Positions 1-64,000 of a stretch of DNA of 64,000 nucleotides are shown here, piece after piece. Source of the DNA: Bdellovibrionales bacterium (GTDB lineage Bacteria > Bdellovibrionota > Bdellovibrionia > Bdellovibrionales > CAYMLA01); assembly GCA_965217115.1 (NCBI GenBank), contig OZ244239.1, positions 864,001-928,000 on the forward strand. The letters run 5' to 3'. The notes under the pieces are model-generated. The model ran no database searches. It saw only the letters and a program-made list of their open reading frames with translations, and was not told the origin of the DNA. Every line of letters starts with the position of its first letter. Position 1 is the first letter of the stretch. A program made the position numbers and the translations under genes.

Positions 1-949
1 GCTTAAATAATTTTTCTTTTCTTTTCTCAACCCGATTCTCTAACTCCAGTAAAACCTCTTCTCGGTCAATAGAATGAATTAGCTCAAAACGGCCAACAAT
101 ATTTTTTATTTTATTTTTCTGTAACCGTCCAACAAAATGCCATTCAATATCTGGCGCCCGCCCCTTTAACTCTTTTTGTTTCTCTAATGCTTCTTGCACA
201 TAGCTTTCACCAAAAACACGTTGTCCACATTCGTAAACTGTAAAGATATCTTCACTGCTTTTACTCTTAGAGATTGCCACCAACTGTGCGTTTTTTTTAT
301 TCATTTTCCTACGAATAATTTCTAAATTTTCTCGCAACACATCCCTTTGTGTTTTGTAACATGTAATCAGCCAATTCAATTCCTGCAATTTTTTTTTCAA
401 CCTCTCTACAGGAAGTCCTACTACATTCCAATAAGATCCTTCATATTTTTCAACAAACTGATTTCCTCGACCCTGAATACCATAGGACCCTGCTTTGTCC
501 AAAGGCTCTCCTGTCAAAACATAGCTTTGAATCTCGTCTTTGGACAATTCACGAAACCATACCTTTGTCGTTTCAACAAAGGAACTCAACTCCCCTGTCT
601 CACCATTGAACAAAGCCACCGCCGTCTTGACCTCATGCTCACAGCCAGACAACTGTCCTAAAGTCCTGATACTCTCATCAGCGTCTTTTGGCTTACCCAG
701 AACTCTTCCATCAAGAACCACCAAGGTGTCCGCTGAGATCAAGATAAAGTTCTTTAATTCTAGATGGTTAGAGGTTTTCTTCGCCATCTGAATTTTTTGA
801 CAGGCTAGGGCCTGAATTTGCTCGTCTAAATTCAGGTTTTTGTTAAGAATTTCCGATACTTCAATTGGGTGAGAAAGAAAATCAAACCCGAATTGAGACA
901 ATATCTCATAACGTCGTGGGGATTTAGAGGCGAGCAATAGCTTCTTCAT
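1..949 (-). CDS. Maf nucleotide pyrophosphatase fused in frame to YggS/PLPBP (runs off the window edge)
   Basis: Manual translation from ATG 949 gives Maf motifs MKKLLLASKSPRR, ISADTLVVLDGRVLGKP, DKAGSYGIQG and NVVGLP. It continues without a stop into YggS motifs LVAISK, FGESYVQEA, WHFVGRLQKNK and IHSID. Absent from the ORF track because there is no stop in the window. Confidence 0.85.
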   Translation of the reverse strand, partial: MKKLLLASKSPRRYEILSQFGFDFLSHPIEVSEILNKNLNLDEQIQALACQKIQMAKKTSNHLELKNFILISADTLVVLDGRVLGKPKDADESIRTLGQLSGCEHEVKTAVALFNGETGELSSFVETTKVWFRELSKDEIQSYVLTGEPLDKAGSYGIQGRGNQFVEKYEGSYWNVVGLPVERLKKKLQELNWLITCYKTQRDVLRENLEIIRRKMNKKNAQLVAISKSKSSEDIFTVYECGQRVFGESYVQEALEKQKELKGRAPDIEWHFVGRLQKNKIKNIVGRFELIHSIDREEVLLELENRVEKRKEKLFK

Positions 950-977
950 AACCCCATTGAACCTTAAAGGATCGTAG

Positions 978-1880
978 ATGGGAAGTGATGAAATTTTTCT
1001 TTTTGCTGGATTACTTTTAGCAGGTATTTCCATTTACCTACTGCTCACGGCTATCTTGTCCAACAACAACGATGAACAATCTCTTTCATGGGCAACTGGC
1101 ACCGAACCTGAAAAATCTAAATTCTGGTTACTAGAAGCCTCTCGTCCATTGGTTCATCAATTTACCCTGCAACACGCTTTGCGTATTAAAAACCAACGCT
1201 ATCGACAGAGAGTCGCCAAAAAAATCCTTACAGGAGGACTCAGTCAAGAAGTAAATACCGATGAATTTATTGGACTACAAATACTTTGGGGAATTTTAGC
1301 TCCCATTGTTTTTTTCATCATGAATTTCTCTCTCGATTTAGGTTTCCCACAATGGATGATCATTTCTATGATTCCTATGGGAATTATGCTTCCCCATCTC
1401 TACGCTAGAAGAGAAAAAGCTGCACGAGCTAAGTCAGTCCTAAGAGATTTGCCTTTCTTTCTTGATCTTTTAGCTCTCTCAACAGAAGCAGGGTTAGATT
1501 TTATCAGTGCTATCAAAAGGATTGCAGACAAAGCCGAAGATAGTGTCCTGGGTGACGAATTTTCTCTGGTTCTTAGAGATATCAAACTCGGCTCCTCAAG
1601 ATCTGATGCAATGAAAGCCATGAGTCATCGTCTCGATATTTCCGAAATCACTAGCTTCGTCTCTGTTCTTCTCGATGCTGATTCTACAGGAGCTAGTATT
1701 GCACAGGTCCTCAAAGATCAATCTGAACAAATGCGACTGGAAAGGTTTGTACGCGCTGAAAAAGCAGGAGCTCAGGCCTCTCAAGCCATATTAATTCCTC
1801 TGATGATGTTTATCCTTCCGGCTGTTTTTATTATGGTTTTCGGACCTGTTGTTTTGCAATTTTATTATGGAGGTGGCTAA
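978..1880 (+). CDS. tadC: Tad pilus inner-membrane platform protein (T2SS F family, TadC-like)
   Basis: DLPFFLDLLALSTEAGLDF, ARKEKAG-type C-terminus (RAEKAGAQAS..ILIPLMMFILPA) and TM segments. Confidence 0.85.
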   Translation: MGSDEIFLFAGLLLAGISIYLLLTAILSNNNDEQSLSWATGTEPEKSKFWLLEASRPLVHQFTLQHALRIKNQRYRQRVAKKILTGGLSQEVNTDEFIGLQILWGILAPIVFFIMNFSLDLGFPQWMIISMIPMGIMLPHLYARREKAARAKSVLRDLPFFLDLLALSTEAGLDFISAIKRIADKAEDSVLGDEFSLVLRDIKLGSSRSDAMKAMSHRLDISEITSFVSVLLDADSTGASIAQVLKDQSEQMRLERFVRAEKAGAQASQAILIPLMMFILPAVFIMVFGPVVLQFYYGGG

Positions 1881-2224
1881 TGCAGTTATTTAAAAATGCC
1901 TCTTCAAAACCCATAATAGAGCATCTAGAAGTTGCAGACACTTTTCTAATCAAAGCTAAAGGCCTTCTCGGACGCAAATCACTCCACCATTCACAAGCTC
2001 TTTGGATCAAGGACTGTTCAAGCATTCATACTTTTTTTATGCACTTCTCCATAGATGCTATTTTTATCGATAAAGAGATGACTGTTCAAAAAATTTGTAC
2101 ACACATTCCCCCTGGGACTATTCGATGGGGAAATTGGAAGTCACAAGATGTCATCGAAGTGTCTGAAGGAGCCTCAATGGCTCTTTCCATTCATGTAGGA
2201 GATCAACTCAATGTGGGCTGTTAG
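1880..2224 (+). CDS. DUF192-family protein
   Basis: EVADTF..KAKGLLGR and SIHTFFMHFSIDAIFID motifs. Confidence 0.8.
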   Translation: MQLFKNASSKPIIEHLEVADTFLIKAKGLLGRKSLHHSQALWIKDCSSIHTFFMHFSIDAIFIDKEMTVQKICTHIPPGTIRWGNWKSQDVIEVSEGASMALSIHVGDQLNVGC

Positions 2225-3836
2225 ATTTCTCAATGGCCCTATGGCTGGGCAAATTATCAATCTCAAACCAGGGAAAAATATTCTCGGGCGTGGAACTCAA
2301 TGTGATATCAAAATATCCCATAAAGGTATTTCTAAAGAGCATCTAGTAATAGATGTCCTTGAAGATAAATTAATTTTTAAAGATTTGGTTTCTCGCAATG
2401 GATCATTTATTAACGGTGTAAGAATTGAACATGGCCTTATACAGTCAGGCGATAAAATTAGCCTTCATGAGACTCTTATCGATGTTGTTCCCGCTCAACT
2501 TCAAGCTTCCCATCCACCGCTTGAAAGCTTCAGTGGTAATGCCGCTTTAGACTACCAAATGCCTCCTCCAGAAAACCAGCAATCTCCTCAAGCCCAAGAT
2601 TTCGAACATCTAGATATCAATCACACAGATCATATCAACGATTTAGAGATGAATGCCTCAGAAAGTAACGTTAAAAATATTTGGGCTAGAATTCATGATT
2701 ATATAGAGTACGTCATTATGCCTGGAATTTACAAACTACCCACACTTGTTGATTTTCGTCTTGTCATTGCTGGGTTTCTTGGACTCTTTATCATCATTGT
2801 CACATTTCTCTCTGCTATTCCAATGGCACAATTAACAAAATCCAGTATTCAAAAAGAGAGTCGACGTCGCACTATGACCATCGCTCGTAGTTTAGCCCAG
2901 GCTAATCATCAAGCTCTTCTACAAAACCAAGAATCCTCTCTTGACACAAGTGCTGCTGAACTTGAAGAAGGAGTTACTAATGCTCTCATTATTTCCCACA
3001 CCGACGGGTCTATCCTCGCCCCTGCCACTCAAGCTGGGGAGTACCAAGATCTTCCCTTTATCCACAGAGCCCGAAGAGAAAGCAAAGAACTCGTTGAACA
3101 ACTGAATAGCTCTACTATTGGTGCCAGTGTTCCTATCTCCTACTACGACGCAAATATGGGCAGCTATCGAATTAAAGCCCATGCGATCGTTCTCTATAAT
3201 ATGGGTACTCTAGCTGTTGATGATGGACGAGCGCTCAGTCTATTTGTGCAAACTCTTTTTATCGCCCTCATCTTTGGAGCTGTTCTTTTCTTTTTTATTT
3301 ATAAACTTATGGAATTTCCTATTCTAGCTCTCAATCAAAAGCTAGATACAGCCCTTAAAGAAGGGCAAGATAGCACTGAAGTTGATTTTAAATTACCAGT
3401 CTTGCAAAAACTCATTACAAATATCAATAGCCTTCTATCTCGTTCACTCAATGATGAACCCAACGATTTTCAATTTAGCAACAGAGATGCAGAGGCTGAA
3501 AATATTATACAGTTAATTGGTTATCCTGCCATTGCTTTTAGCTCTCAAAATACTATTATTGCTGTCAACGAGTCCTTTGAATCAATAACAGAACAACAGG
3601 CCTTTCAATTACAAAACAAGTCCATTGAAGCCCTGCCTGATCAAGCATTGCAGCTTAATTTAAAAGACCTGCTTGAGAGATCAGAAGAGCAACCTTCATT
3701 GATTGTTACTAATAATTTAAATATCTCAGGAGAGGAATACCAGATTCACTGTCAAAGCATTTGTGGCACAGGACAAAATATAGATTATTATCTCATGTCT
3801 CTAGTCCCCATATATAATGATGACGGAGGCATATGA
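2211..3836 (+). CDS. FHA-domain membrane protein with C-terminal PAS-like region
   Basis: N-terminal FHA (LGRG..CDI..ISKEH..DLVSRNGSFING), two TM segments, PAS-like IIAVNESFE. Confidence 0.75.
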   Translation: MWAVRFLNGPMAGQIINLKPGKNILGRGTQCDIKISHKGISKEHLVIDVLEDKLIFKDLVSRNGSFINGVRIEHGLIQSGDKISLHETLIDVVPAQLQASHPPLESFSGNAALDYQMPPPENQQSPQAQDFEHLDINHTDHINDLEMNASESNVKNIWARIHDYIEYVIMPGIYKLPTLVDFRLVIAGFLGLFIIIVTFLSAIPMAQLTKSSIQKESRRRTMTIARSLAQANHQALLQNQESSLDTSAAELEEGVTNALIISHTDGSILAPATQAGEYQDLPFIHRARRESKELVEQLNSSTIGASVPISYYDANMGSYRIKAHAIVLYNMGTLAVDDGRALSLFVQTLFIALIFGAVLFFFIYKLMEFPILALNQKLDTALKEGQDSTEVDFKLPVLQKLITNINSLLSRSLNDEPNDFQFSNRDAEAENIIQLIGYPAIAFSSQNTIIAVNESFESITEQQAFQLQNKSIEALPDQALQLNLKDLLERSEEQPSLIVTNNLNISGEEYQIHCQSICGTGQNIDYYLMSLVPIYNDDGGI

Positions 3837-4801
3837 GTCAGACTGCCTGTAAAATAATTCCCTCATCATCGACCCTCACTATCACTAGAGGTCCCCACAA
3901 AGGACAATCTTTTTCTGTTGGTGAAAATCCTCTAACTATAGGGCGAGGCTCCAACAGTGATATCATCGTCCAAGATGACCCCCGTTGTAGTCGTCAACAT
4001 GTAAAAATATCTTATTTCAACCAGCAATTTCAAATAGAAAATATTAGTGCTAAAAATCACGTTCTTGTTAATAATGAGCCTGCACAAAAAAAGATTCTCA
4101 AAAATGAAGATCGTATTCTTATCGGTAATACAGAATTACAATTTTCTTTAAAAATGGCTTACGCTAAAGTGGCACCCAACATCTCTGAGGTACCCCCTCC
4201 CCGTCAACAACCTCAAGCTAAAAGACAGGGTGAAATTCCACAAAAAAATAACACTCGTGGAGGACGTCTACGATTCTATGCTATTATTGGAGTTATTGCT
4301 TTATTCGTTTTTTATCTTATATTAGAAGATAAAAATAAAAAAAACGACCCGAACAAACTCGAACTTCGCACATCAGAACAAGTGCAAATGGACTTGGAAG
4401 AATCTATTCAAAACAAAAAAAATTACACGAACCAACTTCAAGATCAAGAAAAAGACACTTCTCAGTATCGAAGTTCACAAACCTACTACTTAAAGGGTTT
4501 TCGTGATTATCGTCAAGGACATTATAAGATGGCTATGCAAGAGTTCAGTGCTGCCCTATCTGTTTTTCCTAAACATTTGCTCGCAAAAAAATACTACGCA
4601 CTTGCAAGAAGAAAATTTAATGAACTCATTCAATTCAATATGATTCAAGGACGACGTTATAAAAGCAAACATAATTACCGATTGTGTAAATCAGCTTTTA
4701 TCAGTGTTCTTCGTATGTCGAACAAACCAAATGAGCCTATATATAAAGAAGCTAAAACTCTATTTGACGAGTGTAATAAGCTCTCCGAAGGGAGGTATTA
4801 A
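3833..4801 (+). CDS. FHA-domain, single-TM, TPR-like protein
   Basis: IGRGSNSDI..DPRCSRQH FHA, one TM helix, helical C-terminus. Confidence 0.75.
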   Translation: MSQTACKIIPSSSTLTITRGPHKGQSFSVGENPLTIGRGSNSDIIVQDDPRCSRQHVKISYFNQQFQIENISAKNHVLVNNEPAQKKILKNEDRILIGNTELQFSLKMAYAKVAPNISEVPPPRQQPQAKRQGEIPQKNNTRGGRLRFYAIIGVIALFVFYLILEDKNKKNDPNKLELRTSEQVQMDLEESIQNKKNYTNQLQDQEKDTSQYRSSQTYYLKGFRDYRQGHYKMAMQEFSAALSVFPKHLLAKKYYALARRKFNELIQFNMIQGRRYKSKHNYRLCKSAFISVLRMSNKPNEPIYKEAKTLFDECNKLSEGRY

Positions 4802-4803
4802 TT

Positions 4804-6837
4804 ATGGCTCGCCTTAGGATCTATCTTCATGGTAAGTTCGTAAAAGAACTCCCTTTGAATGAAAATCAATCTTACACGGGAGGACGAGAGAGTCACTGCG
4901 ACATTGTTCTAGATGCTGAAAAATCTATTTCACGTCAACACTTTAGGTTAGAGTATAAAGACCCCTTTTGGTATTTAGAGAACATATCAAAATACGGAGA
5001 GGTTTTTATTGAAAATGAGAGCGTCTCTTCTATTAAATTTGAATCGGATATCTCTTTTATTATCTCTTCCTACTCCTTTTCTTTTTTCTTTGAAGACGAA
5101 CACGATGACAGAGATCATAACGAAAAATCACTTGTCATTAAACATCCTGAATCACATGCCCCTGTCCCCTTCGTATCAGAACAACAAGAGGATGATTTTG
5201 CTAATAATGAATTTCAAGGCGATAATGAAGGAACCTTCGTCGGATCAGTACAACTTATTCCCCATCTGCGTTTTGTTAATGATCAGCAAATCACGCAAAA
5301 AATCATACGCCTAGAAGGTGATACCTGGGTTGCGGGGCGAGATGAACACTGCCACATACACATTGACGATAAAAAGGTCAGCCGTCGACAATTTGAAATA
5401 CGCCACATCAATGGTCAATACCTTATACGAGATCTCGGTAGTGTTAATGGAACTCTTGTTAACAATCAACGTATTTCATCTGAACAGCCTTATCCACTGA
5501 CAAGCGGCTCTGTTATATCAGTTTTAAATCATCACATGTACTTTGAAATAAAGGATGAGTCTTTTTCTGAAAAAATAGAAACGATTCACCCCTCTCTGCT
5601 CCTACAACCCTACTCATCACAACCTCAACAAGCCTTAACTTCTGCTGCCTCTTCTTCACAATCATCTGAATTCCCTATTACTGATAACCAAGCCCTACCT
5701 CTCTCCATACCTCCCATTACATTTTCTGACTTAAATCCTAAAAAGTGGGATTCTTTAAGGTTAGAGCAGCGTCTGCAACAATTTGATTTAAGACAACATA
5801 GATTTCGTCTTGTTCTAATCACTCTTATTGTCTTTATTCTTATTGGCTCTTTGTTTACTCCCCCACCTGAAGAGAAAAAAGAGGCGACTCAGATAGTCAC
5901 AAACGACCCCTTCACACAACTCCCATTGGAAAAACAAGAGCTTATCAAACACTCCTTACAACTCGCAAATAATCTGTATATGCAAGCAAAATACGAACTT
6001 GCAGCCGCTGAAATTAGAAAAATCCATGACTTAATTCCTCAGTATGAAAACTCTAAGGAACTTGAAGAACTTTCTATGCAGGCTCTTGATACTATCAAAA
6101 AACAAGAACTTCTTGAGAGACAAGCACAGCAGGAGGCCGAATTACATCAAAAAATATCAAACATTCTTTTTAAATGTAAAAATATCCTACAAAAAATTAA
6201 ATCCTCTTCAGAAATAAAGGCATGTCTCTCTGAAGCTCAACAACTAGACCCTGAAAACATAGAAATCCAACACCTCATATTAGAGGCACAAGAAAAAGAA
6301 GCTGAATATAAAAGAAAACAAGATGAGAGAAAAAAATATCATCATAAAATCGTCAAAGGTCAGAATATATTTAGGCAAGCTAAGGATTTACATCAGAAAG
6401 GAAAATTTCTTTCTGCACGAAAAATTTACCATCGCTTACTAAAATCAGGCCTTCCCGACCCCAGTGGTCTTAAAGTTATTGCACGCAGAAAAATAGCCTC
6501 CATCGAAATATCTATTTCAAACAAAATTCGTCAAATTATTAGTGATAGTGAACAAGCCTATCAAAGTGGTGCATTTAAAAAGGCCTTAAAGTTTTTGGAA
6601 CAATCTTCTGAAGTTGATCCTGAAAATAAAATCATTTTACAAAAAATAACTTCTATCAAAAAAGATCTAGAGAAAAAAATGCAAAATCTTTACCAAGAAA
6701 GCGTTCTTGAAGAGGCTCTTGGTAAGGTTGACGACGCACTTTCTGGTTGGGAGAAAATTATCGAACAAGATCACGAAACTGGTAAATACTATAAAAAAGC
6801 ATATATCAAGCTCAAAAAGTATGGAAGAAATCCATGA
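4804..6837 (+). CDS. Tandem-FHA, single-TM, TPR/coiled-coil protein
   Basis: Two FHA motifs (GGRESHCDI..SISRQH; AGRDEHC..VSRRQF..DLGSVNGT), TM, helical repeats. Confidence 0.75.
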   Translation: MARLRIYLHGKFVKELPLNENQSYTGGRESHCDIVLDAEKSISRQHFRLEYKDPFWYLENISKYGEVFIENESVSSIKFESDISFIISSYSFSFFFEDEHDDRDHNEKSLVIKHPESHAPVPFVSEQQEDDFANNEFQGDNEGTFVGSVQLIPHLRFVNDQQITQKIIRLEGDTWVAGRDEHCHIHIDDKKVSRRQFEIRHINGQYLIRDLGSVNGTLVNNQRISSEQPYPLTSGSVISVLNHHMYFEIKDESFSEKIETIHPSLLLQPYSSQPQQALTSAASSSQSSEFPITDNQALPLSIPPITFSDLNPKKWDSLRLEQRLQQFDLRQHRFRLVLITLIVFILIGSLFTPPPEEKKEATQIVTNDPFTQLPLEKQELIKHSLQLANNLYMQAKYELAAAEIRKIHDLIPQYENSKELEELSMQALDTIKKQELLERQAQQEAELHQKISNILFKCKNILQKIKSSSEIKACLSEAQQLDPENIEIQHLILEAQEKEAEYKRKQDERKKYHHKIVKGQNIFRQAKDLHQKGKFLSARKIYHRLLKSGLPDPSGLKVIARRKIASIEISISNKIRQIISDSEQAYQSGAFKKALKFLEQSSEVDPENKIILQKITSIKKDLEKKMQNLYQESVLEEALGKVDDALSGWEKIIEQDHETGKYYKKAYIKLKKYGRNP

Positions 6838-7526
6838 TTCTGCAGCAAAGAAATTATAAAGGCCAGTTTTCATATCCACAGCCTATTATTTTCAATGATG
6901 AAAACCATCTCTTAACTGTTATTGCTCTACCATGGGGCAATAGCGATATCACGGAGCAGGGGCTACAGGTTTTTTCTGATTATTACCTCTCTTCCTTAGA
7001 TGATGTGGAGTCTACCTCTCTTTTTGAAAAACTCTCTTGCTTTAGCGACACTCTTAACAATCTGAGAATTGCAGCCCTCTTAACCAATGATTATATTTAC
7101 AAACACCACAACTCTTCTAATCTCTTAGGAGCTATGGAATTTCTTGCCATAGCTCATACTAAAAATCAAATATCTTGGATTAAAGTAGGCGGTCCTAATA
7201 TCTTTCTTTGTCGTAGAGAACAAAACATCTCTCCTCTTGCTGTGTCCTTTAGTTTGCAAGAAGAGCTCACATCTTGTGTTTCTCCTTTACCCAAGAATCT
7301 TCTTGGTGTTGAAAAGCACTGTAATATGATGTTAGATAGCTTTATTTTACAAGAGAATGACCATCTTATTCTTACTACTAAAAACTGCTTACAAACGGAT
7401 TTCTATTCTTCATCTTCACAGAATAGAGAATTGCAAAATATCTCTAGTCTTATTACAAGTGCAGATCCCAAACAACCTTTCTGGATTGGCCTGTATGAAC
7501 CTCCTGTGGATTCCCTCTCTAGATAA
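6834..7526 (+). CDS. Hypothetical protein, possibly a degenerate PP2C-like fold
   Basis: ISWIKVGG, LPKNLLGV and DHLILTT resemble PP2C motif order but lack the DG metal ligands. Overlaps the upstream stop. Confidence 0.45.
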   Translation: MILQQRNYKGQFSYPQPIIFNDENHLLTVIALPWGNSDITEQGLQVFSDYYLSSLDDVESTSLFEKLSCFSDTLNNLRIAALLTNDYIYKHHNSSNLLGAMEFLAIAHTKNQISWIKVGGPNIFLCRREQNISPLAVSFSLQEELTSCVSPLPKNLLGVEKHCNMMLDSFILQENDHLILTTKNCLQTDFYSSSSQNRELQNISSLITSADPKQPFWIGLYEPPVDSLSR

Positions 7527-7543
7527 TGAAATTAAATGGCCCC

Positions 7544-9352
7544 TCAAAAAAAGCTCTTTTGAGCACGCTTTTCTATTATTTCCGTAACCCACCTATACTC
7601 TGGTAAACTCAATATTACATCTATATCGGATGCTCCATAATTTTTCGTCATATCTATATCCCAAGAGAACCCTGCTTGAATATTCAGGTGACCTATCTGA
7701 GTGTCCATTTTATTTCTAAAATAACTTCCTAAAAACGCCTCTTTTTTTCTTTTTCTTACAGAAGAACCCTTCTTTTCTTGGATCCATTGAGAAAATTTAA
7801 TAATGACGAGATCATTACAGTGACGGAAAAGCATTCTTTCTTTTTTCTTTTTTCCTAGAAGATCTAAACAACCTTCTCGTGGAAAAGAACTCTCTTCATG
7901 TAAGTGAAATTCTGCAACTGCTTCCCATACAGTATCTTTAAATTTTTTACCTAACTTTTTTAATTCTAACCATTTTTTTTTCTTTAAAAGAAATAGCACT
8001 AACCAGCTAGCTATTTGTTTATCCTTAGGGTTCTTGAGATTTAGCGCTCTAATGTCTCTGTAGTCCTCATCACTAAAATATCCTTTACCAAAAACCTGAC
8101 TTGCAATGTGATATTTTTCAAGGGCCTCAGAATTTTCTGAATCCCAAAATAAAAAACCTTTAGTCTGAAGAAATGGCTGCATCTTTTTAAGAAAATCAAC
8201 ATAAATTCTATCATTAGATGAGACAGGGGAAACCTCAAAATGATCTACAAAGGAGTTATATAATTTTGGAGAAGACTCATGAAAGTACAAAAAAGGGCCT
8301 TGTCGTAAAGTAAAACGACTCTCTCCTAACCCCCTCCACTGACTCCACCCTGATTCAGTCAATATGATTTTTTTTTCTATATGTTTTTCTATGCTTTTTC
8401 CTTTTTTATTAAAAACATCATTTTTTAAAGAAGATGTCTTTAAAAAAAAATCCGTCCTCTTAGGTAAGGCTAAGTCCAAGCTATCAAATAAAAAATTTCC
8501 AACATCTATCAGAGACACATTGCGATCCTCCTTCCACTGCAAGCCTGTGTCTCTTTTCTTGCTTTGAGGCTTGATCAATAAAGCGACTTGAGTGTTTTCA
8601 CTGAACAAATTAAAACTTTTAATTTCATTCCATTTACTGTTTTTTAATCTGCCATTAAGACCGACAAGAACAACCACTGTATTATGCCAACGATTCATTT
8701 TTTTTAATTGACTCCACAACCAAGAAAGCGATTCATCCAGCTCCTCTAATTGTCCTTTATAAGATTTTTCTCTAATTTTTCCTAAACCTGAGATCGTTTC
8801 TTTTGAAGGAAATTGTAAATCAGGAATATAAATAACAGAGAAAAAGCGCTGTCTCCCCATATTTTTTAGCCAAGAAGCGAACAACTCAAAGTTTGTACTT
8901 GCGTCTCGATAATAATTTCCAATTCCTACGGGAATTTGATCATTAAACACCTCAAACCCTTGATTAATACCCGATTTACTCCAAACAGGAACTCCTCCAG
9001 AGAAAAAGCTTGTCCGAATTCCCTTATTCAAGGCCTTCTCGGCAACGGTTTGATAGCGACTAGATAAATATTGATCGCCGTTATGCCATAAATTAATTTC
9101 TGATGGATAACGTGCTGTTAATAAAGACCCGAGGGCTGGCTGTTGTAATACAGATGTTGTGTAAGCATGGGTAAAACGCACTGACTCTTTACAAAAAGAA
9201 TGTAGCCCTTTGAAGCTCGCTTCACAATTAACTTCATCTACTGGCAATGAATCCACTGCTAAAAGTAAAACAGAAGGAGCTTCTTCATCACTCCAGCCAC
9301 AACCCGACTGAACCAAAGTCCATATTAATAGAAGTAAAATAGCGCTTCGCAA
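7544..9352 (-). CDS. Sulfatase/alkaline-phosphatase-superfamily lipoprotein
   Basis: PSVLLLAVDSL, RFTHAYT, SLLTARYP, GINQGFEVF; signal peptide with Cys. Confidence 0.7.
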   Translation of the reverse strand: MRSAILLLLIWTLVQSGCGWSDEEAPSVLLLAVDSLPVDEVNCEASFKGLHSFCKESVRFTHAYTTSVLQQPALGSLLTARYPSEINLWHNGDQYLSSRYQTVAEKALNKGIRTSFFSGGVPVWSKSGINQGFEVFNDQIPVGIGNYYRDASTNFELFASWLKNMGRQRFFSVIYIPDLQFPSKETISGLGKIREKSYKGQLEELDESLSWLWSQLKKMNRWHNTVVVLVGLNGRLKNSKWNEIKSFNLFSENTQVALLIKPQSKKRDTGLQWKEDRNVSLIDVGNFLFDSLDLALPKRTDFFLKTSSLKNDVFNKKGKSIEKHIEKKIILTESGWSQWRGLGESRFTLRQGPFLYFHESSPKLYNSFVDHFEVSPVSSNDRIYVDFLKKMQPFLQTKGFLFWDSENSEALEKYHIASQVFGKGYFSDEDYRDIRALNLKNPKDKQIASWLVLFLLKKKKWLELKKLGKKFKDTVWEAVAEFHLHEESSFPREGCLDLLGKKKKERMLFRHCNDLVIIKFSQWIQEKKGSSVRKRKKEAFLGSYFRNKMDTQIGHLNIQAGFSWDIDMTKNYGASDIDVILSLPEYRWVTEIIEKRAQKSFF

Positions 9353-9482
9353 GTCAATTCTCCATGCACATATACTTTTTATTGTTTATTTTTTACACTA
9401 TACTAGTATTAACAACTCAGAGACAATATTTAAGACACAGAGGGCCTGTAATAATATTATCTTCAGATAAAAGGAATTTATC

Positions 9483-10112
9483 ATGTTAACTCAAAAAATT
9501 TTTTCTTTTGCACAATCAGCTGATGAGGCGATTTTGGCCTTTCTACTACTTCTAAGCTGTATCAGTATAGGCCTCATCTTAGAAAGATTCTTTACACTCC
9601 GTCGCGTGAAGAATGAGAGTGATCTCATAAAGAAGAGAATCTCTCTCGCTCTACAAACATACAGTCTTGAAAGTATCGAAGATATTGCTCATCAGCTCCA
9701 CACCCTTGAAGGCCGAGCACTTTCATATGCTCTGAAACACCTCAAAGAAACTGGCTCTAAAGGGCTTGAAGAAATTTTTAATGCTTTCGTTTATCTAGAA
9801 AAACCAAAATTAGATCGTTATCTCAGTTTTCTTGCCACTGTTGGGTCAACAGCTCCTTTTATTGGTCTCTTAGGAACTGTTCTCGGTATTATGAAAGCCT
9901 TTAATGACCTGGCTTTAGCCAATGAAGCTGGACAAGCTACCGTTATGGCTGGAATTTCAGTTGCTCTTGTCGCCACTGCCGTTGGACTGTTTGTCGCAAT
10001 TCCTGCAATCGTCGCATACAATTATTATCAACGCCAAGTAAAATCCATTTTAATGAACTTAGAGGGCATCAAAGAGATTTGCTCTGCCTACGCTGCTAAA
10101 AAGGGACTTTAA
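9483..10112 (+). CDS. MotA/TolQ/ExbB proton channel protein
   Basis: LATVGSTAPFIGLLGTVLGIM and ALVATAVGLFVAIPA. Confidence 0.9.
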   Translation: MLTQKIFSFAQSADEAILAFLLLLSCISIGLILERFFTLRRVKNESDLIKKRISLALQTYSLESIEDIAHQLHTLEGRALSYALKHLKETGSKGLEEIFNAFVYLEKPKLDRYLSFLATVGSTAPFIGLLGTVLGIMKAFNDLALANEAGQATVMAGISVALVATAVGLFVAIPAIVAYNYYQRQVKSILMNLEGIKEICSAYAAKKGL

Positions 10113-10520
10113 ATGGCTGGAGGTTTTCACAATTCAGACGATGATCCTATTGCTGAAATTAACATTGTTCCACTAGTTGATATTATACTTGTTGTACTTA
10201 TTATTTTTATGGTCACTGCTCCAATGATCATGAAACCAAGCATCAATGTAAAACTTCCAAAAGCAGTCAGCGGTGAAAGCACCAAAGCGTCAAAACTTCA
10301 CATCACTGTTGGAATTAATAATGTATTGTTTTTAAACGGTAAAAAAATCACCTTAAATAAAATCGGTAGCTTTTCACGGAAACAAGTGAGTAAAAATCCC
10401 GATGTCCAAGCAATCATTGCTGCTGATGAGAAGGTGCCACATGGGCGTGTTGTTCAAGTTTTAGACAAGGTTAAAGCCTCTGGCGTCAGAAAATTTGCTA
10501 TCAGTATCGATAGAAAGTAA
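10113..10520 (+). CDS. ExbD/TolR family protein
   Basis: EINIVPLVDIILVVLIIFMVTAP and ADEKVPHGRVVQVLD. Confidence 0.9.
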   Translation: MAGGFHNSDDDPIAEINIVPLVDIILVVLIIFMVTAPMIMKPSINVKLPKAVSGESTKASKLHITVGINNVLFLNGKKITLNKIGSFSRKQVSKNPDVQAIIAADEKVPHGRVVQVLDKVKASGVRKFAISIDRK

Positions 10521-10539
10521 TACTGCCTTGAACGAAAAC

Positions 10540-12126
10540 TCAAGATTTTAAGCGGACCTGAATTCCCAACAGACTACTAATAAGCACTAGGTACATGTAC
10601 GGGAAATACCCTCCGTACTTGGCAAAAAATGTTTTATTTTTTCCTTTTGCACTCTTTTTTATCGGAACATCCACTAATAATACCTCAGACTCTTGATACT
10701 TTCCACGCAAAACCTCTTCACCACCTACTGAAAATGCCCCGGAAATTCCTCCATTAGTTACTCTAATCACAGGACGGCGAAATTCAATCGACCGAGCCAT
10801 TGTCTTGTAATAATGTTGCCATGGTTCTGAACCTGAAAACCAATTATCATTCGTTAAATTAACTATCACTTCAGAACCCTTATCTACAAGACGGCGAAAG
10901 TGCTTATCAGAAAGGCTTTCGTAACATATCTGTGGTGACACATTAACTCCTGAAACTGAGTAGATTATCACTTCTTTACCTGCGCTAAGTCCATATTTTT
11001 TACCAAAAAACCTCCGACCTAAACTCAAAAAAACATCTCTCTCTGTTAACGACAGAAGGTAGTTTTTTTTATAGATACTCTCCAACACCCCATCATGCCT
11101 TAATATAGTTGCAGCATTAAATTTTTTTCCATTTTTCTCTTCCGCATATCCACCTGTGAGTAAATTAATTTTTTTTTCTTGTAAAAAACCTCGTAGCTTT
11201 TTATTAAATATCCCACCCCTATATCGTTCATTCAAGAATTCTGGCCAAGCTGTCTCTGGCAGAATCACAAGATCAATATTTTTATTTTTCTCTAAACCTT
11301 TTCTAATCCAATGCAATGTTTGATAAACAATCTGCTTCTGCCTTTCTCGATCAAAATCACGCCGCTTAAGCTCGTTACTTATATTTGGCTGAATCAAAAG
11401 TAAGCGCAAAGAAGAAACTTCTCTGGGAGTTTTTACATATTGAGAGTGTCTTTTCTTTAAGAAGGTCCCTAAAAAACTAAACAGAACAAAAACAAACACC
11501 AGCACTGATATTTTATTTATATAAAAACCCCATTTCTCTCTTTTCAAAAAATAAATATTAAAAAACATCTGAGAAAAAAAGGCATTCACAAAAATAGCTA
11601 TTCCTCCTAAACCTGCAAAACCCACCCATTCTGCTAAGTGGATAAAATTCCAGTGGGGCTTAGCGTGTTGCACCATTAGACCATCACCAAACTTCACTGA
11701 AAACACACGTAAAGGCCAAACATCTTCCCAAAAGAGAAATAAAAGTGCCAGGACTAAGGAACTTACAAAATATGACATTTTGACTCTCTCTCTAAAAAAC
11801 CACCAAATCACTCCTGCTATAGGAAGAAACAACCCCGCCATAAGAGAATAGATAAAATATATTATCCAACCGCTAGAACTCTCAATCTGACTAAACTCTT
11901 GAGCACTTTTAGGAATCCAATGGAATACGATAAGATGAATAATAAAACTCGTCAGACAGCCAGAAATAAAAACCTTCTTCCAGCCCTCAGAACACAACCA
12001 ATAGGTCAAAAGCGGGGTTAAACAGAAAAACAGCGCCCAAGAGGGAAAAGGCACATAGGAAAACCCTGTCATCAGTCCAGAGGATAGACACACAGAAAGT
12101 AATTTATTCCACTCTCTATTCCACAT
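10540..12126 (-). CDS. lnt: Apolipoprotein N-acyltransferase
   Basis: N-terminal TMs plus nitrilase fold: QPNI, PETAW, YKK, ICYE, NLTNDNWF. Confidence 0.85.
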   Translation of the reverse strand: MWNREWNKLLSVCLSSGLMTGFSYVPFPSWALFFCLTPLLTYWLCSEGWKKVFISGCLTSFIIHLIVFHWIPKSAQEFSQIESSSGWIIYFIYSLMAGLFLPIAGVIWWFFRERVKMSYFVSSLVLALLFLFWEDVWPLRVFSVKFGDGLMVQHAKPHWNFIHLAEWVGFAGLGGIAIFVNAFFSQMFFNIYFLKREKWGFYINKISVLVFVFVLFSFLGTFLKKRHSQYVKTPREVSSLRLLLIQPNISNELKRRDFDRERQKQIVYQTLHWIRKGLEKNKNIDLVILPETAWPEFLNERYRGGIFNKKLRGFLQEKKINLLTGGYAEEKNGKKFNAATILRHDGVLESIYKKNYLLSLTERDVFLSLGRRFFGKKYGLSAGKEVIIYSVSGVNVSPQICYESLSDKHFRRLVDKGSEVIVNLTNDNWFSGSEPWQHYYKTMARSIEFRRPVIRVTNGGISGAFSVGGEEVLRGKYQESEVLLVDVPIKKSAKGKNKTFFAKYGGYFPYMYLVLISSLLGIQVRLKS

Positions 12127-12145
12127 AGATTCGTATCCAATATAT

Positions 12146-12181
12146 AAAAAAAGGAGACTCTGTTAAGGGTCTCCTCTTTTT
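12146..12181 (-). terminator. Rho-independent terminator (possibly bidirectional)
   Basis: AGGAGACTC/GGGTCTCCT stem flanked by an A-run and a T-run, downstream of 12222..12683. Confidence 0.6.
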
Positions 12182-12221
12182 GTTCTTTCTCAATTAATAT
12201 CCTCTATGAATAATGTCAGTC

Positions 12222-12683
12222 TTATATTCGACGAGGTCCGCGAGGTTTTTTTGAACCGCCATTTCTCTTCCTACGCTTTGGACAAAGAGAACTACTTTCT
12301 AAATTTTTATTCTCATCACAAGAAGAGATATAACAATCTCTATAATTAGAATCATCACAACGACTCAATGCCCGATTTTTCGCCCTATGCTCTCTGCGAC
12401 CAAAACCCTCGAATACTTTTCCGGTTCCATCTCTTCTCGTTCCTACTGCTTTACAAGTGTAGTCGTAGGAATAACATCTTTCACGGCAGGCCCCATGCTT
12501 AGAGGTACAATCTCCACAACTGTAATGACCACCCCGATGCTCTTCATGACCAGTGTCTTTATAGGAGCAGCTATAGCCTCCTGATCCGCCACTATCATCA
12601 CTACCTATGATATCATCAATCGTCGCCCAAGAAAAACTTCCCAAAGACACCAACATCAATAAAAAAACTAAATACTTGCTCAT
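12222..12683 (-). CDS. Small secreted Cys-rich protein with basic tail
   Basis: Signal peptide MSKYLVFLLMLVSLGSFSWA, ~10 Cys, K/R-rich C-terminus, GAGGA RBS. Confidence 0.7.
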   Translation of the reverse strand: MSKYLVFLLMLVSLGSFSWATIDDIIGSDDSGGSGGYSCSYKDTGHEEHRGGHYSCGDCTSKHGACRERCYSYDYTCKAVGTRRDGTGKVFEGFGRREHRAKNRALSRCDDSNYRDCYISSCDENKNLESSSLCPKRRKRNGGSKKPRGPRRI

Positions 12684-12909
12684 AAAATCCTCCTCTTCCA
12701 TTATTTATAAAAACTCTCTTCTTGTTAAACTCAACCAACTACAAGAGCAATCATAATGCCAAAAAAATGGAGTCAAATGGGCTCCATTGAAAAATATACA
12801 GAGACGAATCATGAATTCACGGGTTGATGCACTGCATGATTTCGAGAAACCCATCCCTTTTGGTGCATATTGCTACCAAAACAATGTTCGTGTTTCTAAC
12901 ATATAGACT

Positions 12910-13344
12910 TTGGAAGAAGGCACACAGAGAGCCAGACCCGTGTTCTTCTTGCCAGACTGGGTTGATGATAAGGGTTGTACAAAGTCTAAAGCTGATTTTG
13001 TAAAAGTAAGTGTTGAGCCTGAGAAAAAGAAAAATATCCAAGAGTTTGTAGATAAAAATATAGAGCCTGGGTCTATAGTGAATACAGATGGAGGACGTTC
13101 AGTAATAGATATAAAAAATGTTAATCATGATTATCAAGCCGTTGCTGGAGATCAGAAGGTTGTAGATCGTTGGCTTCCCTGGGTGCATAAGTTTATCTCA
13201 AATGCTAAGTCTTGGGTTAATGGAACCCATCACGGAGTACCCTCAAAGCACCTTGAGTTATACTTGTCAGAATATGCTTATCGATTTAATCGGAAACATG
13301 ACCATGAAACTCTGTTCCACAGCGCTTTGGTTGCGTGTACGTGA
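12910..13344 (+). pseudogene. IS1595-family transposase, C-terminal fragment
   Basis: VNTDGG, VHKFISNAKSWVNGTHHGV and HLELYLSEYAYRFNR. The N-terminal part is missing, cut at the direct repeat. Confidence 0.8.
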
Positions 13345-13397
13345 GTGCTAGCTAATCTCTATGGACTCGATTAGCCCAAGCAGGTCAGTCTTATTTT

Positions 13398-13856
13398 TTA
13401 GTTATTTTTTTGAATATTGTTGATTTTAATTTTCTTTAGGCTACCCATGATAGCTGGGACCTTAGTATTAGTTTGAGATTTAGAGTCAATTTTATTGCAA
13501 TTTTTTTGTTGTAGCGAACATATGATCCAAAAAGTTTTTTCATTACTTCCTCTTTTCGGTAAAAACTCAAACGCACCTACTGACCCCAAATTAGCAGTCA
13601 CTAAACTTCCCGATGAAATAAGTTGGTTTACCTTAGCTTGTTGTATCCTATTGATTTCTAGAATTTTTTCTCCCGTACGGGAATCAATGATTAAGTTATT
13701 TGTTCTATGTACCCAACCCTGTGGCAATATAGTAAAAATATCGTTAGAAATCAACACTGAGGCATTACCCACGCCCGAAGATCCATTTGTTGCATGTATA
13801 TAAGGAGCTACAAATAATAATAAAATAAATAAGAATGAAATAGGTTTTATTGCCAT
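13398..13856 (-). CDS. Hypothetical secreted protein
   Basis: Signal peptide followed by NGSSGVGN; overlaps the upstream gene stop. Confidence 0.65.
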   Translation of the reverse strand: MAIKPISFLFILLLFVAPYIHATNGSSGVGNASVLISNDIFTILPQGWVHRTNNLIIDSRTGEKILEINRIQQAKVNQLISSGSLVTANLGSVGAFEFLPKRGSNEKTFWIICSLQQKNCNKIDSKSQTNTKVPAIMGSLKKIKINNIQKNN

Positions 13857-14725
13857 TCTCTTTCACCCTTCCCCTTCGTTAAGGGAAAACCTGAAAACAG
13901 CAGCGCATAAACTTGCTCAGGGTCTTGATTTTCCATGGCCCATTCGTTTAGTGTACTCATAAATTTTCTAACTCGCTTTTTAAGTTCAGGAAGTTGTTTT
14001 TTTGAAAGCCCTACTAAGTATGTGTTCATTTCACGATGATCGGATTTTCCAAGTTCAAGACTTTGTTGTGCTCGTTTTAGGAGACCATTGTAAAAAATCT
14101 TTGTAGAAGCCCTTTGCAAATCTGGTTTTGTTTTTACTCTTTTATTAGTTTGTTTTAGTTCTCTATTAGAGTTTCTATTTACTAGATTGAGTGTCTGTAA
14201 TACTTCTAATATCTCAATAATTTCTTGTTCAGATGCTAGGTTATGTAATTGGTCCTGAATCCAACGAGGACTCTCCCTAAATCCTTCAACATTAGTCAAC
14301 ACCATTATGGCATGGTGTAGCCAATTACTAATACATTCAAATTCATACTCTTCTAATGTCCTTCGAGTTATTCCAAATGATTTTTTTCTTTTCCGAAGCC
14401 TTAATACTCTTTCGTGATAGTACTCTCTTTCTAGGATATCCTTAGCTTGGTTAAAGTTAACAAGTGCCTCAAAGTATTCACTTTCATCTTCTGAAAAACT
14501 AATACCCTTTGAAAATCTAATGATATTATTTGCAGTTAAGTTTTTCTCATTGTCCATAACAAGCTTATAATAATTAGGGCTACCTAGCCCACAGCTTTTT
14601 GAAAATCTTGAGTACGTAAACCCATTTTTTTTATGTTTTTGGAATTGATAATAGTCCCTCAAAAATTCCCTATAATTATTGTAATCAAAGATAGAGGGAC
14701 TATTTTTTGTTTCTAAATCAATCAA
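13847..14725 (-). CDS. TIGR02147/DUF4423-family protein (N-terminal HTH-like)
   Basis: SIFDYNNYREFLRDYY..FTYSRFSKSCGLGSPNYYKLVM..EYFEALVNFNQA pattern. Confidence 0.8.
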   Translation of the reverse strand: MIDLETKNSPSIFDYNNYREFLRDYYQFQKHKKNGFTYSRFSKSCGLGSPNYYKLVMDNEKNLTANNIIRFSKGISFSEDESEYFEALVNFNQAKDILEREYYHERVLRLRKRKKSFGITRRTLEEYEFECISNWLHHAIMVLTNVEGFRESPRWIQDQLHNLASEQEIIEILEVLQTLNLVNRNSNRELKQTNKRVKTKPDLQRASTKIFYNGLLKRAQQSLELGKSDHREMNTYLVGLSKKQLPELKKRVRKFMSTLNEWAMENQDPEQVYALLFSGFPLTKGKGEREWQ

Positions 14726-15297
14726 TCCTTAATTTCCTTATGATTCTTAAATCCTACTGAGGCTGCATGGAAAAAGGTGAGTCTATAAGTGCTCATCTGT
14801 GGTTCTTCTCGTTCAAGATGAGTGATTCTCGAACCGACTAAAAGCACGATACTCTTAATACTAACACCCAAACCGTTATAAAGTTTTGTGGAGTATGTAG
14901 TAACATCTGAAAATAGCTCGCCTGTATTTGGTTGAAGTAAGCTTCCTGTACCACTAAAAACAACACTTATGCGGGTTCCTTGTCTATTTGTTAAGTAGTT
15001 TTTTTGTACTTTATAGTTTTCAAAACCTTTATACGCTAGACAGTGATTTGCAAAAAACTCTAAAACTTTCCACTGGTTTCCAGCTGTACCTAGAAATGCC
15101 TTTGTACATCGGTATAGTGCTGCCTTTTTACCATCTTGCCTAACAACAGCTACAGAAAGTCTTTCGCCCATAGAATCTTCTACACTAGCTGTATAGATAG
15201 ACAGCATTGAAACAAGTTCTGAATTTGAATTTTCTGCTCCATAACAGATAGAAGAGCCGAACGCTAATATGATTAAGGTTTGTACTATCTTATTCAT
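14722..15297 (-). CDS. Hypothetical secreted protein
   Basis: Signal peptide, AGGGGG RBS, 4-bp overlap with the next gene. Confidence 0.65.
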   Translation of the reverse strand: MNKIVQTLIILAFGSSICYGAENSNSELVSMLSIYTASVEDSMGERLSVAVVRQDGKKAALYRCTKAFLGTAGNQWKVLEFFANHCLAYKGFENYKVQKNYLTNRQGTRISVVFSGTGSLLQPNTGELFSDVTTYSTKLYNGLGVSIKSIVLLVGSRITHLEREEPQMSTYRLTFFHAASVGFKNHKEIKD

Positions 15298-15716
15298 TTA
15301 TCCCCCTTTGGATTAGATTAGTTGGACCAGCAATCGCGTGATCAAACTAGATTTGAAAACAGTAATTAATCAATATTTTTTTAACTTTTTAGTTAAAAAA
15401 TGGGTTTTCTTAACTTTAATGCATAGCGTAATTTAATTTAAGCAAAAGTGTTTGGGTAGAAATGTTCATAGGAGCCGTTAAAACTCACAAAACTAATGGT
15501 TTAATTATCAGCTTTGTTCACAATTTGTTTATTTAGGTGAATACTTAGAGACTTAAAAAAAGCAAGTTTCCAGAAATTTTTTGTGTTTTTTGCAACGGTG
15601 ACGGACTCCCTACACAGGGTGTCTACCACCCAAAAGGAAGCCACTGTGTTAATCTGTTTTTTAATGTCTCTTAAAATAGCTATCATAAAATAAGTTAAGC
15701 TATTTGGTGCATATTG

Positions 15717-17522
15717 CTACCAAAACAATGTTCGTGTTTCTAACATATAGACCTGACCATTCTCTCTAGAAAAAAATGTTAAAAAATCCATAAGAGTTGA
15801 AACCTGACCTTTAGGGGCTTTTTGAAAAATTAATAACGGGTTCAATAAAGACTGCAACCTCACCCCAAAACCCATCGCTATTTTTTTCCACTTAGACAAA
15901 CTGTCGTTGATCACATGCACATGGTAATCATCCTTGAGATGAGCCTTTGTTGCCGCATATTTTATCGCTTTCTCCAATCCACCTAATTGATCAACCAAAC
16001 CAATTTTCTGTGCATTCAACCCTGACCACACACGGCCCTGAGCTATCTTGTTAATTTGACTCTTATTTTTATTACGTCCCTGAGCCACGACTGCAATAAA
16101 TCGGTCGTAAATTTCATTCACTGATCTCTGTAAAACACGCCGTTCAAACTCACTCATTGGCTTTGTTCCATCAATAAAATTAGCATTTTCATGGGTCTTA
16201 ACATTTTGAAAATTAACTTGGAGATCTTTTGTTAAAAACTGACTTCCATCAAACAAAAGAGCAAACACTCCAATAGAGCCTGTCACCGTCAATGGGTCAG
16301 CAAAAATCTGATCTGCTCCTGCCGCCATATAATACCCTCCTGAAGCAGCTGCACCACCAAAAGACACGACAATAGGAAAACTCTTATTCGTCTCTTTTAA
16401 TACAAGTAACGAACGATACATCTCCTCCGAAGCCAAAGCACTTCCCCCTGGACTGTTCACTCGAATGACTAGAGCTTTCACTTTCTTAGATTTTTTGACC
16501 TGTTCAATCATATCCAAAAAACCTTCACTGCCTATCTGCCCACTATTACTGCTATAACCATCAACAATCTCTCCCGTTGCATAAATCACCGCCACATGAT
16601 CACTCTTCACTTTAGCTTCCAAATTTACCATTTTTTTACTGGTTCTCTTTAAATACTGACGCAAGGAAATCTTCTGACTGAAATCCACACCATCTACTTT
16701 TAGCTCTTTCACCTGATCCATATATAAAAGCCCGTCTATTAATTTTGCCTTTAAAGCATCTTTTGGATGGGTCACAGACATCTTATTAGCTAACAAGTCC
16801 AAATACCCAGAAGTTAATTTCCTCCCCTTAGCCACCTGTTCACGGATGTAACTCCAAAATTGACCTAACAGGGCTCTGGTTTGTTGACGATTGGCTTCGC
16901 TCATCTGATCTTCAACGAACATTTCTGCTGCAGACTTGAACTTACCCGCTCTAACAACTTGAGCATTTATATTCCATTTTTCTAAAGTTTTTTTCAGATA
17001 AGGCGACGAAGAAGAGAAACCATTCCACTCCACAGAACCATAGGGCATCATGTAAATCTTCGTAGCCGCGCTTAAAACAAACAAATTCTTTTCAGTTAAG
17101 TTCTTTGTGAAAGCCACTATCGGCTTTCCTTTAACCTCTAACAACCCCTGACGTATTTCATTCGCCGTCGCCCAGTTAAACCTGCCTTGGTTCATCTCCA
17201 GCAACACCCCTTTAATTGTTGAGTCTTTAGAAATATTTTTTAACACCTTCAGTAATTGACTTAACTCCAAAATCTGTGGACCTTGGTTAAAGTTATTTGA
17301 TAAAAACATCTCAAAGGGATCTTTCTCCAAGTTTCCCACTACTGTCCCTAGCCGTAAATGTAATACTCCCTCCTTTACAGTTGACCCATCTGTCGATAGA
17401 GACACTGATGGTGAAAACTCACTCACAGCAAATATCAATCCCATAAGGCATAAACCCATAAAAGAAATAGCCGTAAATACTCCTAATAAACTTGCAATGA
17501 ACATTTTAAAAAATACTTTCAT
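15717..17522 (-). CDS. sppA: Signal peptide peptidase SppA (67K type)
   Basis: RAGKFKSAAE, IRVNSPGGSA, AASGGYY, TGSIGV, AQGRVWSG. Confidence 0.92.
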   Translation of the reverse strand: MKVFFKMFIASLLGVFTAISFMGLCLMGLIFAVSEFSPSVSLSTDGSTVKEGVLHLRLGTVVGNLEKDPFEMFLSNNFNQGPQILELSQLLKVLKNISKDSTIKGVLLEMNQGRFNWATANEIRQGLLEVKGKPIVAFTKNLTEKNLFVLSAATKIYMMPYGSVEWNGFSSSSPYLKKTLEKWNINAQVVRAGKFKSAAEMFVEDQMSEANRQQTRALLGQFWSYIREQVAKGRKLTSGYLDLLANKMSVTHPKDALKAKLIDGLLYMDQVKELKVDGVDFSQKISLRQYLKRTSKKMVNLEAKVKSDHVAVIYATGEIVDGYSSNSGQIGSEGFLDMIEQVKKSKKVKALVIRVNSPGGSALASEEMYRSLLVLKETNKSFPIVVSFGGAAASGGYYMAAGADQIFADPLTVTGSIGVFALLFDGSQFLTKDLQVNFQNVKTHENANFIDGTKPMSEFERRVLQRSVNEIYDRFIAVVAQGRNKNKSQINKIAQGRVWSGLNAQKIGLVDQLGGLEKAIKYAATKAHLKDDYHVHVINDSLSKWKKIAMGFGVRLQSLLNPLLIFQKAPKGQVSTLMDFLTFFSRENGQVYMLETRTLFW

Positions 17523-17589
17523 CCTGACCTCTTACCTATGGGGGGTTGTTGCTCTTATACTTTTTATATTTGATTTAGGCAAATGACAC

Positions 17590-17702
17590 GCTATTTTAAT
17601 GGGCTTTATTAGTTAGCTCAGACATGCGTTTGGCAGCGCCGCTCGCCATGCGAGCAGCGCACCAAGCCGAACTCGCTAAATAATAAAGCCCATTAAAATA
17701 GC
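17590..17702 (-). repeat. Hairpin element copy A (28-bp arms, 57-nt core), reverse orientation
   Basis: Arms 17590-17617 and 17675-17702 (1 mismatch). Core is the exact reverse complement of 18749-18805. Confidence 0.9.
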
Positions 17703-17741
17703 TCTCCTTGAAATCGCATTTGACTGGGAGCAACAGGGGGC

Positions 17742-18069
17742 CGGGGGCTGGGAACAACGGGGGCCGGAGGAGGGGGAATAACGGAAGCGGAGGAGGGGGA
17801 ACAACGGAAGCGGAGGAGGGGGAACAACGGGGGCGGAGGAGGGGGAACAACGGGGGCGGAGGAGGGGGAACAACGGGAGCGGAGGAGGGGGAACAACGGA
17901 ACCGGAGGAGGGGGAACAACGGGGGCGGAGGAGGGGGAACAACGGGAGAGGGAGAGGGACACTGCTCCCACACTCCGGCCCCCGCTGTTTGCTCGCCTCC
18001 GGACCCGCTGTTCCCCCGCCTCTGGACCCGCTGTTTCCCCGCCTCCGGGCCGCTGTTTGCTCGCCTCTC
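17742..18069. repeat. 23-bp G-rich tandem repeat (8 units) followed by ~4 related inverted C-rich units
   Basis: CGGAGGAGGGGGAACAACGGRRG units at 17765-17948; CCGCTGTT...CCTCCGGAC units at ~17982-18069. Confidence 0.9.
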
Positions 18070-18638
18070 AGGAAATAGATACTGGAGCAGCATTGACATC
18101 TTTAAAAACACCACAAAGCTGACTCCAAGTGGTTTTATCTTATTCTCTCAAAAATAAATTGCCCTATATATTCACCAGTATTTCTATGCACACCCTCTTT
18201 AAAATCCGTGTCCTATGTTCAAGATAGCTTAAGTCTATGTAAATTAATTATCAATTTAGCTAAATTAAAACTTGATGCCTCATCGGATTACTAGGTTAAT
18301 GATCTTCTTAACATCACTCAAATTTTCCTGGTCATTCCCTTAAAATCAATTTTGAAACCAATCAGGCTATGTGGAGCCCACATCTCATCTTCACATAATT
18401 CTTTGATCTTAAATCAAAACTATGTGTGACTCACCTTTTCCTCACCACCTTTTTGGGCATCTTTTTGATTCAATACTTCAAAATTTTCCAATCACTTTTT
18501 AATTGTTCTAAAACACAAAAACTCTCACTCTCCGCCAATGTTTATTATAAACAAAGACCTAACACCTCGATCCATCGAAAAGCCTCCAAAGAACTTTACA
18601 CAAACAGGTCTGGACAAGAATAAACTAATACTTTTTTT

Positions 18639-18843
18639 CCGCTGTCCCCTCTCCTCCGGCCCGCTGTCCCCCCTCCTCCGTCTCCGCTGTCCCCAGTCAA
18701 ATGCAGATTTCAAAGGAGGTTTTTTTAAATGCCCTTCTATTCTTTAGCGAGTTCGGCTTGGTGCGCTGCTCGCATGGCGAGCGGCGCTGCCAAACGCATG
18801 TCTGAGCTAAAGAATAGAAGGGCATTTAAAAAAACCTCCTTTG
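18639..18843 (+). repeat. Hairpin element copy B (perfect 38-bp arms) with C-rich leader
   Basis: Arms 18711-18748 and 18806-18843, core 18749-18805, CCGCTGTCCCC repeats at 18639-18694. Confidence 0.9.
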
Positions 18844-18849
18844 CCAAAA

Positions 18850-19536
18850 TCACAAAAAAATTTCTGTCATTTTCTTTTTAAGCCTCCCAACAAACCCCCC
18901 TTGATCTATTTTTTCACCCGTCAATTCCTCCAAACTCACCATCACATTAGAGTTAAATCCACAGGGGTACACACCTTTAAAGGCCTCGTCATCTTTATGT
19001 AAATTTATTGCCGCTCCATGAAAGGTACACCATTTTTTTATACCAATTCCCAGAGAAGCAAGTTTTTTCTCTTTTACCCAAACTCCTGTCGCCTCTTCTG
19101 GAGATGTTTCTCTATCCCTCTTTTGCGAGCTTCTTCCCGTAGCTATCACTCCATAATCAGAAACTGTCTCCACCAATACTCTTTCAAATAAGCGAAGATA
19201 AGAACCTATGTCCCTCGCCCTGCGCAACTCACTGCGACTCTTTTGATTTAAGTCAACAATAGGATAAATTACCAGCTGACTTGGGCCATGATAAGTGGAA
19301 CGTCCACCACGATTGATCGACAGCAAATCTCCACTCCAGTCGGCGTACTCATAATCCTGAGTCGCACGGCCTAAAGTCACCACCGGAGGATGAGTACAGA
19401 AAATGACTGTGTCACCAGTTTCCCCCGATTGCACCTGTAACAGAGTTGTCTCTTGACGGGACAGAGCTATGTGGTAATCCAAGCATCCCCAATCCTGCCA
19501 AATTATATCATTGGCTTTTTTATTTTTTTCTATCAT
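18850..19536 (-). CDS. lipB: Octanoyltransferase LipB
   Basis: HPPVVTLGR, RGGRSTYHGPSQLVIYP, KLASLGI, FHGAAIN, PCG. Confidence 0.92.
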   Translation of the reverse strand: MIEKNKKANDIIWQDWGCLDYHIALSRQETTLLQVQSGETGDTVIFCTHPPVVTLGRATQDYEYADWSGDLLSINRGGRSTYHGPSQLVIYPIVDLNQKSRSELRRARDIGSYLRLFERVLVETVSDYGVIATGRSSQKRDRETSPEEATGVWVKEKKLASLGIGIKKWCTFHGAAINLHKDDEAFKGVYPCGFNSNVMVSLEELTGEKIDQGGFVGRLKKKMTEIFL

Positions 19537-20948
19537 CGAGTCAGTGGTTTTTGAATCACATGAATGGCATGACCTAAAGCCATCTCCGCTGATTCCATCA
19601 TCGTTTCACCCAAAGTCGGATGGGGGTGAATGGTCAATGCAACATCCTCTAGAGTCGCTCCCATTTCTATAGCTAACACCGCTTCACTGATTAAATTACT
19701 CGCTTCAGGACCAACAATGTGAACTCCTAAAATCACACCCGTTTTTTCATTAGCGATGAACTTCACAAACCCCTCTGTCTCCATCAAAGACACTGCCTTG
19801 CCATTCGCTGCAAAAGGAAACTTAGATATCTTTAGATCTTTATAACCTTTGGCCTTACATTCATCTTCTGTCATTCCAGCTGAAGCTATTTCAGGGTCAG
19901 TAAATATAACTGCAGGAACTGTTTTAGCGTCGTAGACTCGATTCTTCCCTGCAATCACTTCGGCTGCAATCATCCCTTCATGGCTCGCCTTATGGGCCAA
20001 CATCGGCTGACCTGCGATATCACCAATAGCAAAAATATGGGGTAAACTCGTACGACATTGAGCATCTGTACTAACAAAACCTTTTTCATCAATATTCAAT
20101 TTTATTTTTTTCAAACCCGCTTCATCAGAATTAGGCTTGCGCCCCACTGTCACCAAGACCTTGTCTGTTTTTATTTTCTCTTCTTTAGAACTTAAATCAA
20201 CTGTCACGATATAAGCTCCCCCCGATTTTTCGCAACTCTTAGCTTTAGCATTCAGAAGAACTTTAACTCCTGATTTTTTTAACTTACGTTCAACGATTTT
20301 TGCACAATCAGGGTCCGCAGCAGCAGCTAAGAGTTTTTGACCTGCTTCGACTATGGTTACATTCGATCCTAACTTCTGCATATAAGACCCAATCTCTAGG
20401 CCAATATACCCTCCGCCAATCACCACCATGTCTTTAGGAACTTTCTCAAAATTCAACGCTCCTGTAGAAGAACAAATTCCTTGCTCATCAAAATTGAATC
20501 CAGAGATCTCAATAGGACGCGAACCCGTCGCAATAATATAATTTATCGCCTTTAAACTCTTTACTCCCTCTTTGGTCTTAATCGATAATTCTTGAGATGT
20601 TTTGAACTCAGCTTCGCCAATAATAATATCGACTTTATTGCCTTTCAAAAGTTGACTCACACCAGAGGTCATACGATCAACCACCGTGCCTTTCCAGTTT
20701 TTTAATTTTTTCATATCTAATTTAACACTACCTAGGTTAATTCCCATTTCCCCAGAATCATGTTGCGCTCGATGCAAAAAATGCGCTGCCGATATCATCG
20801 CCTTTGAAGGAATACAGCCCACATTTAAACAAATTCCACCAAGAGACTCTCTTTCTATAATAACTGTTTTTTTACCCAACTGAGCCGAACGAATCGCCGC
20901 AACATAACCACCAGGGCCAGCACCAATGACACAAACATCGTAATTCAT
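19533..20948 (-). CDS. lpdA: Dihydrolipoamide dehydrogenase (E3)
   Basis: GAGPGGYVAA, GGICLNVGCIPSK, HPHPTLGE. Confidence 0.95.
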   Translation of the reverse strand: MNYDVCVIGAGPGGYVAAIRSAQLGKKTVIIERESLGGICLNVGCIPSKAMISAAHFLHRAQHDSGEMGINLGSVKLDMKKLKNWKGTVVDRMTSGVSQLLKGNKVDIIIGEAEFKTSQELSIKTKEGVKSLKAINYIIATGSRPIEISGFNFDEQGICSSTGALNFEKVPKDMVVIGGGYIGLEIGSYMQKLGSNVTIVEAGQKLLAAAADPDCAKIVERKLKKSGVKVLLNAKAKSCEKSGGAYIVTVDLSSKEEKIKTDKVLVTVGRKPNSDEAGLKKIKLNIDEKGFVSTDAQCRTSLPHIFAIGDIAGQPMLAHKASHEGMIAAEVIAGKNRVYDAKTVPAVIFTDPEIASAGMTEDECKAKGYKDLKISKFPFAANGKAVSLMETEGFVKFIANEKTGVILGVHIVGPEASNLISEAVLAIEMGATLEDVALTIHPHPTLGETMMESAEMALGHAIHVIQKPLTR

Positions 20949-20964
20949 ATTATTCTTCCTTATT

Positions 20965-22218
20965 TTAGATCATATCCAGTATTAGATTTCCTGGATTTTC
21001 AATGCGCTTTAAAAAAGACCTCAGAAAATGGGCCGCCACAGCTCCGTCAATCAAGCGATGATCTGCCGTTATTGTAAAGCTCATCATTTTCGCCAATTCA
21101 AGCTCAGTATCCACAATCACTGGACGATCCACAATTTTATACATTCCCAGTATAGCCACCTCTGGATGATTAATAATAGGCGTTGCCGATAACCCACCAA
21201 TAGAACCAATGTTAGTGATTGTTATCGTTGCCCCTTTCATCTCTTCTAGCTTAAGTTTTCCCTCTCTCGCACGAGTGGCTAGATCCACAATCTCCCTACT
21301 GATCTCAAGAATGGTCTTACGATCAGCATCTTTAATCACTGGAACCATTAATCCACTAGGTGTCTCCGCCGCAAAACCAATATTATAATATTTCTTATAA
21401 ACAATTTCCTGAGCTTCGTCGTCAATGCTTGCATTGAACATAGGGAACTCTCGCATAGTGCAGATCAAAGCCTTCATCGCAAATGGTAAATAAGTCACCT
21501 TAGTTCCATACTGAGCTGCCTGTTCTTTCACCTGGTTGCGAAGTTTCACCAACTCCGTCACATCGACTTCATCACACAAAGAAAAATGGGGAATGATCGT
21601 CTTACACATTTGCATGTTTTCAGCAATTTTTCGACGTATTCCCTTCAAAGGCACTCTTTCCTCTATCGCTCCGGCTGGCCCTTGATAAAAAGGACGGAGA
21701 ATCCCTTTTACCGAAGAAACAACTGATGTTTTTCCTGCAACATCGCCTGAACGACTTTGTGCCAATACGTCTTCTCGGGTCACACGACCAGCCAACCCTG
21801 TTCCATGCAAACGATTAACATCCACACTTAGCTCACGAGCCAAACGCTTAGTCGAAGGCGTTGCTAAAACCGTCACTTTCGCAACAGGTGGCTGTATTGA
21901 CGATGGTCTGCTTGTTTGGGTGTCTGCCAAAGAAACAGCTGGAGCAGCTGGGGCAGCTACGGGTAGAGGAATCTCTCCATCGGATGCTTTAACCACCAAC
22001 ATCACTTGGCCCACTTCCACTGTGTCACCCGAATTTAGCTTTAATTCTTTAACAACTCCAGAAAAAGGAGTGGGCACTTCCACCGTCGCTTTGTCTGTCA
22101 TGATCTCTGCCACGGGCTGGTCTATTGCCACCTGATCTCCCACTTTAACAAGCCAATCGACCATCTCCCCTTCAGTCACACCTTCACCAATTTCAGGTAA
22201 CTTAATCTCCGTCGCCAT
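20965..22218 (-). CDS. 2-oxoacid dehydrogenase E2 (dihydrolipoamide acyltransferase, one lipoyl domain)
   Basis: TDKATVE lipoyl Lys, E3-binding domain, DHRLIDG catalytic motif. Confidence 0.93.
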   Translation of the reverse strand: MATEIKLPEIGEGVTEGEMVDWLVKVGDQVAIDQPVAEIMTDKATVEVPTPFSGVVKELKLNSGDTVEVGQVMLVVKASDGEIPLPVAAPAAPAVSLADTQTSRPSSIQPPVAKVTVLATPSTKRLARELSVDVNRLHGTGLAGRVTREDVLAQSRSGDVAGKTSVVSSVKGILRPFYQGPAGAIEERVPLKGIRRKIAENMQMCKTIIPHFSLCDEVDVTELVKLRNQVKEQAAQYGTKVTYLPFAMKALICTMREFPMFNASIDDEAQEIVYKKYYNIGFAAETPSGLMVPVIKDADRKTILEISREIVDLATRAREGKLKLEEMKGATITITNIGSIGGLSATPIINHPEVAILGMYKIVDRPVIVDTELELAKMMSFTITADHRLIDGAVAAHFLRSFLKRIENPGNLILDMI

Positions 22219-23153
22219 TACTCTCTCCCAATTGAAACTTCTCTTCTTAATTTACCCTGTCTTTGCTTTTCAATCACACCTTTACGAAAATATTCCCCCG
22301 CACGATAGGAACTTCTCACCAAAGGTCCACTAACTACATATAAAAAACCCATGTTTTCAGCTTCTTTTTGCAATTCTTTAAACCGTTCGGGAGTTATAAA
22401 CTCCCTCACCTGCAAAGACTTCCCTGAGGGTTGTAAATACTGGCCAAAAGTCAGCATATCACAACCCACTGACCTTAGATCTTTTAATGTCTCTACAATT
22501 TCGCCTTGCTTCTCTCCCAAACCAACCATTAAAGACGTCTTAGTATAAACTTCAGGTTTCATCTCCTTAGCCATTTCCAAGACCCGCAAAGACTGCCTGT
22601 AATTCGCCCGAGGATCCCGCACCTCACTTTGTAAACTCTCAACTGTCTCTACATTATGAGCAAAAACATCTAAACCGCTCTCAAGAACTGTTTGAACATG
22701 TTCTCTAATACCACTAAAATCAGGCGTAAGAGCCTCAATTAAAATATGAGGACTAAATTTTTTTACCGCCATCACTGTTTTAGCAAAATGTCCTGATCCA
22801 AGATCTAATAAATCATCTCTATCAACACTGGTTAAAACAATATAATCCAAATTCAATTGAGCAATAGAGCGGCCCAATTTCTCTGGTTCAAGCTCATCTA
22901 TCTCTCCCTTAGGGTTTCCCGTTTTAACAGCACAAAAACGACAACCCCTCGTACAGGTATCTCCCATAAGCATAAAAGTCGCCGTCCCCCCTTCCCAACA
23001 TTCTCCAATATTAGGACATTGAGCTTCCTGACAAACCGTCGCGACACCCAAGTCTTTAACCAACTTATATATATCTTTATAACCCCTCCCAACAGGTGCT
23101 GGAACTTTAAGCCACTTAGGTAGGGGCAAACGCTTTTTCTTAACCGTATCCAT
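22218..23153 (-). CDS. lipA: Lipoyl synthase
   Basis: CQEAQCPNIGEC, CTRGCRFC, PLVRSSY. Confidence 0.95.
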   Translation of the reverse strand: MDTVKKKRLPLPKWLKVPAPVGRGYKDIYKLVKDLGVATVCQEAQCPNIGECWEGGTATFMLMGDTCTRGCRFCAVKTGNPKGEIDELEPEKLGRSIAQLNLDYIVLTSVDRDDLLDLGSGHFAKTVMAVKKFSPHILIEALTPDFSGIREHVQTVLESGLDVFAHNVETVESLQSEVRDPRANYRQSLRVLEMAKEMKPEVYTKTSLMVGLGEKQGEIVETLKDLRSVGCDMLTFGQYLQPSGKSLQVREFITPERFKELQKEAENMGFLYVVSGPLVRSSYRAGEYFRKGVIEKQRQGKLRREVSIGRE

Positions 23154-23447
23154 GTCATCGGTTTACCAGAGAGCATCGCTTTTGTACACACACATCATAA
23201 GCGACTTTTCGCCACCCCCCAATAATACGTATTCTCACTTATTATCAAGTAGTTACTGACTATCTCTCCCCTGTTTTTTCTAAATTAAAACTCCTATTCG
23301 GAGTCACTCCTCTAAGGAAACACTCCAAATATGCGCTTCAGGTCAGAAAAAAACGTCCTAAGCATTACTAAAATAAAACCTAAAGTGGTATTTAGAACAC
23401 TTAAAAAGAGTCCGAAACTAAACATTATCTCTAAAGAGGGGTTATCA

Positions 23448-24203
23448 GTGAAATTCCATAAACCTTTACAAGAAGGACTCTTTATCAAGCGCTACAAAAG
23501 ATTCTTTGCCGATATTAGTTTTAACGGTAAAATTATCACAGCCCATTGCCCTAACACTGGAAGTATGAAGGGCTGTCAGCCACCCCAAGCTTCTTGTTTT
23601 TTCTCAACAAGCGACAATCCTAAAAGGAAACTTCCCTATACCTTAGAGATGATTAAGACCTCTACATCATGGGTGGGCGTAAATACAGCTCTTCCAAATA
23701 AGCTCACCTATGAGGCTTGGCAAAATCAAGTCGTCAATCACTGGAACTCCTTTGATCAAGCTCAGTTAGAAGTTAAAATTAACTCCACCACTCGTTTAGA
23801 CCTAGCACTGTGGAAATCCACTGAAAATTCAACAGAAAAGATTAAGTTTCAAGATTCTGATTTCTTTTCTGCAAGCAGTCCAAAGTTCCATTTTATCGAA
23901 ATTAAAAACGTTAGTCTCGTGGAAGAAGGACGAGCCTGTTTCCCTGATGCAGTCACTCTAAGAGGGCAGAAACACCTCAAAGAGCTAACAAAGCTCATTC
24001 AATCTGGTCACACAGGAGAAATATTTTTTGTCGTACAGAGACATGATGCAAAAGAATTTTCCCCTGCTGATCACATTGATTCTGAATATGGTCGTTTACT
24101 GCGCGAAGGACAAGAGCAGGGGTTGAAAATCTCGGCCTACCCATGTCACCTCTCATCTACAGAAATAAAGATACAACCTTCGCCTTTAAAAATCATTTTA
24201 TAA
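23448..24203 (+). CDS. sfsA: SfsA-family nuclease
   Basis: KRYKRFFAD, HCPNTGSM, EIKNVSL, FPDAVTLRGQKHL; probable GTG start at 23448. Confidence 0.88.
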   Translation: MKFHKPLQEGLFIKRYKRFFADISFNGKIITAHCPNTGSMKGCQPPQASCFFSTSDNPKRKLPYTLEMIKTSTSWVGVNTALPNKLTYEAWQNQVVNHWNSFDQAQLEVKINSTTRLDLALWKSTENSTEKIKFQDSDFFSASSPKFHFIEIKNVSLVEEGRACFPDAVTLRGQKHLKELTKLIQSGHTGEIFFVVQRHDAKEFSPADHIDSEYGRLLREGQEQGLKISAYPCHLSSTEIKIQPSPLKIIL

Positions 24204-24361
24204 ACAATACTCTAATGACGGAATCTCTATGTTCTAACAGTAACAGCCAGCATAAAATCAGATAATTAAAAAAATTGCAGACAAACGCCAATGACTAAGC
24301 TTATTAAGTATCTATCAAAATTAAGATCTAAAAACACCCATACTTAACAGGAGATAATTAC

Positions 24362-25201
24362 ATGGTAAACCACAGAAATAAAATAACTGTCCTTTTCTTC
24401 TTCTCTATTCTTTTGCCGTCTCTATCTCTGGCTTGGGGTTCCACTGGCCATAGGGCCGTTGGGCTTATCGCCGAAAATCACCTCACTCTTAAGGCACGCA
24501 AGGCTATTAAAAAAATAACTGGTGACGAGTCTCTTGCACAAATGAGTACATGGCCAGATTATATAAAATCCAATCCAAAGCATGATTTTAGAAAACCATG
24601 GCACTACATTAATATAAAAGATGGGGGAACCTACACCAAAACTGCCACAAACTCTCGCGGCGATGTTGTCATATCTATTAATGAACAGATCAAAACTTTA
24701 AAAAATAAAAAATCCACTAAGAATCAAAAAGCAATCGCCCTTAAATTTCTTGTACACTTAATTGGAGATATTCACCAACCTCTTCACGTCGGACGCTCTA
24801 AAGATCGTGGTGGCAACTCTCTTAAAATTCTTTTCTTTAAAGCAGAAACAAATCTCCATCGTTTATGGGATGAAAACATGATAGACCACTCAAAACTCAG
24901 TTTTACAGAGCTCACACGGTTTGTTGATCGTCCCTCTCAATTTCATAAAAAATGGCTCAACACAAATGCCGAAGATTGGGCCAACGAAGCTGTACGCCTA
25001 CGAGGTATTGTCTATAATTTCACCGAATCATACATCAAGCCCTATTCACAAGAACATCTAACTATGACTCCAAAACTATTTAATGGTAAAGTCCCAAAGG
25101 TTAGCTGGAGATACATTACTCGCAATTGGCCCGTTATCAAAAAACAAATTCACAAAGCAGGGCGTCGTCTAGCCAACACCCTTAATCAAATTTATCAATA
25201 A
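24362..25201 (+). CDS. Secreted S1/P1 nuclease
   Basis: Signal peptide, then WGSTGH, WPD, HLIGDIHQPLH, NLHRLWD. Confidence 0.9.
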   Translation: MVNHRNKITVLFFFSILLPSLSLAWGSTGHRAVGLIAENHLTLKARKAIKKITGDESLAQMSTWPDYIKSNPKHDFRKPWHYINIKDGGTYTKTATNSRGDVVISINEQIKTLKNKKSTKNQKAIALKFLVHLIGDIHQPLHVGRSKDRGGNSLKILFFKAETNLHRLWDENMIDHSKLSFTELTRFVDRPSQFHKKWLNTNAEDWANEAVRLRGIVYNFTESYIKPYSQEHLTMTPKLFNGKVPKVSWRYITRNWPVIKKQIHKAGRRLANTLNQIYQ

Positions 25202-25221
25202 ACTTGTAGCTCTTTAGAAAC

Positions 25222-25253
25222 AAAAAAAGGAGTGACTTTTAAGAAGTCACTCC
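25222..25253 (-). terminator. Terminator between the convergent S1/P1 nuclease and DsbA genes
   Basis: GGAGTGACTT/AAGTCACTCC stem preceded by A7. Confidence 0.65.
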
Positions 25254-25282
25254 CTATGTTCTATGTTTTTTTTACTGTTATA

Positions 25283-26086
25283 TTAGATATTCGATAAATG
25301 ACGATCAATGACCTTTTTAAACTCAGGGTAAGGATAAGCCCCTTTCAAAGACACTCCATTTATTAAGAATCCAGGAGTTCCACTAAACCCAAACTTGCGA
25401 GCTTCAGCAATGTCAGATTTTAACTGTTTTTCTACCTTAGAAGACTTTAGATCTTTAGCTAATTTTTTCATATTAACTCCTACCTTTCTGGCTGTCTTCT
25501 TTAAAAAACTTTCTCCACCTTTTATCTTTGCCTGTTGCTCAAAAAGAATATCATGGAACTTATAAGCCTTGTCTCCGGACTGCATACCAATCGCAATAAA
25601 ATATCGGGCTGCTGGGACTGCATTTGGGTGGAATTCCAGGGGGAGATGCTTATAAACGACACGAACCTTATCTCCATACTCTTCCATAATCTGCTTGATT
25701 GTTCCATAGGCTTTACTGCAATAAGAACATTCAAAATCAGAGTATTCAACAATAGTTACAGAAGCTTCCTTCTTGCCCAAGATTGGGCGGTCTGCTTCAA
25801 TCAATGGTTTAACTGGATTTTTAAACTCATCTTCACGACGCTTTTTTTCGTCACTAGCTTGCTTCGACCTCTTTTGTTCTTGAGCTTTACGAGCAGCTTT
25901 ATTCACTACTTCAATAAACTTCTCAGGGTTTTTCTCTATGGTAGAAAAAACGATGTCTGGGTTTTTTTCAATCACCCCTTTCAACTGTGAAGCCGATGGT
26001 GCACAACCACCCAAGATAAAACCTATCACTAACAAACTTAAAGCACTGACTAAAGTTTTCAATTCACTTCTCCTTACAAAAAACAT
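25283..26086 (-). CDS. DsbA/Com1-like thioredoxin-fold lipoprotein
   Basis: YSDFECSYC, GTPGFLING, lipobox LGGC. Confidence 0.88.
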   Translation of the reverse strand: MFFVRRSELKTLVSALSLLVIGFILGGCAPSASQLKGVIEKNPDIVFSTIEKNPEKFIEVVNKAARKAQEQKRSKQASDEKKRREDEFKNPVKPLIEADRPILGKKEASVTIVEYSDFECSYCSKAYGTIKQIMEEYGDKVRVVYKHLPLEFHPNAVPAARYFIAIGMQSGDKAYKFHDILFEQQAKIKGGESFLKKTARKVGVNMKKLAKDLKSSKVEKQLKSDIAEARKFGFSGTPGFLINGVSLKGAYPYPEFKKVIDRHLSNI

Positions 26087-26427
26087 TAATAATTATTAAT
26101 AAACCAAAATTCTCAATATCTTCTTACGACACTGATCATGCCACAATCACTTCTCATAGTTCAACCACTATCACTATTGAAATAATAAAAGAAGAGATCT
26201 TCGTCCCGTACTATACTAACACAGAGGGCTTTAAATCCCATATCAATGTCAACATCACTCTATGGAAGATAAGATTTTGAGGATACAAAACGACACGGAG
26301 AGCAATTCAATGGAAATCAATATAATGCGATGACCCATTAACAGCGGCCCTCTACAAAAGTCTAGTCTCTTCAAATAAAACCCATCAAATAGTCACAAAC
26401 AGAGTTAAAAGTAATAAGCTTATACTG

Positions 26428-27054
26428 ATGAAAACTTTATATACCATAAGTATACATTCAATAGCTATTTTGTTCTTGTCTCTCACCACTAGCTGCTCCA
26501 GCTCTAATAGAAAACCTCTATTTCAAGTTGATCAGAATCAACTCGTTGGAACAAAATTAGAGGCAACGTCCTTCCAATTAAAAATTAAAAATATTGACCA
26601 AATGCAAAAGCTTGTGGATGGTTTTATTCTTGAAACTGAAACCAAACACAACATTTTACCATTAAAAAGAGCCACGCGTCTTATCCTCTCACACTCCAAT
26701 GAAAATGCTATGGTCGATAAACTACTACCGCAGATAATAACCTATTTACTGGATTGGAAAGAACTAGAAAACATCTTCACCGAACTCACAGAAGAGGCTT
26801 TGCACAGGGTCAAGGCTCGACATGGTAAAACCACTCATCAAGTGACCTACGTAATACTTCTAGAAAATATAGTCTATGAACTCAACTCTAAAAAGAAGGA
26901 TTGGCCGTTCTCTAAAAAACTTTTACAAAGAATTTCTAATGCTGATATTAAAGTTTCTAAGACAGTCCGGAGTGAATTGCAACTGCGTACAATGAAACAT
27001 GTTGTTTCCCCTTCTCGCTTAGCTCAGTCTGTTTTGCGAGAAACAGCACTCTGA
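26428..27054 (+). CDS. Hypothetical lipoprotein
   Basis: Lipobox-like LTTSC, 208-aa ORF. Confidence 0.6.
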   Translation: MKTLYTISIHSIAILFLSLTTSCSSSNRKPLFQVDQNQLVGTKLEATSFQLKIKNIDQMQKLVDGFILETETKHNILPLKRATRLILSHSNENAMVDKLLPQIITYLLDWKELENIFTELTEEALHRVKARHGKTTHQVTYVILLENIVYELNSKKKDWPFSKKLLQRISNADIKVSKTVRSELQLRTMKHVVSPSRLAQSVLRETAL

Positions 27055-29705
27055 CTACCAAGAATAAGCCCGTTGTTTTTTCTAATTCTATTAGGAAGGG
27101 ACCATTCTGCAGGATCACTCCAAAATGTTTTCCACCCTCGGGAGAGAACGTCAGCAAAACTCGATGCCGTCTCTCCAAATGATTGTAAATAACCTATGTC
27201 TTCTCGTTTAGCTCTCTCTTTTATGAGAACTTCCACATTTTCTCGCGTGGCCTTTTGATAAAATTTCATATAAGAAATCCATGCATTTTCAATGCTAGGT
27301 ATGTTCTCCGCAATAGAAGAGTCCTGCCTACCTCTCCTGCTTGAACTCTTTTGTCTCTTAAAACGTTCAATATCCACTGCTAAAAGCTCTATGGCATAAT
27401 TAAGACGATCAATATTCATATAATTTCGATTTTCCCCTGGAGAACGAAGAAAAATCGACAGGTTTTGAAGATTATCATTCAAACTCACATCAGGTCCCGA
27501 TAAAAGCCTTACTTGTAACGACCAGTAAACCTCAGGAATATGTTTTAAGCCATAAAGAGATCGTAAAGCTGAAAGCCAAACAACTCGATAATGACTCGGA
27601 TACTCATAAGCTCTCTTAATTAAATTAATAAATTCGTTCTCATTGAGAGTGATTAATTTTTCTGACGTCAGAGCATCGTAAATATTTGGAAATTTTGAAG
27701 AAATCTCCCCTCGAGTACCTCCTTCTAAAGCAGATAAAATATTCAAACAAGCTTTTTGTCTGGACGCACGCACAAGGTTACTTGCTTCGTAAATAAATTC
27801 TTTTTTCTTAAAAGATAAATGTATGCAGAGGGGATACAGAATCTCTTGAGTCGCTCGATAGAAATCTTCATTGCGCTCGTCAATAGACGCCAAGGATAGC
27901 TGCACACTCATACTTGGTGATGGGTCCGTATAGGTTAAAGCTAAACTGGAGTTATACAAAATTAGATATGTCAGGGAGTACATCGAGGCACTCGTCACTC
28001 CAAAGTCTATAGCTGTCAATAAAATGCTCGCAGGACTGAGGAGAGAAAATTTTCTAGCTATTTTCAAAGCCTTATTTGCGCCTTTATTTTTTATTGTTTT
28101 CGGAAATTTGGGAAAAAAGCGTAGAGCAAATGCACTCCAAGTTGATGACTGCAATATTTTAACAACGAATCGAGACAGGCCAGTTAAAGATACTTTTATA
28201 AAAGGAGCTAAATTCTTTGATGGAAGATTTCTCGTTACACGAAAAAATCTCACAGCCATCCCGCGTACAAAAATTTCAATATTTTTTCTATGAGCTTTAG
28301 ACTTTACGATGATTCCTAAGCCAAGAGCTACTAACCATGAACGAAAGGCATCTGTTTTAAAATGACGATCAAACTTAACATCAACAGAGAACTCCTGTTT
28401 AGCTTTGATAAGATCAAAGCTTTGTCCCTTAAATTCTGCAGCACGACGCCTCCCCCTCATATAAGAGTAATACCGATGAAGCACATACACTTGTCTCATT
28501 CCTTGGTAACAAGCGTAAGTCATAAAAACAGTCTCGATTCCCATAGATGTCAGTATGGCAAAACTCCAAGCTCTAGCGCTTGTTATGGCTGTACTTATTT
28601 TTGCTCCAAAAACACTGGATAACCCCGCGCCCCAAAAGGCCGCTGTTTTAGATCTGTTATGAACCACTCTCTGTATCAGTAAAGATAAATCCACATGGGA
28701 CACATTGAATTCTTCTGATGATAACAACTCACTTTCTTCATATCCATAAACATTAGGCCTATCATGAATATCCTCAATTAAATCATCAATGACTTCTTGG
28801 TTCTTAATATGTAATTCTTTAGAAGTTATTGCCCCTCCGAAATTTCCTGTTAACCCAACTAGATAATCCAAAAACTTAAACGTCTTCCCTGAGAGAACAT
28901 CTCCCTTGGTGTGAAGAGCGTATCTTGCCTTAGATCCAGATATCTCTTCTCCATAACTAGTCTGATCTCTCTTTAAGGACAAGAGAGCCTCCTTCTCCTC
29001 TTCTGAAAAAGAATCTGTCTCTGAAAGCATAGAAAATAAACTCGCCTGATTTGTCGCAGGCATTCTTTTGCCTCTTGAATGTTTTAGAGAATTCAGAACA
29101 TACTCTTTTTCTTTAGATAAGGAAAAAACCCATTGCCCACCATCATCGTAACCACGAAATTTAAAAATACTAATAAACCTCAAAGCATCTACGGCAGCAG
29201 CGGCTAAAATAGCGTTAGTTCCATTCTTTTTTTCAATAGACTGGGATAGTTTGTAATAAGCATGAAGAGTTGCCTCATTCAACCAGAGCTTAAACTCAGC
29301 ATGACTCTCTGGCAACTGATGTAAATCCCACTGTTCTTTCTCAGTAAAACTCTGATAATTATTTATTAAAACCTGTCTTTGTGATAATTTACTTGCTGCC
29401 CACTCTTCAAATTCTTCAACTTTCCAGTCCTTTCCGGATAACAAAGATATCTCTTTCAATGAAATTGGAATTGTCGGTGTTTGACGCTCAAACCTCTGAG
29501 AAGAACCTAGTTTCTCAACCATGTCCCCAGAAGGCTGGAGCTGCACATTTTTGAAAAAATGCCTCTCCCCGCTCTCTACAGATTCTGATGTTAAGCGTTC
29601 TGTTGTTAATCCAACAGGTTGTCTCGCTTCTTTCTTAAAGAAATATAGCAAAAGCAAACCTAAAACTAAAACAGCCACAAGCCACAGTGGTCGATTTTTA
29701 TCCAT
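27024..29705 (-). CDS. Large hypothetical membrane protein
   Basis: 893-aa ORF, N-terminal anchor, central hydrophobic helices. Confidence 0.65.
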   Translation of the reverse strand: MDKNRPLWLVAVLVLGLLLLYFFKKEARQPVGLTTERLTSESVESGERHFFKNVQLQPSGDMVEKLGSSQRFERQTPTIPISLKEISLLSGKDWKVEEFEEWAASKLSQRQVLINNYQSFTEKEQWDLHQLPESHAEFKLWLNEATLHAYYKLSQSIEKKNGTNAILAAAAVDALRFISIFKFRGYDDGGQWVFSLSKEKEYVLNSLKHSRGKRMPATNQASLFSMLSETDSFSEEEKEALLSLKRDQTSYGEEISGSKARYALHTKGDVLSGKTFKFLDYLVGLTGNFGGAITSKELHIKNQEVIDDLIEDIHDRPNVYGYEESELLSSEEFNVSHVDLSLLIQRVVHNRSKTAAFWGAGLSSVFGAKISTAITSARAWSFAILTSMGIETVFMTYACYQGMRQVYVLHRYYSYMRGRRRAAEFKGQSFDLIKAKQEFSVDVKFDRHFKTDAFRSWLVALGLGIIVKSKAHRKNIEIFVRGMAVRFFRVTRNLPSKNLAPFIKVSLTGLSRFVVKILQSSTWSAFALRFFPKFPKTIKNKGANKALKIARKFSLLSPASILLTAIDFGVTSASMYSLTYLILYNSSLALTYTDPSPSMSVQLSLASIDERNEDFYRATQEILYPLCIHLSFKKKEFIYEASNLVRASRQKACLNILSALEGGTRGEISSKFPNIYDALTSEKLITLNENEFINLIKRAYEYPSHYRVVWLSALRSLYGLKHIPEVYWSLQVRLLSGPDVSLNDNLQNLSIFLRSPGENRNYMNIDRLNYAIELLAVDIERFKRQKSSSRRGRQDSSIAENIPSIENAWISYMKFYQKATRENVEVLIKERAKREDIGYLQSFGETASSFADVLSRGWKTFWSDPAEWSLPNRIRKNNGLILGSQSAVSRKTD

Positions 29706-29897
29706 ACACCTAAGATTTCGGATAATCTCACTAAGATCTTGAGTTTATTTACTATATAGAGAAATAACCGTTCATTTAAGTGTCTTTTTAAAGGATTTCT
29801 TCTTAAAAATAAGATTAGGTGGTTAGACTCAAGAGGCGAACCCCGCCCAAACCAGAAGAGCTGCTTTTAAATCAAAAATTGAGACACTAGTAAGGCC

Positions 29898-30623
29898 CTA
29901 ATATCTCCAAAGAAAGTGAGCCACATACTGCACTTCTGACAAAGGCTCACCGACATTGTAATCATAGGAACCCACTGAAAAATGGGTCAACATATCATCT
30001 TTAAGATGCTGGGTTATTCCTACAGATGTCGACTGGGATTTTACAAAATAATTAGTTTCCGAAGTCAGATATCTCGAGTGCCTATAGGAAACTTGAAGAG
30101 TCTCTCTCAAATGAAACGATTCAGTCGCCCTTGGTCCCATTGGTAATACCCATTTTAACTCTAAGCTTGATTTTTTCAACGTGACCTCTAAATCATTTGC
30201 ACTCAGAGAATATTTACTTCCAAGCTTTAAACCCTCTTCGGTTTCTACCTCAACTTGACTCAATTTATGCCTCAACTCGTAAGCTGTGCGAAAACGAGAA
30301 TCATTTCTGACAAACTCATCCATGCGTACTTCAACCAAACGGCGAATCATTAATTCACCAAATTTAGAACGTCGTTCATTTTCATCTTGAAAAGAAATGT
30401 CCCTCTCCTGAAATTCATACATACTGTACCAGTCTTGATTCACTTCGTTGTGACCAAATTCCAACCCATACTTCTCTTTGAACTCTTTAACTAAAGGTTT
30501 CGTAAAAATAAGCCCCTCAGAGGATTTGTCTTTAGGACACTTCCACAATAGAGAACAATCCTGGCTTTGCACTTTGCAAACCCCTAGGATAACAAATAAA
30601 AGCACACTAAAGACGCGTCGCAT
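29898..30623 (-). CDS. Hypothetical secreted protein (beta-rich C-terminus)
   Basis: Signal peptide, GGAGG RBS, aromatic C-terminus. Confidence 0.6.
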   Translation of the reverse strand: MRRVFSVLLFVILGVCKVQSQDCSLLWKCPKDKSSEGLIFTKPLVKEFKEKYGLEFGHNEVNQDWYSMYEFQERDISFQDENERRSKFGELMIRRLVEVRMDEFVRNDSRFRTAYELRHKLSQVEVETEEGLKLGSKYSLSANDLEVTLKKSSLELKWVLPMGPRATESFHLRETLQVSYRHSRYLTSETNYFVKSQSTSVGITQHLKDDMLTHFSVGSYDYNVGEPLSEVQYVAHFLWRY

Positions 30624-30807
30624 TATTCCTCCATTCTTGTATTATACACCAATAATAAGAAGGGGGAGGTTAAAAAAGGCAGTAAAGGTGTAACTATTTA
30701 AAATCACTTGAAATTAGTGTGTAAAAATAACTGTAACTTCCCTTTTTTGTCATTTCTATACTTCACAGTGTACAGGGCAGTGACAAAGGCAATACCTTCG
30801 CCTATGT

Positions 30808-31473
30808 TTGCAATCTATGGGCCCAGCAATAATGACCAATGCGAAGTTAAGAAAACGCTCCGATCTTCACTTAACTCGTAAGATTTGGCACGTTTTGAGT
30901 GTCTTTATTATCATTTTGATACATCTCTTCTCACCAAAAAATGTCATTGATGCCATACTCATTTTCGCTTGGATATCCTGTCTCTTCACAGAGGTTTCTC
31001 GCTTAAGATCAGAAAAAATGAATCGTCTTGTTATTTCTATTTTAGGCCCCGTCATGCGTCAGGGTGAAATTAATAAGATTTCAGGCCTCACCTACATGCT
31101 CATAGGAGTTTCCATTCTCCACACAACCTTTAGCGAAAACATCATCACTCTAAGTTTACTCTTTCTCTGTATGGCTGACCCTGCTGCCAGCTATATTGGA
31201 ATTCGTTTTGGCAAAAGAAAGCTTCTTCTCAACAAAACCTTCGAAGGGTTTATAACCGCATTCTCTGTTTGTTTTATTATCGCATGGACTTTTTTTACTA
31301 TTGAAAACTTAATGCCTAATCACATTATTATTACCTCCTTACTAGCTGGGTTATCAGGAGCCTTTTCTGAACTTATTCCCGTAGGGAAGCTAGATGATAA
31401 CTTAACTTTACCTGTTATAAGTGCTTCCTTGTTATCAGTTATCTTTTATTTCTTCACGGGACATCTTTCCTGA
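30808..31473 (+). CDS. Diacylglycerol/polyprenol (dolichol/phytol) kinase family membrane protein
   Basis: RKIWH, ADPAASYIGIRFG, KTFEG, DDNLTLP. Confidence 0.85.
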   Translation: MQSMGPAIMTNAKLRKRSDLHLTRKIWHVLSVFIIILIHLFSPKNVIDAILIFAWISCLFTEVSRLRSEKMNRLVISILGPVMRQGEINKISGLTYMLIGVSILHTTFSENIITLSLLFLCMADPAASYIGIRFGKRKLLLNKTFEGFITAFSVCFIIAWTFFTIENLMPNHIIITSLLAGLSGAFSELIPVGKLDDNLTLPVISASLLSVIFYFFTGHLS

Positions 31474-31474
31474 T

Positions 31475-32332
31475 ATGAACTCCCCCCATAAAAAAAAACT
31501 CAACCGAAAAAGAATTCAAGAAAAATTTTCTACCCATATTTATGTTCTCCCTAATCTTGTAACTACGGGAAACCTTTTTTTTGGTTATTACAGTATTATC
31601 CACGCCTTCCAAGGAAAGTTTATTACAGCCGCTTTTGCTATTGTCGCAGCCTCTATCTTTGATCTTCTCGATGGTCGAGTGGCAAGACTCACTCGCACAA
31701 CCAGTAAATTCGGCGCTGAATACGACTCTCTTTGTGATCTTGTTAGCTTTGGTATTGCTCCCTCTCTACTTCTTTATCTCTGGGCTTTACAACCTTTTGG
31801 CCGCTTGGGGTGGATGATTAGTTTTCTTTACGTCGCTTGCAGTGCTCTAAGATTGGCCCGTTTCAATGTCTCCGAAGATGAAGAAGCCAAAGGTTATTTT
31901 CAAGGGCTGCCCGTACCCATGGCGGCAGGTATCGTTGCCTCATCTGTTCTTGCTTTCCAAAATTTGAAACTAGACGCCTATGGCTCCATTGCTTTGCTAG
32001 CAATGACAGCTCTTTTAAGCTTTGTCATGGTCTCTAATTTTCGTTATCGAAGTTTCAAGGATGTCGACCTCAGACAACGCCTCCCCTTTCGTTATCTCGT
32101 TATTGGTATCAGTATTTTCTCTATCGTTGCCTATTGGCCAGAAGTGATGCTCTTTACCCTATTTCTCACCTATGCTGTTTTAGGAGCCCTCTTTGGCTTT
32201 CTTCGCCTAGGTAAAAAACCAAAATTTTTAATGAGAAAAACAGCCCATGATATTCTAGAGGAAGAACTTTTAGCAGCTCAGGAAGCCGAAGAAGAAGAAG
32301 AAGATGATGATGAACAAGGTGTTTTAACATGA
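31475..32332 (+). CDS. pssA: CDP-diacylglycerol-serine O-phosphatidyltransferase
   Basis: PNLVT, DLLDGRVAR..SKFGAEYDSLCD, LRLARFN, FQGLPVP. Confidence 0.92.
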   Translation: MNSPHKKKLNRKRIQEKFSTHIYVLPNLVTTGNLFFGYYSIIHAFQGKFITAAFAIVAASIFDLLDGRVARLTRTTSKFGAEYDSLCDLVSFGIAPSLLLYLWALQPFGRLGWMISFLYVACSALRLARFNVSEDEEAKGYFQGLPVPMAAGIVASSVLAFQNLKLDAYGSIALLAMTALLSFVMVSNFRYRSFKDVDLRQRLPFRYLVIGISIFSIVAYWPEVMLFTLFLTYAVLGALFGFLRLGKKPKFLMRKTAHDILEEELLAAQEAEEEEEDDDEQGVLT

Positions 32333-33348
32333 CCTTAAATGTTGGCCTTGTCGGCGCAACAGGCCTTGTCGGTCAAACGTTCATAGAACTTCTCGAAAAA
32401 AGGTCTTTCCCCATTGGTGATCTTCGCCTCTTTGCCAGCGTCCAATCAAAAGGACAAACACTGAATTTTCAAGGTCGAGAGATTCCCCTACAAACTTTGG
32501 AATCTGACCCCCTGCAACCCCATTGTTTTGAGGGGTTAGACGTTGTTTTTTTCTCATCAAAGGATGATGTCAGTCGAAAATGGGTTCCAGAGGCCGTGTC
32601 TCAAGGGGCTTTTGCTATTGATAACTCTTCATCTTTTCGCCTAATAAATGAACACCTCTTGATTGTGCCTGAAGTTAATGGACATCTCTTGCCTTCAAAA
32701 AAAAATCCTTGCATCGTTGCCAATCCCAATTGCTCAACCATACAGCTTGTGATGGCTCTTAAACCATTACAAGAAGAGTTTGGATTAACTCAAGTGCGTC
32801 TGTCCACCTATCAAGCTGTCAGTGGCGCGGGCAAAGCTGGGAAAGACGAACTTCTACAACAGACAAATGACAAGAACGTCCCGCCCTCTGTTTTTCCCGC
32901 TCCTATCGCTTTTAACTGCGTTCCACAAGTGGGCTCACTTAATGATGATGGTTTTTGCAGCGAAGAAATTAAAATTATTGATGAATCCAAAAAAATACTT
33001 GAGAACCCCTCTTTGCAAATTTCATCCTTCACTGTGCGCGTACCAGTTATCAGTGGTCACAGTCAAACTGTATGGGTTACCTTAGATGAACAAAAAGGTT
33101 CACCTACGACCCATGAAGTTCAACGAGCTTTACAAAATTTTCCTGGAATTGCCATGTACAAAAATGACTTTCCCACAGCACAGACAACCTCAGAAACATA
33201 TCCAGTTCACGTTGGCCGCATCCACAAGGATATGGCCTTTGCTAACACTTGGTTGATGTGGATTGTGGCCGATAATGTTTATAAAGGGGCCGCTCTTAAT
33301 GGCTTGCAAATCGCTGAACATATTTTTGACATCACCCCTAGAACATGA
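32329..33348 (+). CDS. asd: Aspartate-semialdehyde dehydrogenase
   Basis: VGATGLVG, ANPNCSTIQ, YQAVSGAG, KGAALNG. Confidence 0.95.
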   Translation: MTLNVGLVGATGLVGQTFIELLEKRSFPIGDLRLFASVQSKGQTLNFQGREIPLQTLESDPLQPHCFEGLDVVFFSSKDDVSRKWVPEAVSQGAFAIDNSSSFRLINEHLLIVPEVNGHLLPSKKNPCIVANPNCSTIQLVMALKPLQEEFGLTQVRLSTYQAVSGAGKAGKDELLQQTNDKNVPPSVFPAPIAFNCVPQVGSLNDDGFCSEEIKIIDESKKILENPSLQISSFTVRVPVISGHSQTVWVTLDEQKGSPTTHEVQRALQNFPGIAMYKNDFPTAQTTSETYPVHVGRIHKDMAFANTWLMWIVADNVYKGAALNGLQIAEHIFDITPRT

Positions 33349-33360
33349 TCTGATTTCAAT

Positions 33361-35526
33361 ATGACAGCTTTTTTTTCTAGAGGTTTATTCAGCGTTTTCC
33401 TTATTCTTGGTCTTCAAAATGCAATCGCAACCGTCTCTATCTCTAGTATTCGTAACGCTTCCAACTATAGCCTGAGTAGTCGTGTCATTTACGGAGGAGT
33501 TGCTGGCCGATTTGATGCTTGCAACCAAGAAGACATCGACAATGGCACTGTCTGTGATAATTGTATTGGGCTAACGACATCGGCGGTGTGTAATCGAAAA
33601 CGAATCTACGATAATCTAGAGTTATCCATTACTATTTCATCCGACAGCAGAGATGTTAGTGGCGCCACAACAAAATTATTCTATGGCGATCAAGAGGTTG
33701 CCATTCCATCACCGGTCTCAGGCATCAACACTAATGACAGCGTCACTGTGAATATTCCATGGGGAAATATTTGCAACGCAGTACTGGGGACGTCTTCTTG
33801 TGACTCAAGTACCTATGAAGGTTTTAATAAAACTTTTACCCTTGGCTTTAGCAACGACGACAGCAGTACATTCACTGATTCCACCTCACTGCAAATCTTC
33901 TTACAACCATCTAATTCTGGGAGTAATAACGATGATTTCCAAAGCAGTGATCCGAATGATCGTATTTATGGCTTTTCTTCATTTAAAATTTTTCCTGGTG
34001 ATGAAAAAGTTTACTTAGATGACAGTTCTAATGATGGACTTACTGTCTCTGCTAATTTCCCAAGTACTAAATACCAACCCGTCAAATTCACCGCCCTACG
34101 CCTGTTCTTTGAGGAAGGAACTGATTTCACCAGAGTAACTCCTGCTTCATCTTTTGTAGATTTTGAACTTATCGATCCTGACTCTCTCTTATTCAAAACT
34201 TCTTTCGCTGAAGGACTTAAAAACGGTCAGCAATATGTTTTTCGCGCTGCCAGTGTGGACACTGCTCGTAACGTGACTCTTTTTTTTCCTGATAGTTACT
34301 TAAATCTCAACGACCATTCAGCCACACCTAACCCTGTCTACGGTCTACTCGATGGCAATACCAATTGCTTTATTGCCTCGGCCACTTTCGGTTCTAAATG
34401 GTCTCCCGAGGTTCAAACCTTTAGAGATTTTCGTAATCGCTTCCTTCACCCCTACAGCTGGGGACAGAAGTTCACTCGGTTTTATTACAACTACAGCCCT
34501 TTCTGGGCTAAGAAAATTCAAGAAAACTCTACCCTAAAAACCCTGGCACAACTTTTCCTATGGCCACTCTGGGCAGTTATTTCTCTTTTGCTTCATGGCA
34601 AACTCGGGCTGCTTCTCATTTGTTCTCTACTTTTTCTTATCACTTCATTCACATATTATAGAAGACGGAAAAAAAAACTCTCTTTGTCGTCAAATAGATA
34701 TACTCTCAATATCTTACTTATAATATCATCTCTCTCCTTTCCCCAGCCTTCCTTTAGTTTAGAAGAACAAGATTATCGTAAAATCGAAGTGACATCTTCA
34801 CAAAAACTCATTCCTCAGTCGGGCGATGATTACGAGCTTATTCGCCATCCCCACGCTAAAAAAGGTCTCAAACGTATAACAAAGAAGGGAATTTATCTTT
34901 ACCATGTTGATACTTCCAGTAATGACACCTCTGGTTCTTTTAAAATGGGCTTCACTGACATTCCAAAAATATCTTCAACCAATTCTCAAGACACGATCAA
35001 TTTTTCCGATGTTTATGGGTCGGGTCCAATCAATACTTTCTACGGAGATTATGAATGGAAAAATCTTGTCAGTACTTTCGGTTTTAAAATTGGCACAGGT
35101 CTGTCCATAAGTTTTGGGAATGGGCAGATTCAAGATAACTCAGGTCAACTCGTCTCCTCTAAAGAAAAATTTCAGCTATGGATGATTCCTCTGGATGTGG
35201 GCCTTAATTGGCGATGGGAACTTTTTAAAAAACAAATGTTTGTTCCTTATTTTTATGGTGGTTTCTCAGCAATTTTGCTTATGGAAACAAGGGATGATAA
35301 AAATATTTTAGATTCAAAGTTTGCCTATTCCCTTGCGGGAGTCAGCGCAGGGGGCATTGCACTTCGTTTAGATAGTTTAGACCCAAGTTCTACTCTTATC
35401 CTAGATAGAGATTACGGAATCAACTCCATGTTCCTTGTTGCAGAATATCGCATTCAGCAGGGAATACTTAAGGATTTGGATTTTACAACCAACTCTCTGA
35501 ATGTCGGAATCATCGTCGATTTCTAA
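33361..35526 (+). CDS. Secreted Cys-rich protein with internal CFI-box-CTERM and C-terminal beta-barrel-like domain
   Basis: Signal peptide, NCFIASATFG..FRDFRNRFL, TM plus RRRKKK, second hydrophobic segment, beta-rich tail ending in F. Confidence 0.7.
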   Translation: MTAFFSRGLFSVFLILGLQNAIATVSISSIRNASNYSLSSRVIYGGVAGRFDACNQEDIDNGTVCDNCIGLTTSAVCNRKRIYDNLELSITISSDSRDVSGATTKLFYGDQEVAIPSPVSGINTNDSVTVNIPWGNICNAVLGTSSCDSSTYEGFNKTFTLGFSNDDSSTFTDSTSLQIFLQPSNSGSNNDDFQSSDPNDRIYGFSSFKIFPGDEKVYLDDSSNDGLTVSANFPSTKYQPVKFTALRLFFEEGTDFTRVTPASSFVDFELIDPDSLLFKTSFAEGLKNGQQYVFRAASVDTARNVTLFFPDSYLNLNDHSATPNPVYGLLDGNTNCFIASATFGSKWSPEVQTFRDFRNRFLHPYSWGQKFTRFYYNYSPFWAKKIQENSTLKTLAQLFLWPLWAVISLLLHGKLGLLLICSLLFLITSFTYYRRRKKKLSLSSNRYTLNILLIISSLSFPQPSFSLEEQDYRKIEVTSSQKLIPQSGDDYELIRHPHAKKGLKRITKKGIYLYHVDTSSNDTSGSFKMGFTDIPKISSTNSQDTINFSDVYGSGPINTFYGDYEWKNLVSTFGFKIGTGLSISFGNGQIQDNSGQLVSSKEKFQLWMIPLDVGLNWRWELFKKQMFVPYFYGGFSAILLMETRDDKNILDSKFAYSLAGVSAGGIALRLDSLDPSSTLILDRDYGINSMFLVAEYRIQQGILKDLDFTTNSLNVGIIVDF

Positions 35527-35560
35527 TTGAACACAGTGTAACATAAGAGGTCTGGTTAAA

Positions 35561-36358
35561 ATGTTACGTGATTCCTCCCACAAACAACGAGTTCGCTTGC
35601 TTGTCGCCTATGACGGAACTCCCTTTCAAGGATGGCAGAAGCAACCCTCAGGTAAACCAACGGTGCAAGGAAAACTCGAAAAAGCACTCTCACAGATTTT
35701 TGACGAGCCCATTATTCTTCAGGGTTCAGGGAGAACCGACTCTGGGGTCCATGCCATCGGCCAAACTGCCCATTTCGATACCTTTAAAGACCCCAGGCAA
35801 TACAGTCTACTCTACTCCCTTGAGAGTATGACGCCCAAAGAGATCACTATCCGAAAGACGCAACTGGCTCCATCTACTTTTCACGCCAGAGGCTCGGCTA
35901 TAAATAAAATTTATAAATATTTTATTCTCACTCGACCTGTGCCAAGCCCATTTCACCACAACCACATGTTTTGGAGCCGCCAACCACTGAATATTGATTT
36001 CCTCAACCAGGCCAGCCAGTTTCTTATCGGTCGAATGGATTTTAAATGCTTTCAGAGCGCTGGAACTTCTGTGGTCACAACCACACGGACCATACACACC
36101 GCTCATTGGAAAATACTCCCTGAAAACAGTATCTTAGAGTTTACCATCTCAGGCAGTGGTTTTCTCAAACAAATGGTTAGGAGCATTATTGGAACCCTTT
36201 TGGATATGTACTTTCAAGGACTAGACCCTGAGCATATGAAGAAGGTCATCTTGTCCCAGGATCGAAGAATGGCTGGAAGGACGGCACACCCCCATGGACT
36301 TTATCTTTACCGAGTTAATTACCCAAAGATACTTGACAATAAGTGCCTGCAATTTTAA
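35561..36358 (+). CDS. truA: tRNA pseudouridine(38-40) synthase
   Basis: AYDGT.FQGWQ, SGRTDSGVHA, FLKQMVR. Confidence 0.95.
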   Translation: MLRDSSHKQRVRLLVAYDGTPFQGWQKQPSGKPTVQGKLEKALSQIFDEPIILQGSGRTDSGVHAIGQTAHFDTFKDPRQYSLLYSLESMTPKEITIRKTQLAPSTFHARGSAINKIYKYFILTRPVPSPFHHNHMFWSRQPLNIDFLNQASQFLIGRMDFKCFQSAGTSVVTTTRTIHTAHWKILPENSILEFTISGSGFLKQMVRSIIGTLLDMYFQGLDPEHMKKVILSQDRRMAGRTAHPHGLYLYRVNYPKILDNKCLQF

Positions 36359-36397
36359 AACATTTCTTCTGCATTCTTAGATATTTAAGAGGAAAAA

Positions 36398-36823
36398 ATG
36401 AAAACATGGAACGCAAAAAAAGGTTTCGACCGTAAATGGTGGATTGTGGATGCCGAGAATAAAAATGTCGGCCGTATCGCCACTCAGGTAGCTATGATTT
36501 TACGGGGTAAACACCGTCCGACCTTCACTCCCCATGTAGATGCTGGTGATTTTGTTGTCATTATCAACACGGACAAAGTGAAGTTTTCCGGGAATAAGTG
36601 GCAAGATAAAAAGTACTACAGTCATTCAAGGTTCTTTGGCTCTCTAAAAGAACTTTCAGCAAAAGAAATGCTGGAAAAAGATTCACCGTACATTCTCAAA
36701 CACGCCGTTCAAGGAATGTTACCTAAAAATCGCTTGGGCCGTCAGTTAATTACAAAACTAAAAGCCTACTCTGGGGCAGAACATCCCCATAGTGCGCAGA
36801 AGCCAGAAGCATTAACGCTTTGA
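36398..36823 (+). CDS. rplM: 50S ribosomal protein L13
   Basis: LRGKHRPTFTPHVDAGD, GMLPKNRLGR, HPHSAQKP. Confidence 0.97.
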   Translation: MKTWNAKKGFDRKWWIVDAENKNVGRIATQVAMILRGKHRPTFTPHVDAGDFVVIINTDKVKFSGNKWQDKKYYSHSRFFGSLKELSAKEMLEKDSPYILKHAVQGMLPKNRLGRQLITKLKAYSGAEHPHSAQKPEALTL

Positions 36824-36836
36824 GGAGCAAGATTTA

Positions 36837-37232
36837 ATGTCTAAAGAAGATATTTTTTATGCAACAGGGAGAAGAAAATCCAGCGCTGCTCGTGTGTTTA
36901 TGAAGTCTGGTAGTGGAAAATTCACTATCAATGGAAAAAAAGCAGAGGATTACCTTGCTGGAAAATCTGCCAAGGCTGATATACTGTTACCGCTACAAAC
37001 AGCCAATAGCAGTGGTCAATTTGATATTAATGTCACTGTGAAAGGCGGTGGCATTACGGGACAAGCTGGGGCCATTCGTTTAGGCGTTGCTCGCTGTCTA
37101 GTCGCTTTTGACGAAAAACTACGGGACTCTTTAAAATCTTCAGGCTATTTGAAGCGAGATTCTCGTATGGTTGAGAGAAAAAAATACGGTCTCCGTGGAG
37201 CCCGTCGAGCGACTCAATTCTCTAAACGTTAA
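36837..37232 (+). CDS. rpsI: 30S ribosomal protein S9
   Basis: TGRRKSSAARV, GGGITGQAGAIR, QFSKR. Confidence 0.97.
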   Translation: MSKEDIFYATGRRKSSAARVFMKSGSGKFTINGKKAEDYLAGKSAKADILLPLQTANSSGQFDINVTVKGGGITGQAGAIRLGVARCLVAFDEKLRDSLKSSGYLKRDSRMVERKKYGLRGARRATQFSKR

Positions 37233-37325
37233 TTTAATAACGTTAATTTAATTTTAACAAAAAAATAAGCCGCTTTTTAATTGGCTCTCTGTTGTTTAAC
37301 GAGTTCTCGGAAATGAGATTGTTAT

Positions 37326-38342
37326 TTATTTATTGAGAATGTAATTAAGGGGATCGACGGGAACTCCGTTGATTCTTACTTCGTAGTGTAAATGAGGACC
37401 TGTGGACCTCCCTGTGTTTCCAACAGCGGCAATAACATCAAAACGAGACAACTTTTGCCCGACAGTTACATAGGTTTCAGAGGAATGACCGTAGCGAGTT
37501 ACGACTCCATAACCATGATCAATAGCTATAAGCTTTCCATAATCTCCATCATAACCAACAAAACTAACAACACCTGCTGCTGGAGCCTTGATCGGTGTGC
37601 CGGGGGCCGCCGCAATATCAATTCCATTATGCATAGCAGGAGCACCAGTAAAAGGTGACGTTCTATAACCAAACCTTGATGTGTCCCAGCCATTTGCTAT
37701 TGGTCTCACACTCGGCGTAGAGGTGAGCAAGCTCTGTCTTTCAGATAAATCAGTCCAAAGTTGTAGCAACTCTTGCTCTTGAAGAGATGTCTCCTCAAAA
37801 ACTTTGTCTATGCGGATAGCCAAAGAAACATACATCCTCCGTTCAGAGGAATATATCTCATCATCTCCAGCTCGTGAAGGTAGGTTTTGATAAAACTTTT
37901 GGTCTTTTCCCGCTGGTTCCGATGATAAAGATCTCTTCCTACTTAAATTTCGATTATAAATATTAAAACCCTGGCCCATCTCAGGCAAAGGTCCAACGGC
38001 TAACTGCAACTGACGTTCATCTTTATCTTGACTAGGAATGAGCAGTTTTAATTTGGTGTAAAATATTTTAACACGGTTGAGGTTATTTTCTAAAGCAGTC
38101 AGCTTACCTTCAACCTCTTTGAATTGTTCTTTTAGCTGAGTATTCTCTACGTGCAGATGTTTATTCTCTACGGACTGAGCAAAAAGATTCCAGTAATCAA
38201 CTGCTCCTGCCGTCAGAAGCACCGCCAATGTAAAAACAATAATCCCACCTGACTTTAGCCAACGATCAGACACAGAGATGCGTTTCATTTTCCCTCTATT
38301 ATCAGACACAATAAAAAAAGTGATCTTATTCTTGCTCAACAA
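37326..38342 (-). CDS. M23-family metallopeptidase with TM and coiled coil
   Basis: HNGIDI, RYGH, STGPHLHYEV. Confidence 0.9.
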   Translation of the reverse strand: MLSKNKITFFIVSDNRGKMKRISVSDRWLKSGGIIVFTLAVLLTAGAVDYWNLFAQSVENKHLHVENTQLKEQFKEVEGKLTALENNLNRVKIFYTKLKLLIPSQDKDERQLQLAVGPLPEMGQGFNIYNRNLSRKRSLSSEPAGKDQKFYQNLPSRAGDDEIYSSERRMYVSLAIRIDKVFEETSLQEQELLQLWTDLSERQSLLTSTPSVRPIANGWDTSRFGYRTSPFTGAPAMHNGIDIAAAPGTPIKAPAAGVVSFVGYDGDYGKLIAIDHGYGVVTRYGHSSETYVTVGQKLSRFDVIAAVGNTGRSTGPHLHYEVRINGVPVDPLNYILNK

Positions 38343-38404
38343 TTAACTCCTCAACATTCTTCACGATTCAGTCATCGACAATCTAAAGCTAATGCCTAAA
38401 CGCG

Positions 38405-39130
38405 TCAACTTGATTTTACCTGTAAAATCAATGCTGTAATATTATCTTCACCGCCATTAGCCTTAGCCTCTTTTATACACTTTTCTACACCCGCCTTGCA
38501 GCTTAAATCATTCACTATATGAGATAGGACTTCATCGTCCACCATCCCAGTTAGCCCATCGGAACAAATCAAGTATTTCTCATCAACAATCAACTTTCTT
38601 TTATAAATATCACAGGAAACATTGGCTTCGTATCCGACGCTCCGCGTTATTATATTCCTTCCTGAGTAGCTTTTTATGTTCTCTACACTCAAAACACCAG
38701 CTTTGACTTGTTGGTTCACCAGCGAATGATCTTCTGTCACTTGCCAAAAATTCCCATTAGATGACAGATAGACTCTTGAATCTCCCACATTACCTATGTA
38801 CACAGTGTCACGCATAACATAGCAAAGTACCATCGTCGTTCCCATTCCCTTCAACTCAGCAACCTCTTGGCTTTTAGTAAAAATACGCTGGTTCACCTCC
38901 TTATAAACCGCTTGTAAAAGCTCTTCAGGAGCCAAGCGACTGGTCTTCTGCTCCTGGAGAAACTCTTTTGCTGTTTTCACAGCAATATTAGAAGCCACCT
39001 CGCCACCCTTATGGCCACCCATTCCATCGGCAACAATATAAAGCCCCAAGCTCTCATCAACTAAAAATGAATCTTGATTACTACTACGGCTAAGGCCCGT
39101 ATCTGTTTCACACCAAACATCTAAATACAT
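38405..39130 (-). CDS. PP2C-type (Stp1/PrpC) Ser/Thr phosphatase
   Basis: NQDS, VADGMGGH, NVGDSR, CSDGL, GGEDNIT. Confidence 0.92.
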   Translation of the reverse strand: MYLDVWCETDTGLSRSSNQDSFLVDESLGLYIVADGMGGHKGGEVASNIAVKTAKEFLQEQKTSRLAPEELLQAVYKEVNQRIFTKSQEVAELKGMGTTMVLCYVMRDTVYIGNVGDSRVYLSSNGNFWQVTEDHSLVNQQVKAGVLSVENIKSYSGRNIITRSVGYEANVSCDIYKRKLIVDEKYLICSDGLTGMVDDEVLSHIVNDLSCKAGVEKCIKEAKANGGEDNITALILQVKSS

Positions 39131-39281
39131 AATTCAACCATTCTAAACTAATTTTTACTAAGGTCACAAAAAAACTCTTTAAAATTATCGTAAAAGTAGA
39201 ATCAAACCTAGTCTAGGAAGAAAAACACCATTATTATGATATTTAGACTTTAATAGCCGCAAAAAACAGCCGAAAAGCTAT

Positions 39282-40085
39282 GTGAATATGGAAATATTTA
39301 AAAGAACAACTCTCTACCACTGTATTGCCCTCTCCTTTCTCTGCCATCTCATCCTTACAGGAGGAGTCTGGCTAGTTCCAACACACAAACAACAGCAACC
39401 TGTCACTATTGATGTTATTTCATCAAGAGACACCCCTAAAATAAAGAGACAGATCGTCGAGCAGCCTAAGAAAAGTATCAACAACATCTCTCCTAAAAAA
39501 ACTCGGTTTCTTGGAAGGCATAACCAGAAGATTCTTAAACAAACCCAAGCAAAAAGCCATGGTGCTTTTAAAAACACTTCCCTTCCAATAAATAGCCCCA
39601 TTAAAAAAACACGAAGAGAATCCAAATGGACGCGATTTTCACCAAAATATAAGTTCTCTTATACAAAAAAAAACAACTCAACTTTAAAGCCCTCGCAAAC
39701 CAACGACGCCCTCAAAGATATTGCTAAAGGAACTCACACTCTTCTCAATACTAGAGAATTTATTTATTATTCCTACTATTCTCGTATTCGTAAACAGCTA
39801 CGCCAGCGTTGGGAAAAAAACATCCGCAAGAAACTGTCTGAAATATATAAATCAGGACGAGCCATTGCCACAACACATAATCACGCTACTAAGATATTGG
39901 TAGTCCTCAACACTAAAGGCGACCTACTTAACATCAAAGTACTTGGACATTCAGGAGTTAAAGACTTGGATGCCGCTGCCATTGAAGCTTTTCGGTCTGC
40001 CGCCCCCTTTCCCAATCCCCCTAAGGGAATTGTTAACTCAAAAGGGCAAATTCAAATTCCGTGGGAATTTGTCATAGAAACCTAG
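39282..40085 (+). CDS. TonB-family C-terminal domain protein
   Basis: SFLCH TM anchor, SGVKDLDAAAIEAFRSAAPFPNPP. Confidence 0.8.
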   Translation: MNMEIFKRTTLYHCIALSFLCHLILTGGVWLVPTHKQQQPVTIDVISSRDTPKIKRQIVEQPKKSINNISPKKTRFLGRHNQKILKQTQAKSHGAFKNTSLPINSPIKKTRRESKWTRFSPKYKFSYTKKNNSTLKPSQTNDALKDIAKGTHTLLNTREFIYYSYYSRIRKQLRQRWEKNIRKKLSEIYKSGRAIATTHNHATKILVVLNTKGDLLNIKVLGHSGVKDLDAAAIEAFRSAAPFPNPPKGIVNSKGQIQIPWEFVIET

Positions 40086-40222
40086 TAGGGGCTTTTGCGA
40101 ATTTTCGCTCTTACTTTCTTATTTATTCCTCGTTTTTATAGGTAATCAGGTTTATATCCGATAAGTTTACATATACAATTAACGAACAATACTCTCTCAA
40201 CAAAACAAATTAGGATGCATCT

Positions 40223-42946
40223 ATGGGAAATCTAAATCGAGACGTGCTAGAATCTATCGTGAAACGAGTGCATTACCTAATGATACAAATGATTCATATT
40301 GCCAACCACCGTAAAGAAAAAGTCAAAGGGGACCCTAAAGTAGGAGGACACCCTGCCGCTTGCGCATCTGCCCTACACATTATGGGAGCTATTCACCTTA
40401 TTGCAAAATCAGGGTTTGATCACGTCGTTAACAAGCCCCACGCTTCTCCTGTAGATCATTCCTATAATTATTTGCTTCGTCAGTTTTTCCATGAAGATGG
40501 CACTGCTTTTTCAGACGAAGAAGCTAACAGAGTCATGCACTGCTTGCGTGCCTTTCCCCAAGAAAGCCAATCTCAAGCCCAACCCGTTTTTCAATCCTAT
40601 CACTCGGCCTACGACCCTGATTACCATGGATTCTTACCATCCGGGACTGTCGGCATTCCTCCCGTCAATGCTGGTTACTTAGCTCTTGCCTACCGCTATG
40701 CTGAAAAACATGGATACAAGGTTCCTGACGCTCATTTTTGGTGTCTTATGGGTGACTCTGAGTTCCGCGAGGGCTCTTTATTTGAAGCCATTCCTGAATT
40801 TGCAGAACGACAATTGGGTAACCTCACTTGGATTTTAGATTACAATCGTCAAAGTCTCGACGGGCATCGTATGAATAATAAAAATATCATGGATGGCACT
40901 GACGATATACGTATAGAGAGAACCATGGAAGCCAACGGCTGGAATGTTATTCAAATTCGTCATGGCGCTCTCCGTCAAAGTCTATTTAAAAAGAAAGGAG
41001 GAGAGACGTTTCAAAAATTGATTGAAGACACTCTCGAAGATTATGAATTACAAGCCATCCTTATGGTCAAAGATATAAAATCCTTAAAAAAAGGTCTCAT
41101 TCACTCACATCCTGATCTTAAGGACTTTCTTAAGAATGTGAGCGATAGAGAACTCTATGAGGGGTTTCGTGATTTCGGAGGGCATAACATTATCACTATT
41201 GCCGACGCCCTTGAAGAAAGTAAAAAAGATCCTTTAAAACCAACCATGATTATCTGTCATACCTTAAAAGGTTGGCAGATGGATGCTGCGGCTATGCCTG
41301 GAAACCACTCAAGCCTCCCCACTGCCAAAGAAGTGGACAAACTAAGGGAAGCCCAGGGGATTTCACAGGAACAACTGTTCTCTCATTTTGCAGATTTCAG
41401 TAAAGAAGATAAATTTCTTCGCCAACGTGGGACTTCTATTCTCAAAGAAGTTCAAAATGAGAAAAAACTCAAAGAAAGTAATATCTTATTTTTTAGAGAA
41501 ATAATGGAAAATTTCGGAAAGCTCCCTGACTCTCTTGATATTAATCTTAAGATGGCCAGTTACCCTCACACCCAATGGATGCTCGGACAACTCACTGCTA
41601 AACTCACTCGCATTGCCAACACCCCTCTGGATGAGACAAAACTACAGGAGAAACAAAAACCTCTTAGTGATTTCGAAAAATCATGGAAACTCCCCAGTGA
41701 AGTTCTTGTCTCCATGGCTCCAGATGTGGGCACCAGTACCAACCTCAACCCAGCAATGAACGGAAAAATATTTGGCGCTGAAATTTCCACCGACCATGAA
41801 GCTGAGATGAATGTAAAAGATAGAAATACACCTGATTTGGTTCAACACGAAAATAACTCCAGCCGTTACATTCGCTTTGAAATTGCTGAAGCCAACACCA
41901 TGTCCTGTGTCGGTTCTTTCGGGAAGATACGCGATATTCTTGGCATTCCTCTACTACCATTAATGACTGTTTACGATTTTTTTATTAAAAGAGCCTTAGA
42001 TCAATACTTTTACAATATGTATTGGAGATCTAGCTTTATCCTTGTTGGAACTCCATCAGGTGTCACCCTCTCCTCCGAAGGAGCACAACATGGTTGGAAA
42101 TCAGATATTCAAATTCCCAATCAAATCACATGGGAACCTGCCTTTTGTATCGAGCTTGATTGGATCCTCTGTGATGCAATTAAGCGGCACATGACCTTTA
42201 ACAACGAAGGACGTAATGGTGTCGTCATACGTGGGGTCACTCGGGGGATTGAACAAAAAAATCTCATAAAATATCTACGTCAACAAACCCGTTTCAAAAA
42301 TAATTGGGATGGAAGAGAAATCACTCACCATGATTTTCCCATGGACAACAGCACTGATGAATCCTCCCTCCCTTGCATTGACGACCTCTCTATCATGGAA
42401 CAATTAAGACAAGATGTCCTTGCTGGTGCCTATTACCTGATAGACTATCGCCACTACAGTAGCTATGACCCTGGAGACAATGTCATTAATATCTTTGTCA
42501 TGGGTTCTATGGTCACTGAAGGAGTTAAAGCCTCTGAATCTCTCTTGCAAAAAGGAATTTACGCCAATATTATCGTTGTTACTAGTTCGGACCTTCTCGT
42601 TGGCAACCTTGGCCACGACAATGATTACTCCCACCTTAAACACGGATTAAATATCAATGGGAATCTCCACCTAAACTCCGACAATGCCACGTCATCTGAA
42701 GAATTCCAAACAATGGCTGGACGGCGGGTCCCCGTCGTCAGCGTTCATGACGGTGAGCCTGGACTACTCGATAATATCGGTTCCATCTTAGGTGTTAAAC
42801 AACAAACTCTGGCTGTGCGCAAACACTCCCGCTGCGGACGACCTGATGATATCTATCAATACCACAGTATTAATCATCAAGCCATTGTTGAGGCTGTTGA
42901 AAAGGTTCTGTCTGAAACAGCGTTAGAAATGGTCTTGGCAAAATGA
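40223..42946 (+). CDS. aceE: Homodimeric AceE-type pyruvate dehydrogenase E1
   Basis: KVGGHPA, HASP, GDSEFREG..DYNRQSLD TPP motif, EGAQH. Confidence 0.8.
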   Translation: MGNLNRDVLESIVKRVHYLMIQMIHIANHRKEKVKGDPKVGGHPAACASALHIMGAIHLIAKSGFDHVVNKPHASPVDHSYNYLLRQFFHEDGTAFSDEEANRVMHCLRAFPQESQSQAQPVFQSYHSAYDPDYHGFLPSGTVGIPPVNAGYLALAYRYAEKHGYKVPDAHFWCLMGDSEFREGSLFEAIPEFAERQLGNLTWILDYNRQSLDGHRMNNKNIMDGTDDIRIERTMEANGWNVIQIRHGALRQSLFKKKGGETFQKLIEDTLEDYELQAILMVKDIKSLKKGLIHSHPDLKDFLKNVSDRELYEGFRDFGGHNIITIADALEESKKDPLKPTMIICHTLKGWQMDAAAMPGNHSSLPTAKEVDKLREAQGISQEQLFSHFADFSKEDKFLRQRGTSILKEVQNEKKLKESNILFFREIMENFGKLPDSLDINLKMASYPHTQWMLGQLTAKLTRIANTPLDETKLQEKQKPLSDFEKSWKLPSEVLVSMAPDVGTSTNLNPAMNGKIFGAEISTDHEAEMNVKDRNTPDLVQHENNSSRYIRFEIAEANTMSCVGSFGKIRDILGIPLLPLMTVYDFFIKRALDQYFYNMYWRSSFILVGTPSGVTLSSEGAQHGWKSDIQIPNQITWEPAFCIELDWILCDAIKRHMTFNNEGRNGVVIRGVTRGIEQKNLIKYLRQQTRFKNNWDGREITHHDFPMDNSTDESSLPCIDDLSIMEQLRQDVLAGAYYLIDYRHYSSYDPGDNVINIFVMGSMVTEGVKASESLLQKGIYANIIVVTSSDLLVGNLGHDNDYSHLKHGLNINGNLHLNSDNATSSEEFQTMAGRRVPVVSVHDGEPGLLDNIGSILGVKQQTLAVRKHSRCGRPDDIYQYHSINHQAIVEAVEKVLSETALEMVLAK

Positions 42947-42998
42947 GCTATTTTTTTTAGTAGACACTTAAAAAATGACTTAGCTTATCCAAATTAGA

Positions 42999-43931
42999 TC
43001 AACTACTTACTTGATTTCGACCATTAGACTTAGACCTATACAAAGCTTCATCCGCCTTTTTAAATAATTCATCCCACGATAGAATCTCAGATGTTAAAGA
43101 ACACAGCCCTAAAGATATTTTAATGGCCATCGTCTTTCCATCAAATGTAAAAACATGGTTCTCAACTTTGGTACGAGCCCTTTCCGCAACTTCAAGAGCA
43201 TCGGTCTTAGAACTCCCTGCTAAGATCAATGTAAATTCCTCACCACCAAATCGCGCAAAGAAATCCCTGCTGCGAATGACACTGTTCTTTATGACCTGAC
43301 TTAGCTCTTTAATGACATAATCACCTGCAGAATGGCCATAGGTGTCGTTAACTTGTTTGAAATGATCAATATCAAAGATAATCACACTCAACTCTTCCTT
43401 TAAAAGCCTCGCCCTTTTAAAAGCCTCGGGACCTTTATAGACTAATGCTCTTTTATTATAAATACCTGTTAAAGAATCCATTTGGGCTTTTTCAAAATTC
43501 TCTTGATTACTCATCGCCTCTAAATTTCCAGGGGCTAAATACTTAAAAATAACATTTCCTGTTTGAATCTGATCATTATCACCTAACTCCACTGGAACCA
43601 TTGGCATCAAAATATTCCCATTAATCAATGTTTTATTCGTTGATCCCAGATCAATGACAGACACTCCCGTATTCGCCACCATTATCTTAGCATGAGCCTT
43701 GCTCACACTCCCTTCATCAATATGGATTTGTGCATTCACAGATCGTCCAATAACCAATTCAGAATCAATCAATTTCCACTGCTGTCCCATATACTTAGAC
43801 GGTCCAACCAACACCACAAAAAAAGGAGGCGTCTTTTCTGCTGCCTCTAATTTTTGATTAAACGTGTCACTGGGAGTAACACTGGTTTTTTCTTCATCAA
43901 CTTCTTTATTCGACATTCTCGACCCCTGCAT
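42999..43931 (-). CDS. FHA-GGDEF diguanylate cyclase (DgcB-like)
   Basis: N-terminal tail EKTSVTPSDTF, FHA, DIDHFK and RFGGEEF. Confidence 0.88.
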   Translation of the reverse strand: MQGSRMSNKEVDEEKTSVTPSDTFNQKLEAAEKTPPFFVVLVGPSKYMGQQWKLIDSELVIGRSVNAQIHIDEGSVSKAHAKIMVANTGVSVIDLGSTNKTLINGNILMPMVPVELGDNDQIQTGNVIFKYLAPGNLEAMSNQENFEKAQMDSLTGIYNKRALVYKGPEAFKRARLLKEELSVIIFDIDHFKQVNDTYGHSAGDYVIKELSQVIKNSVIRSRDFFARFGGEEFTLILAGSSKTDALEVAERARTKVENHVFTFDGKTMAIKISLGLCSLTSEILSWDELFKKADEALYRSKSNGRNQVSS

Positions 43932-44026
43932 GTGTAAAACATCATAGACCTCTTACTCCGCACAAACAATTTAACTCTTATGTTTTATAGTCCTTTAATA
44001 TTTCTTCTACTAGCCATATGACCAGA

Positions 44027-45139
44027 TTAAGAAATATTCACATCTTCTTCTATACGATGGTACCCTCGCCACTCTTTCAAGCGGCCATAAGCCTGGCCTT
44101 CCTCATTATACTCAATCATCACATAAGTCAGTTTTGTTATCACTCCCAAAGAAGAAATGTCTAATGATGTCAATTCTGTCCAAGTTCCTGTATTGAAGTA
44201 CTCCCCCTTAGGCCATTGCCGATATTGATAAACATGGGTGTGCCCAAAAACAACAGTACTCACCCGATCATCTTCTAAAATTTTACGCGCAGCCACACTT
44301 AAATCAGGAAACACCGCACTCTCCAGCAAAACCCTTAGTATTCTTTGAATAGACCACACCTTTCCCGGCTCATTTTTAAATGGTGAACTCAAAAAATACC
44401 AGAGTAATTTCGAAAAAGTTACCAAAGCAAACCATGTTCTCTGGAACAACATCCAACGAATCATTCTATCAAAAGGACGAATTTTATCTATATGAGGGTA
44501 GTGTAGTTTGATGGTCATAACAAAATCGATAAAAAAATGAGAACCAAATGGTAAATTTAGTATTGGCTCTGGTAGATTTTTCTTTAAAAAAAACTTCCGT
44601 GGATCAAAACGATTTGCTGCCTCATGCATATGGCCATGTTCAATATGAACTCCATCAAAAGAATAAACTAAATTCTTATAACGGATTGCACAGCCTAAAA
44701 CTTTATTTAGATAAGCACGCACACCTGGCCACATAACTGCTTGATCATGGTTACCCACAATATATGTAATACTATTGCCTGGAGAAGAGACAAATTTACG
44801 CAAGGCTTCAAATGCCTTAACGTGTCCTGAAACAATGTTTTTTAACTTCTCAATAGAGACACTCTCCGTAATAACAGTCAGATAATGTCCTCTATAGTCT
44901 ACTTGTAAAAAATTAAGAAAATCTCCATTAATAATAAGTTCCAATTCACAATCAACATATTGACCCGTTGTGTAGTAATGGAGGAATTCTACAAACTTCT
45001 CTTCAAAATAAAATTCTTCTAACTGATTCACACTGCCGTTTTTAAGAACTCGCCCAGTTCCTAAGTGCAAATCACTAATAACTAATTTTATTTTATTTTT
45101 CCCTTGAGTTTCGTTTTTCTCTGCGAATTGTTCTACCAT
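44027..45139 (-). CDS. Calcineurin-like metallophosphoesterase
   Basis: SDLH, NGDF, GNHD, EHGH, FGHTH, NTGTW. Confidence 0.85.
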   Translation of the reverse strand: MVEQFAEKNETQGKNKIKLVISDLHLGTGRVLKNGSVNQLEEFYFEEKFVEFLHYYTTGQYVDCELELIINGDFLNFLQVDYRGHYLTVITESVSIEKLKNIVSGHVKAFEALRKFVSSPGNSITYIVGNHDQAVMWPGVRAYLNKVLGCAIRYKNLVYSFDGVHIEHGHMHEAANRFDPRKFFLKKNLPEPILNLPFGSHFFIDFVMTIKLHYPHIDKIRPFDRMIRWMLFQRTWFALVTFSKLLWYFLSSPFKNEPGKVWSIQRILRVLLESAVFPDLSVAARKILEDDRVSTVVFGHTHVYQYRQWPKGEYFNTGTWTELTSLDISSLGVITKLTYVMIEYNEEGQAYGRLKEWRGYHRIEEDVNIS

Positions 45140-45160
45140 GAAATTGTTTCCCAGAGTTAA

Positions 45161-46558
45161 TTATTTTGCAACTTTTTTAAATTCTAAAACTGCCCCTTCA
45201 TCAACTTCAAGATTTGTTAAAGCAAGTCTTAAGGCCTTCACCGTTCGGCGAAATTGTTCTTGATTTTTATCTATTTGCTTGTTTAATTCTTGGACCTTAT
45301 TTCTGTAGTTATTTGATTCGCCCAAAAGTTGATCCATTTTTCTTTTGAGTCCCATTAATGTTTCATCTTTTTGTCTAACAACAGCGTGATTCTCAAGTTT
45401 CATCAGTTCAATACGATTTTCAAGTTCCCTTTCACGCACTCTTATTTTCTTTAGGTCAGACGACAATCGACATTCTAGCTCTTCCACTTTGCTTTTCTTC
45501 TCTTCAATTTCTCTTGTCTTATGGTTCACTGCCTCTTTGAGAATTCCCATTTCAGCTGAAAATATTTCTTCTTGATTTCCTAAATACTGTTTTAATTTTT
45601 CTAACTCCCCCATTTTCTCATCGGAGTTTTTCCTAAAAGTTTCACCTGCTGCTGCAAGGTCTTCATTTTCTATGATTAATCTATCAGCTTCCTTCTCTAA
45701 CTCTATAATTTTTTGCTGAGCTGCTTTTAGATTTTCAGCTTGCACTAACCCGACTTCACCAGAAAACTTCTCTGTCTCCGAAGTACTCAAAGAATCTATA
45801 CCGTAGCTCACTTGTACCTGATCGTCGGAAGCTCCTCCTCCCACCGATTGCACAGCCACTTGAGTGCTCTCATCAGAATTTTCCTCTGTTTTTATTTTTT
45901 CAAAAGCAACAGGCTCTAACGTTGAAGACAATGGTGTTGCCTTTGTCTCATCTTCTTCTTCAACATCTAGGGAGTATAAATTCTCTTCCTGCTTATTTTG
46001 TAACGAAAAACCATCATCCTGTTCTACTTTTTCACAAATATGAACCTCTGTAGCCTCACTATCTACAGCCTCATTACCTACAACCTCATTACCTACAGCC
46101 TCATTATCTACAACCTCTTTGTCAGTGTGGTTTTCTCTAATTTGCTGGAACATGGTAGGTTCATCATTCTCAGCACCTTCAACAGCAGAAGCACTCTCTC
46201 CGAGATCAAGAACCCCAAACGGGTCTACATCAAGTGAATTTTCATTCATTTGGTTCTCATCACTATTTCCAGCACCTTCGACAGCAGAAGCATTCTCTCC
46301 GACATCAAGAACCCCAAACGGGTCTACATCAAGTGAATTTTCATTCGTTTGGTTCTCATCACTATTTCCAGCACCTTCGACAGCAGAAGCATTCTCTCCG
46401 ACATCAAGAACCCCAAACGGGTCTACATCAAGTGAATTTTCATTCATTTGGTTCTCATCACTATTTCCAGCACCTTCCGGCGAAATATCGTCCAAAAGAG
46501 ATTCCATGATTTCATCAGCTAAAAGCGATGTCTGTTCTAAATTATCCGTCTTTTTCAT
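45161..46558 (-). CDS. Acidic, repeat-containing coiled-coil protein
   Basis: Three 33-aa repeats in an acidic N-terminus, long heptad C-terminus. Confidence 0.75.
   Translation of the reverse strand: MKKTDNLEQTSLLADEIMESLLDDISPEGAGNSDENQMNENSLDVDPFGVLDVGENASAVEGAGNSDENQTNENSLDVDPFGVLDVGENASAVEGAGNSDENQMNENSLDVDPFGVLDLGESASAVEGAENDEPTMFQQIRENHTDKEVVDNEAVGNEVVGNEAVDSEATEVHICEKVEQDDGFSLQNKQEENLYSLDVEEEDETKATPLSSTLEPVAFEKIKTEENSDESTQVAVQSVGGGASDDQVQVSYGIDSLSTSETEKFSGEVGLVQAENLKAAQQKIIELEKEADRLIIENEDLAAAGETFRKNSDEKMGELEKLKQYLGNQEEIFSAEMGILKEAVNHKTREIEEKKSKVEELECRLSSDLKKIRVRERELENRIELMKLENHAVVRQKDETLMGLKRKMDQLLGESNNYRNKVQELNKQIDKNQEQFRRTVKALRLALTNLEVDEGAVLEFKKVAK
46171..46477. repeat. Intragenic 99-bp tandem repeat (3 copies plus 10 bp)
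   Basis: Units start at 46171, 46270, 46369 and 46468. Confidence 0.92.
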
Positions 46559-46568
46559 ACCTTAACAC

Positions 46569-46596
46569 TTATCGGGAATATTCTTAGAAAAATTAA
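46569..46596 (-). promoter_or_regulatory. Candidate sigma28 (FliA)-type promoter
   Basis: TTAAT-N15-CCCGATAA, 10 nt upstream of the ATG at 46558. Confidence 0.4.
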
Positions 46597-46932
46597 CCTT
46601 CATAGGACTAAACAGAAATGGGCTTTTAGCTGTCTCAAATCAAGACACTCAATGGGATTTTGACAAAAAAGGACCTTTTCCTAGCTTTTTGAGCTTGTCT
46701 GTAAGAGCCAAAGGACTTTTGAGAATACAAAAAAGCCCCTCATTTTCCGATGGCCTTCTAACTGGTTTTTTTGTTGGTTGGCCAAACCTGTCAGAGAGAA
46801 GACAATGTATCTTCCTGTTATCGAGAGTTGATATAAGAGATAACTTAGTTTTAATAAAATTGACCAGGTTTATATTGCAAACATTGAAGATTAACAGTTC
46901 TTAATAATGATATGTAAGCAGGAGACAGATCA

Positions 46933-47304
46933 ATGATTCGAGGAATTCACGATTTTTACTATAACGTAAAAAATATGGAAAAAGCGGTTCAATTCTATAC
47001 TGAGACATTAAATATGAAAGTCACTCATGGGTCAGAACACTGGACAAGTCTTGACTGTGAAGGTGTCATGATAGGTCTACACTGGAGTGGGGGCAATGAT
47101 ATCCCATCTTTTCCAAGAGATTCTCATGGTGCTCATTGTGGTGGGACTTTGACTTTAGTTAGCGATAATATACCTGAAGATCGAAAAATTTTAGAAGCAG
47201 CAGGTTCTAAAATTTTAGGTGAAATGGATGAACTCTGGGGACATATGCTGATTTTTGAAGATATAGATGGCAATGTTCTTAAACTTCAAAACGCGAAGTA
47301 TTGA
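46933..47304 (+). CDS. VOC/glyoxalase-family protein
   Basis: VKNMEKAVQFYTETL, WGHMLIFEDIDGN. Confidence 0.85.
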   Translation: MIRGIHDFYYNVKNMEKAVQFYTETLNMKVTHGSEHWTSLDCEGVMIGLHWSGGNDIPSFPRDSHGAHCGGTLTLVSDNIPEDRKILEAAGSKILGEMDELWGHMLIFEDIDGNVLKLQNAKY

Positions 47305-47441
47305 GGAGCATATTTGAGCCAATTTAATTTACAGACTAATGGGGGAACCGCCCCCCTAACTCAAGTGAATGAGCCTGTTTTTTAAACCTAACCTCTTTGA
47401 CTAAGCCCTTAGTTTTTAATAAAAGGACACGCATCAATTTA

Positions 47442-48200
47442 TTAAAAATGATAAATTAGATTAATAGCATTTTTCCTATGTTTTACCTTTGCACCATTTC
47501 TGTTAAGGCTTCTAAAAGCATCTGCTTGAAATTCATGTCTAGAATAAACAAACTCTAAACTAAAACCATTATGAAAATTTAAGCCTGCTTTTAGTGCCCT
47601 GTAGCTTCCATCAACATCTGTCTCTCCTTTTGTTCCATATTCTGGATCACCTGGAACTCCGCTGTAGTAACTTTTCGTCCACTTACCCTTTGTTTTTGCA
47701 TAACCAGCTCCAACATAAGGGCTCACACCTCTTACTGCAGTAAATATATATAATCCACCAAAATAAATATCGATTGTCTCTACCTCAGATGAAGGTGAAT
47801 CAACAACGATATCTACTGGGCCGGTCGCAGTGTTTTGTGTAAACGCAGAACCGTCATCATGTTTCAAAGCAATCTCTTGTCTTGGAGACTTTATTCTTGT
47901 TTTATAAATTCCAACTTCATATCCCCAACCTGTTTCTGGAATATATCTTAGATTATAACCAAAAGACGTACTTCTCTCAATGAGTGCATCTAATATATTT
48001 GCATTTTCCTCTGTTATATCCTCTGGATTAGTGCCTATAAAGTGTCCATAATCCAAATGCTTACCTGTTATATCACTCGTTGAATCTCCCACACTGCTGC
48101 TAACAAGAAACCCATGTTTAAAGATTTCTTCAGCTTTTGCTTCCTGATTGTGTGTCACTGCTAAGATCATCGTCGCGAGAATAATTATATATGTGTGCAT
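47442..48200 (-). CDS. Outer-membrane beta-barrel protein
   Basis: Signal peptide, PYVGAGY, terminal YHF. Confidence 0.7.
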   Translation of the reverse strand: MHTYIIILATMILAVTHNQEAKAEEIFKHGFLVSSSVGDSTSDITGKHLDYGHFIGTNPEDITEENANILDALIERSTSFGYNLRYIPETGWGYEVGIYKTRIKSPRQEIALKHDDGSAFTQNTATGPVDIVVDSPSSEVETIDIYFGGLYIFTAVRGVSPYVGAGYAKTKGKWTKSYYSGVPGDPEYGTKGETDVDGSYRALKAGLNFHNGFSLEFVYSRHEFQADAFRSLNRNGAKVKHRKNAINLIYHF

Positions 48201-48412
48201 AACGGCCTCTCCTTCATTGGTCTCGTTCTATCTCTTTAGGAGAAGAAACTCTTAAAGAGCGATCAAACATTATTAGTTTAAACAAACCTGTCTAAGCTAG
48301 CTAAAAGGTTTTCACCCTCTCTTTTAACACAGAGCATCAAAAGATGCCACCTTTTTCCGCTCTTGAGAACTTTTTACAAAAAAGGGTTTTATGACTTATA
48401 CTCGGGGGCTTA

Positions 48413-49483
48413 TCAGATCAAGAGCTCTGGACGTCCTTCATATTTAGACGTCAATTGACCACAGGCTGCATAAATATCTCTACCCATGGTTTTACGTAAA
48501 AGAACATGAACTCCATTGTCCATTAATTCCTCGCGAAAGCGTTCCACCTGCCCATTGCTCGGTCGAACATAATCAGCATCCTCATGCTCATTAAAGGGAA
48601 TTATGTTCACCTTGCAGGGAATTGATTTAGCTATTTCAGCTAAACGTCTAGCGTCAGCAAGAGAGTCTGTCACTCCTTTAAGTAATACATACTCAACAGT
48701 CACCTTGTCCTTTGTGATTCTTGCGTGTTTTCGACAGGCCTCTAACAATTGTTCAATGGAGTGCTTTTTATTGATCGGCATAATCTCAGAACGAACGGCG
48801 TTGGAGCTACCATTGAGTGAAACAGCCAAACGCACTCTGGCTTGAGTGACCAATGGAATTTGCTCCACCAGACCAGAAGTTGATACTGTGATCTTCTTTC
48901 TTGATATATTCATCCCCCAAGGAGAGTGTAAAACTTCAATCGCTTTAAATACAGCTTCGGGATTATCAAGTGGCTCCCCCATTCCCATAAAAACAATATT
49001 CGTAATACGCTGACCCTCTTCTATAAGATTAGAAGCCCCAACAAACTGCCCGACAATTTCTCTGGCACTTAACCGTTTCTTTAGTTTTCTTTTGCCCGTA
49101 AAACAAAACTTACAACCAAGATTACAACCAACCTCCGATGACACACACAAAGTCAAACGCCCATCAGAAGGAATTAAAACAGCCTCGACCGTCATTGCTA
49201 CTTGACGATCATCAATCACTTCGCTGACATCAAAAAGAAACTTCTGTGTCCCATCCACACTGATTTTATGTTCCACAACTTTAGGCAAAGAAAAATTTAG
49301 CAACTGAGGCAACTCTTCGCGAAATTTTTTTGAAAGGTTCGTCATTTGCTCAACGTCAGTCACTCCTTTTTCATAAACCCATTTAAAAATCTGCTGAGCA
49401 CGAAACTTGGCCTTACCCAAAATCTCCAATCGACTTTGTAAATCATCCAAACTCAAATCATAAAAATAACTCTTTTCCTTCAA
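48413..49483 (-). CDS. rlmN: 23S rRNA/tRNA m2A methyltransferase
   Basis: CNLGCKFC, FMGMGEP, DIYAACGQL. Confidence 0.95.
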   Translation of the reverse strand: MKEKSYFYDLSLDDLQSRLEILGKAKFRAQQIFKWVYEKGVTDVEQMTNLSKKFREELPQLLNFSLPKVVEHKISVDGTQKFLFDVSEVIDDRQVAMTVEAVLIPSDGRLTLCVSSEVGCNLGCKFCFTGKRKLKKRLSAREIVGQFVGASNLIEEGQRITNIVFMGMGEPLDNPEAVFKAIEVLHSPWGMNISRKKITVSTSGLVEQIPLVTQARVRLAVSLNGSSNAVRSEIMPINKKHSIEQLLEACRKHARITKDKVTVEYVLLKGVTDSLADARRLAEIAKSIPCKVNIIPFNEHEDADYVRPSNGQVERFREELMDNGVHVLLRKTMGRDIYAACGQLTSKYEGRPELLI

Positions 49484-49589
49484 TCAGCCCTCCACCAAAG
49501 CCCTCTCCTTCTACCACAAACACCAAAATATCTCACCAAAACCCCCTTTAATAATCCATTCTAATCATTTTTTAAGAATTTATTTCACA

Positions 49590-49775
49590 CCCCCCTCCGT
49601 TATTCCCTCCGTTATTCCCCCCGTTGTTCCCAGTCCCCGCAAGTTTTCAAATAAATGGTTCAAAGGGTCTTTCATCTTCAAGCGAGTTCGGATTGGTGCG
49701 CCGCTCGCAAAGCGAGCCGCGCTGCCGAACGAATGTCTGAGCTTGAAGATGGAAGACCCTTTGAACCATTTATTT
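49590..49775 (+). repeat. Hairpin element copy C1 (35-bp arms) with C-rich leader
   Basis: Arms 49649-49683 and 49741-49775, core 49684-49740. Confidence 0.9.
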
Positions 49776-49839
49776 CAGACCCAGCTCCCCAAAACCCATG
49801 TTATAGAGAACCATCTTATACAATTCTACTGGGAGAAAT

Positions 49840-49914
49840 AAAGCCCTAGGTAAATAATCAGCCTCTAGCCGACAAGGCTAAGATTTGACGACGTACAAAA
49901 TAAATTATTCCATT
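49840..49914 (+). repeat. 75-bp direct repeat J1 (left copy)
   Basis: Matches 51831-51905 with 1 mismatch. Confidence 0.92.
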
Positions 49915-50779
49915 ATTCAAGTGAACGTAGACATTTGGCAACTTTTTTCATTTCTGAGCTTTCTGTAGATGATTTTGACTTAACAATATAAACATCTCTT
50001 TTGATGGGCTTAAAGCCACTTGGGAAATTTTTCTGATATAGCTTATAATCATCTTTAACAATTTGATTGTGAATTTTGGCAATAAAATTTGGAAGATAAA
50101 TAACACATAATCCACTCCTTGAAAGTTCTATTGCACTTTCGAGAGTATCAACTCTATGTTGAATTAAGCGTGGAAACTCATGCTCCGGCCAACCATCAAG
50201 CCCTTTGACACCTGACGGAGCCCCTTTTATTGGTTGTATGGGAGCTACAAAAGGTATTTCCTGAAAATTTAAATTATTAAAAGAACCTTTTGTTCCGTAA
50301 ATTGACATTTGAACTTTTGAAATTTTTAAAAAATCTACCCCAGGAGTTGGGATAGGCTCATATGTTATTCCAAAATCTACTATCTTTTTTGCAACAAATT
50401 CTTCTAATTCTCCCTGTCTGGTTTCATAGAGATCTAATTTATAAGTTTCCAACAATGGCTTCAACTTCTTTAAAAAATACGTGCTAAAGACCTCAAATGT
50501 TGCTATTTTAATATTACTTGATTCAGCTTTTTTATTTATTACACTTAAATCTTCTATTTGATTGATGATGTTCTTAGCTCTCTTATAAATAACTACTGCT
50601 TCATTGGAGGGCACTATACCTCGGCCTTCGGGTAAAAATAGTTCAAAACCCAGTTCTTCTTCTAATACTTTCAGTGACTTAGACAGCGCACCATGGCTCA
50701 TTCCTATTAGATCAGCGGCACTTCTTAACCCACCAGTTTCAACAACCGTACAAAATTGCTTAAGCCTATTGGTCTCCAT
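49913..50779 (-). CDS. LysR-family transcriptional regulator
   Basis: METNRLKQF..GGLRSAADLIGMSHGALSKSLKVLEEELG HTH; true start ATG 50779. Confidence 0.9.
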   Translation of the reverse strand: METNRLKQFCTVVETGGLRSAADLIGMSHGALSKSLKVLEEELGFELFLPEGRGIVPSNEAVVIYKRAKNIINQIEDLSVINKKAESSNIKIATFEVFSTYFLKKLKPLLETYKLDLYETRQGELEEFVAKKIVDFGITYEPIPTPGVDFLKISKVQMSIYGTKGSFNNLNFQEIPFVAPIQPIKGAPSGVKGLDGWPEHEFPRLIQHRVDTLESAIELSRSGLCVIYLPNFIAKIHNQIVKDDYKLYQKNFPSGFKPIKRDVYIVKSKSSTESSEMKKVAKCLRSLE

Positions 50780-50883
50780 ATAGAAACAGATATATAAAAT
50801 AATTCGATATACGGCAACAATAAAAATGAATATATTCCGACCTTCTTGAGAAATCAATAAAGGTCTAAAACCGAGGAGGAGAT

Positions 50884-51249
50884 ATGAAAACAATAATTTT
50901 ATTATGTTTATTGATAGGGTCACAGCATATTTTTGCTGCCAGTTGTGACATTGAAAAAGGGCACTACTTAATATTAAAGGTTGATCAACTAAAGGTAAAA
51001 GTAGATTCTTGTGACCCAACTCCAGGGTGGGGCCAGGGAAGAGCTCATTTTGCTACATTTGATAAAAATGATTTAGCTCGAGCAAAGCGAGAACTACTTA
51101 CCAAGCATCACCCCCTGATACCTGACCGTTGTCAATTACTAGGAACAGGTGATATTGAAATTATAAGTAATCGTAGTCTTTGTAGCTTCTCAGGGGTAGA
51201 CGAAGCAACAGCAAATTTCACCGTAAGATATAAGTGTCACTTATTCTGA
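50884..51249 (+). CDS. Small secreted Cys-containing protein
   Basis: GAGGAG RBS, signal peptide, divergent from LysR. Confidence 0.75.
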   Translation: MKTIILLCLLIGSQHIFAASCDIEKGHYLILKVDQLKVKVDSCDPTPGWGQGRAHFATFDKNDLARAKRELLTKHHPLIPDRCQLLGTGDIEIISNRSLCSFSGVDEATANFTVRYKCHLF

Positions 51250-51330
51250 TTTAATGTAACTGTTCCTTTAATTCTGTGCAGAGGACGGTATGCTAATAAA
51301 TGTATTTAATAGAGTTAAGGGAAGTGAGAC

Positions 51331-51840
51331 ATGTTATCAAATTTTAAGTTAATTGAATTTTCATCAATAATGTTACTTATTCTAGGTAGTCTCTCTTTTG
51401 CAGGAGTTAAAAACGAAGAGGTTATCTATAAAAAATTGATTCTCAAAGCCAGTAAAGAACAGATTTGGTCTACATTGACTGATCAAAATGAACTGGGCAA
51501 ATGGTGGAATAAAGGAGTCAGACTTGAACCATATGTCGGTGGACAATTCTATGAACCTTGGGGAGAGGGGCAATTAGCCACTGGGAAAGTAGTAGATTTA
51601 AAATTTCAAAAGTTTATAAAGTTTACTTGGAAAGAGAAGTATTGGAATTCTTCTGAAAGTACAGTTTGTACATTTTTTCTAGAGAAAGTAGAAAAAGGGA
51701 CGGTCTTAAAAATTCATCATTCTGGCTGGGAGTCTATTAAAGAATTAAGTAAAAGAAAAAAACTAATTGAAGGATTTCAGAAGGGCTGGGACCTTCTTTT
51801 ACCAAAATTGAAGAAATATGTTGAATCGGAAAAGCCCTAG
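51331..51840 (+). CDS. SRPBCC/AHSA1-like domain protein with signal peptide
   Basis: ASKEQIWSTLTD..LGKWW, IKFTW, GTVLKIHHSGW, GWDLLL. Confidence 0.85.
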   Translation: MLSNFKLIEFSSIMLLILGSLSFAGVKNEEVIYKKLILKASKEQIWSTLTDQNELGKWWNKGVRLEPYVGGQFYEPWGEGQLATGKVVDLKFQKFIKFTWKEKYWNSSESTVCTFFLEKVEKGTVLKIHHSGWESIKELSKRKKLIEGFQKGWDLLLPKLKKYVESEKP

Positions 51841-51905
51841 GTAAATAATCAGGCTCTAGCCGACAAGGCTAAGATTTGACGACGTACAAAATAAATTATT
51901 CCATT
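51831..51905 (+). repeat. 75-bp direct repeat J1 (right copy)
   Basis: Matches 49840-49914; contains the TAG stop of 51331..51840. Confidence 0.92.
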
Positions 51906-51917
51906 GGATTATCAGAT

Positions 51918-52508
51918 ATGAATACTAAAAAAGAAAGTTGGAATGATTATTACAAAAAAATAAGCAGAAAACCTCCTAGCCTATTACTTAAGGTGGCCTT
52001 AAATGAGGTTAAGCAGATTGGTATTGCTTATGACTTAGGGGCTGGAGCAGGAGTTGACTCAAAATTTCTAGCCAAACAAGGTTGGAATGTTTTTGCTGTA
52101 GATAAAGAACCGTCATCTATTAATTTTATTAGGAAAATCAAAACAGTGAGAGGTGATATTAAACCTGTTTTATCTAACTTTGAAGAATTAACTCTTCAAA
52201 AAGCCCATCTTATATTTGCATCATTTTCTTTACCGTTTTGTAGCCCGTGTAAATTTCCATTTTTATGGAACAAAATACAATCATCACTGGTCGGCGGGGG
52301 CATATTGGCTGGAACATTGCTTGGAAATAACGATAGTTGGGTCAAAGATTCTAACGGAGGAATGACATTTCAAACAAATAAACAGATTCTCGATTTATTT
52401 GAAGATTATGAAATTTTATATTTCGATGAACAGGAAGAGGATCGTCCAACGGCTCTAGGAAAGCAAAAGCACTGGCATGTATACAGTTTTGTAGTCCGAA
52501 AACACTAG
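51918..52508 (+). CDS. Class I SAM-dependent methyltransferase (TehB-like)
   Basis: AYDLGAGAGVDS, VFAVD, FSLPF, KHWHVY; probable ATG at 51918. Confidence 0.85.
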   Translation: MNTKKESWNDYYKKISRKPPSLLLKVALNEVKQIGIAYDLGAGAGVDSKFLAKQGWNVFAVDKEPSSINFIRKIKTVRGDIKPVLSNFEELTLQKAHLIFASFSLPFCSPCKFPFLWNKIQSSLVGGGILAGTLLGNNDSWVKDSNGGMTFQTNKQILDLFEDYEILYFDEQEEDRPTALGKQKHWHVYSFVVRKH

Positions 52509-52613
52509 GTTCTGAGGCGAATTAAAAATCACAAAGCTCAGGCTTTTAAGATGCCTCCCGTAAAGAAGATGAAAGCCCCTTTGAACCAACCTTATCTACC
52601 AAAAGTTAAGTCC
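52504..52613 (+). repeat. Junction repeat J2 plus half-arm of the hairpin element
   Basis: Near-identical to 55449-55559; first 39 bp also occur at 54598-54636. Confidence 0.9.
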
Positions 52614-52622
52614 TCTCTTTAA

Positions 52623-52800
52623 CCCCCGCTGTTCCCCCCGTTGTTCCCAATCCCCGCTGTTCCCAGTCCACGCAAGTTTTCAAATAAATAGTTCAAAGGG
52701 TCTTTTATCTTCAAGCGAGTTCGGATTGGTGCGCCGCTCGCAAAGCGAGCTGCGCTGCCGAACGAATGTCTGAGCTTGAAGATGAAAGCCCCTTTGAACC
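52623..52800 (+). repeat. Hairpin element copy C2 with C-rich leader
   Basis: Arms 52691-52716 and 52774-52799, core 52717-52773. Confidence 0.9.
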
Positions 52801-53060
52801 ACGCCTTATTTGCCAAAAGTTAAGTTCTCTATTTAGTCCCCAACCTCTCAGCCAAAGCCTCTTTTTAAAACTCTAAATTGACAATCTACGCAAGGGGTTA
52901 GACACCTCAAAAACTCTCAGGCATCGATAAATTGATGTCTAAGCTATTTTCTCCATGGCATAGAATATGCTGTCTAAAGTCTTGAAATTAATGGTATCAG
53001 TCTGATTTAGGAGAATTAAATGAAAAAATTATTATTTTTAACAACTATTATTTTGAGGGT

Positions 53061-53339
53061 ATGCCTGTGAGATTAGTAAGAACTATCACTATCGCTTTAA
53101 GTATTTTTTTGAGCTTTGCTGTGTTAGCAAGCGACTATGAGTGTTCAGGATTATTTATGAAGTGCTCTGAAGGAGAAGAAATACATCACCTTACTAGATT
53201 GTCAGAATCTGAATGTAGTGGATCATATGAGGGATGTAGGCAGTACTTAAAAAACGAATTAAAGAACTTACGGAAAGTAAAAAAAACTGAAGTGTTTTGC
53301 TATTTCGATGAATACCGTAACGAAGCTATCTGTTTATAA
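53061..53339 (+). CDS. Small secreted Cys-rich protein
   Basis: Signal peptide, 6 Cys in the mature part. Confidence 0.65.
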   Translation: MPVRLVRTITIALSIFLSFAVLASDYECSGLFMKCSEGEEIHHLTRLSESECSGSYEGCRQYLKNELKNLRKVKKTEVFCYFDEYRNEAICL

Positions 53340-53604
53340 CTAGATTAGTAAAGATGGTTTAAGATGTAAAATACACTCAGCAGGAATACTCTCTGCAAAG
53401 ATAAGAGTTCTTTGCAGCAGCTTGAACAAAGAAATTTCTTTTTCACCTAAGGTTTCTTCTAAAACATGATCCAAAATATACGAGCCAAACGAATGCCTGA
53501 GCTTAAAGATGAAAGCCCCTTTGAACCAACCTTATCTACCAAAAGTTAAGTTCTCTATTTAGTCCTTAAGATCCCACCAAACAAGGCACACACCCCGCCC
53601 CTTG

Positions 53605-53754
53605 CCCCCGCTGTTCCCAGTCCCCGCAAGTTTTCAAATAAATGGTTCAAAGGGTCTTTTATCTTCAAGCGAGTTCGGATTGGTGCGCCGCTCGCAAAGC
53701 GAGCCGCGCTGCCGAACGAATGTCTGAGCTTGAAGATGGAAGACCCTTTGAACC
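53605..53754 (+). repeat. Hairpin element copy C3
   Basis: Arms 53644-53670 and 53728-53754, core 53671-53727; preceded by a half copy at 53484-53527. Confidence 0.9.
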
Positions 53755-54156
53755 AGCCTTACCTACCAAAAGTTAAGTCCTCTCTTTAGTCTGCTGCCCC
53801 AGAAAAAACTCTTTTTAAAACTCTAAACTGACAATCTGTGCAAGGGATTAGACACCTCAGAAAAGCTCAGTTACCGATAGATTTATGTCTGAGCTGTTTT
53901 TTCGATGAGCGGTAAATAATTGATCCCCAGCCAACAGGACTAGAATATCATAGCGAGGCCACTGGAAAGTGGTCTTTTTCCTTTGGGGCCGGAAAACGTC
54001 ACTTCTAAAAGCAATCCCCGAAAAAATTGAAAAATTTACATCACTCGATGATTTTCCCCTTAAAAGTGCACGAATCAGTTATAATAATTCAAACAATATC
54101 AATCAAATTTAAGAGAATTTGTCCCCCAAGGAAATAGAACGATATCAAGAGGAGAA

Positions 54157-54567
54157 ATGATGAAAAAAATATTAATTGGTTTAACTCTTTTAATGTCCGT
54201 TACAGTTTTTGCTGAGAAAAGGATTATCACCTGCTCAAATACGGCTATCACAGTTCATTCGGAGAATATTATCGGAGGGGAATTCACTGTGACGCCTTCT
54301 AAAGGAATTCAGCATAAACTAACTATCAAATTGGAAGGAGGAGCAGATTCAATTTTTTGGGCTACTTCAGACACTTCTCAAGAACAACTTTTTGCTGGAG
54401 GCATCATGCATAATGCCAGTAGCTTAACCATGTTTCCTGGCGGTAATAAAGCAATGTTGTCCTTCGAAGGCGATATTTATCCTTTGGTGTGTGATAAAAA
54501 ATGGAGTACTGAGTTGAGTAAATGGCTTGAAGAATGGCACCAAAGGGAGAAAAGGTGGTCTTGGTAG
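54157..54567 (+). CDS. Hypothetical secreted protein
   Basis: GAGGAG RBS, classic signal peptide MKKILIGLTLLMSVTVFA. Confidence 0.75.
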   Translation: MMKKILIGLTLLMSVTVFAEKRIITCSNTAITVHSENIIGGEFTVTPSKGIQHKLTIKLEGGADSIFWATSDTSQEQLFAGGIMHNASSLTMFPGGNKAMLSFEGDIYPLVCDKKWSTELSKWLEEWHQREKRWSW

Positions 54568-54690
54568 TAAACTCATTAACTAGACAGATTTTTTTTCACT
54601 AGGTTCTGAGGCTAATTAAAAATCACAAAACTCAGGAACTCTAAACGAATCGAACAAATAAACCATTAGTTTATCGAGGATAGAAAGACT

Positions 54691-55449
54691 TTGAGATTAC
54701 TTTTAATATTGTTTTTTTCTGCATTTATATTTAGTGATACCTCTTGGGCTTCTTCTTCATGTGCAGACTTTCTCGGGAGTTCATTCAGAAGTGAAAGTCG
54801 TGTTATTACGACCGATACAATAGTTAAAAAAAGTGATGCTCCCATCTTAATGAAAGATATTTTAGGTTTTGTATATTACACTAAATTAAATTGGAAAAAT
54901 TTTATATCTAAACATCGAAGAAAGGTTCGTTTATATGATACTGATTGGAGCAGAGAGAATTTCCTTAAGGAACAATTACTCTTACCTAAAGACTTAAAGC
55001 CTGATGAGCGAAAGATTATCTTAAAAATAAAGAGAGAGACATCACCGGAATCAAAACATTATAAAAAGGCGCAAGAATTAGAAGGGACTCCAGATATTAT
55101 TGGAGTTGAGTCTGCTATTTTGAAAATTAAACTTAAAAGCAACGACATTTATTATGCTGAACACACTTCAAATAGAGAGACATCAATAAAAGTTCAAGAT
55201 ATTCTTTCAGCATTATCTGGAATAGGAAGAAAAAAGAATTTCTCGCCAAATGATATTGCAGAATTACACTTTTTCCATAATCATCCAGGAATAACTCAAC
55301 CTATCTCAAAGCCTGATGTGGGAGTTGCCAAGAAATTTGTAAAAATTTTTGGTGATAATAATCCCGATTTTAAATTTCACATGTATGCAATTAGTTTTGA
55401 AAATAGTCTTCGTCCAACACTTATCTTTCATGCTGGGTTTCAGAATTGA
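54691..55449 (+). CDS. Secreted protein with C-terminal JAB/MPN-like motif
   Basis: Signal peptide; GVESAIL...FFHNHPGITQPISKPD. Confidence 0.65.
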   Translation: MRLLLILFFSAFIFSDTSWASSSCADFLGSSFRSESRVITTDTIVKKSDAPILMKDILGFVYYTKLNWKNFISKHRRKVRLYDTDWSRENFLKEQLLLPKDLKPDERKIILKIKRETSPESKHYKKAQELEGTPDIIGVESAILKIKLKSNDIYYAEHTSNRETSIKVQDILSALSGIGRKKNFSPNDIAELHFFHNHPGITQPISKPDVGVAKKFVKIFGDNNPDFKFHMYAISFENSLRPTLIFHAGFQN

Positions 55450-55557
55450 CTAGGTTCTGAGGCGAATTAAAAATCACAAAGCTCAGGCTTTTAAGATGCC
55501 TCCCGCAAAGAAGATGAAAGCCCCCTTTGAACCAACCTTATCTACCAAAAGTTAAGT

Positions 55558-55749
55558 CCGTTGTTCCCCCGCTGTTCCCCATTGTCCCCCCCCCTGTTCC
55601 CCCCGCTGTTCCCAGTCCCCGCAAGTTTTCAAATAAATGGTTCAAAGGGTCTTTTATCTTCAAGCGAGTTCGGATTGGTGCGCCGCTCGCAAAGCGAGCC
55701 GCGCTGCCGAACGAATGTCTGAGCTTGAAGATGGAAGACCCTTTGAACC
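55558..55749 (+). repeat. Hairpin element copy C4 with C-rich leader
   Basis: Arms 55639-55665 and 55723-55749, core 55666-55722. Confidence 0.9.
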
Positions 55750-55817
55750 AGCCTTATCTACCAAAAGTTAAGTCCTCTATATAGGCCTTAAGCCCCCCAC
55801 CGAACACCCCATACCTT

Positions 55818-55964
55818 CGCTGTTCCCAGTCCACGCAAGTTTTCAAATAAAATGGTTCAAAGGGTCTTTCATCTTCAAGCGAGTTCGGATTGGTGCGCCG
55901 CTCGCAAAGCGAGCTGCGCTGCCGAACGAATGTCTGAGCTTGAAGATGGAAGACCCTTTGAACC
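55818..55964 (+). repeat. Hairpin element copy C5, 4 bp from the rfaE stop
   Basis: Arms 55854-55880 and 55938-55964, core 55881-55937. Confidence 0.9.
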
Positions 55965-55968
55965 AGCC

Positions 55969-57009
55969 TTATCTGCCAGAAGTTAAGTTCTCTATGTAGG
56001 CCTTAAGCCCCCCCCCCGAACAAGGTACACACCCCACCTTACCCACAACAAACCCCGCTGCAAAATTAGACAAAACACAGGAATCTAATAGTGACAATTG
56101 AGCTGCCTTTGCTAACGCTAAAGTTGCTACCACAGTATCCCCCGCCCCCGTCACATCAAAAACCTGACGGGCATAGGTGGGAACAATGTTCACTTGTTCT
56201 GCGCTGTAAAGAACCATTCCTTCACTTCCCCGAGTTAAAACCAATTCATCGGCGCCTATTTTATCACGAATTCTCTGTCCTAAATTTAAAATAGCCTGCT
56301 CATCTTGCCAACAACGATCAAAAGATTCTCCCAAAAGAGTTAAACTCTCCTCAAAATTGGGCTTAAATAGATTCGCCCCGCGATAAAAATCCAGGGGAGT
56401 CTCTCGATGGGGGTCAATTAAAACTTGCTTAGAAGATGACTTGGCAATGAGCAAAATTTCTTGAATCAAAGTCTCATTCAACAGTCCTTTGGCGTAATCC
56501 TGTAAAACAACCGCTTGGCACTGATCAATATTATCCTTGATCACTTGCAATATCTTCCTATGAACACTCTCACTGATATCCTGACGACGCTCATAATCAA
56601 CGCGCACAATGTGATTATGACCTGTCATAACTCGAGCTTTACGTGTCGTTGGACGGCAGGAGTCTTCCACAAGATATTGACCTTCAATTCCCTCTCTCTC
56701 TAAAATATCACGTAACTTATCAGCTCCTTGGTCCTTTCCAATCACTGAAACAAGAATAGGATAACCCCCCAAACCGACAATATTATGAGCTACATTGGCC
56801 GCCATCCCCAGACGAGTATCTTCTTTTTTAACCTCTAGAACTGGCACTGGAGCTTCTGGGCTAATTCTGCGCACATCACCAGTGATATATTCATCCAACC
56901 CACAATCACCTACCACTAAGATTCTCTTATCTGACAGAGTTTCAACTTGTTGTAAGAGCTTCGGTAAAAGTTCTTTACCTGGAATAGAGCTTTGAAAGGG
57001 CTTTAACAT
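55969..57009 (-). CDS. rfaE: D-glycero-beta-D-manno-heptose-7-phosphate kinase (RfaE domain I/HldA)
   Basis: RISPEAPVPV, QDYAKG, VFDVTGAGDTV. Confidence 0.9.
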   Translation of the reverse strand: MLKPFQSSIPGKELLPKLLQQVETLSDKRILVVGDCGLDEYITGDVRRISPEAPVPVLEVKKEDTRLGMAANVAHNIVGLGGYPILVSVIGKDQGADKLRDILEREGIEGQYLVEDSCRPTTRKARVMTGHNHIVRVDYERRQDISESVHRKILQVIKDNIDQCQAVVLQDYAKGLLNETLIQEILLIAKSSSKQVLIDPHRETPLDFYRGANLFKPNFEESLTLLGESFDRCWQDEQAILNLGQRIRDKIGADELVLTRGSEGMVLYSAEQVNIVPTYARQVFDVTGAGDTVVATLALAKAAQLSLLDSCVLSNFAAGFVVGKVGCVPCSGGGLKAYIENLTSGR

Positions 57010-57194
57010 CTTATTTGTGTCTCCTTAATTTAAAAACAAACACACTCTCTCACCTTATCAATAAAATGACAGCAACAGTAACAATTTTCCTCTTTTTTAC
57101 AAGAAAACCTCTCGACGAAGAAGAAAAATAACAATATCCTTTTGAGTGTTTAATAAAGGTTTTTAAATAGATTCTTCCTTGGAGGAGCTCATTC

Positions 57195-58457
57195 ATGGAT
57201 AAACTACTCAAAGGTCAGTTTTTTGAAAACACCCTCCGCTCACTCGAAAATGCAGGCCGAGTTATCAACATAGACCCCAACGTTATGGAGCGTCTTAAAT
57301 ATCCTAAAAGATGTATCATTATGAGTATCCCCATCCGCATGGACGACTACAGTGTTAAAGTCTTCACTGGATACCGCGTTCAGCACAACTCCACACTTGG
57401 ACCATTTAAAGGGGGTATTCGTTACCATCAAAATGTGACTCTTAGTGAAGTCGCAGCGTTATCCACTCTTATGACTTTTAAGAATTCTCTCCTAGGTCTT
57501 CCTCTAGGAGGAGGTAAGGGTGGCGTGACAGTTGACCCCACGCAGCTCTCTAAGACAGAAAAACAAAATCTCACTCGGCGTTACGCCAGTGAACTGAGCA
57601 CCTTTATTGGCCCACGCACAGATATCCCAGCGCCAGATGTTGGAACAACTCCACAAACCATGGCTTGGTTTATGGATACGTACTCTCAAGAGACAGGCCT
57701 TGCACAACCAGGGTGTGTCACTGGAAAACCTGTCGCTATCGGTGGAACTGAAGGTCGGGCTGGCGCCACAGGACTTGGAGTTGTTTACTGCACCGAACGA
57801 GCCTGGCAGAAATTAGGTCGGAAAATGTCTGAGGTATCAATCGCCATACAGGGTTTTGGAAATGTTGGCCAAAATGCCGCTCTCTATAGCCACCGTCTTG
57901 GTTCTAAAGTTATCGCTGTCAGTGATGTCTTTGGAGGCTTTTATGACCCTGAAGGACTCGATATACCAGGTATGATCGAATATGCAAAAGCATACAAGTC
58001 TCTTAAAGGATACTCCAAAGGGGCTGCCATTTCCAACGAAGAACTTCTGCATTTAGACGTAGACTCTCTTTTGCCTTGCGCCCTTGAGGGAGTGATTCAC
58101 AAGGATAATTTTGACAAGGTCAAAGCAAAAATGATTGTCGAAGGAGCCAACGGGCCTTGCACTATCGAAGCCAGTAAAGCCCTACGAGAAAAAAATGTTC
58201 ACATCATCCCTGATGTTCTTGCCAATGGCGGAGGTGTAGTTGTCAGTTACTTTGAGTGGGTGCAGGATGCCACTTCTTCCCTCTTTTGGGGAGAAACTGA
58301 GGTCAATCGTCGTCTAGAAACCATCATGCACAAAGCATTTGATACAGTTTGGGCATTTTCAGAAGAAAAAAATTTAGATATGAGATTATCCGCAATGTCC
58401 GTTTCTGTTAAACGCCTTGAACGTGCCACTCTTATGCGAGGGCTTTATCCTAGATAA
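57195..58457 (+). CDS. gdhA: Glutamate dehydrogenase (Glu/Leu/Phe/Val family)
   Basis: GPFKGGIRY, GGGKGG, DIPAPDV, QGFGNVG, VSYFEW. Confidence 0.92.
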   Translation: MDKLLKGQFFENTLRSLENAGRVINIDPNVMERLKYPKRCIIMSIPIRMDDYSVKVFTGYRVQHNSTLGPFKGGIRYHQNVTLSEVAALSTLMTFKNSLLGLPLGGGKGGVTVDPTQLSKTEKQNLTRRYASELSTFIGPRTDIPAPDVGTTPQTMAWFMDTYSQETGLAQPGCVTGKPVAIGGTEGRAGATGLGVVYCTERAWQKLGRKMSEVSIAIQGFGNVGQNAALYSHRLGSKVIAVSDVFGGFYDPEGLDIPGMIEYAKAYKSLKGYSKGAAISNEELLHLDVDSLLPCALEGVIHKDNFDKVKAKMIVEGANGPCTIEASKALREKNVHIIPDVLANGGGVVVSYFEWVQDATSSLFWGETEVNRRLETIMHKAFDTVWAFSEEKNLDMRLSAMSVSVKRLERATLMRGLYPR

Positions 58458-58465
58458 AGTAACTG

Positions 58466-59437
58466 ATGATGCTCTGGTCGTTTGTTCCCCCAAAAATAGC
58501 CCATGACATAGCTCCCTATGCCCTAAAGGCCTATACATTTTTTTCTAAAGCAGAGCCCGTAGCATGTAATTCTTTTTCATGGCGTGGTCTTCACTTTCCT
58601 AATCGCTTAGGGATTGCGGGAGGTGTCGATAAAACAGCTTCGAGTATTATTCCCTGGTGGAAACTCGGTGCTGGTTTTATTGAAGTTGGCACTGTCACCC
58701 CCCAACCTCAAAAACCCAATTCAGGAAAAATCCTTATTCGTGATGAACAACAAAGAGCTCTGTGGAATAAGATGGGGTTCCCAAGCCCTGGTTCTGAAAC
58801 AGTCCTCAAAAATCTTAAAAAAATCCCCTCCAAAAGACTCTCTCCCATCTTTATTAATATTGGCAAAAACCGTCAAACAGAGAGTCACAACGCTCATGAA
58901 GACTACAGTCAACTCGTTCATTTATTTCAAAACTATGCTGATGCTTTTGTTATCAATATCAGTAGCCCAAATACAGAGGGCTTACGCTCTTTGCAAGAAC
59001 CGGAAACTATTCACAAACTCATCTCTCAATGCCAAAAATTCAATAAGAAAAACATTCCAGTTCTTATAAAGTTTAGTCCCGATCTACACAGAGAAAAACT
59101 CAAAGAAAATCTCTTGGCCTCCTTAGAGGCAAATATTGATGGGTGGATTCTAACAAACACCACTACTGATCGTACGAACACCCCTCATCTACCCAAGGAA
59201 GGGGGTGTTTCAGGCACTCCACTCACTCAACTTTCACGGAAAAAACTCGAAGAAACAATTGATATTTTAGGCACTCAGAAAGAAGGAAAGCTTCTCATCT
59301 CAACAGGAGGCATCATGGGCGCAGAAGAGGCCGATCTTAGATTAGACATGGGTGCTGATCTGATTCAATTCTACTCAGCCCTTGTCTTTAAAGGGCCTCG
59401 TTTTTTTAAAGACGTCACTCAATTTTGGATAAAATAA
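58466..59437 (+). CDS. pyrD: Quinone-dependent dihydroorotate dehydrogenase
   Basis: GIAGGVDK, EVGTVTP, NISSPNT, TNTT, GGVSG. Confidence 0.9.
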   Translation: MMLWSFVPPKIAHDIAPYALKAYTFFSKAEPVACNSFSWRGLHFPNRLGIAGGVDKTASSIIPWWKLGAGFIEVGTVTPQPQKPNSGKILIRDEQQRALWNKMGFPSPGSETVLKNLKKIPSKRLSPIFINIGKNRQTESHNAHEDYSQLVHLFQNYADAFVINISSPNTEGLRSLQEPETIHKLISQCQKFNKKNIPVLIKFSPDLHREKLKENLLASLEANIDGWILTNTTTDRTNTPHLPKEGGVSGTPLTQLSRKKLEETIDILGTQKEGKLLISTGGIMGAEEADLRLDMGADLIQFYSALVFKGPRFFKDVTQFWIK

Positions 59438-59511
59438 GTTTTCTTTGATGTCAGCCAGGGCGAGAGCCAGCGTCTGGATTTATGGAGACTCTCTAGACGT
59501 TTAAATATCTC

Positions 59512-59754
59512 TCAACTCCAATCAGGTTCTAATTTTTTCACATCCCTTAGATCAACCAAGCGAGGTTTTAAATCTCTCTCACCAATTCTCTCTAACATAA
59601 CAAAACCATTGTCTACGTCTATTTTAGTAATAAAAGCCTGGGAGAATATCTCACCATCCTTGAAATGATAATTCCCCTTCCACCCTTGCTCAGCACAAAG
59701 CTGGGCTTTTTCTAAAATATCAGCTTCTATACCTTCTGTTTTCTTTTCTCTCAA
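59512..59754 (-). CDS. Small hypothetical protein
   Basis: AGGAG RBS, 80-aa ORF in an otherwise empty gap. Confidence 0.65.
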   Translation of the reverse strand: MREKKTEGIEADILEKAQLCAEQGWKGNYHFKDGEIFSQAFITKIDVDNGFVMLERIGERDLKPRLVDLRDVKKLEPDWS

Positions 59755-59814
59755 TGCCTACTCCTTTTAAGTCTCTACATGACATAGTTCTCTTATTACA
59801 GTATCATTTAATAT

Positions 59815-60222
59815 ATGAAAAAGCGTGGACTTTGGATACCTGTTGTTGCTGGTTTCGTTATTAAAAAAGGGCAAATACTCATAGGCGAGCGTATTATTAA
59901 AAATGCAGCCCCTGCATGGGAGTTTCCTGGAGGGAAAATAGAGCTGGGAGAGTCCCCAGAAGAGGCTCTGGCTAGAGAGCTTTTTGAGGAACTCTCAATC
60001 GAAGCGCAAATTGGAGAACTTAAACTCGCCTGCACCCATACCTACAACGACACAGGAATTATTTTGCTTTTTTTCTCGGTTCCCTACTGGAAAGGAGAAG
60101 TTAAGTTGGATCACTACCAAAAAATCAAATGGGTCGCCCCCAAAGAATTGCGACAACTTCCTATCTTAGAATCTAATAAAAAAGTACTCGATCAACTTAT
60201 TTCGGCCATTGAGGACTCTTAA
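59815..60222 (+). CDS. NUDIX hydrolase (MutT/NudG-like)
   Basis: WEFPGGKIELGESPEEALARELFEEL. Confidence 0.9.
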   Translation: MKKRGLWIPVVAGFVIKKGQILIGERIIKNAAPAWEFPGGKIELGESPEEALARELFEELSIEAQIGELKLACTHTYNDTGIILLFFSVPYWKGEVKLDHYQKIKWVAPKELRQLPILESNKKVLDQLISAIEDS

Positions 60223-60242
60223 CGTGGTAAAAAATACGACCT

Positions 60243-61496
60243 ATGACTTCTAAAAAACCATTTCCTACTCAATTTAATGTCTGTATTGTGGCTGGGAAAC
60301 TTCCTATCCTAGGACGTGCCGCACAACATGGCTTTCTTTGGCCACTGGCTAAAGGTCTAGCAGATGAAGGCCATAACGTCACTGTTCTCTCCACAAGAAG
60401 TCCATTAAATAGATATAAATTACAAAGAGCCGGGGTTGATATTTATTTTATCAAAGAAAAGGAGAGCTCTTATAAAAATTTACCATTTCCCGATGGAGTT
60501 AAAGAAATTTTTAATCACCTTCATCAAGAATCCCCCTTTCATCTTATTCACAGCATCGATGCCAACGGCTACAAGATTATCAGAGACAAAAAGCTCTATC
60601 GAGTGGCTGCCGCTGTTGATATCGGTGCAACACAAATATCACAGCTTTTTTCAATTCTTGCCATGGCACAAGAAACTTTAGGGAGCCAGTTAAGCACAAG
60701 TTTAGCCATAGCCTACAAATTTATAACGACCTACTACGGCAGAGACAGAAGCATACTTAGAAAAGCCGATGGGATTTTTGTTTCCAGCCCCCAGCAACGT
60801 ATCGTACTAGAGAGATACTATCTTTTTCCCGATGCCCGTACCTATACCATTCCCTATAGTATTGAATTAGGGGATCTATCGGCAGATCATGACAATAATG
60901 CCTTAAGAGAAACACTCGGAGTACCCAAAGAGAGTAAAACAGTTGTTACAATCTCTGATATGAGCGAGTTTGGAGAATTACGCAATTTGCTTCGAGCTTT
61001 TCAAAAAGTTGCCATTAAAAAACCCAGTTCAAGACTTATCATCGTTGGTAACGGTCCTATGTTTAAAAAAGTCGAATATGAAATACTCATTCTAGCCTTA
61101 GGAAGTAAAGTCATTCTAACAGGCGCCGTAAATAACACGGATCTACCGAACTATATTTCTCTCTCCGATGTTTTTGTTAATCTCAGCTCACGCACAACAG
61201 GTTTTGAATCCAGCATTATCGAAGCCATGGCACAAAAAAAGGTCGTTGTCGGATCCGAAGTAAGCCCTATTTCTAATATTGTTGACGATGGTATTGACGG
61301 CTTTCTTATTAGACCAGCCGATGTCTCATCCCTCTCATCTTTGCTAATAGAAATTTTCACATTGCAATTACCCACGGAAGAGATCGGACAAAATGCTCGT
61401 AAGAAGACGCTTGATTTGTTTGATGCGTCGCGTATGATGGGGCAGCTCGTCGATGCCTACACTCGTATTATTAGATCCACCAACTATTATCTATGA
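60243..61496 (+). CDS. Glycosyltransferase family 4
   Basis: IIVGNGP, SDVFV..GFESSIIEAMA, DGIDGFLI. Confidence 0.88.
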   Translation: MTSKKPFPTQFNVCIVAGKLPILGRAAQHGFLWPLAKGLADEGHNVTVLSTRSPLNRYKLQRAGVDIYFIKEKESSYKNLPFPDGVKEIFNHLHQESPFHLIHSIDANGYKIIRDKKLYRVAAAVDIGATQISQLFSILAMAQETLGSQLSTSLAIAYKFITTYYGRDRSILRKADGIFVSSPQQRIVLERYYLFPDARTYTIPYSIELGDLSADHDNNALRETLGVPKESKTVVTISDMSEFGELRNLLRAFQKVAIKKPSSRLIIVGNGPMFKKVEYEILILALGSKVILTGAVNNTDLPNYISLSDVFVNLSSRTTGFESSIIEAMAQKKVVVGSEVSPISNIVDDGIDGFLIRPADVSSLSSLLIEIFTLQLPTEEIGQNARKKTLDLFDASRMMGQLVDAYTRIIRSTNYYL

Positions 61497-61665
61497 AACA
61501 CGACCGTATGGTTGTTAATTCCCTACATCGAACACCAGCCCATGTTTTCCCTAGGAATATCAAAATAATATTGGTACAATTTAAGTCTTCTCAGTGGGTT
61601 ACAAAGGTTTTTCTCCACTGATAAAATATCATTTATTTACAACCTCTTTTTATTAACTAAGGACA

Positions 61666-61959
61666 GTGGCCATGACAAAAGCAGACCTTATTAATCATAT
61701 CTCCGAAAAAGCAGGCATCACTCGTGTGAAATCTGAAACTGTTATAAATACCATTTTTGATTCTATGATCGAAGCACTTGTTCGTAATGATCGTATTGAA
61801 ATTCGCGGCTTCGGTTCTTTTGTCAATCGCATTTATGAACCCTATAAAGGACGAAATCCAAGAACAGGTGAAGTTATTAATGTTGGCGAAAAGAAACTTC
61901 CCTTTTTCAAAGTCGGTAAACAATTAAAAGAAACTATTAATAATGAGGGAAAATCTTAA
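61666..61959 (+). CDS. HU/IHF-family DNA-binding protein
   Basis: MTKADLI, IEIRGFGSF, GRNPRTGE, PFFKVGK. Confidence 0.93.
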   Translation: MAMTKADLINHISEKAGITRVKSETVINTIFDSMIEALVRNDRIEIRGFGSFVNRIYEPYKGRNPRTGEVINVGEKKLPFFKVGKQLKETINNEGKS

Positions 61960-62929
61960 ACTCTCTCATATCGTCAATTCCCATAATCACCATAAACAAC
62001 CTTTCCAACCCCAGTGCGATGCCAGAGGAATCCGGCATTCCCTCTCTGAGAGCTTGAATAAAGTCCTCATCTATTGGAACAGGTTCCTTTCCCAAGCGTT
62101 TTCTTATTTCTAAGTCCTTTTTAAATCTTTTTACCTGTTCATCAGGATCAACTAATTCATAAAAAGCATTGGCAATTTCAACCCCTTGACAATAAAACTC
62201 GAACCTCTGTGCCCAGCCATCAGCTCCAATCTTCGCCAATGCTGCCATAGAGGGGGGGAAATTTGATATAAAGACTCCTTGTTGGCCTTTTAAATAAGGT
62301 TCTATTTTTTCTAAAAAAGCCCGAAAGAACAAATCATCCCACTCATCATCTTCTTTGAAATTAATAGATAAGCTCTCTAATAACTGTCTCAAATCCTCTT
62401 CAGAAGTGTGTGGGAATAAGTGAAAATCTAACACTTTTTGGAATAACGAAGCCATTGTTTCAAATTGAATAAAGCTTATAGCCGACCCTGCTATTTGTTC
62501 TACTTCCCTTCTCTTCGCCCACTCTTGGGAACTTCTTAATAAGAGTTCAACGTCTTTCTGTAAACTCTCTAAGTCCTCATCGACTCGATACCATTCTAGC
62601 ATAGTGAACTCTGGTTGATGATAACGCCCAAACTCCCCATTGCGAAAACACTTTTTTATTTCAAAGACTTTTTTCCAACCTGCAACAAGAAGCCTCTTTA
62701 AATGAAACTCCGGACTTGTTGGTAGATATTTAATAAAAACACTGCCATTTGAATGTAATTGAGTCTTAAACGGCTCTAAGTAAGGCTCTAACCCCGGAGA
62801 ACTTACCAGTGTCGGAGTTTCTGCCTGTGAGAACTGATGGGAGATAAAAAACTCCCTAACATGAGCTTGAAACGCCATCCAAAGATCATGTTTCTCTTTC
62901 TTTCCATAGATTTGTTTAAAATCTTCCAT
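61937..62929 (-). CDS. epmA: EF-P lysine aminoacylase EpmA/GenX
   Basis: YLPTSPEFHLKRLL, FRNGE..HQPEFTMLEWYR, RFEFY..EIANAF, GIALGLERL. Confidence 0.9.
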   Translation of the reverse strand: MEDFKQIYGKKEKHDLWMAFQAHVREFFISHQFSQAETPTLVSSPGLEPYLEPFKTQLHSNGSVFIKYLPTSPEFHLKRLLVAGWKKVFEIKKCFRNGEFGRYHQPEFTMLEWYRVDEDLESLQKDVELLLRSSQEWAKRREVEQIAGSAISFIQFETMASLFQKVLDFHLFPHTSEEDLRQLLESLSINFKEDDEWDDLFFRAFLEKIEPYLKGQQGVFISNFPPSMAALAKIGADGWAQRFEFYCQGVEIANAFYELVDPDEQVKRFKKDLEIRKRLGKEPVPIDEDFIQALREGMPDSSGIALGLERLFMVIMGIDDMREFKIFPHY

Positions 62930-62938
62930 TAATTGAAG

Positions 62939-64000
62939 CTATTTTCCCTGAAATTCATAGTTAAAGGATAGGTAGATTCCCCAGTTAAGTTCAGACAGCT
63001 TACCATTCATAAATTGAGTTCTTATTTTTTTAACACGAATCCCACCTACAAAAAAGCGACCTCTTTCAAGGTTCAAACGAACTCCAGCACGATAACCAAA
63101 GGAGTAGCTCTCCAGTGGGCGACCTCCTGATACACTTGCAAAAATCGGCCAACCTAATAAAAATTCATTCACCATTAATGTTTTAGGCCAAAGAGGAAAA
63201 GTCACTACGCCACCAAAAAGTGGTGATACACGGGAGAGAGAAGAAAGTCCACTTGGATTCGACTCACTCTCATCAGATGTGGCAGAGTAAACATCATAAC
63301 CTAGCCCTGCCTGCCAATTAATAAAATATTCATCCCCTTTCCTCCAAGGACGTGTGTAAAAAAACTCTGATAACAAAAATGTCGTTTTCTGATTTAAAGA
63401 AGTTGATGACGAACTTGACTGGTTACCAAAACCAACTAAACCTCTTCCCAACCAAGAGCCTCTGCCTAAGGATATCTGCAAAAAAGGACTTGTCTCTAAA
63501 TGATAATCCATCGCAGATAATTCACTTGTATCCACGAAAGTGTCAATAGAGATCCATTTAACCCCCGCCTGCACCCACCAAGACTTATTGTGTAGATTTT
63601 TTTCTTCAAAGAGAAACACTGACTTCTTAGATAAACGCACCTTCATAAAAGGCTTTAATCCCGCATCTTTCTTTTTAAGTCTTCCGTGGATTTGCTTTCC
63701 ATCCACTCTCATTATTTTTAGAACCCCTCGCCTTCGAGCTTCTTTTTGTAGAATGAGCCCTTCTGGCGAAAACTCTAAAATTTCTAAATAATCTCCTCTC
63801 TTGAGGTTTGTCTTTAAATTTAATGTTGCAACAGCCTTGTCTCCCGTTATTTTTGTTAAAAAACCATCAAAGGGAATTGCTTTTACCAATGAACGTACAA
63901 TTTGAATAACTATTTTTCTACGCCCTTTCTTGGCTGTATCTCGCGGAAATTTTAATTGCCATTGAGCTAACTCCACATTTTTTTGTGAACTAATAATTTT
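62939..64000 (-). CDS. Hypothetical protein, probably with C-terminal beta-barrel (5'-truncated by the window)
   Basis: Frame open to the window edge; alternating aromatic beta-strands. Confidence 0.55.
   Translation of the reverse strand, partial: KIISSQKNVELAQWQLKFPRDTAKKGRRKIVIQIVRSLVKAIPFDGFLTKITGDKAVATLNLKTNLKRGDYLEILEFSPEGLILQKEARRRGVLKIMRVDGKQIHGRLKKKDAGLKPFMKVRLSKKSVFLFEEKNLHNKSWWVQAGVKWISIDTFVDTSELSAMDYHLETSPFLQISLGRGSWLGRGLVGFGNQSSSSSTSLNQKTTFLLSEFFYTRPWRKGDEYFINWQAGLGYDVYSATSDESESNPSGLSSLSRVSPLFGGVVTFPLWPKTLMVNEFLLGWPIFASVSGGRPLESYSFGYRAGVRLNLERGRFFVGGIRVKKIRTQFMNGKLSELNWGIYLSFNYEFQGK

Follow-up and report, generated by a model that had tools for sequence, protein, structure and literature searches.

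A family of palindromic intergenic repeats with a conserved centre and co-varying stems in the bacterial order Bdellovibrionales

Results

Repeat elements in the window

Seven complete copies of an imperfect hairpin lie in the window, by which we mean the whole 64,000-nucleotide stretch of Bdellovibrionales DNA analysed here, together with three right-half copies (read at about 52565, 53484 and 55510) that end at different break points (Table 1). All seven cores correspond to the 57-nt IUPAC pattern given in the initial annotation with 0 mismatches, and the pattern was found in 0 of 100 shuffles. The annotated layout, in which a leader of the form (CCGYTGTYCCC)n-CCCAGTC-N6/7-G[AT]TTTCAA precedes arms in three versions, was likewise recovered on reading the sequence. 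The leader repeats are true tandem arrays; that of copy 1 is G-rich when read on the plus strand. ORFs running over leader and core were rejected as artefacts of C-rich sequence, and covariation (below) argues against coding; the spurious proline-rich ORFs that the element currently produces include 17596-18114, 17708-18157 and 55527-55784. A search for sequencing runs matching the stretch found four DNA runs, all from one sample, and no RNA run. Logan contigs break at every copy, and one contig joins 52690 to 53645 over 60 shared letters; it could represent a cassette-less variant or a collapsed repeat and was left out of account.

Table 1. Copies of the element, seams and neighbouring genes in the window.
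Feature	Coordinates	Strand	Details
S49 peptidase gene	15717-17522	-	start faced by 3' tail of copy 1
Copy 1, complete hairpin	17590-17702	-	core 17618-17674
Copy 1 leader	17703-17950	-	GATTTCAA, CCCAGTC, then 8.6 units of a 23-nt C-rich repeat (17750-17948)
Leader-like C-rich array	17973-18067	+	period 23 x 4.1; no hairpin behind; inverted relative to copy 1 leader
Copy 2 leader	18638-18710	+	C-rich repeats; CCCAGTC 18692-18698; GATTTCAA 18707-18714
Copy 2, complete	18711-18852	+	core 18749-18805; tail CTTTGCCAAAATCA
lipB-like gene, convergent	18850-19536	-	stop codon TGA is the last 3 nt of copy 2
rlmN	48413-49483	-	neighbour of copy 3
Copy 3	49586-49775	+	leader 49586-49648 (period 12, 49593-49631); hairpin 49649-49775; core 49684-49740
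LysR gene	49913-51019	-	neighbour of copy 3
Accessory genes between seams	49913-55449		LysR, AHSA1-like, TehB-like methyltransferase, three small family-less ORFs
Seam 1	52565-52800	+	right-arm remnant and tail (52565 to about 52620), leader (period 12, 52623-52648), copy 4
Copy 4, complete	52691-52800	+	core 52717-52773
Seam 2	53484-53754	+	remnant from inside core (CCAAACGAATGCCTGAGC...), tail resembling about 80 nt of hldA 3' end, leader, copy 5
Copy 5, complete	53644-53754	+	core 53671-53727
Seam 3	55510-55971	+	right-arm remnant, leader (period 12, 55558-55613), copies 6 and 7
Copy 6	55639-55749	+	core 55666-55722; 215-nt tandem duplication with copy 7
Copy 7	55854-55964	+	core 55881-55937
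hldA-like kinase stop codon	55969-55971	-	4 nt from hairpin foot in seam 3

Each copy is a fold-back of 110-230 nt. Folding of 55600-55790 on the plus strand (-82.2 kcal/mol, z -9.0) reproduced the inner stem with one mismatch, the bulged U and the asymmetric 2x6 internal loop described previously. The hairpin exceeds the arms given earlier, because GATTT...AAATC pairs outside them, and its foot therefore lies at the lipB stop codon (18850-18852). A core length of always 57 nt, as first proposed, applies to the window but not to the genome, where loop insertions extend it from 57 to about 96 nt. Across genera the centre is kept as 5' GAGTTC ... TGTYTGA 3' around two small helices, in the order GAGTTC, helix P2, helix P3, apical stem-loop, P3', P2' and TGTYTGA, with an asymmetric internal loop (GAG / UGUYUGA) and an invariant G.U pair as fixed features. 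About 25 unpaired or weakly paired core positions are identical across 8 families of the order; the basal and apical stems tolerate any sequence provided that pairing holds. Kink-turn, box C/D, hammerhead and hairpin ribozyme motifs were compared with the loop by eye and gave no consensus fit.

Outside the centre, conservation is confined to short subterminal motifs (CCCAAA-type) common to copies with otherwise weakly conserved termini; the variable stem lies inside the motif TTTGGGT in one relative (G248) and inside CTTTGCCCAAATC in this genome. The outer arms of 21 copies in another relative, G269, are near-perfect inverted repeats of 24-73 bp that are unrelated between loci (mean local score 6.39 versus 5.65 for shuffles; 210 pairs). 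In three copies of this genome, as well as in G216 (L152, L154) and G056 (L059), the core lies in reverse orientation with respect to the outer arms. The C-rich leader, with repeats of 11-23 nt, lies upstream of 56 of the 70 copies in this genome and is confined to it; elsewhere only a single GTTGTTCC motif is found, in an outer arm. T runs occur 5', and A runs 3', of the inner hairpin in the copies of this genome.

Distribution of the family

The search of the genome and its relatives establishes the dispersed family that had been proposed: the 2.17-Mb genome (99.4% complete) carries 70 copies, the seven of the window among them, in 19 clusters, and tandem arrays with periods of 147-273 nt and partial units are common. 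A covariance model identified the family in 19 of 150 other Bdellovibrionales genomes, spanning 7 families and usually in many copies, with copy number among relatives ranging from 1 to 70 (at least 28 in G269). In a sample of the phylum, 4 of 23 genomes from the same order were positive against 0 of 127 from other orders, and an exact-pattern scan of 185,579 species genomes returned 26 loci, of which about 19 are real and belong to Bdellovibrionales-type MAGs. The family is thus not specific to one genome, and its distribution across the order is patchy.

The initial annotation did not recognise the family. Comparison with Rfam 15 gave no match at the gathering threshold across the 64-kb window; at E-values up to 10 (501 nt) the best hit was MIR820, with 34 bits against a threshold of 196, which is noise. 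Full-text searches of the literature on Bdellovibrio palindromic intergenic repeats, MITEs and RAYT turned up nothing relevant, and the repeat apparently has not been described so far.

Covariation and strand asymmetry

Both the apical and basal stems co-vary beyond shuffled and slid controls, as the label of co-varying arms had implied. In this genome, 88.8% of alignment cells are paired, compared with 69.3% after shuffling and 36-49% after sliding; among 86 copies from 9 other genomes the figure is 91.8% versus 67.9% in the control, with 642 double-change cells versus 209. Owing to the relatedness of the copies, the counts overstate the number of independent events; alignments A2 and A4, moreover, had been fitted to the model. 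P2 and P3 co-vary between genomes (TCTGA/TCAGA, TCCGA/TCGGA, TCAAG/CTTGA).

Departures from pairing by one transition are strongly asymmetric. Read on the GAGTTCGG strand, the other genomes contain 248 G.T against 21 A.C cells (96 against 18 in P1 alone), and this genome contains 52 against 14 in P1 and 69 against 4 in P2/P3, which indicates that folding is maintained on one strand. Of 57 copies, 52 have the more stable fold on the sense strand, with a mean gain of 6.0 kcal/mol, in agreement with the strand-specific fold suggested at the outset. As for the accompanying statement that T.G predominates among the arm mismatches of the C copies, it is correct within the inner ~26 bp (7 G.T, 0 A.C) but not over the extended arms (7 G.T versus 7 A.C). 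Covariation beyond controls and wobble pairs on one strand, the properties by which a structured RNA is judged, were both observed, in related copies and model-fitted alignments.

Position at gene ends and insertion sites

Copies are situated at gene 3' ends. They stay clear of coding regions or overlap no more than the final few codons, and in many cases the foot of the hairpin meets a convergent gene's stop codon. Among the 86 copies of the 9 other genomes, 43 lie between convergent and 5 between divergent genes; those between tandem genes are antisense in 25 cases and sense in 12. In this genome, 22 loci have a convergent ORF whose end is 16-65 nt away from the core, placing its stop codon at or near the hairpin foot, and four copies abut tRNA 3' ends. 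Orientation tracks the neighbouring genes, which accounts for a weak replichore bias (25 versus 13 groups).

Comparison of congeners reveals filled and empty sites, with flanks only 69-86% identical, so that the junctions, and hence any target duplication, are unreadable. In G024 a copy separates the stop codon of an rpoD-like gene from its intrinsic terminator. The gene retains this terminator behind the element, and the element is missing at this site in G253, G285, G286, G281 and G293. Likewise, three relatives, in which hldA adjoins rlmN, have a short hldA-rlmN spacer that lacks the element. Nearly all of the small accessory-gene islets examined in this genome have the element at their seams: seams repeat the 3' end of the adjacent housekeeping gene and include partial copies, and different genes are found between near-identical seams.

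An intrinsic terminator was considered and rejected, as a consensus scan called no copy, and T runs lie 5' and A runs 3' of the inner hairpin, whereas such a terminator has a GC-rich stem followed by a 3' U tract. The scan found no promoter or terminator consensus on the element, nor was a sigma-70-like promoter found at a fixed place before the copies in 49300-56200.

Search for a linked enzyme

The initial annotation had offered two readings, a strand-specific site for single-stranded DNA recombination or a structured RNA, and the search for an enzyme went against the first. This 99.4%-complete genome has no match to Y1 HUH/RAYT (PF01797) and no IS110, TnpB (PF07282) or DDE_Tnp_1; of the transposase families searched, only rve is represented, by a single ORF. 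The tyrosine recombinases of the genome comprise XerC-like and XerD-like proteins and a phage-type integrase, the nearest copy lying 25 kb away from the integrase. All of them fall below the cut-off of the integron integrase model TIGR02249 (265 bits), with 121 and 94 bits for the Xer-like proteins. The 123 ORFs located within 2.6 kb of 16 clusters include no recombinase. The genome has one reverse transcriptase, part of a type VI retron that adjoins a type III restriction gene; it is 40 kb away from any copy and was discounted.

Among relatives, PF01797 occurs in 16 of 19 carriers and in 101 of 131 non-carriers of the order, and is therefore not associated with the element; carriers without it are G269, despite its many copies, G214 and G216. 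Clustering of 545 ORFs near copies in 10 genomes produced generic families only, none recurring. Mimicry of Xer/dif was also dismissed, the candidate dif (~184.7 kb, near the skew terminus) being unlike the core.

Discussion

Palindromic intergenic repeats such as REP, ERIC, Correia and RPE are a known kind of bacterial sequence, and most conserve their arms or termini. REP and REPIN sequences are short GC-rich palindromes that occupy intergenic positions, often behind genes, and number in the tens to hundreds. They occur in arrays, fold when single-stranded and can increase the stability of the mRNA upstream. The Bdellovibrionales element is similar; but the REPIN arms (two REPs with a 5' GTAG-type motif) are conserved around a variable loop, and a RAYT gene is present, typically flanked by REPs, whereas here the centre is conserved, the arms are free, and both this genome and G269 lack a Y1 HUH gene. 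ERIC/IRU of enterobacteria, imperfect palindromes some 127 bp long, have a conserved inverted repeat at their centre and are intergenic and co-transcribed, with orientation-dependent effects on mRNA; they are not known to have a transposase. These likenesses of form come without sequence relation. ERIC arms are conserved in sequence, unlike the hypervariable stems, flippable core and, in this genome, repeat leader described here. Correia elements (CREE/NEMIS, Neisseria) and other MITEs are non-autonomous, co-transcribed fold-backs of 100-160 bp that likewise sit at gene ends and reshape intergenic regions. MITEs are defined by conserved terminal inverted repeats and target-site duplications; our element shares only short subterminal motifs, and the divergence of its filled and empty flanks was noted above. 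The Rickettsia palindromic elements are also lineage-restricted and without transposase, in small genomes, but often lie in frame inside genes.

We favour a non-autonomous palindromic repeat of the REP/ERIC/MITE kind, which would work at gene ends as a folded transcript and would also provide, in this genome, a recombination seam for accessory-gene islets, and consider the chances of this reading to be about even; of the two readings first offered, structured RNA is the better supported, in part. The window would then be a local expansion of an order-wide family whose copies arise by insertion downstream of stop codons or tRNA 3' ends, at a distance of a few nucleotides. Copies would be co-transcribed with neighbouring genes, the GAGTTCGG strand acting as folded RNA, with the very stable 3'-end hairpin stopping both read-through and 3' exonucleases where adjacent or convergent units meet, and the internal loop being read by a putative host factor. 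The C-rich leader might conceivably serve as a Rho-loading-like stretch in transcripts running towards a convergent housekeeping gene, an idea that cannot explain the family because the leader is confined to this genome. Stems may be homogenised by template switching. As direct repeats of 110-215 nt, copies would also act as recombination seams, at which tandem duplication may occur and accessory genes may accumulate behind housekeeping genes.

Several observations run against the RNA component. The element is not an intrinsic terminator. Position and fold point opposite ways: since the gene touching the hairpin is convergent, its mRNA would carry the less well-paired antisense strand, and between tandem genes elsewhere antisense copies predominate. 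In addition, the perfect arms of G269, unrelated between loci, look like the outcome of DNA-level copying rather than RNA-level selection. They lend weight to an alternative that we regard as unlikely, namely selfish or passive palindromic DNA without cellular function, in which the core is a self-perpetuating fold-back, stems become complementary when replication template switching (quasipalindrome correction, copy-back) copies arm onto arm, and copies survive only where harmless, just behind genes. Tandem arrays with partial units, core flips, the patchy distribution, and the lack of an enzyme or of promoter and terminator consensus would all suit this explanation. Arm copying, however, yields perfect pairs; it does not predict that G.T outnumbers A.C by 8-12 to 1 on one strand when orientation relative to replication is mixed; the constancy of some 25 unpaired or weakly paired core positions in 8 families is left unexplained; and a variable stem inside conserved subterminal motifs is not simply copied flank.

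It is rather improbable that the element is a strand-specific site for single-stranded DNA recombination or transposition, at which an HUH, tyrosine or other recombinase acting in trans would cut and join the folded GAGTTCGG DNA strand. Such a site, as in an integron without visible integrase, would cover dispersal, core inversion and cassette-like arrays, and is consistent with a single foldable strand (G.T is also the most tolerated DNA mismatch), unpaired loop bases kept across genera, filled and empty sites, and differing genes between near-identical seams with partial copies. Integron attC sites too are imperfect, strand-specifically folding hairpins with unpaired bases that separate promoterless-looking accessory genes in arrays; yet in attC the hairpin foot (R''/R') is conserved and the middle variable, the reverse of the present case, and IntI and attI adjoin the array. 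Here, moreover, arms are identical within an array, and seams duplicate the 3' end of the neighbouring housekeeping gene. IS200/IS605-type elements (PATE) display a replication strand bias (lagging-strand template) and TnpA/TnpB genes, unlike a genome that has neither PF01797 nor PF07282 and a bias explained by gene orientation. Seventy copies in a genome without Y1 HUH, IS110, TnpB or DDE_Tnp_1, no recurring neighbour family, and three partial copies broken at differing points rather than at one crossover site all weigh against a dedicated recombinase.

Stand-alone small RNA genes, each copy with its own upstream promoter and yielding a rod-like RNA that sequesters a protein through the conserved loop or regulates the 3' end of the touching convergent gene as a cis-antisense RNA, seem to us decidedly improbable. 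The conserved sense-strand structure with its invariant G.U pair and a 3' end always directed into the end of a convergent gene would fit, as would the copies whose sole upstream gene is divergent (25 of 86 elsewhere, 9 of 45 region groups here), for which sense transcripts would need their own promoter. The tandem arrays and partial copies are unlike small RNA genes, and the lack of a fixed-position promoter in 49300-56200, the change from 1 to 70 copies between relatives and the lack of an Rfam match also weigh against this reading. Equally doubtful is an integron-like propagation and gene-capture system without integrase, enzyme-less or driven by host enzymes, with the core as its working part, in which a fold-back seed would become inserted downstream of stop codons, lengthen its stems through copy-back synthesis and be able to flip, its GAG/UGUYUGA loop being recognised by a putative conserved host protein, while the repeats build and reshuffle accessory-gene cassette arrays behind housekeeping genes.

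With a non-autonomous palindromic repeat as the preferred reading, the element is distinctive in that its centre is conserved across an order of predatory bacteria while its stems drift yet stay paired, and in its strand-specific wobble signature, invertible core and lack of a cognate transposase. The covariance model should be useful to annotators of Bdellovibrionales genomes, in which the element now yields spurious proline-rich ORFs. More broadly, the family offers a tractable case for the spread of enzyme-less palindromes, the homogenisation of their arms and, possibly, RNA insulation at gene ends.

Results

The element in the window

The 57-nt core, searched as an IUPAC pattern, matched the window seven times with 0 mismatches, each time where the initial annotation had placed a copy, and was not found in any of 100 dinucleotide-preserving shuffles of the window. 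Reading of the sequence bore out all three truncated right-half copies, the leader (CCGYTGTYCCC)n-CCCAGTC-N6/7-G[AT]TTTCAA and the three arm versions, each self-complementary, while Tandem Repeats Finder confirmed the leader arrays and returned a second, inverted array with no hairpin behind it; this array and its head-to-head neighbour could together form a long fold-back of their own. The described fold, comprising an inner stem with a mismatch, a bulged U and an asymmetric internal loop, was recovered in the segment that we folded (see table). Pairing extends beyond the arms first described, through GATTT...AAATC around a CCC bulge, with the result that the foot of copy 2 shares bases with the stop codon of the lipB-like gene convergent to it.

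Coordinates of features in the window and elsewhere in the host genome (G000)
Feature	Coordinates	Strand	Remarks
Right-half copies	window, near 52565, 53484, 55510
Folded segment	window 55600-55790	+	single long hairpin, -82.2 kcal/mol, z = -9.0; reverse strand weaker, -78.7 kcal/mol
Leader-type 23-nt arrays	window 17750-17948, 17973-18067		head to head; + strand G-rich, then C-rich; second array inverted
Second small repeat, CTAGGTTCTGAGGCGAATTAAAAATCACAAAGCTCAGG...	window 52505-52565, 54568-54640, 55447-55510		same ~40-60 nt after each of three unrelated island ORFs; precedes truncated hairpin copies
Tandem repeat in ORF	window 46171-46477	-	99-nt unit x3.1, 97% identity; ORF 45161-46558
Source-sample contig join	window 52690/53645		one assembled contig; seam 1 to seam 2, skipping 92-aa ORF cassette
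Flipped cores	G000 529130, 529370, 533850		core inverted relative to outer arms
Topoisomerase VI A and B genes (bacterial)	L094 10697-13709 (G000 534,193-537,208)		adjoin element cluster
Array behind panD	L096 2850-3560 (G000 ~1,025,850-1,026,560)		(TTCTCC)n microsatellite, four 132-nt tandem units
Retron islet	L177 (G000 1,865,000-1,873,000)		type VI retron (RT_VI + HTH_VI), type III restriction enzyme; directly behind rpoC-rpsL-rpsG
dif-like site	G000 ~184,747	-	good XerD arm; close to GC-skew terminus

Extent of the family

The host genome is a single contig (C1) of 2,170,531 bp with 39.6% GC, in which the window spans positions 864001-928000. It carries 70 copies in 19 clusters by iterated nhmmer, many of them in tandem arrays (period 147-273 nt) or separated by 1-4 kb of sequence with genes in it. 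Relative to the GAGTTCGG strand, which is the sense strand of the element, 56 of the 70 have the leader upstream and 2 (3 by eye) have its reverse complement downstream; in the other 12 no leader could be recognised. When one genome for each of 185,579 species was scanned with the exact pattern, 26 loci matched, of which approximately 19 comprise a full core with flanking inverted repeats, all in MAGs labelled Bdellovibrionales, Bdellovibrionaceae or Pseudobdellovibrionaceae. In a sample of the whole phylum, a covariance model built from 40 copies (R1) matched 4 of the 23 further genomes from the order and 0 of 127 from outside it. When the order itself was sampled, the model matched 19 of 150 other genomes, distributed by family as f2 3/31, f3 10/31, f4 1/5, f5 1/7, f28 1/4, f31 1/1 and f32 2/31, with none in f1 (0/1), f26 (0/26), f27 (0/7), f29, f30 or f33; copy numbers there run from 1 to at least 28, and are lower bounds, with 28 candidates scored per genome. 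No Rfam 15 family matches the element, and a full-text literature search found nothing relevant to it.

Conserved centre, covariation and strand asymmetry

The 5' GAGTTC and 3' TGTYTGA(GC) are constant across genomes and make an internal loop of GAG against UGUYUGA, and the G.U pair at the base of core helix P2 is almost invariant. P2 and its companion P3 co-vary between genomes, reading TTCG/CGAA with TTGG/CCAA in G000, TCTGA/TCAGA, TCCGA/TCGGA or TCAAG/CTTGA in G056, and CCGTGGG/CCCACGG type in G248; the apical stem is unconstrained in sequence and is swapped outright at two loci (L075 and L056). The covariation proposed from the window alone held up, in counts that are not independent events because the copies are related: 88.8% of cells are paired in the alignment of copies (A1), as against 69.3% when shuffled and 36-49% with slid partners, with 246 double-change cells against 77, and 91.8% against 67.9% (642 double-change cells against 209) in 86 copies from nine other genomes, the latter alignment having been fitted to the model. 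One-transition departures, likewise not independent, are G.T far more often than A.C in the other genomes (248 against 21; 163 against 21 leaving out the invariant pair; 96 against 18 in the basal stem only) and in 58 distinct G000 rows (52 against 14 in the basal stem, 69 against 4 in P2/P3). Of 57 copies, 52 fold better as the GAGTTCGG strand than as its complement, the mean advantage being 6.0 kcal/mol under RNA parameters and 2.4 under DNA parameters, and the direction of the asymmetry is identical in ten genomes.

Variable stems and flipped cores

In G269 an inner stretch of ~95 nt is common to the copies, and the outer arms of 24-73 bp (21 copies) are near-perfect inverted repeats unrelated between loci (mean local score over 210 pairs 6.39, against 5.65 shuffled; scores of at least 12 in 4 against 0). 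The variable stem is enclosed by weakly conserved subterminal motifs in G248 and G000, and the leader motif GTTGTTCC recurs once, in the outer arm of G216 copies. Cores inverted relative to their outer arms occur in 2 of 12 G216 copies (L152 and L154), where the 3' side of the core is still directed at a convergent gene, in G056 (L059 versus L054) and in three G000 copies. Each 132-nt unit behind panD contains two small GCTCGC...GCGAGC hairpins, a ACAACAAC/GTTGTT stem, the leader and the start of the left arm, with no core, and only the last unit continues into a full element.

Position relative to genes and replication

The elements are spread over 39 intergenic regions in G000. With each orientation scored once in a region, 17 have a co-oriented gene upstream and a convergent one downstream, 16 lie between tandem genes that share their orientation, 9 are antisense to the tandem genes around them and 3 separate divergent genes; the 86 copies elsewhere fall into convergent (43), antisense-tandem (25), sense-tandem (12), divergent (5) and undefined (1) classes. 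At 22 G000 loci the core match is 16-65 nt from the end of the convergent ORF, and hence the stop codon of that ORF is at or within ~12 nt of the hairpin foot; at five loci the convergent TGA coincides with the TCA in the tail motif AAATCA, and at a few the stop codon is inside an arm. The convergent stop is near-constant at 59-86 nt from the model match in G275, and four copies in four genomes adjoin a convergent tRNA gene at its CCA end. We consider it improbable that the copies are stand-alone sRNA genes. A different, unrelated hairpin (-80.9 kcal/mol over 160 nt) lies ~20-170 nt behind hldA in G152 (L085), and giant hairpins at gene ends, belonging to several families, seem to be common across the order.

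From the GC skew, which is unusually strong in G000 at +/-0.15-0.2, we place the origin at about 1.26 Mb and the terminus at about 0.17 Mb. In 25 of 38 groups the sense strand is on the lagging side; this bias is weak and results from gene orientation.

Filled and empty sites

One copy in G024 sits just behind an rpoD-like gene, after its stop codon and ahead of its own intrinsic terminator; three congeners (G253, G285, G286) have only ~27-30 nt at this site, two (G281, G293) still less, and G282 a different insert. Three relatives have rlmN directly after hldA with no hairpin between, which makes the 6.5-kb block in the window, with its five copies, an insertion. Between the filled and empty sites compared, flank identity is only 69-86%. 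By reading, tails at the seams duplicate up to ~80 nt from the 3' end of the hldA coding sequence, and the tail-to-leader join falls on a common CCCCGCTG. The hldA protein aligns with its relatives to residues 340-343 of 346, and thus its C-terminus is native. The source-sample contig joining two seams reflects either a variant in the population or the collapse of a repeat.

Search for a linked enzyme

A single-stranded DNA recombination site, one of two readings offered in the initial annotation, would be expected to have a linked HUH/RAYT, tyrosine recombinase or reverse transcriptase gene, and none was found beside the copies. Y1 HUH, IS110, DDE_Tnp_1 and TnpB gave 0 matches in G000 (99.4% complete), which contains, unlinked, one resolvase fragment, one rve ORF and one reverse transcriptase, that of a type VI retron with a type III restriction gene next to it. 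The retron pair forms a defence islet within the str operon region, with EF-G encoded away from it at ~1.928 Mb. G000 also has three tyrosine recombinases, one XerC-like, one XerD-like and the third a phage-type integrase next to an excisionase-like gene; all fall short of the integron-integrase cut-off and are at least 25 kb from any copy. There were 0 recombinases among the 123 ORFs lying up to 2.6 kb from 16 clusters, whose flanks are housekeeping genes (purL/purF, aconitase, topoisomerase VI, polA, EF-G, CTP synthase, TrpRS/MetRS, panD, YceG, LpxC, RuvB); genes between copies mostly have no family, or LRR, ankyrin, FG-GAP or RES domains. Clustering of 545 ORFs adjoining copies in ten genomes gave no recurrent specific family. 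PF01797 is widespread in the order, occurring in 117 of 150 genomes, with no enrichment among carriers (16 of 19, against 101 of 131 non-carriers); carriers G269, G214 and G216 lack it. We consider such a recombination site improbable.

In several genomes (G016, G064, G210, G186 and others), ORFs of 170-260 aa with a weak PF01797 (Y1 HUH) match number 17-27 or more. This looks like a RAYT-like gene expansion and is unrelated to presence of the element.

Discussion

The element family is real and well defined. Among REP/REPIN, ERIC, Correia, RPE and attC repeats, REP/REPIN are defined by a RAYT and conserved arms and attC by IntI and a foot-conserved hairpin, all of which are absent here; the U tract that defines an intrinsic terminator is absent too, and that identity was rejected. 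Passive selfish DNA is an unlikely account. Identical direct copies account for the tandem arrays and accessory-gene seams.

We read the family, from its sequences, as a REP/ERIC/MITE-like element that would act as a folded transcript at gene ends. Against this folded-transcript reading, the element is not an intrinsic terminator, the gene touching the hairpin would carry the poorly paired strand, and perfect, locus-specific arms point to arm-to-arm copying at the DNA level. Were the element transcribed, its internal loop might be recognised by a host factor, and in G000 only the C-rich leader may, as a weak suggestion, load Rho on transcripts heading for the convergent housekeeping gene. The data show a non-autonomous, order-restricted palindromic repeat, gained and lost at the 3' ends of genes, of which one strand is kept foldable.

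Follow-up and report, generated by a model that had tools for sequence, protein, structure and literature searches.

A repeat-scaffolded accessory islet between rlmN and rfaE of a Bdellovibrionales bacterium, probably built by nested duplication and general recombination

The interval between rlmN and rfaE on contig OZ244239.1 of a Bdellovibrionales bacterium raises the question of how unrelated genes come to lie side by side on a recurring hairpin scaffold. A preliminary description of the window (the whole stretch of 64,000 nt analysed here, to which all coordinates refer) had read the locus as a gene-capture platform akin to an integron array. We address the question from what is observed of the repeat anatomy, distribution and covariation, of the duplication blocks, of a foreign relative of the cargo protein p252 and of the absence of the recombinase families tested. 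Repeat comparison confirms that a scaffold recurs between the two genes (49590-56035): a hairpin element, here called E, is present five times in full and three times in part, and alongside it the interval contains copied rfaE 3' ends, a common leader and unrelated cargo. The interval (cluster 9) is known from one genome, which has no close relative, the only public sequencing runs being contigs of one sample.

Read on the forward strand, on which all features lie unless stated, the islet begins beyond its left conserved flank, rlmN (48413-49483, reverse strand; Pfam Radical_SAM and RlmN_N), whose 5' end points toward it. A degenerate remnant resembling right arm and tail, with a C-rich 12-mer run (49538-49605; self-BLAST, D4 12-mers), lies 5' of E1, and 49538-49768 matches 55517-55750 at 85% in self-BLAST. 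The full element E1 (49606-49802) has lengthened arms of 35 nt and is not followed by an rfaE tail; behind it lies copy 1 of D7, a 75-nt terminator-like module (49840-49914), at whose end lies the stop codon of a LysR-family regulator (49913-50779; Pfam HTH_1 and LysR_substrate; GC 34.1%), the cargo gene on the opposite strand. Next come a 121-aa protein with a hydrophobic N-terminus (p121, 50884-51249; an ORF with no Pfam match and no paralogue) and an AHSA1/SRPBCC-fold protein (51331-51840; Pfam AHSA1, 2.2e-17), the stop codon of which falls within D7 copy 2 (51831-51905; 99% identical to copy 1). The TehB-like SAM methyltransferase behind it (51918-52508; Pfam TehB/Methyltransf_25) probably starts at ATG 51918, the ORF as listed beginning at TTG 51876, inside D7, and its stop codon is held by the opening bases of the first copy of a module termed J2 (52503-52565). 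A 5'-truncated E consisting of the right arm only, with a 30-nt rfaE tail copy and a C-run (52544-52638), then leads into the full element E2 with a 34-nt tail copy (52639-52835), leader 1 (52854-53060) and p92, a 92-aa Cys-rich cargo protein with a hydrophobic N-terminus and no family above cut-off (53061-53339). The following unit comprises another 5'-truncated E with a 70-nt tail copy (53484-53599; 85% identical to 55921-56038), the full element E3 with a 31-nt tail copy (53593-53789), leader 2 (53804-54156; upstream part 53804-53907, the 5'UTR end restarting near 54092), the ORF of a 136-aa cargo protein with a hydrophobic N-terminus (54157-54567), a partial J2 copy (54595-54636) and p252, a 252-aa cargo protein with an HxH...S..D (JAB/MPN-like) motif (54691-55449). 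J2 copy 3, a 5'-truncated E (right arm; half copy 55488-55557) and a tail copy (together 55446-55557) are followed by a C-rich 12-mer tandem run of the D4 family (CCGYTGTTCCCC-like; 55558-55614) that runs into box A of the full element E4 (55588-55784, then a 54-nt tail copy). The terminal element E5 (55803-55999) overlaps with its box-B end the final codons of the anchor gene, the rfaE/hldE-type sugar kinase (55969-57009, reverse strand; Pfam PfkB), the 3' end of which adjoins it. As had been described, the E4-E5 unit carries no cargo, six of the seven cargo genes lie on the forward strand, and stop codons coincide with repeat boundaries, those of the methyltransferase, p252, SRPBCC, LysR and rfaE genes falling on the edges or at most 3 nt away.

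The five full copies of E in the interval are 197-nt units, 81-100% identical, each with inverted arms of 28-35 nt separated by 57 nt; E3 and E4 share an identical 142-nt core (55609-55750 in E4) and are 96% identical over the whole unit. A search allowing up to three mismatches finds the 28-nt arm at 11 places in the window and in none of 100 dinucleotide-preserving shuffles of it, so that its recurrence is not due to chance. The three half copies keep the right arm and tail, and that at 53484-53599 also the 3' part of the core. Across 52 full copies the parts run in the order C-run, box A, arm, conserved core, arm, box B, over about 140-200 nt, forming an imperfect hairpin of ~45 bp. The core is conserved, apical and asymmetric and the arms are locus-specific and mutually compensating, being similar inside one cluster and dissimilar between clusters; it follows that E-plus-cargo units have not recently moved between arrays. 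In a set of 34 sequences from at least six genomes or metagenome contigs, standard pairs fill 92.5% of the alignment cells (72.6% after shuffling), both sides have changed in 33 of 47 pairs, and the covariation score is 0.533 versus 0.176 for shuffled and 0.08-0.19 for slid alignments, a value reached by 0 of 500 shuffles. The structure of E is under constraint. An invariant asymmetric bulge, together with apical G:U pairs kept on one strand (in 34, 31 and 24 of the 34 sequences), suggests recognition by some factor, with the core as a candidate binding site. An intrinsic terminator was considered and rejected, as the T-run is on the 5' side of the stem and the A-run on its 3' side.

This constraint bears on a first alternative, that E functions at the ends of genes, chiefly as a structured RNA or DNA hairpin (an antisense RNA, a processing site, a stabiliser of 3'-UTRs or a protein-binding site), and that the array would be a by-product of duplicating genes along with their regulatory ends. 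The strong covariation, a core invariant across genera, the one-strand apical G:U pairs and an orientation fixed relative to the neighbouring genes all speak for it. We nevertheless hold it to be unlikely: the G:U pairs of the outer stem show no strand bias (88/2014 vs 134/1970), E is no terminator (of the five terminator-like sites in the interval, none coincides with an E hairpin), Rfam returns no match, and function explains tandem empty copies poorly. The claim that the family was undescribed holds, there being no Rfam match and no paper found in the literature.

The preliminary description needs correction in that the parts of the scaffold are not features of the rlmN-rfaE interval: E, the leader, J2 and D7 are all repeats scattered over the genome. 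In the 2.17-Mb genome, E gives 72 BLAST matches and 77 non-overlapping profile matches in 18 clusters. One of these, cluster 8, is a second locus in the window (17595-18830), an inverted pair of E(-) at 17595-17729 and E(+) at 18691-18830 with a conserved gene adjoining each. E usually occupies the spacer between convergent genes, and at 19 anchors a conserved gene has its stop codon -3 to 34 nt from the same end of the terminal E. By crude ORF calls, 25 of 26 cargo ORFs in clusters 2, 4, 5, 9, 12 and 15 are co-oriented with E and have E on their 3' side, a rule broken in clusters 6 (3/5) and 16 (1/3). Searched with a covariance model, 21 of 151 genomes of the order, spread over 18 of 69 genera, contain E, often in multiple copies; outside this genome it is mostly solitary or beside housekeeping genes. 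In genome G121, a ~230-nt spacer with E separates convergent stop codons that are ~25 nt apart in two congeners, and E together with a secreted-protein gene separates cdd from apt, neighbours in two congeners; in G021, E occupies one site from which it is absent in eight aligned congeners. By these comparisons E behaves as an insertion, and no target-site duplication was definable. That E is a MITE-kind non-autonomous mobile element, its transposase lost from the genome or never seen, and that arrays would form by new copies favouring sites beside existing copies or gene 3' ends, would fit these three presence/absence differences between congeners, the patchy occurrence over 18 of 69 genera and the multi-copy, intergenic location at stop codons. 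This too appears improbable, because the arms, the would-be terminal inverted repeats, vary around a conserved centre, the reverse of a transposase-recognised MITE, because no target-site duplication can be defined, because a search of the genome with six Pfam families (PF00589, PF01797, PF00239, PF00665, PF01548, PF01609) returned no transposase except one rve, and because near-identical copies within clusters, along with copied flanks, suit duplication better than insertion.

The remaining modules are dispersed in the same manner. The leader, of ~215 nt, has 17 BLAST matches genome-wide (69-100% identity), two of them in the interval (52854-52957 and 53804-53907; 83% identical to each other). 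It precedes an ORF in 15 of the 16 copies checked, with a hydrophobic N-terminus in most of these ORFs, which goes part of the way to establishing it as a dispersed, putative promoter/5'UTR module upstream of genes with signal-peptide-like N-termini. Leader 1 contains an inverted TTAGACA/TGTCTAA pair and TGGCAT-N5-ATGCT, and leader 2 is broken by ~235 nt of other dispersed repeats, namely a D7-like piece (53911-53942) and a 92-nt repeat family. A 16-codon remnant ORF beginning MKK (53020-53070) lies at the end of leader 1, before the p92 start codon; we count it as a sign of cargo replacement. J2 (three copies in the interval, ~10 genome-wide) and D7 (~9 partial copies genome-wide, copy 1 with a terminator-like hairpin match on the reverse strand, 49881-49858) are likewise dispersed, probably as modules of gene 3' ends. 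The D7 direct repeats, identical at 74 of 75 nt, bracket the LysR-p121-SRPBCC segment and could mark its recent insertion by recombination.

Cargo GC is 31.6-38.7% versus 41-46% for the flanking genes, and the view of the interval as a modular islet of accessory genes is borne out: conserved genes enclose cargo that is low in GC and unrelated. The signal peptides ascribed to five of the seven cargo proteins are a by-eye call from their N-termini. Among the cargo genes of cluster 9 no paralogy is detectable; duplication alone is therefore insufficient and a replacement step must be assumed. The protein p252 forms an orphan family of two, its single relative among 5.8 billion proteins residing in a different family of the order with 77% protein and 82.6% DNA identity, confined to the coding sequence, whereas the housekeeping proteins of that genome are 36-68% identical. 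Neither E nor J2 nor the leader is present at the foreign relative, which points to horizontal transfer of p252.

Copies of the rfaE tail span 30, 31, 34, 54 and 70 nt from the rfaE stop codon. The rfaE C-terminus is conserved, and the copies are real coding sequence because homologues align to residue 342 of 346. What had been called the rfaE tail is thus genuinely copied from the gene, but its first ~20 nt are E's own box B, the conserved end (...TTTGCCAAAA...) found genome-wide. Of the 19 anchors only two, rfaE and a KdsD-like gene, have tail copies specific to the anchor gene, and both loci fit tandem duplication of a unit of E, gene tail, leader and cargo. Cluster 15 has the same E-tail-leader-cargo grammar as cluster 9, with paralogous cargo (60-96% aa) in duplicated blocks that are 719-965 nt long and 92-96% identical; this is plain tandem segmental duplication. 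Clusters 4, 6 and 16 likewise contain duplicated, paralogous cargo. Within cluster 9, the spacer blocks that separate cargo genes align unbroken over the tail-leader junction, in one case for 406 nt at 82% identity and in another for 371 nt at 88% (52495-52855 vs 55440-55804); this junction therefore arose once and was copied afterwards. The E cores are 96-100% identical versus 82-88% for the surrounding blocks, and gene conversion or later E turnover is therefore required. Local duplication accounts for the array better than integron-like capture machinery does.

Among known repeats, REP units are several times shorter than E, and unlike REP/BIME, E lies in a genome without a Y1_Tnp/RAYT gene. 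ERIC-type MITE-like repeats share with E the features that Correia elements do, and unlike both, E copies agree in the centre and not at the termini, with no target duplication resolved. Correia elements, as described in PMC3898611, resemble E in being palindromic 100-200-nt units without transposase, intergenic and often at gene ends, solitary or in repeat arrays, and variably present between related genomes. Like REP/BIME (PMC2817692), E forms extragenic palindromes clustered in mosaic arrays at gene 3' ends; its copies in one array share a direction and do not alternate. The Neisseria NIME are intergenic arrays of short repeats (dRS3 and RS) of 200-2700 bp that adjoin genes of surface or secreted proteins and are proposed to aid recombination and gene exchange (PMC3898611). 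E islets are similarly intergenic repeat arrays between conserved genes, near secreted-protein genes; E is, however, a single long hairpin (130-190 nt) with conserved centre and variable arms, whereas NIME have 20-bp dRS3 flanking RS (PMC3898611), and E has no associated enzyme of phage or IS110 type. MME likewise hold differing whole-gene cassettes between two conserved genes, taken up via homologous recombination alone (PMC3898611); they are defined by strain-to-strain cargo variation, whereas the E islet is known from one genome. Integron arrays and CALIN (attC without integrase), as set out in PMC4889954, resemble the E array in that their genes share one orientation and have an imperfect palindrome behind each, in having empty units and, for CALIN, in lacking an integrase nearby. 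The attC sites keep R and L boxes at the stem base and vary in terminal structure (PMC4889954), whereas E keeps its apical core and varies at its base; integron cassettes rarely have promoters (PMC4889954), whereas two cargo units here have a promoter-like leader, and the units, unlike integron cassettes, include coding sequence copied from the end of the flanking gene.

Three tyrosine recombinases (XerC-like, XerD-like and generic phage type), one truncated resolvase and one rve are encoded in the genome, but no Y1_Tnp (RAYT), IS110 or DDE_Tnp_1 transposase. The integron-integrase cut-off is reached by none of the three and, unlike in integrons, in none of the 151 genomes of the order sampled; the earlier statement that intI and an attC consensus are lacking is supported. 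No recombinase is co-located with the E arrays. That E is the recombination site of a cassette system without integron integrase, a trans-acting recombinase (XerC/XerD, the lone phage-type integrase or another protein) excising units of cargo and E and inserting them at anchor-gene 3' ends, would account for cargo that shares one orientation and has E at its 3' side, for empty units, truncated E at unit ends, low-GC unrelated cargo, a conserved asymmetric core as predicted for a protein-recognised site and the single G121 insertion in which E may travel with its cargo. It is nevertheless highly unlikely given arms whose locus-specificity denies unit exchange between arrays, tail copies that would not be expected from site-specific recombination at E, the duplication of whole units, paralogous cargo included, elsewhere in the genome, a p252 relative bare of E, J2 and leader, the mostly solitary or housekeeping-gene-adjacent E of other genomes and arrays that have no recombinase beside them.

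Of the gene-capture reading, the modular accessory islet, the lack of intI and attC and the undescribed element remain, but the dedicated capture platform does not: cluster 15 reaches an equal grammar by duplication, tail copies are limited to 2 of 19 anchors, arms are locus-specific, the p252 relative has no scaffold and no candidate recombinase was found. We consider it probable instead that nested duplication and general recombination built the rlmN-rfaE interval, one repeat-scaffolded accessory islet among the 18 of this genome. Islets would be assembled around E elements near conserved-gene stop codons (within ~35 nt); nested tandem segmental duplications would have copied the C-run, E, the last 30-70 nt of rfaE, the leader and cargo, each duplicated unit having one breakpoint inside the rfaE 3' end; and later recombination between copies may have produced the truncated E copies and the empty unit. 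Cargo would be accessory genes acquired or replaced one by one, most likely through general recombination, homologous or illegitimate, with the common modules as a possible source of portable homology, dedicated site-specific capture being the less likely route. E itself is an undescribed family of palindromic elements, present across the order of these Bdellovibrio-like bacteria.

The preliminary description had placed a recurring hairpin scaffold between rlmN and rfaE (about 49590–56035), and this holds, coordinates included. A 197-nt unit built on a hairpin element, E, is found there in five full copies that are 81–100% identical (E1–E5, starting at 49606, 52639, 53593, 55588 and 55803), each with inverted arms of 28–35 nt separated by 57 nt. 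A search of the window for the 28-nt arm, with up to 3 mismatches allowed, gives 11 matches, against no match at all in 100 shuffles. Three partial copies (52544–52638, 53484–53599 and 55488–55557) comprise the right arm and downstream part only. E5 extends over the last codons of rfaE (55969–57009, minus strand), and copies of the rfaE 3′ end, 30–70 nt long as counted from the stop codon, follow E2, E3, E4 and all three partial copies. These tails derive from real coding sequence, the peptide LKAYIENL aligning with LKSELERL and LESYMIQL in two 40–41% identical homologues. What had earlier been called the rfaE tail is nonetheless composite: box B, with which E ends, is conserved genome-wide and part of the tail therefore belongs to E, the bases past box B being rfaE-specific. 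The shortest of the duplicated spacer blocks is the E4–E5 unit, at 215 nt. The window holds a second E locus at 17595–18830, an inverted pair of which each member adjoins a conserved gene; the intervening ~960 nt are without a convincing gene.

Searching one E copy against its own 2.17-Mb single-contig genome gives 72 BLAST matches, and an iterated nhmmer profile resolves 77 elements without overlap, grouped into 18 clusters of 1–8 copies each, the rlmN–rfaE array being cluster 9. Across 52 aligned full copies the architecture is fixed and reads C-rich 12-mer run, box A (conserved, CCGYTGTTCCCAGTC), left arm (~25 nt), core (~60 nt, highly conserved, itself forming a bulged GC-rich hairpin), right arm that pairs with the left one, and box B (conserved, ...TTTGCCAAAA...). 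Arms are near-identical inside a cluster and different across clusters, with complementarity kept. Elements measure 130–190 nt and share one orientation within an array, independently of the replichores (as inferred from GC skew). The iteron-like 12-mer runs (CCGYTGTTCCCC-like, variable in number) lead into box A at 49597–49632, 52614–52649 and 55558–55614 and precede most E copies genome-wide; among the aligned copies they are found in this genome only, those of other genomes lacking them. At 19 anchors, that is, conserved genes abutting a terminal E, the box-B end of the element and the stop codon are −3 to 34 nt apart, the anchor usually being a member of a convergent pair. Most of the 18 clusters bracket small ORFs with hydrophobic N-termini (ORFs here and at loci in other genomes are crude six-frame calls, with signal peptides judged by eye), and these cargo ORFs are co-oriented in 25 of 26 cases in clusters 2, 4, 5, 9, 12 and 15, in 3/5 in cluster 6 and in 1/3 in cluster 16. 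In cluster 13 (genome 1657349–1665287), two inverted E lie 7.6 kb apart around small secreted proteins and housekeeping-looking genes (glmU- and glmS-like N-termini, a response regulator); E pairs are therefore not always brackets of accessory cargo.

The E core also occurs, with different and again perfectly complementary arms, in other Bdellovibrionales, namely in one MAG among the genome contigs searched, in genomes G011 and G005 of the order and in nine metagenome contigs. For 31 E sequences RNAalifold predicts 46 pairs, 32 of them with compensatory changes. In an alignment of 34 sequences, 92.5% of cells pair (72.6% when shuffled), both sides have changed in 33 of 47 pairs, and covariation scores 0.533, compared with 0.176 for shuffled alignments and 0.08–0.19 with partners slid, none of 500 shuffles scoring as high. 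In the apical domain, G:U pairs at three positions are kept on one strand, whereas G:U counts in the outer stem are without strand bias. A covariance model built from the 34-sequence alignment finds matches in 21 of 151 genomes and 18 of 69 genera of the order; as at most 22 candidates per genome were scored, the copy numbers of at least 8–22 in several genomes are lower bounds. G001, the sole genome from the same family (670 contigs), has one match. An Rfam scan of 47000–59000 at E value ≤1 returned no match, and full-text searches of the Bdellovibrio and Bacteriovorax literature found no paper describing such repeats. E defines an undescribed repeat family, palindromic, structured and strongly covarying.

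Compared with congeners, E behaves like an insertion, either alone or together with a gene. Another genome of the order, G121, has ~230 nt with E between convergent genes whose stop codons are ~25 nt apart in two congeners; at a second site in the same genome, E and a gene for a 165-aa secreted protein lie between cdd and apt, which are adjacent in both congeners. In genus g11, G021 alone carries E in the spacer from a sigma-factor gene to tRNA-Met; 8 aligned congeners lack it at that site. Filled and empty sites are thus found; in two such comparisons element ends and target duplications are undefinable because the congeners are only 65–84% identical in DNA. The arms of six E copies examined in G121 are all different. 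At the site of the G021 element, a further genome of genus g11 (G173; locus L089, ~2600–2760) carries another long palindrome, centred on a classic bidirectional terminator (A-run, GC stem, T-run). Several kinds of long palindrome seem to accumulate in the convergent or 3′ spacers of this order.

Three further modules (leader, J2 and D7) are dispersed through the genome. The leader, ~215 nt including the 5′UTR, has 17 BLAST matches genome-wide (69–100% identity), most of them outside E clusters, and of 16 copies checked, 15 stand ahead of an ORF, the encoded N-terminus being hydrophobic in most. Copies lie at window 52854–53060 and at genome ~576, 773, 829, 845, 1674, 1716, 1816–1822, 1912 and 2120 kb, mostly at 82–97% identity. 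The leader has an inverted TTAGACA/TGTCTAA pair and TGGCAT-N5-ATGCT. It is probably a promoter module, and the genes that it precedes may, as their shared upstream sequence suggests, form one regulon. A sigma-54 promoter was considered on the strength of TGGCAT-N5-ATGCT in the first copy and is doubtful, since ATGTA takes the −12 position in most copies; the −24/−12-like motif is imperfect in most copies. Ahead of the gene for p136 (proteins without family are named by length in residues), the leader copy is itself interrupted by ~235 nt of other dispersed repeats; the stretch 53999–54093 matches a dispersed repeat at 596 kb (81%, BLAST). Between the first leader and the p92 start codon (53061) lies a 16-codon ORF (53020–53070) out of frame with p92. 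It follows immediately on the ribosome-binding site of the leader, has the MKK start seen in other leader-driven genes and looks like the remnant start of an earlier, replaced cargo gene; its A6 and T5 runs might permit frame switching. J2 and D7, which lie near gene 3′ ends, have about 10 and about 9 copies elsewhere in the genome. Two 75-nt D7 direct repeats (49840–49914 and 51831–51905, 74/75 nt identical) flank the LysR–p121–SRPBCC segment, and two gene stop codons sit on their edges; the remaining family members are merely 77–90% identical. The pair around this segment could be a sign of recent insertion or gene conversion.

How such an array may be built is best seen in cluster 15. Gene-specific tail copies occur at two of the 19 anchors only, rfaE and the KdsD-like gene of cluster 15, and the two clusters share one grammar, in cluster 15 a threefold repeat of E, 78–96 nt of anchor coding end, leader and cargo, ending in one more E and the anchor gene itself. 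The cluster 15 cargo genes are paralogues (60–96% aa), and the duplicated blocks pass through genes (719 nt at 96%, 965 nt at 92%). This is a pattern of tandem duplication, with one breakpoint inside the anchor 3′ end and the other upstream of the leader. Duplicated cargo is also present in clusters 4, 6 and 16. In cluster 9 the repeated blocks are restricted to the spacers between cargo genes: 52566–52957 aligns with 53506–53907 at 82%, continuously through the tail–leader junction, and 52495–52855 with 55440–55804 at 88%, continuously across J2, half-E, C-run, E and tail. These junctions therefore arose a single time and were multiplied by copying. E cores in this cluster are 96–100% identical, against 82–88% for the surrounding scaffold. 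The best-supported reading of the rlmN–rfaE interval is a repeat-scaffolded accessory islet. In the history that we propose, E elements at the ends of conserved genes would be the starting state; nested tandem duplications would have copied E, rfaE tail, leader and the intervening gene; and later recombination would have truncated some copies and replaced cargo, a step in which the leader, J2 and E modules may have served as portable homology.

The cargo itself is varied. Pfam assigns LysR, AHSA1/SRPBCC and a TehB-like methyltransferase, with p121, p92, p136 and p252 (the last with a JAB/MPN-like motif) having no family over cut-off, and BLASTP and tBLASTN find no paralogue in the genome for any of the seven. 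Their GC content is 31.6–38.7% against 41–46% in the flanks (GC3 22–36% against 36–39%). Among 5.8 billion clustered proteins p252 (54691–55449) has a single relative, making an orphan family of two; it is encoded in G077, from another family of the order (locus L069, 9341–10273), between pgpA and cinA–recA. The two proteins are 77% identical and their DNA 82.6% over 656 nt, the match being limited to the coding sequence, in genomes whose housekeeping proteins are 36–68% identical. G077 has no E, and neither leader nor J2 lies beside the p252 relative. This comparison points to a probable recent horizontal transfer of p252, independent of the scaffold. As for closer comparisons, the best rfaE loci in genome contigs are 40–41% identical and lack rlmN and every cargo gene, and no close relative of the interval was found in metagenome contigs. 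Four public runs from one sample, probably the source, are stored as contigs that break at repeats, none spanning the stretch; one of these joins E2 to E3 (52690 to 53645) across a 60-nt ambiguous overlap, which does not settle whether such a variant exists.

The preliminary description had seen in this interval an integron-like platform for gene capture, lacking intI and the attC consensus. Both absences are borne out. The three tyrosine recombinases of the genome (XerD-like, XerC-like and a generic phage type at 743 kb) reach at best 120.7 bits with TIGR02249 against a cut-off of 265, and none of the 151 genomes of the order exceeds it; no recombinase ORF lies in the rlmN–rfaE interval or its flanks, and no recombinase, resolvase or rve gene lies beside an E cluster. 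A search for dif-like motifs gave nothing at ≤7 mismatches, which bears weakly on a role for Xer since the host's own dif site was not identified. The attC consensus is RYYYAAC/GTTRRRY, and inspection of the arm sequences by eye found no such motif at the E arm ends. In attC sites the stem base keeps conserved R and L boxes and the terminal structure varies in sequence and length (PMC4889954); E is the opposite, with an apical core that is invariant and basal arms that are not. Promoters are rare in integron cassettes, expression coming from a common Pc; two cargo units of the present array carry the dispersed leader, which may be a promoter. The resemblance to an integron or CALIN (PMC4889954) is confined to layout; of the defining features, IntI and attC architecture were looked for and are lacking. 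A bolder version would have the E hairpin and box-A iterons form the recognition site of a trans-acting factor and mark the 3′ ends of conserved genes as landing pads, with leader and terminator modules enabling whole secreted-protein genes to be swapped, an analogue of the integron for a predator secretome that dispenses with the integron integrase. We consider this improbable; it keeps a small share of our belief because the core is invariant and asymmetric, the box-A iterons are found in own-genome copies only, core identity exceeds that of the scaffold, and E and a gene were inserted jointly in G121.

E was also compared with known repeat classes. A MITE of the Correia type should have common terminal inverted repeats, and the arms of E differ between loci of the present genome and among the six G121 copies; this genome, moreover, encodes no Y1_Tnp, IS110 or DDE_Tnp_1 transposase, only one rve and one truncated resolvase. 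REP/BIME sequences are set aside by the 130–190 nt length of E, its single rather than alternating orientation within an array, and the lack of a RAYT. As an intrinsic terminator E has the wrong order, its stems starting with a T-run and ending with an A-run on either strand where a GC stem and then a U-run would be expected, and a terminator scan of the interval gave 5 sites against 5.8 expected from shuffles, none on an E hairpin. A phage or plasmid origin is dismissed, E having no match in either the phage or the plasmid collection.

For the accessory islet favored here, the closest known organization is that of the neisserial NIME arrays and minimal mobile elements (PMC3898611): dispersed repeat arrays, intergenic and beside genes for surface or secreted proteins, the likeness being one of organization, not of homology. 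Read in this ordinary way, E is a newly defined repeat family of 18 of the 69 sampled Bdellovibrio-like genera that marks, in its own genome, 18 hot spots of duplication and turnover of genes for small proteins with signal-peptide-like N-termini. It also cautions that an integron-like layout can be obtained when a gene is duplicated in tandem along with its regulatory ends. Were the bolder reading true, gene cassettes would be exchanged by a new route, in bacteria that have very few classical mobile elements.
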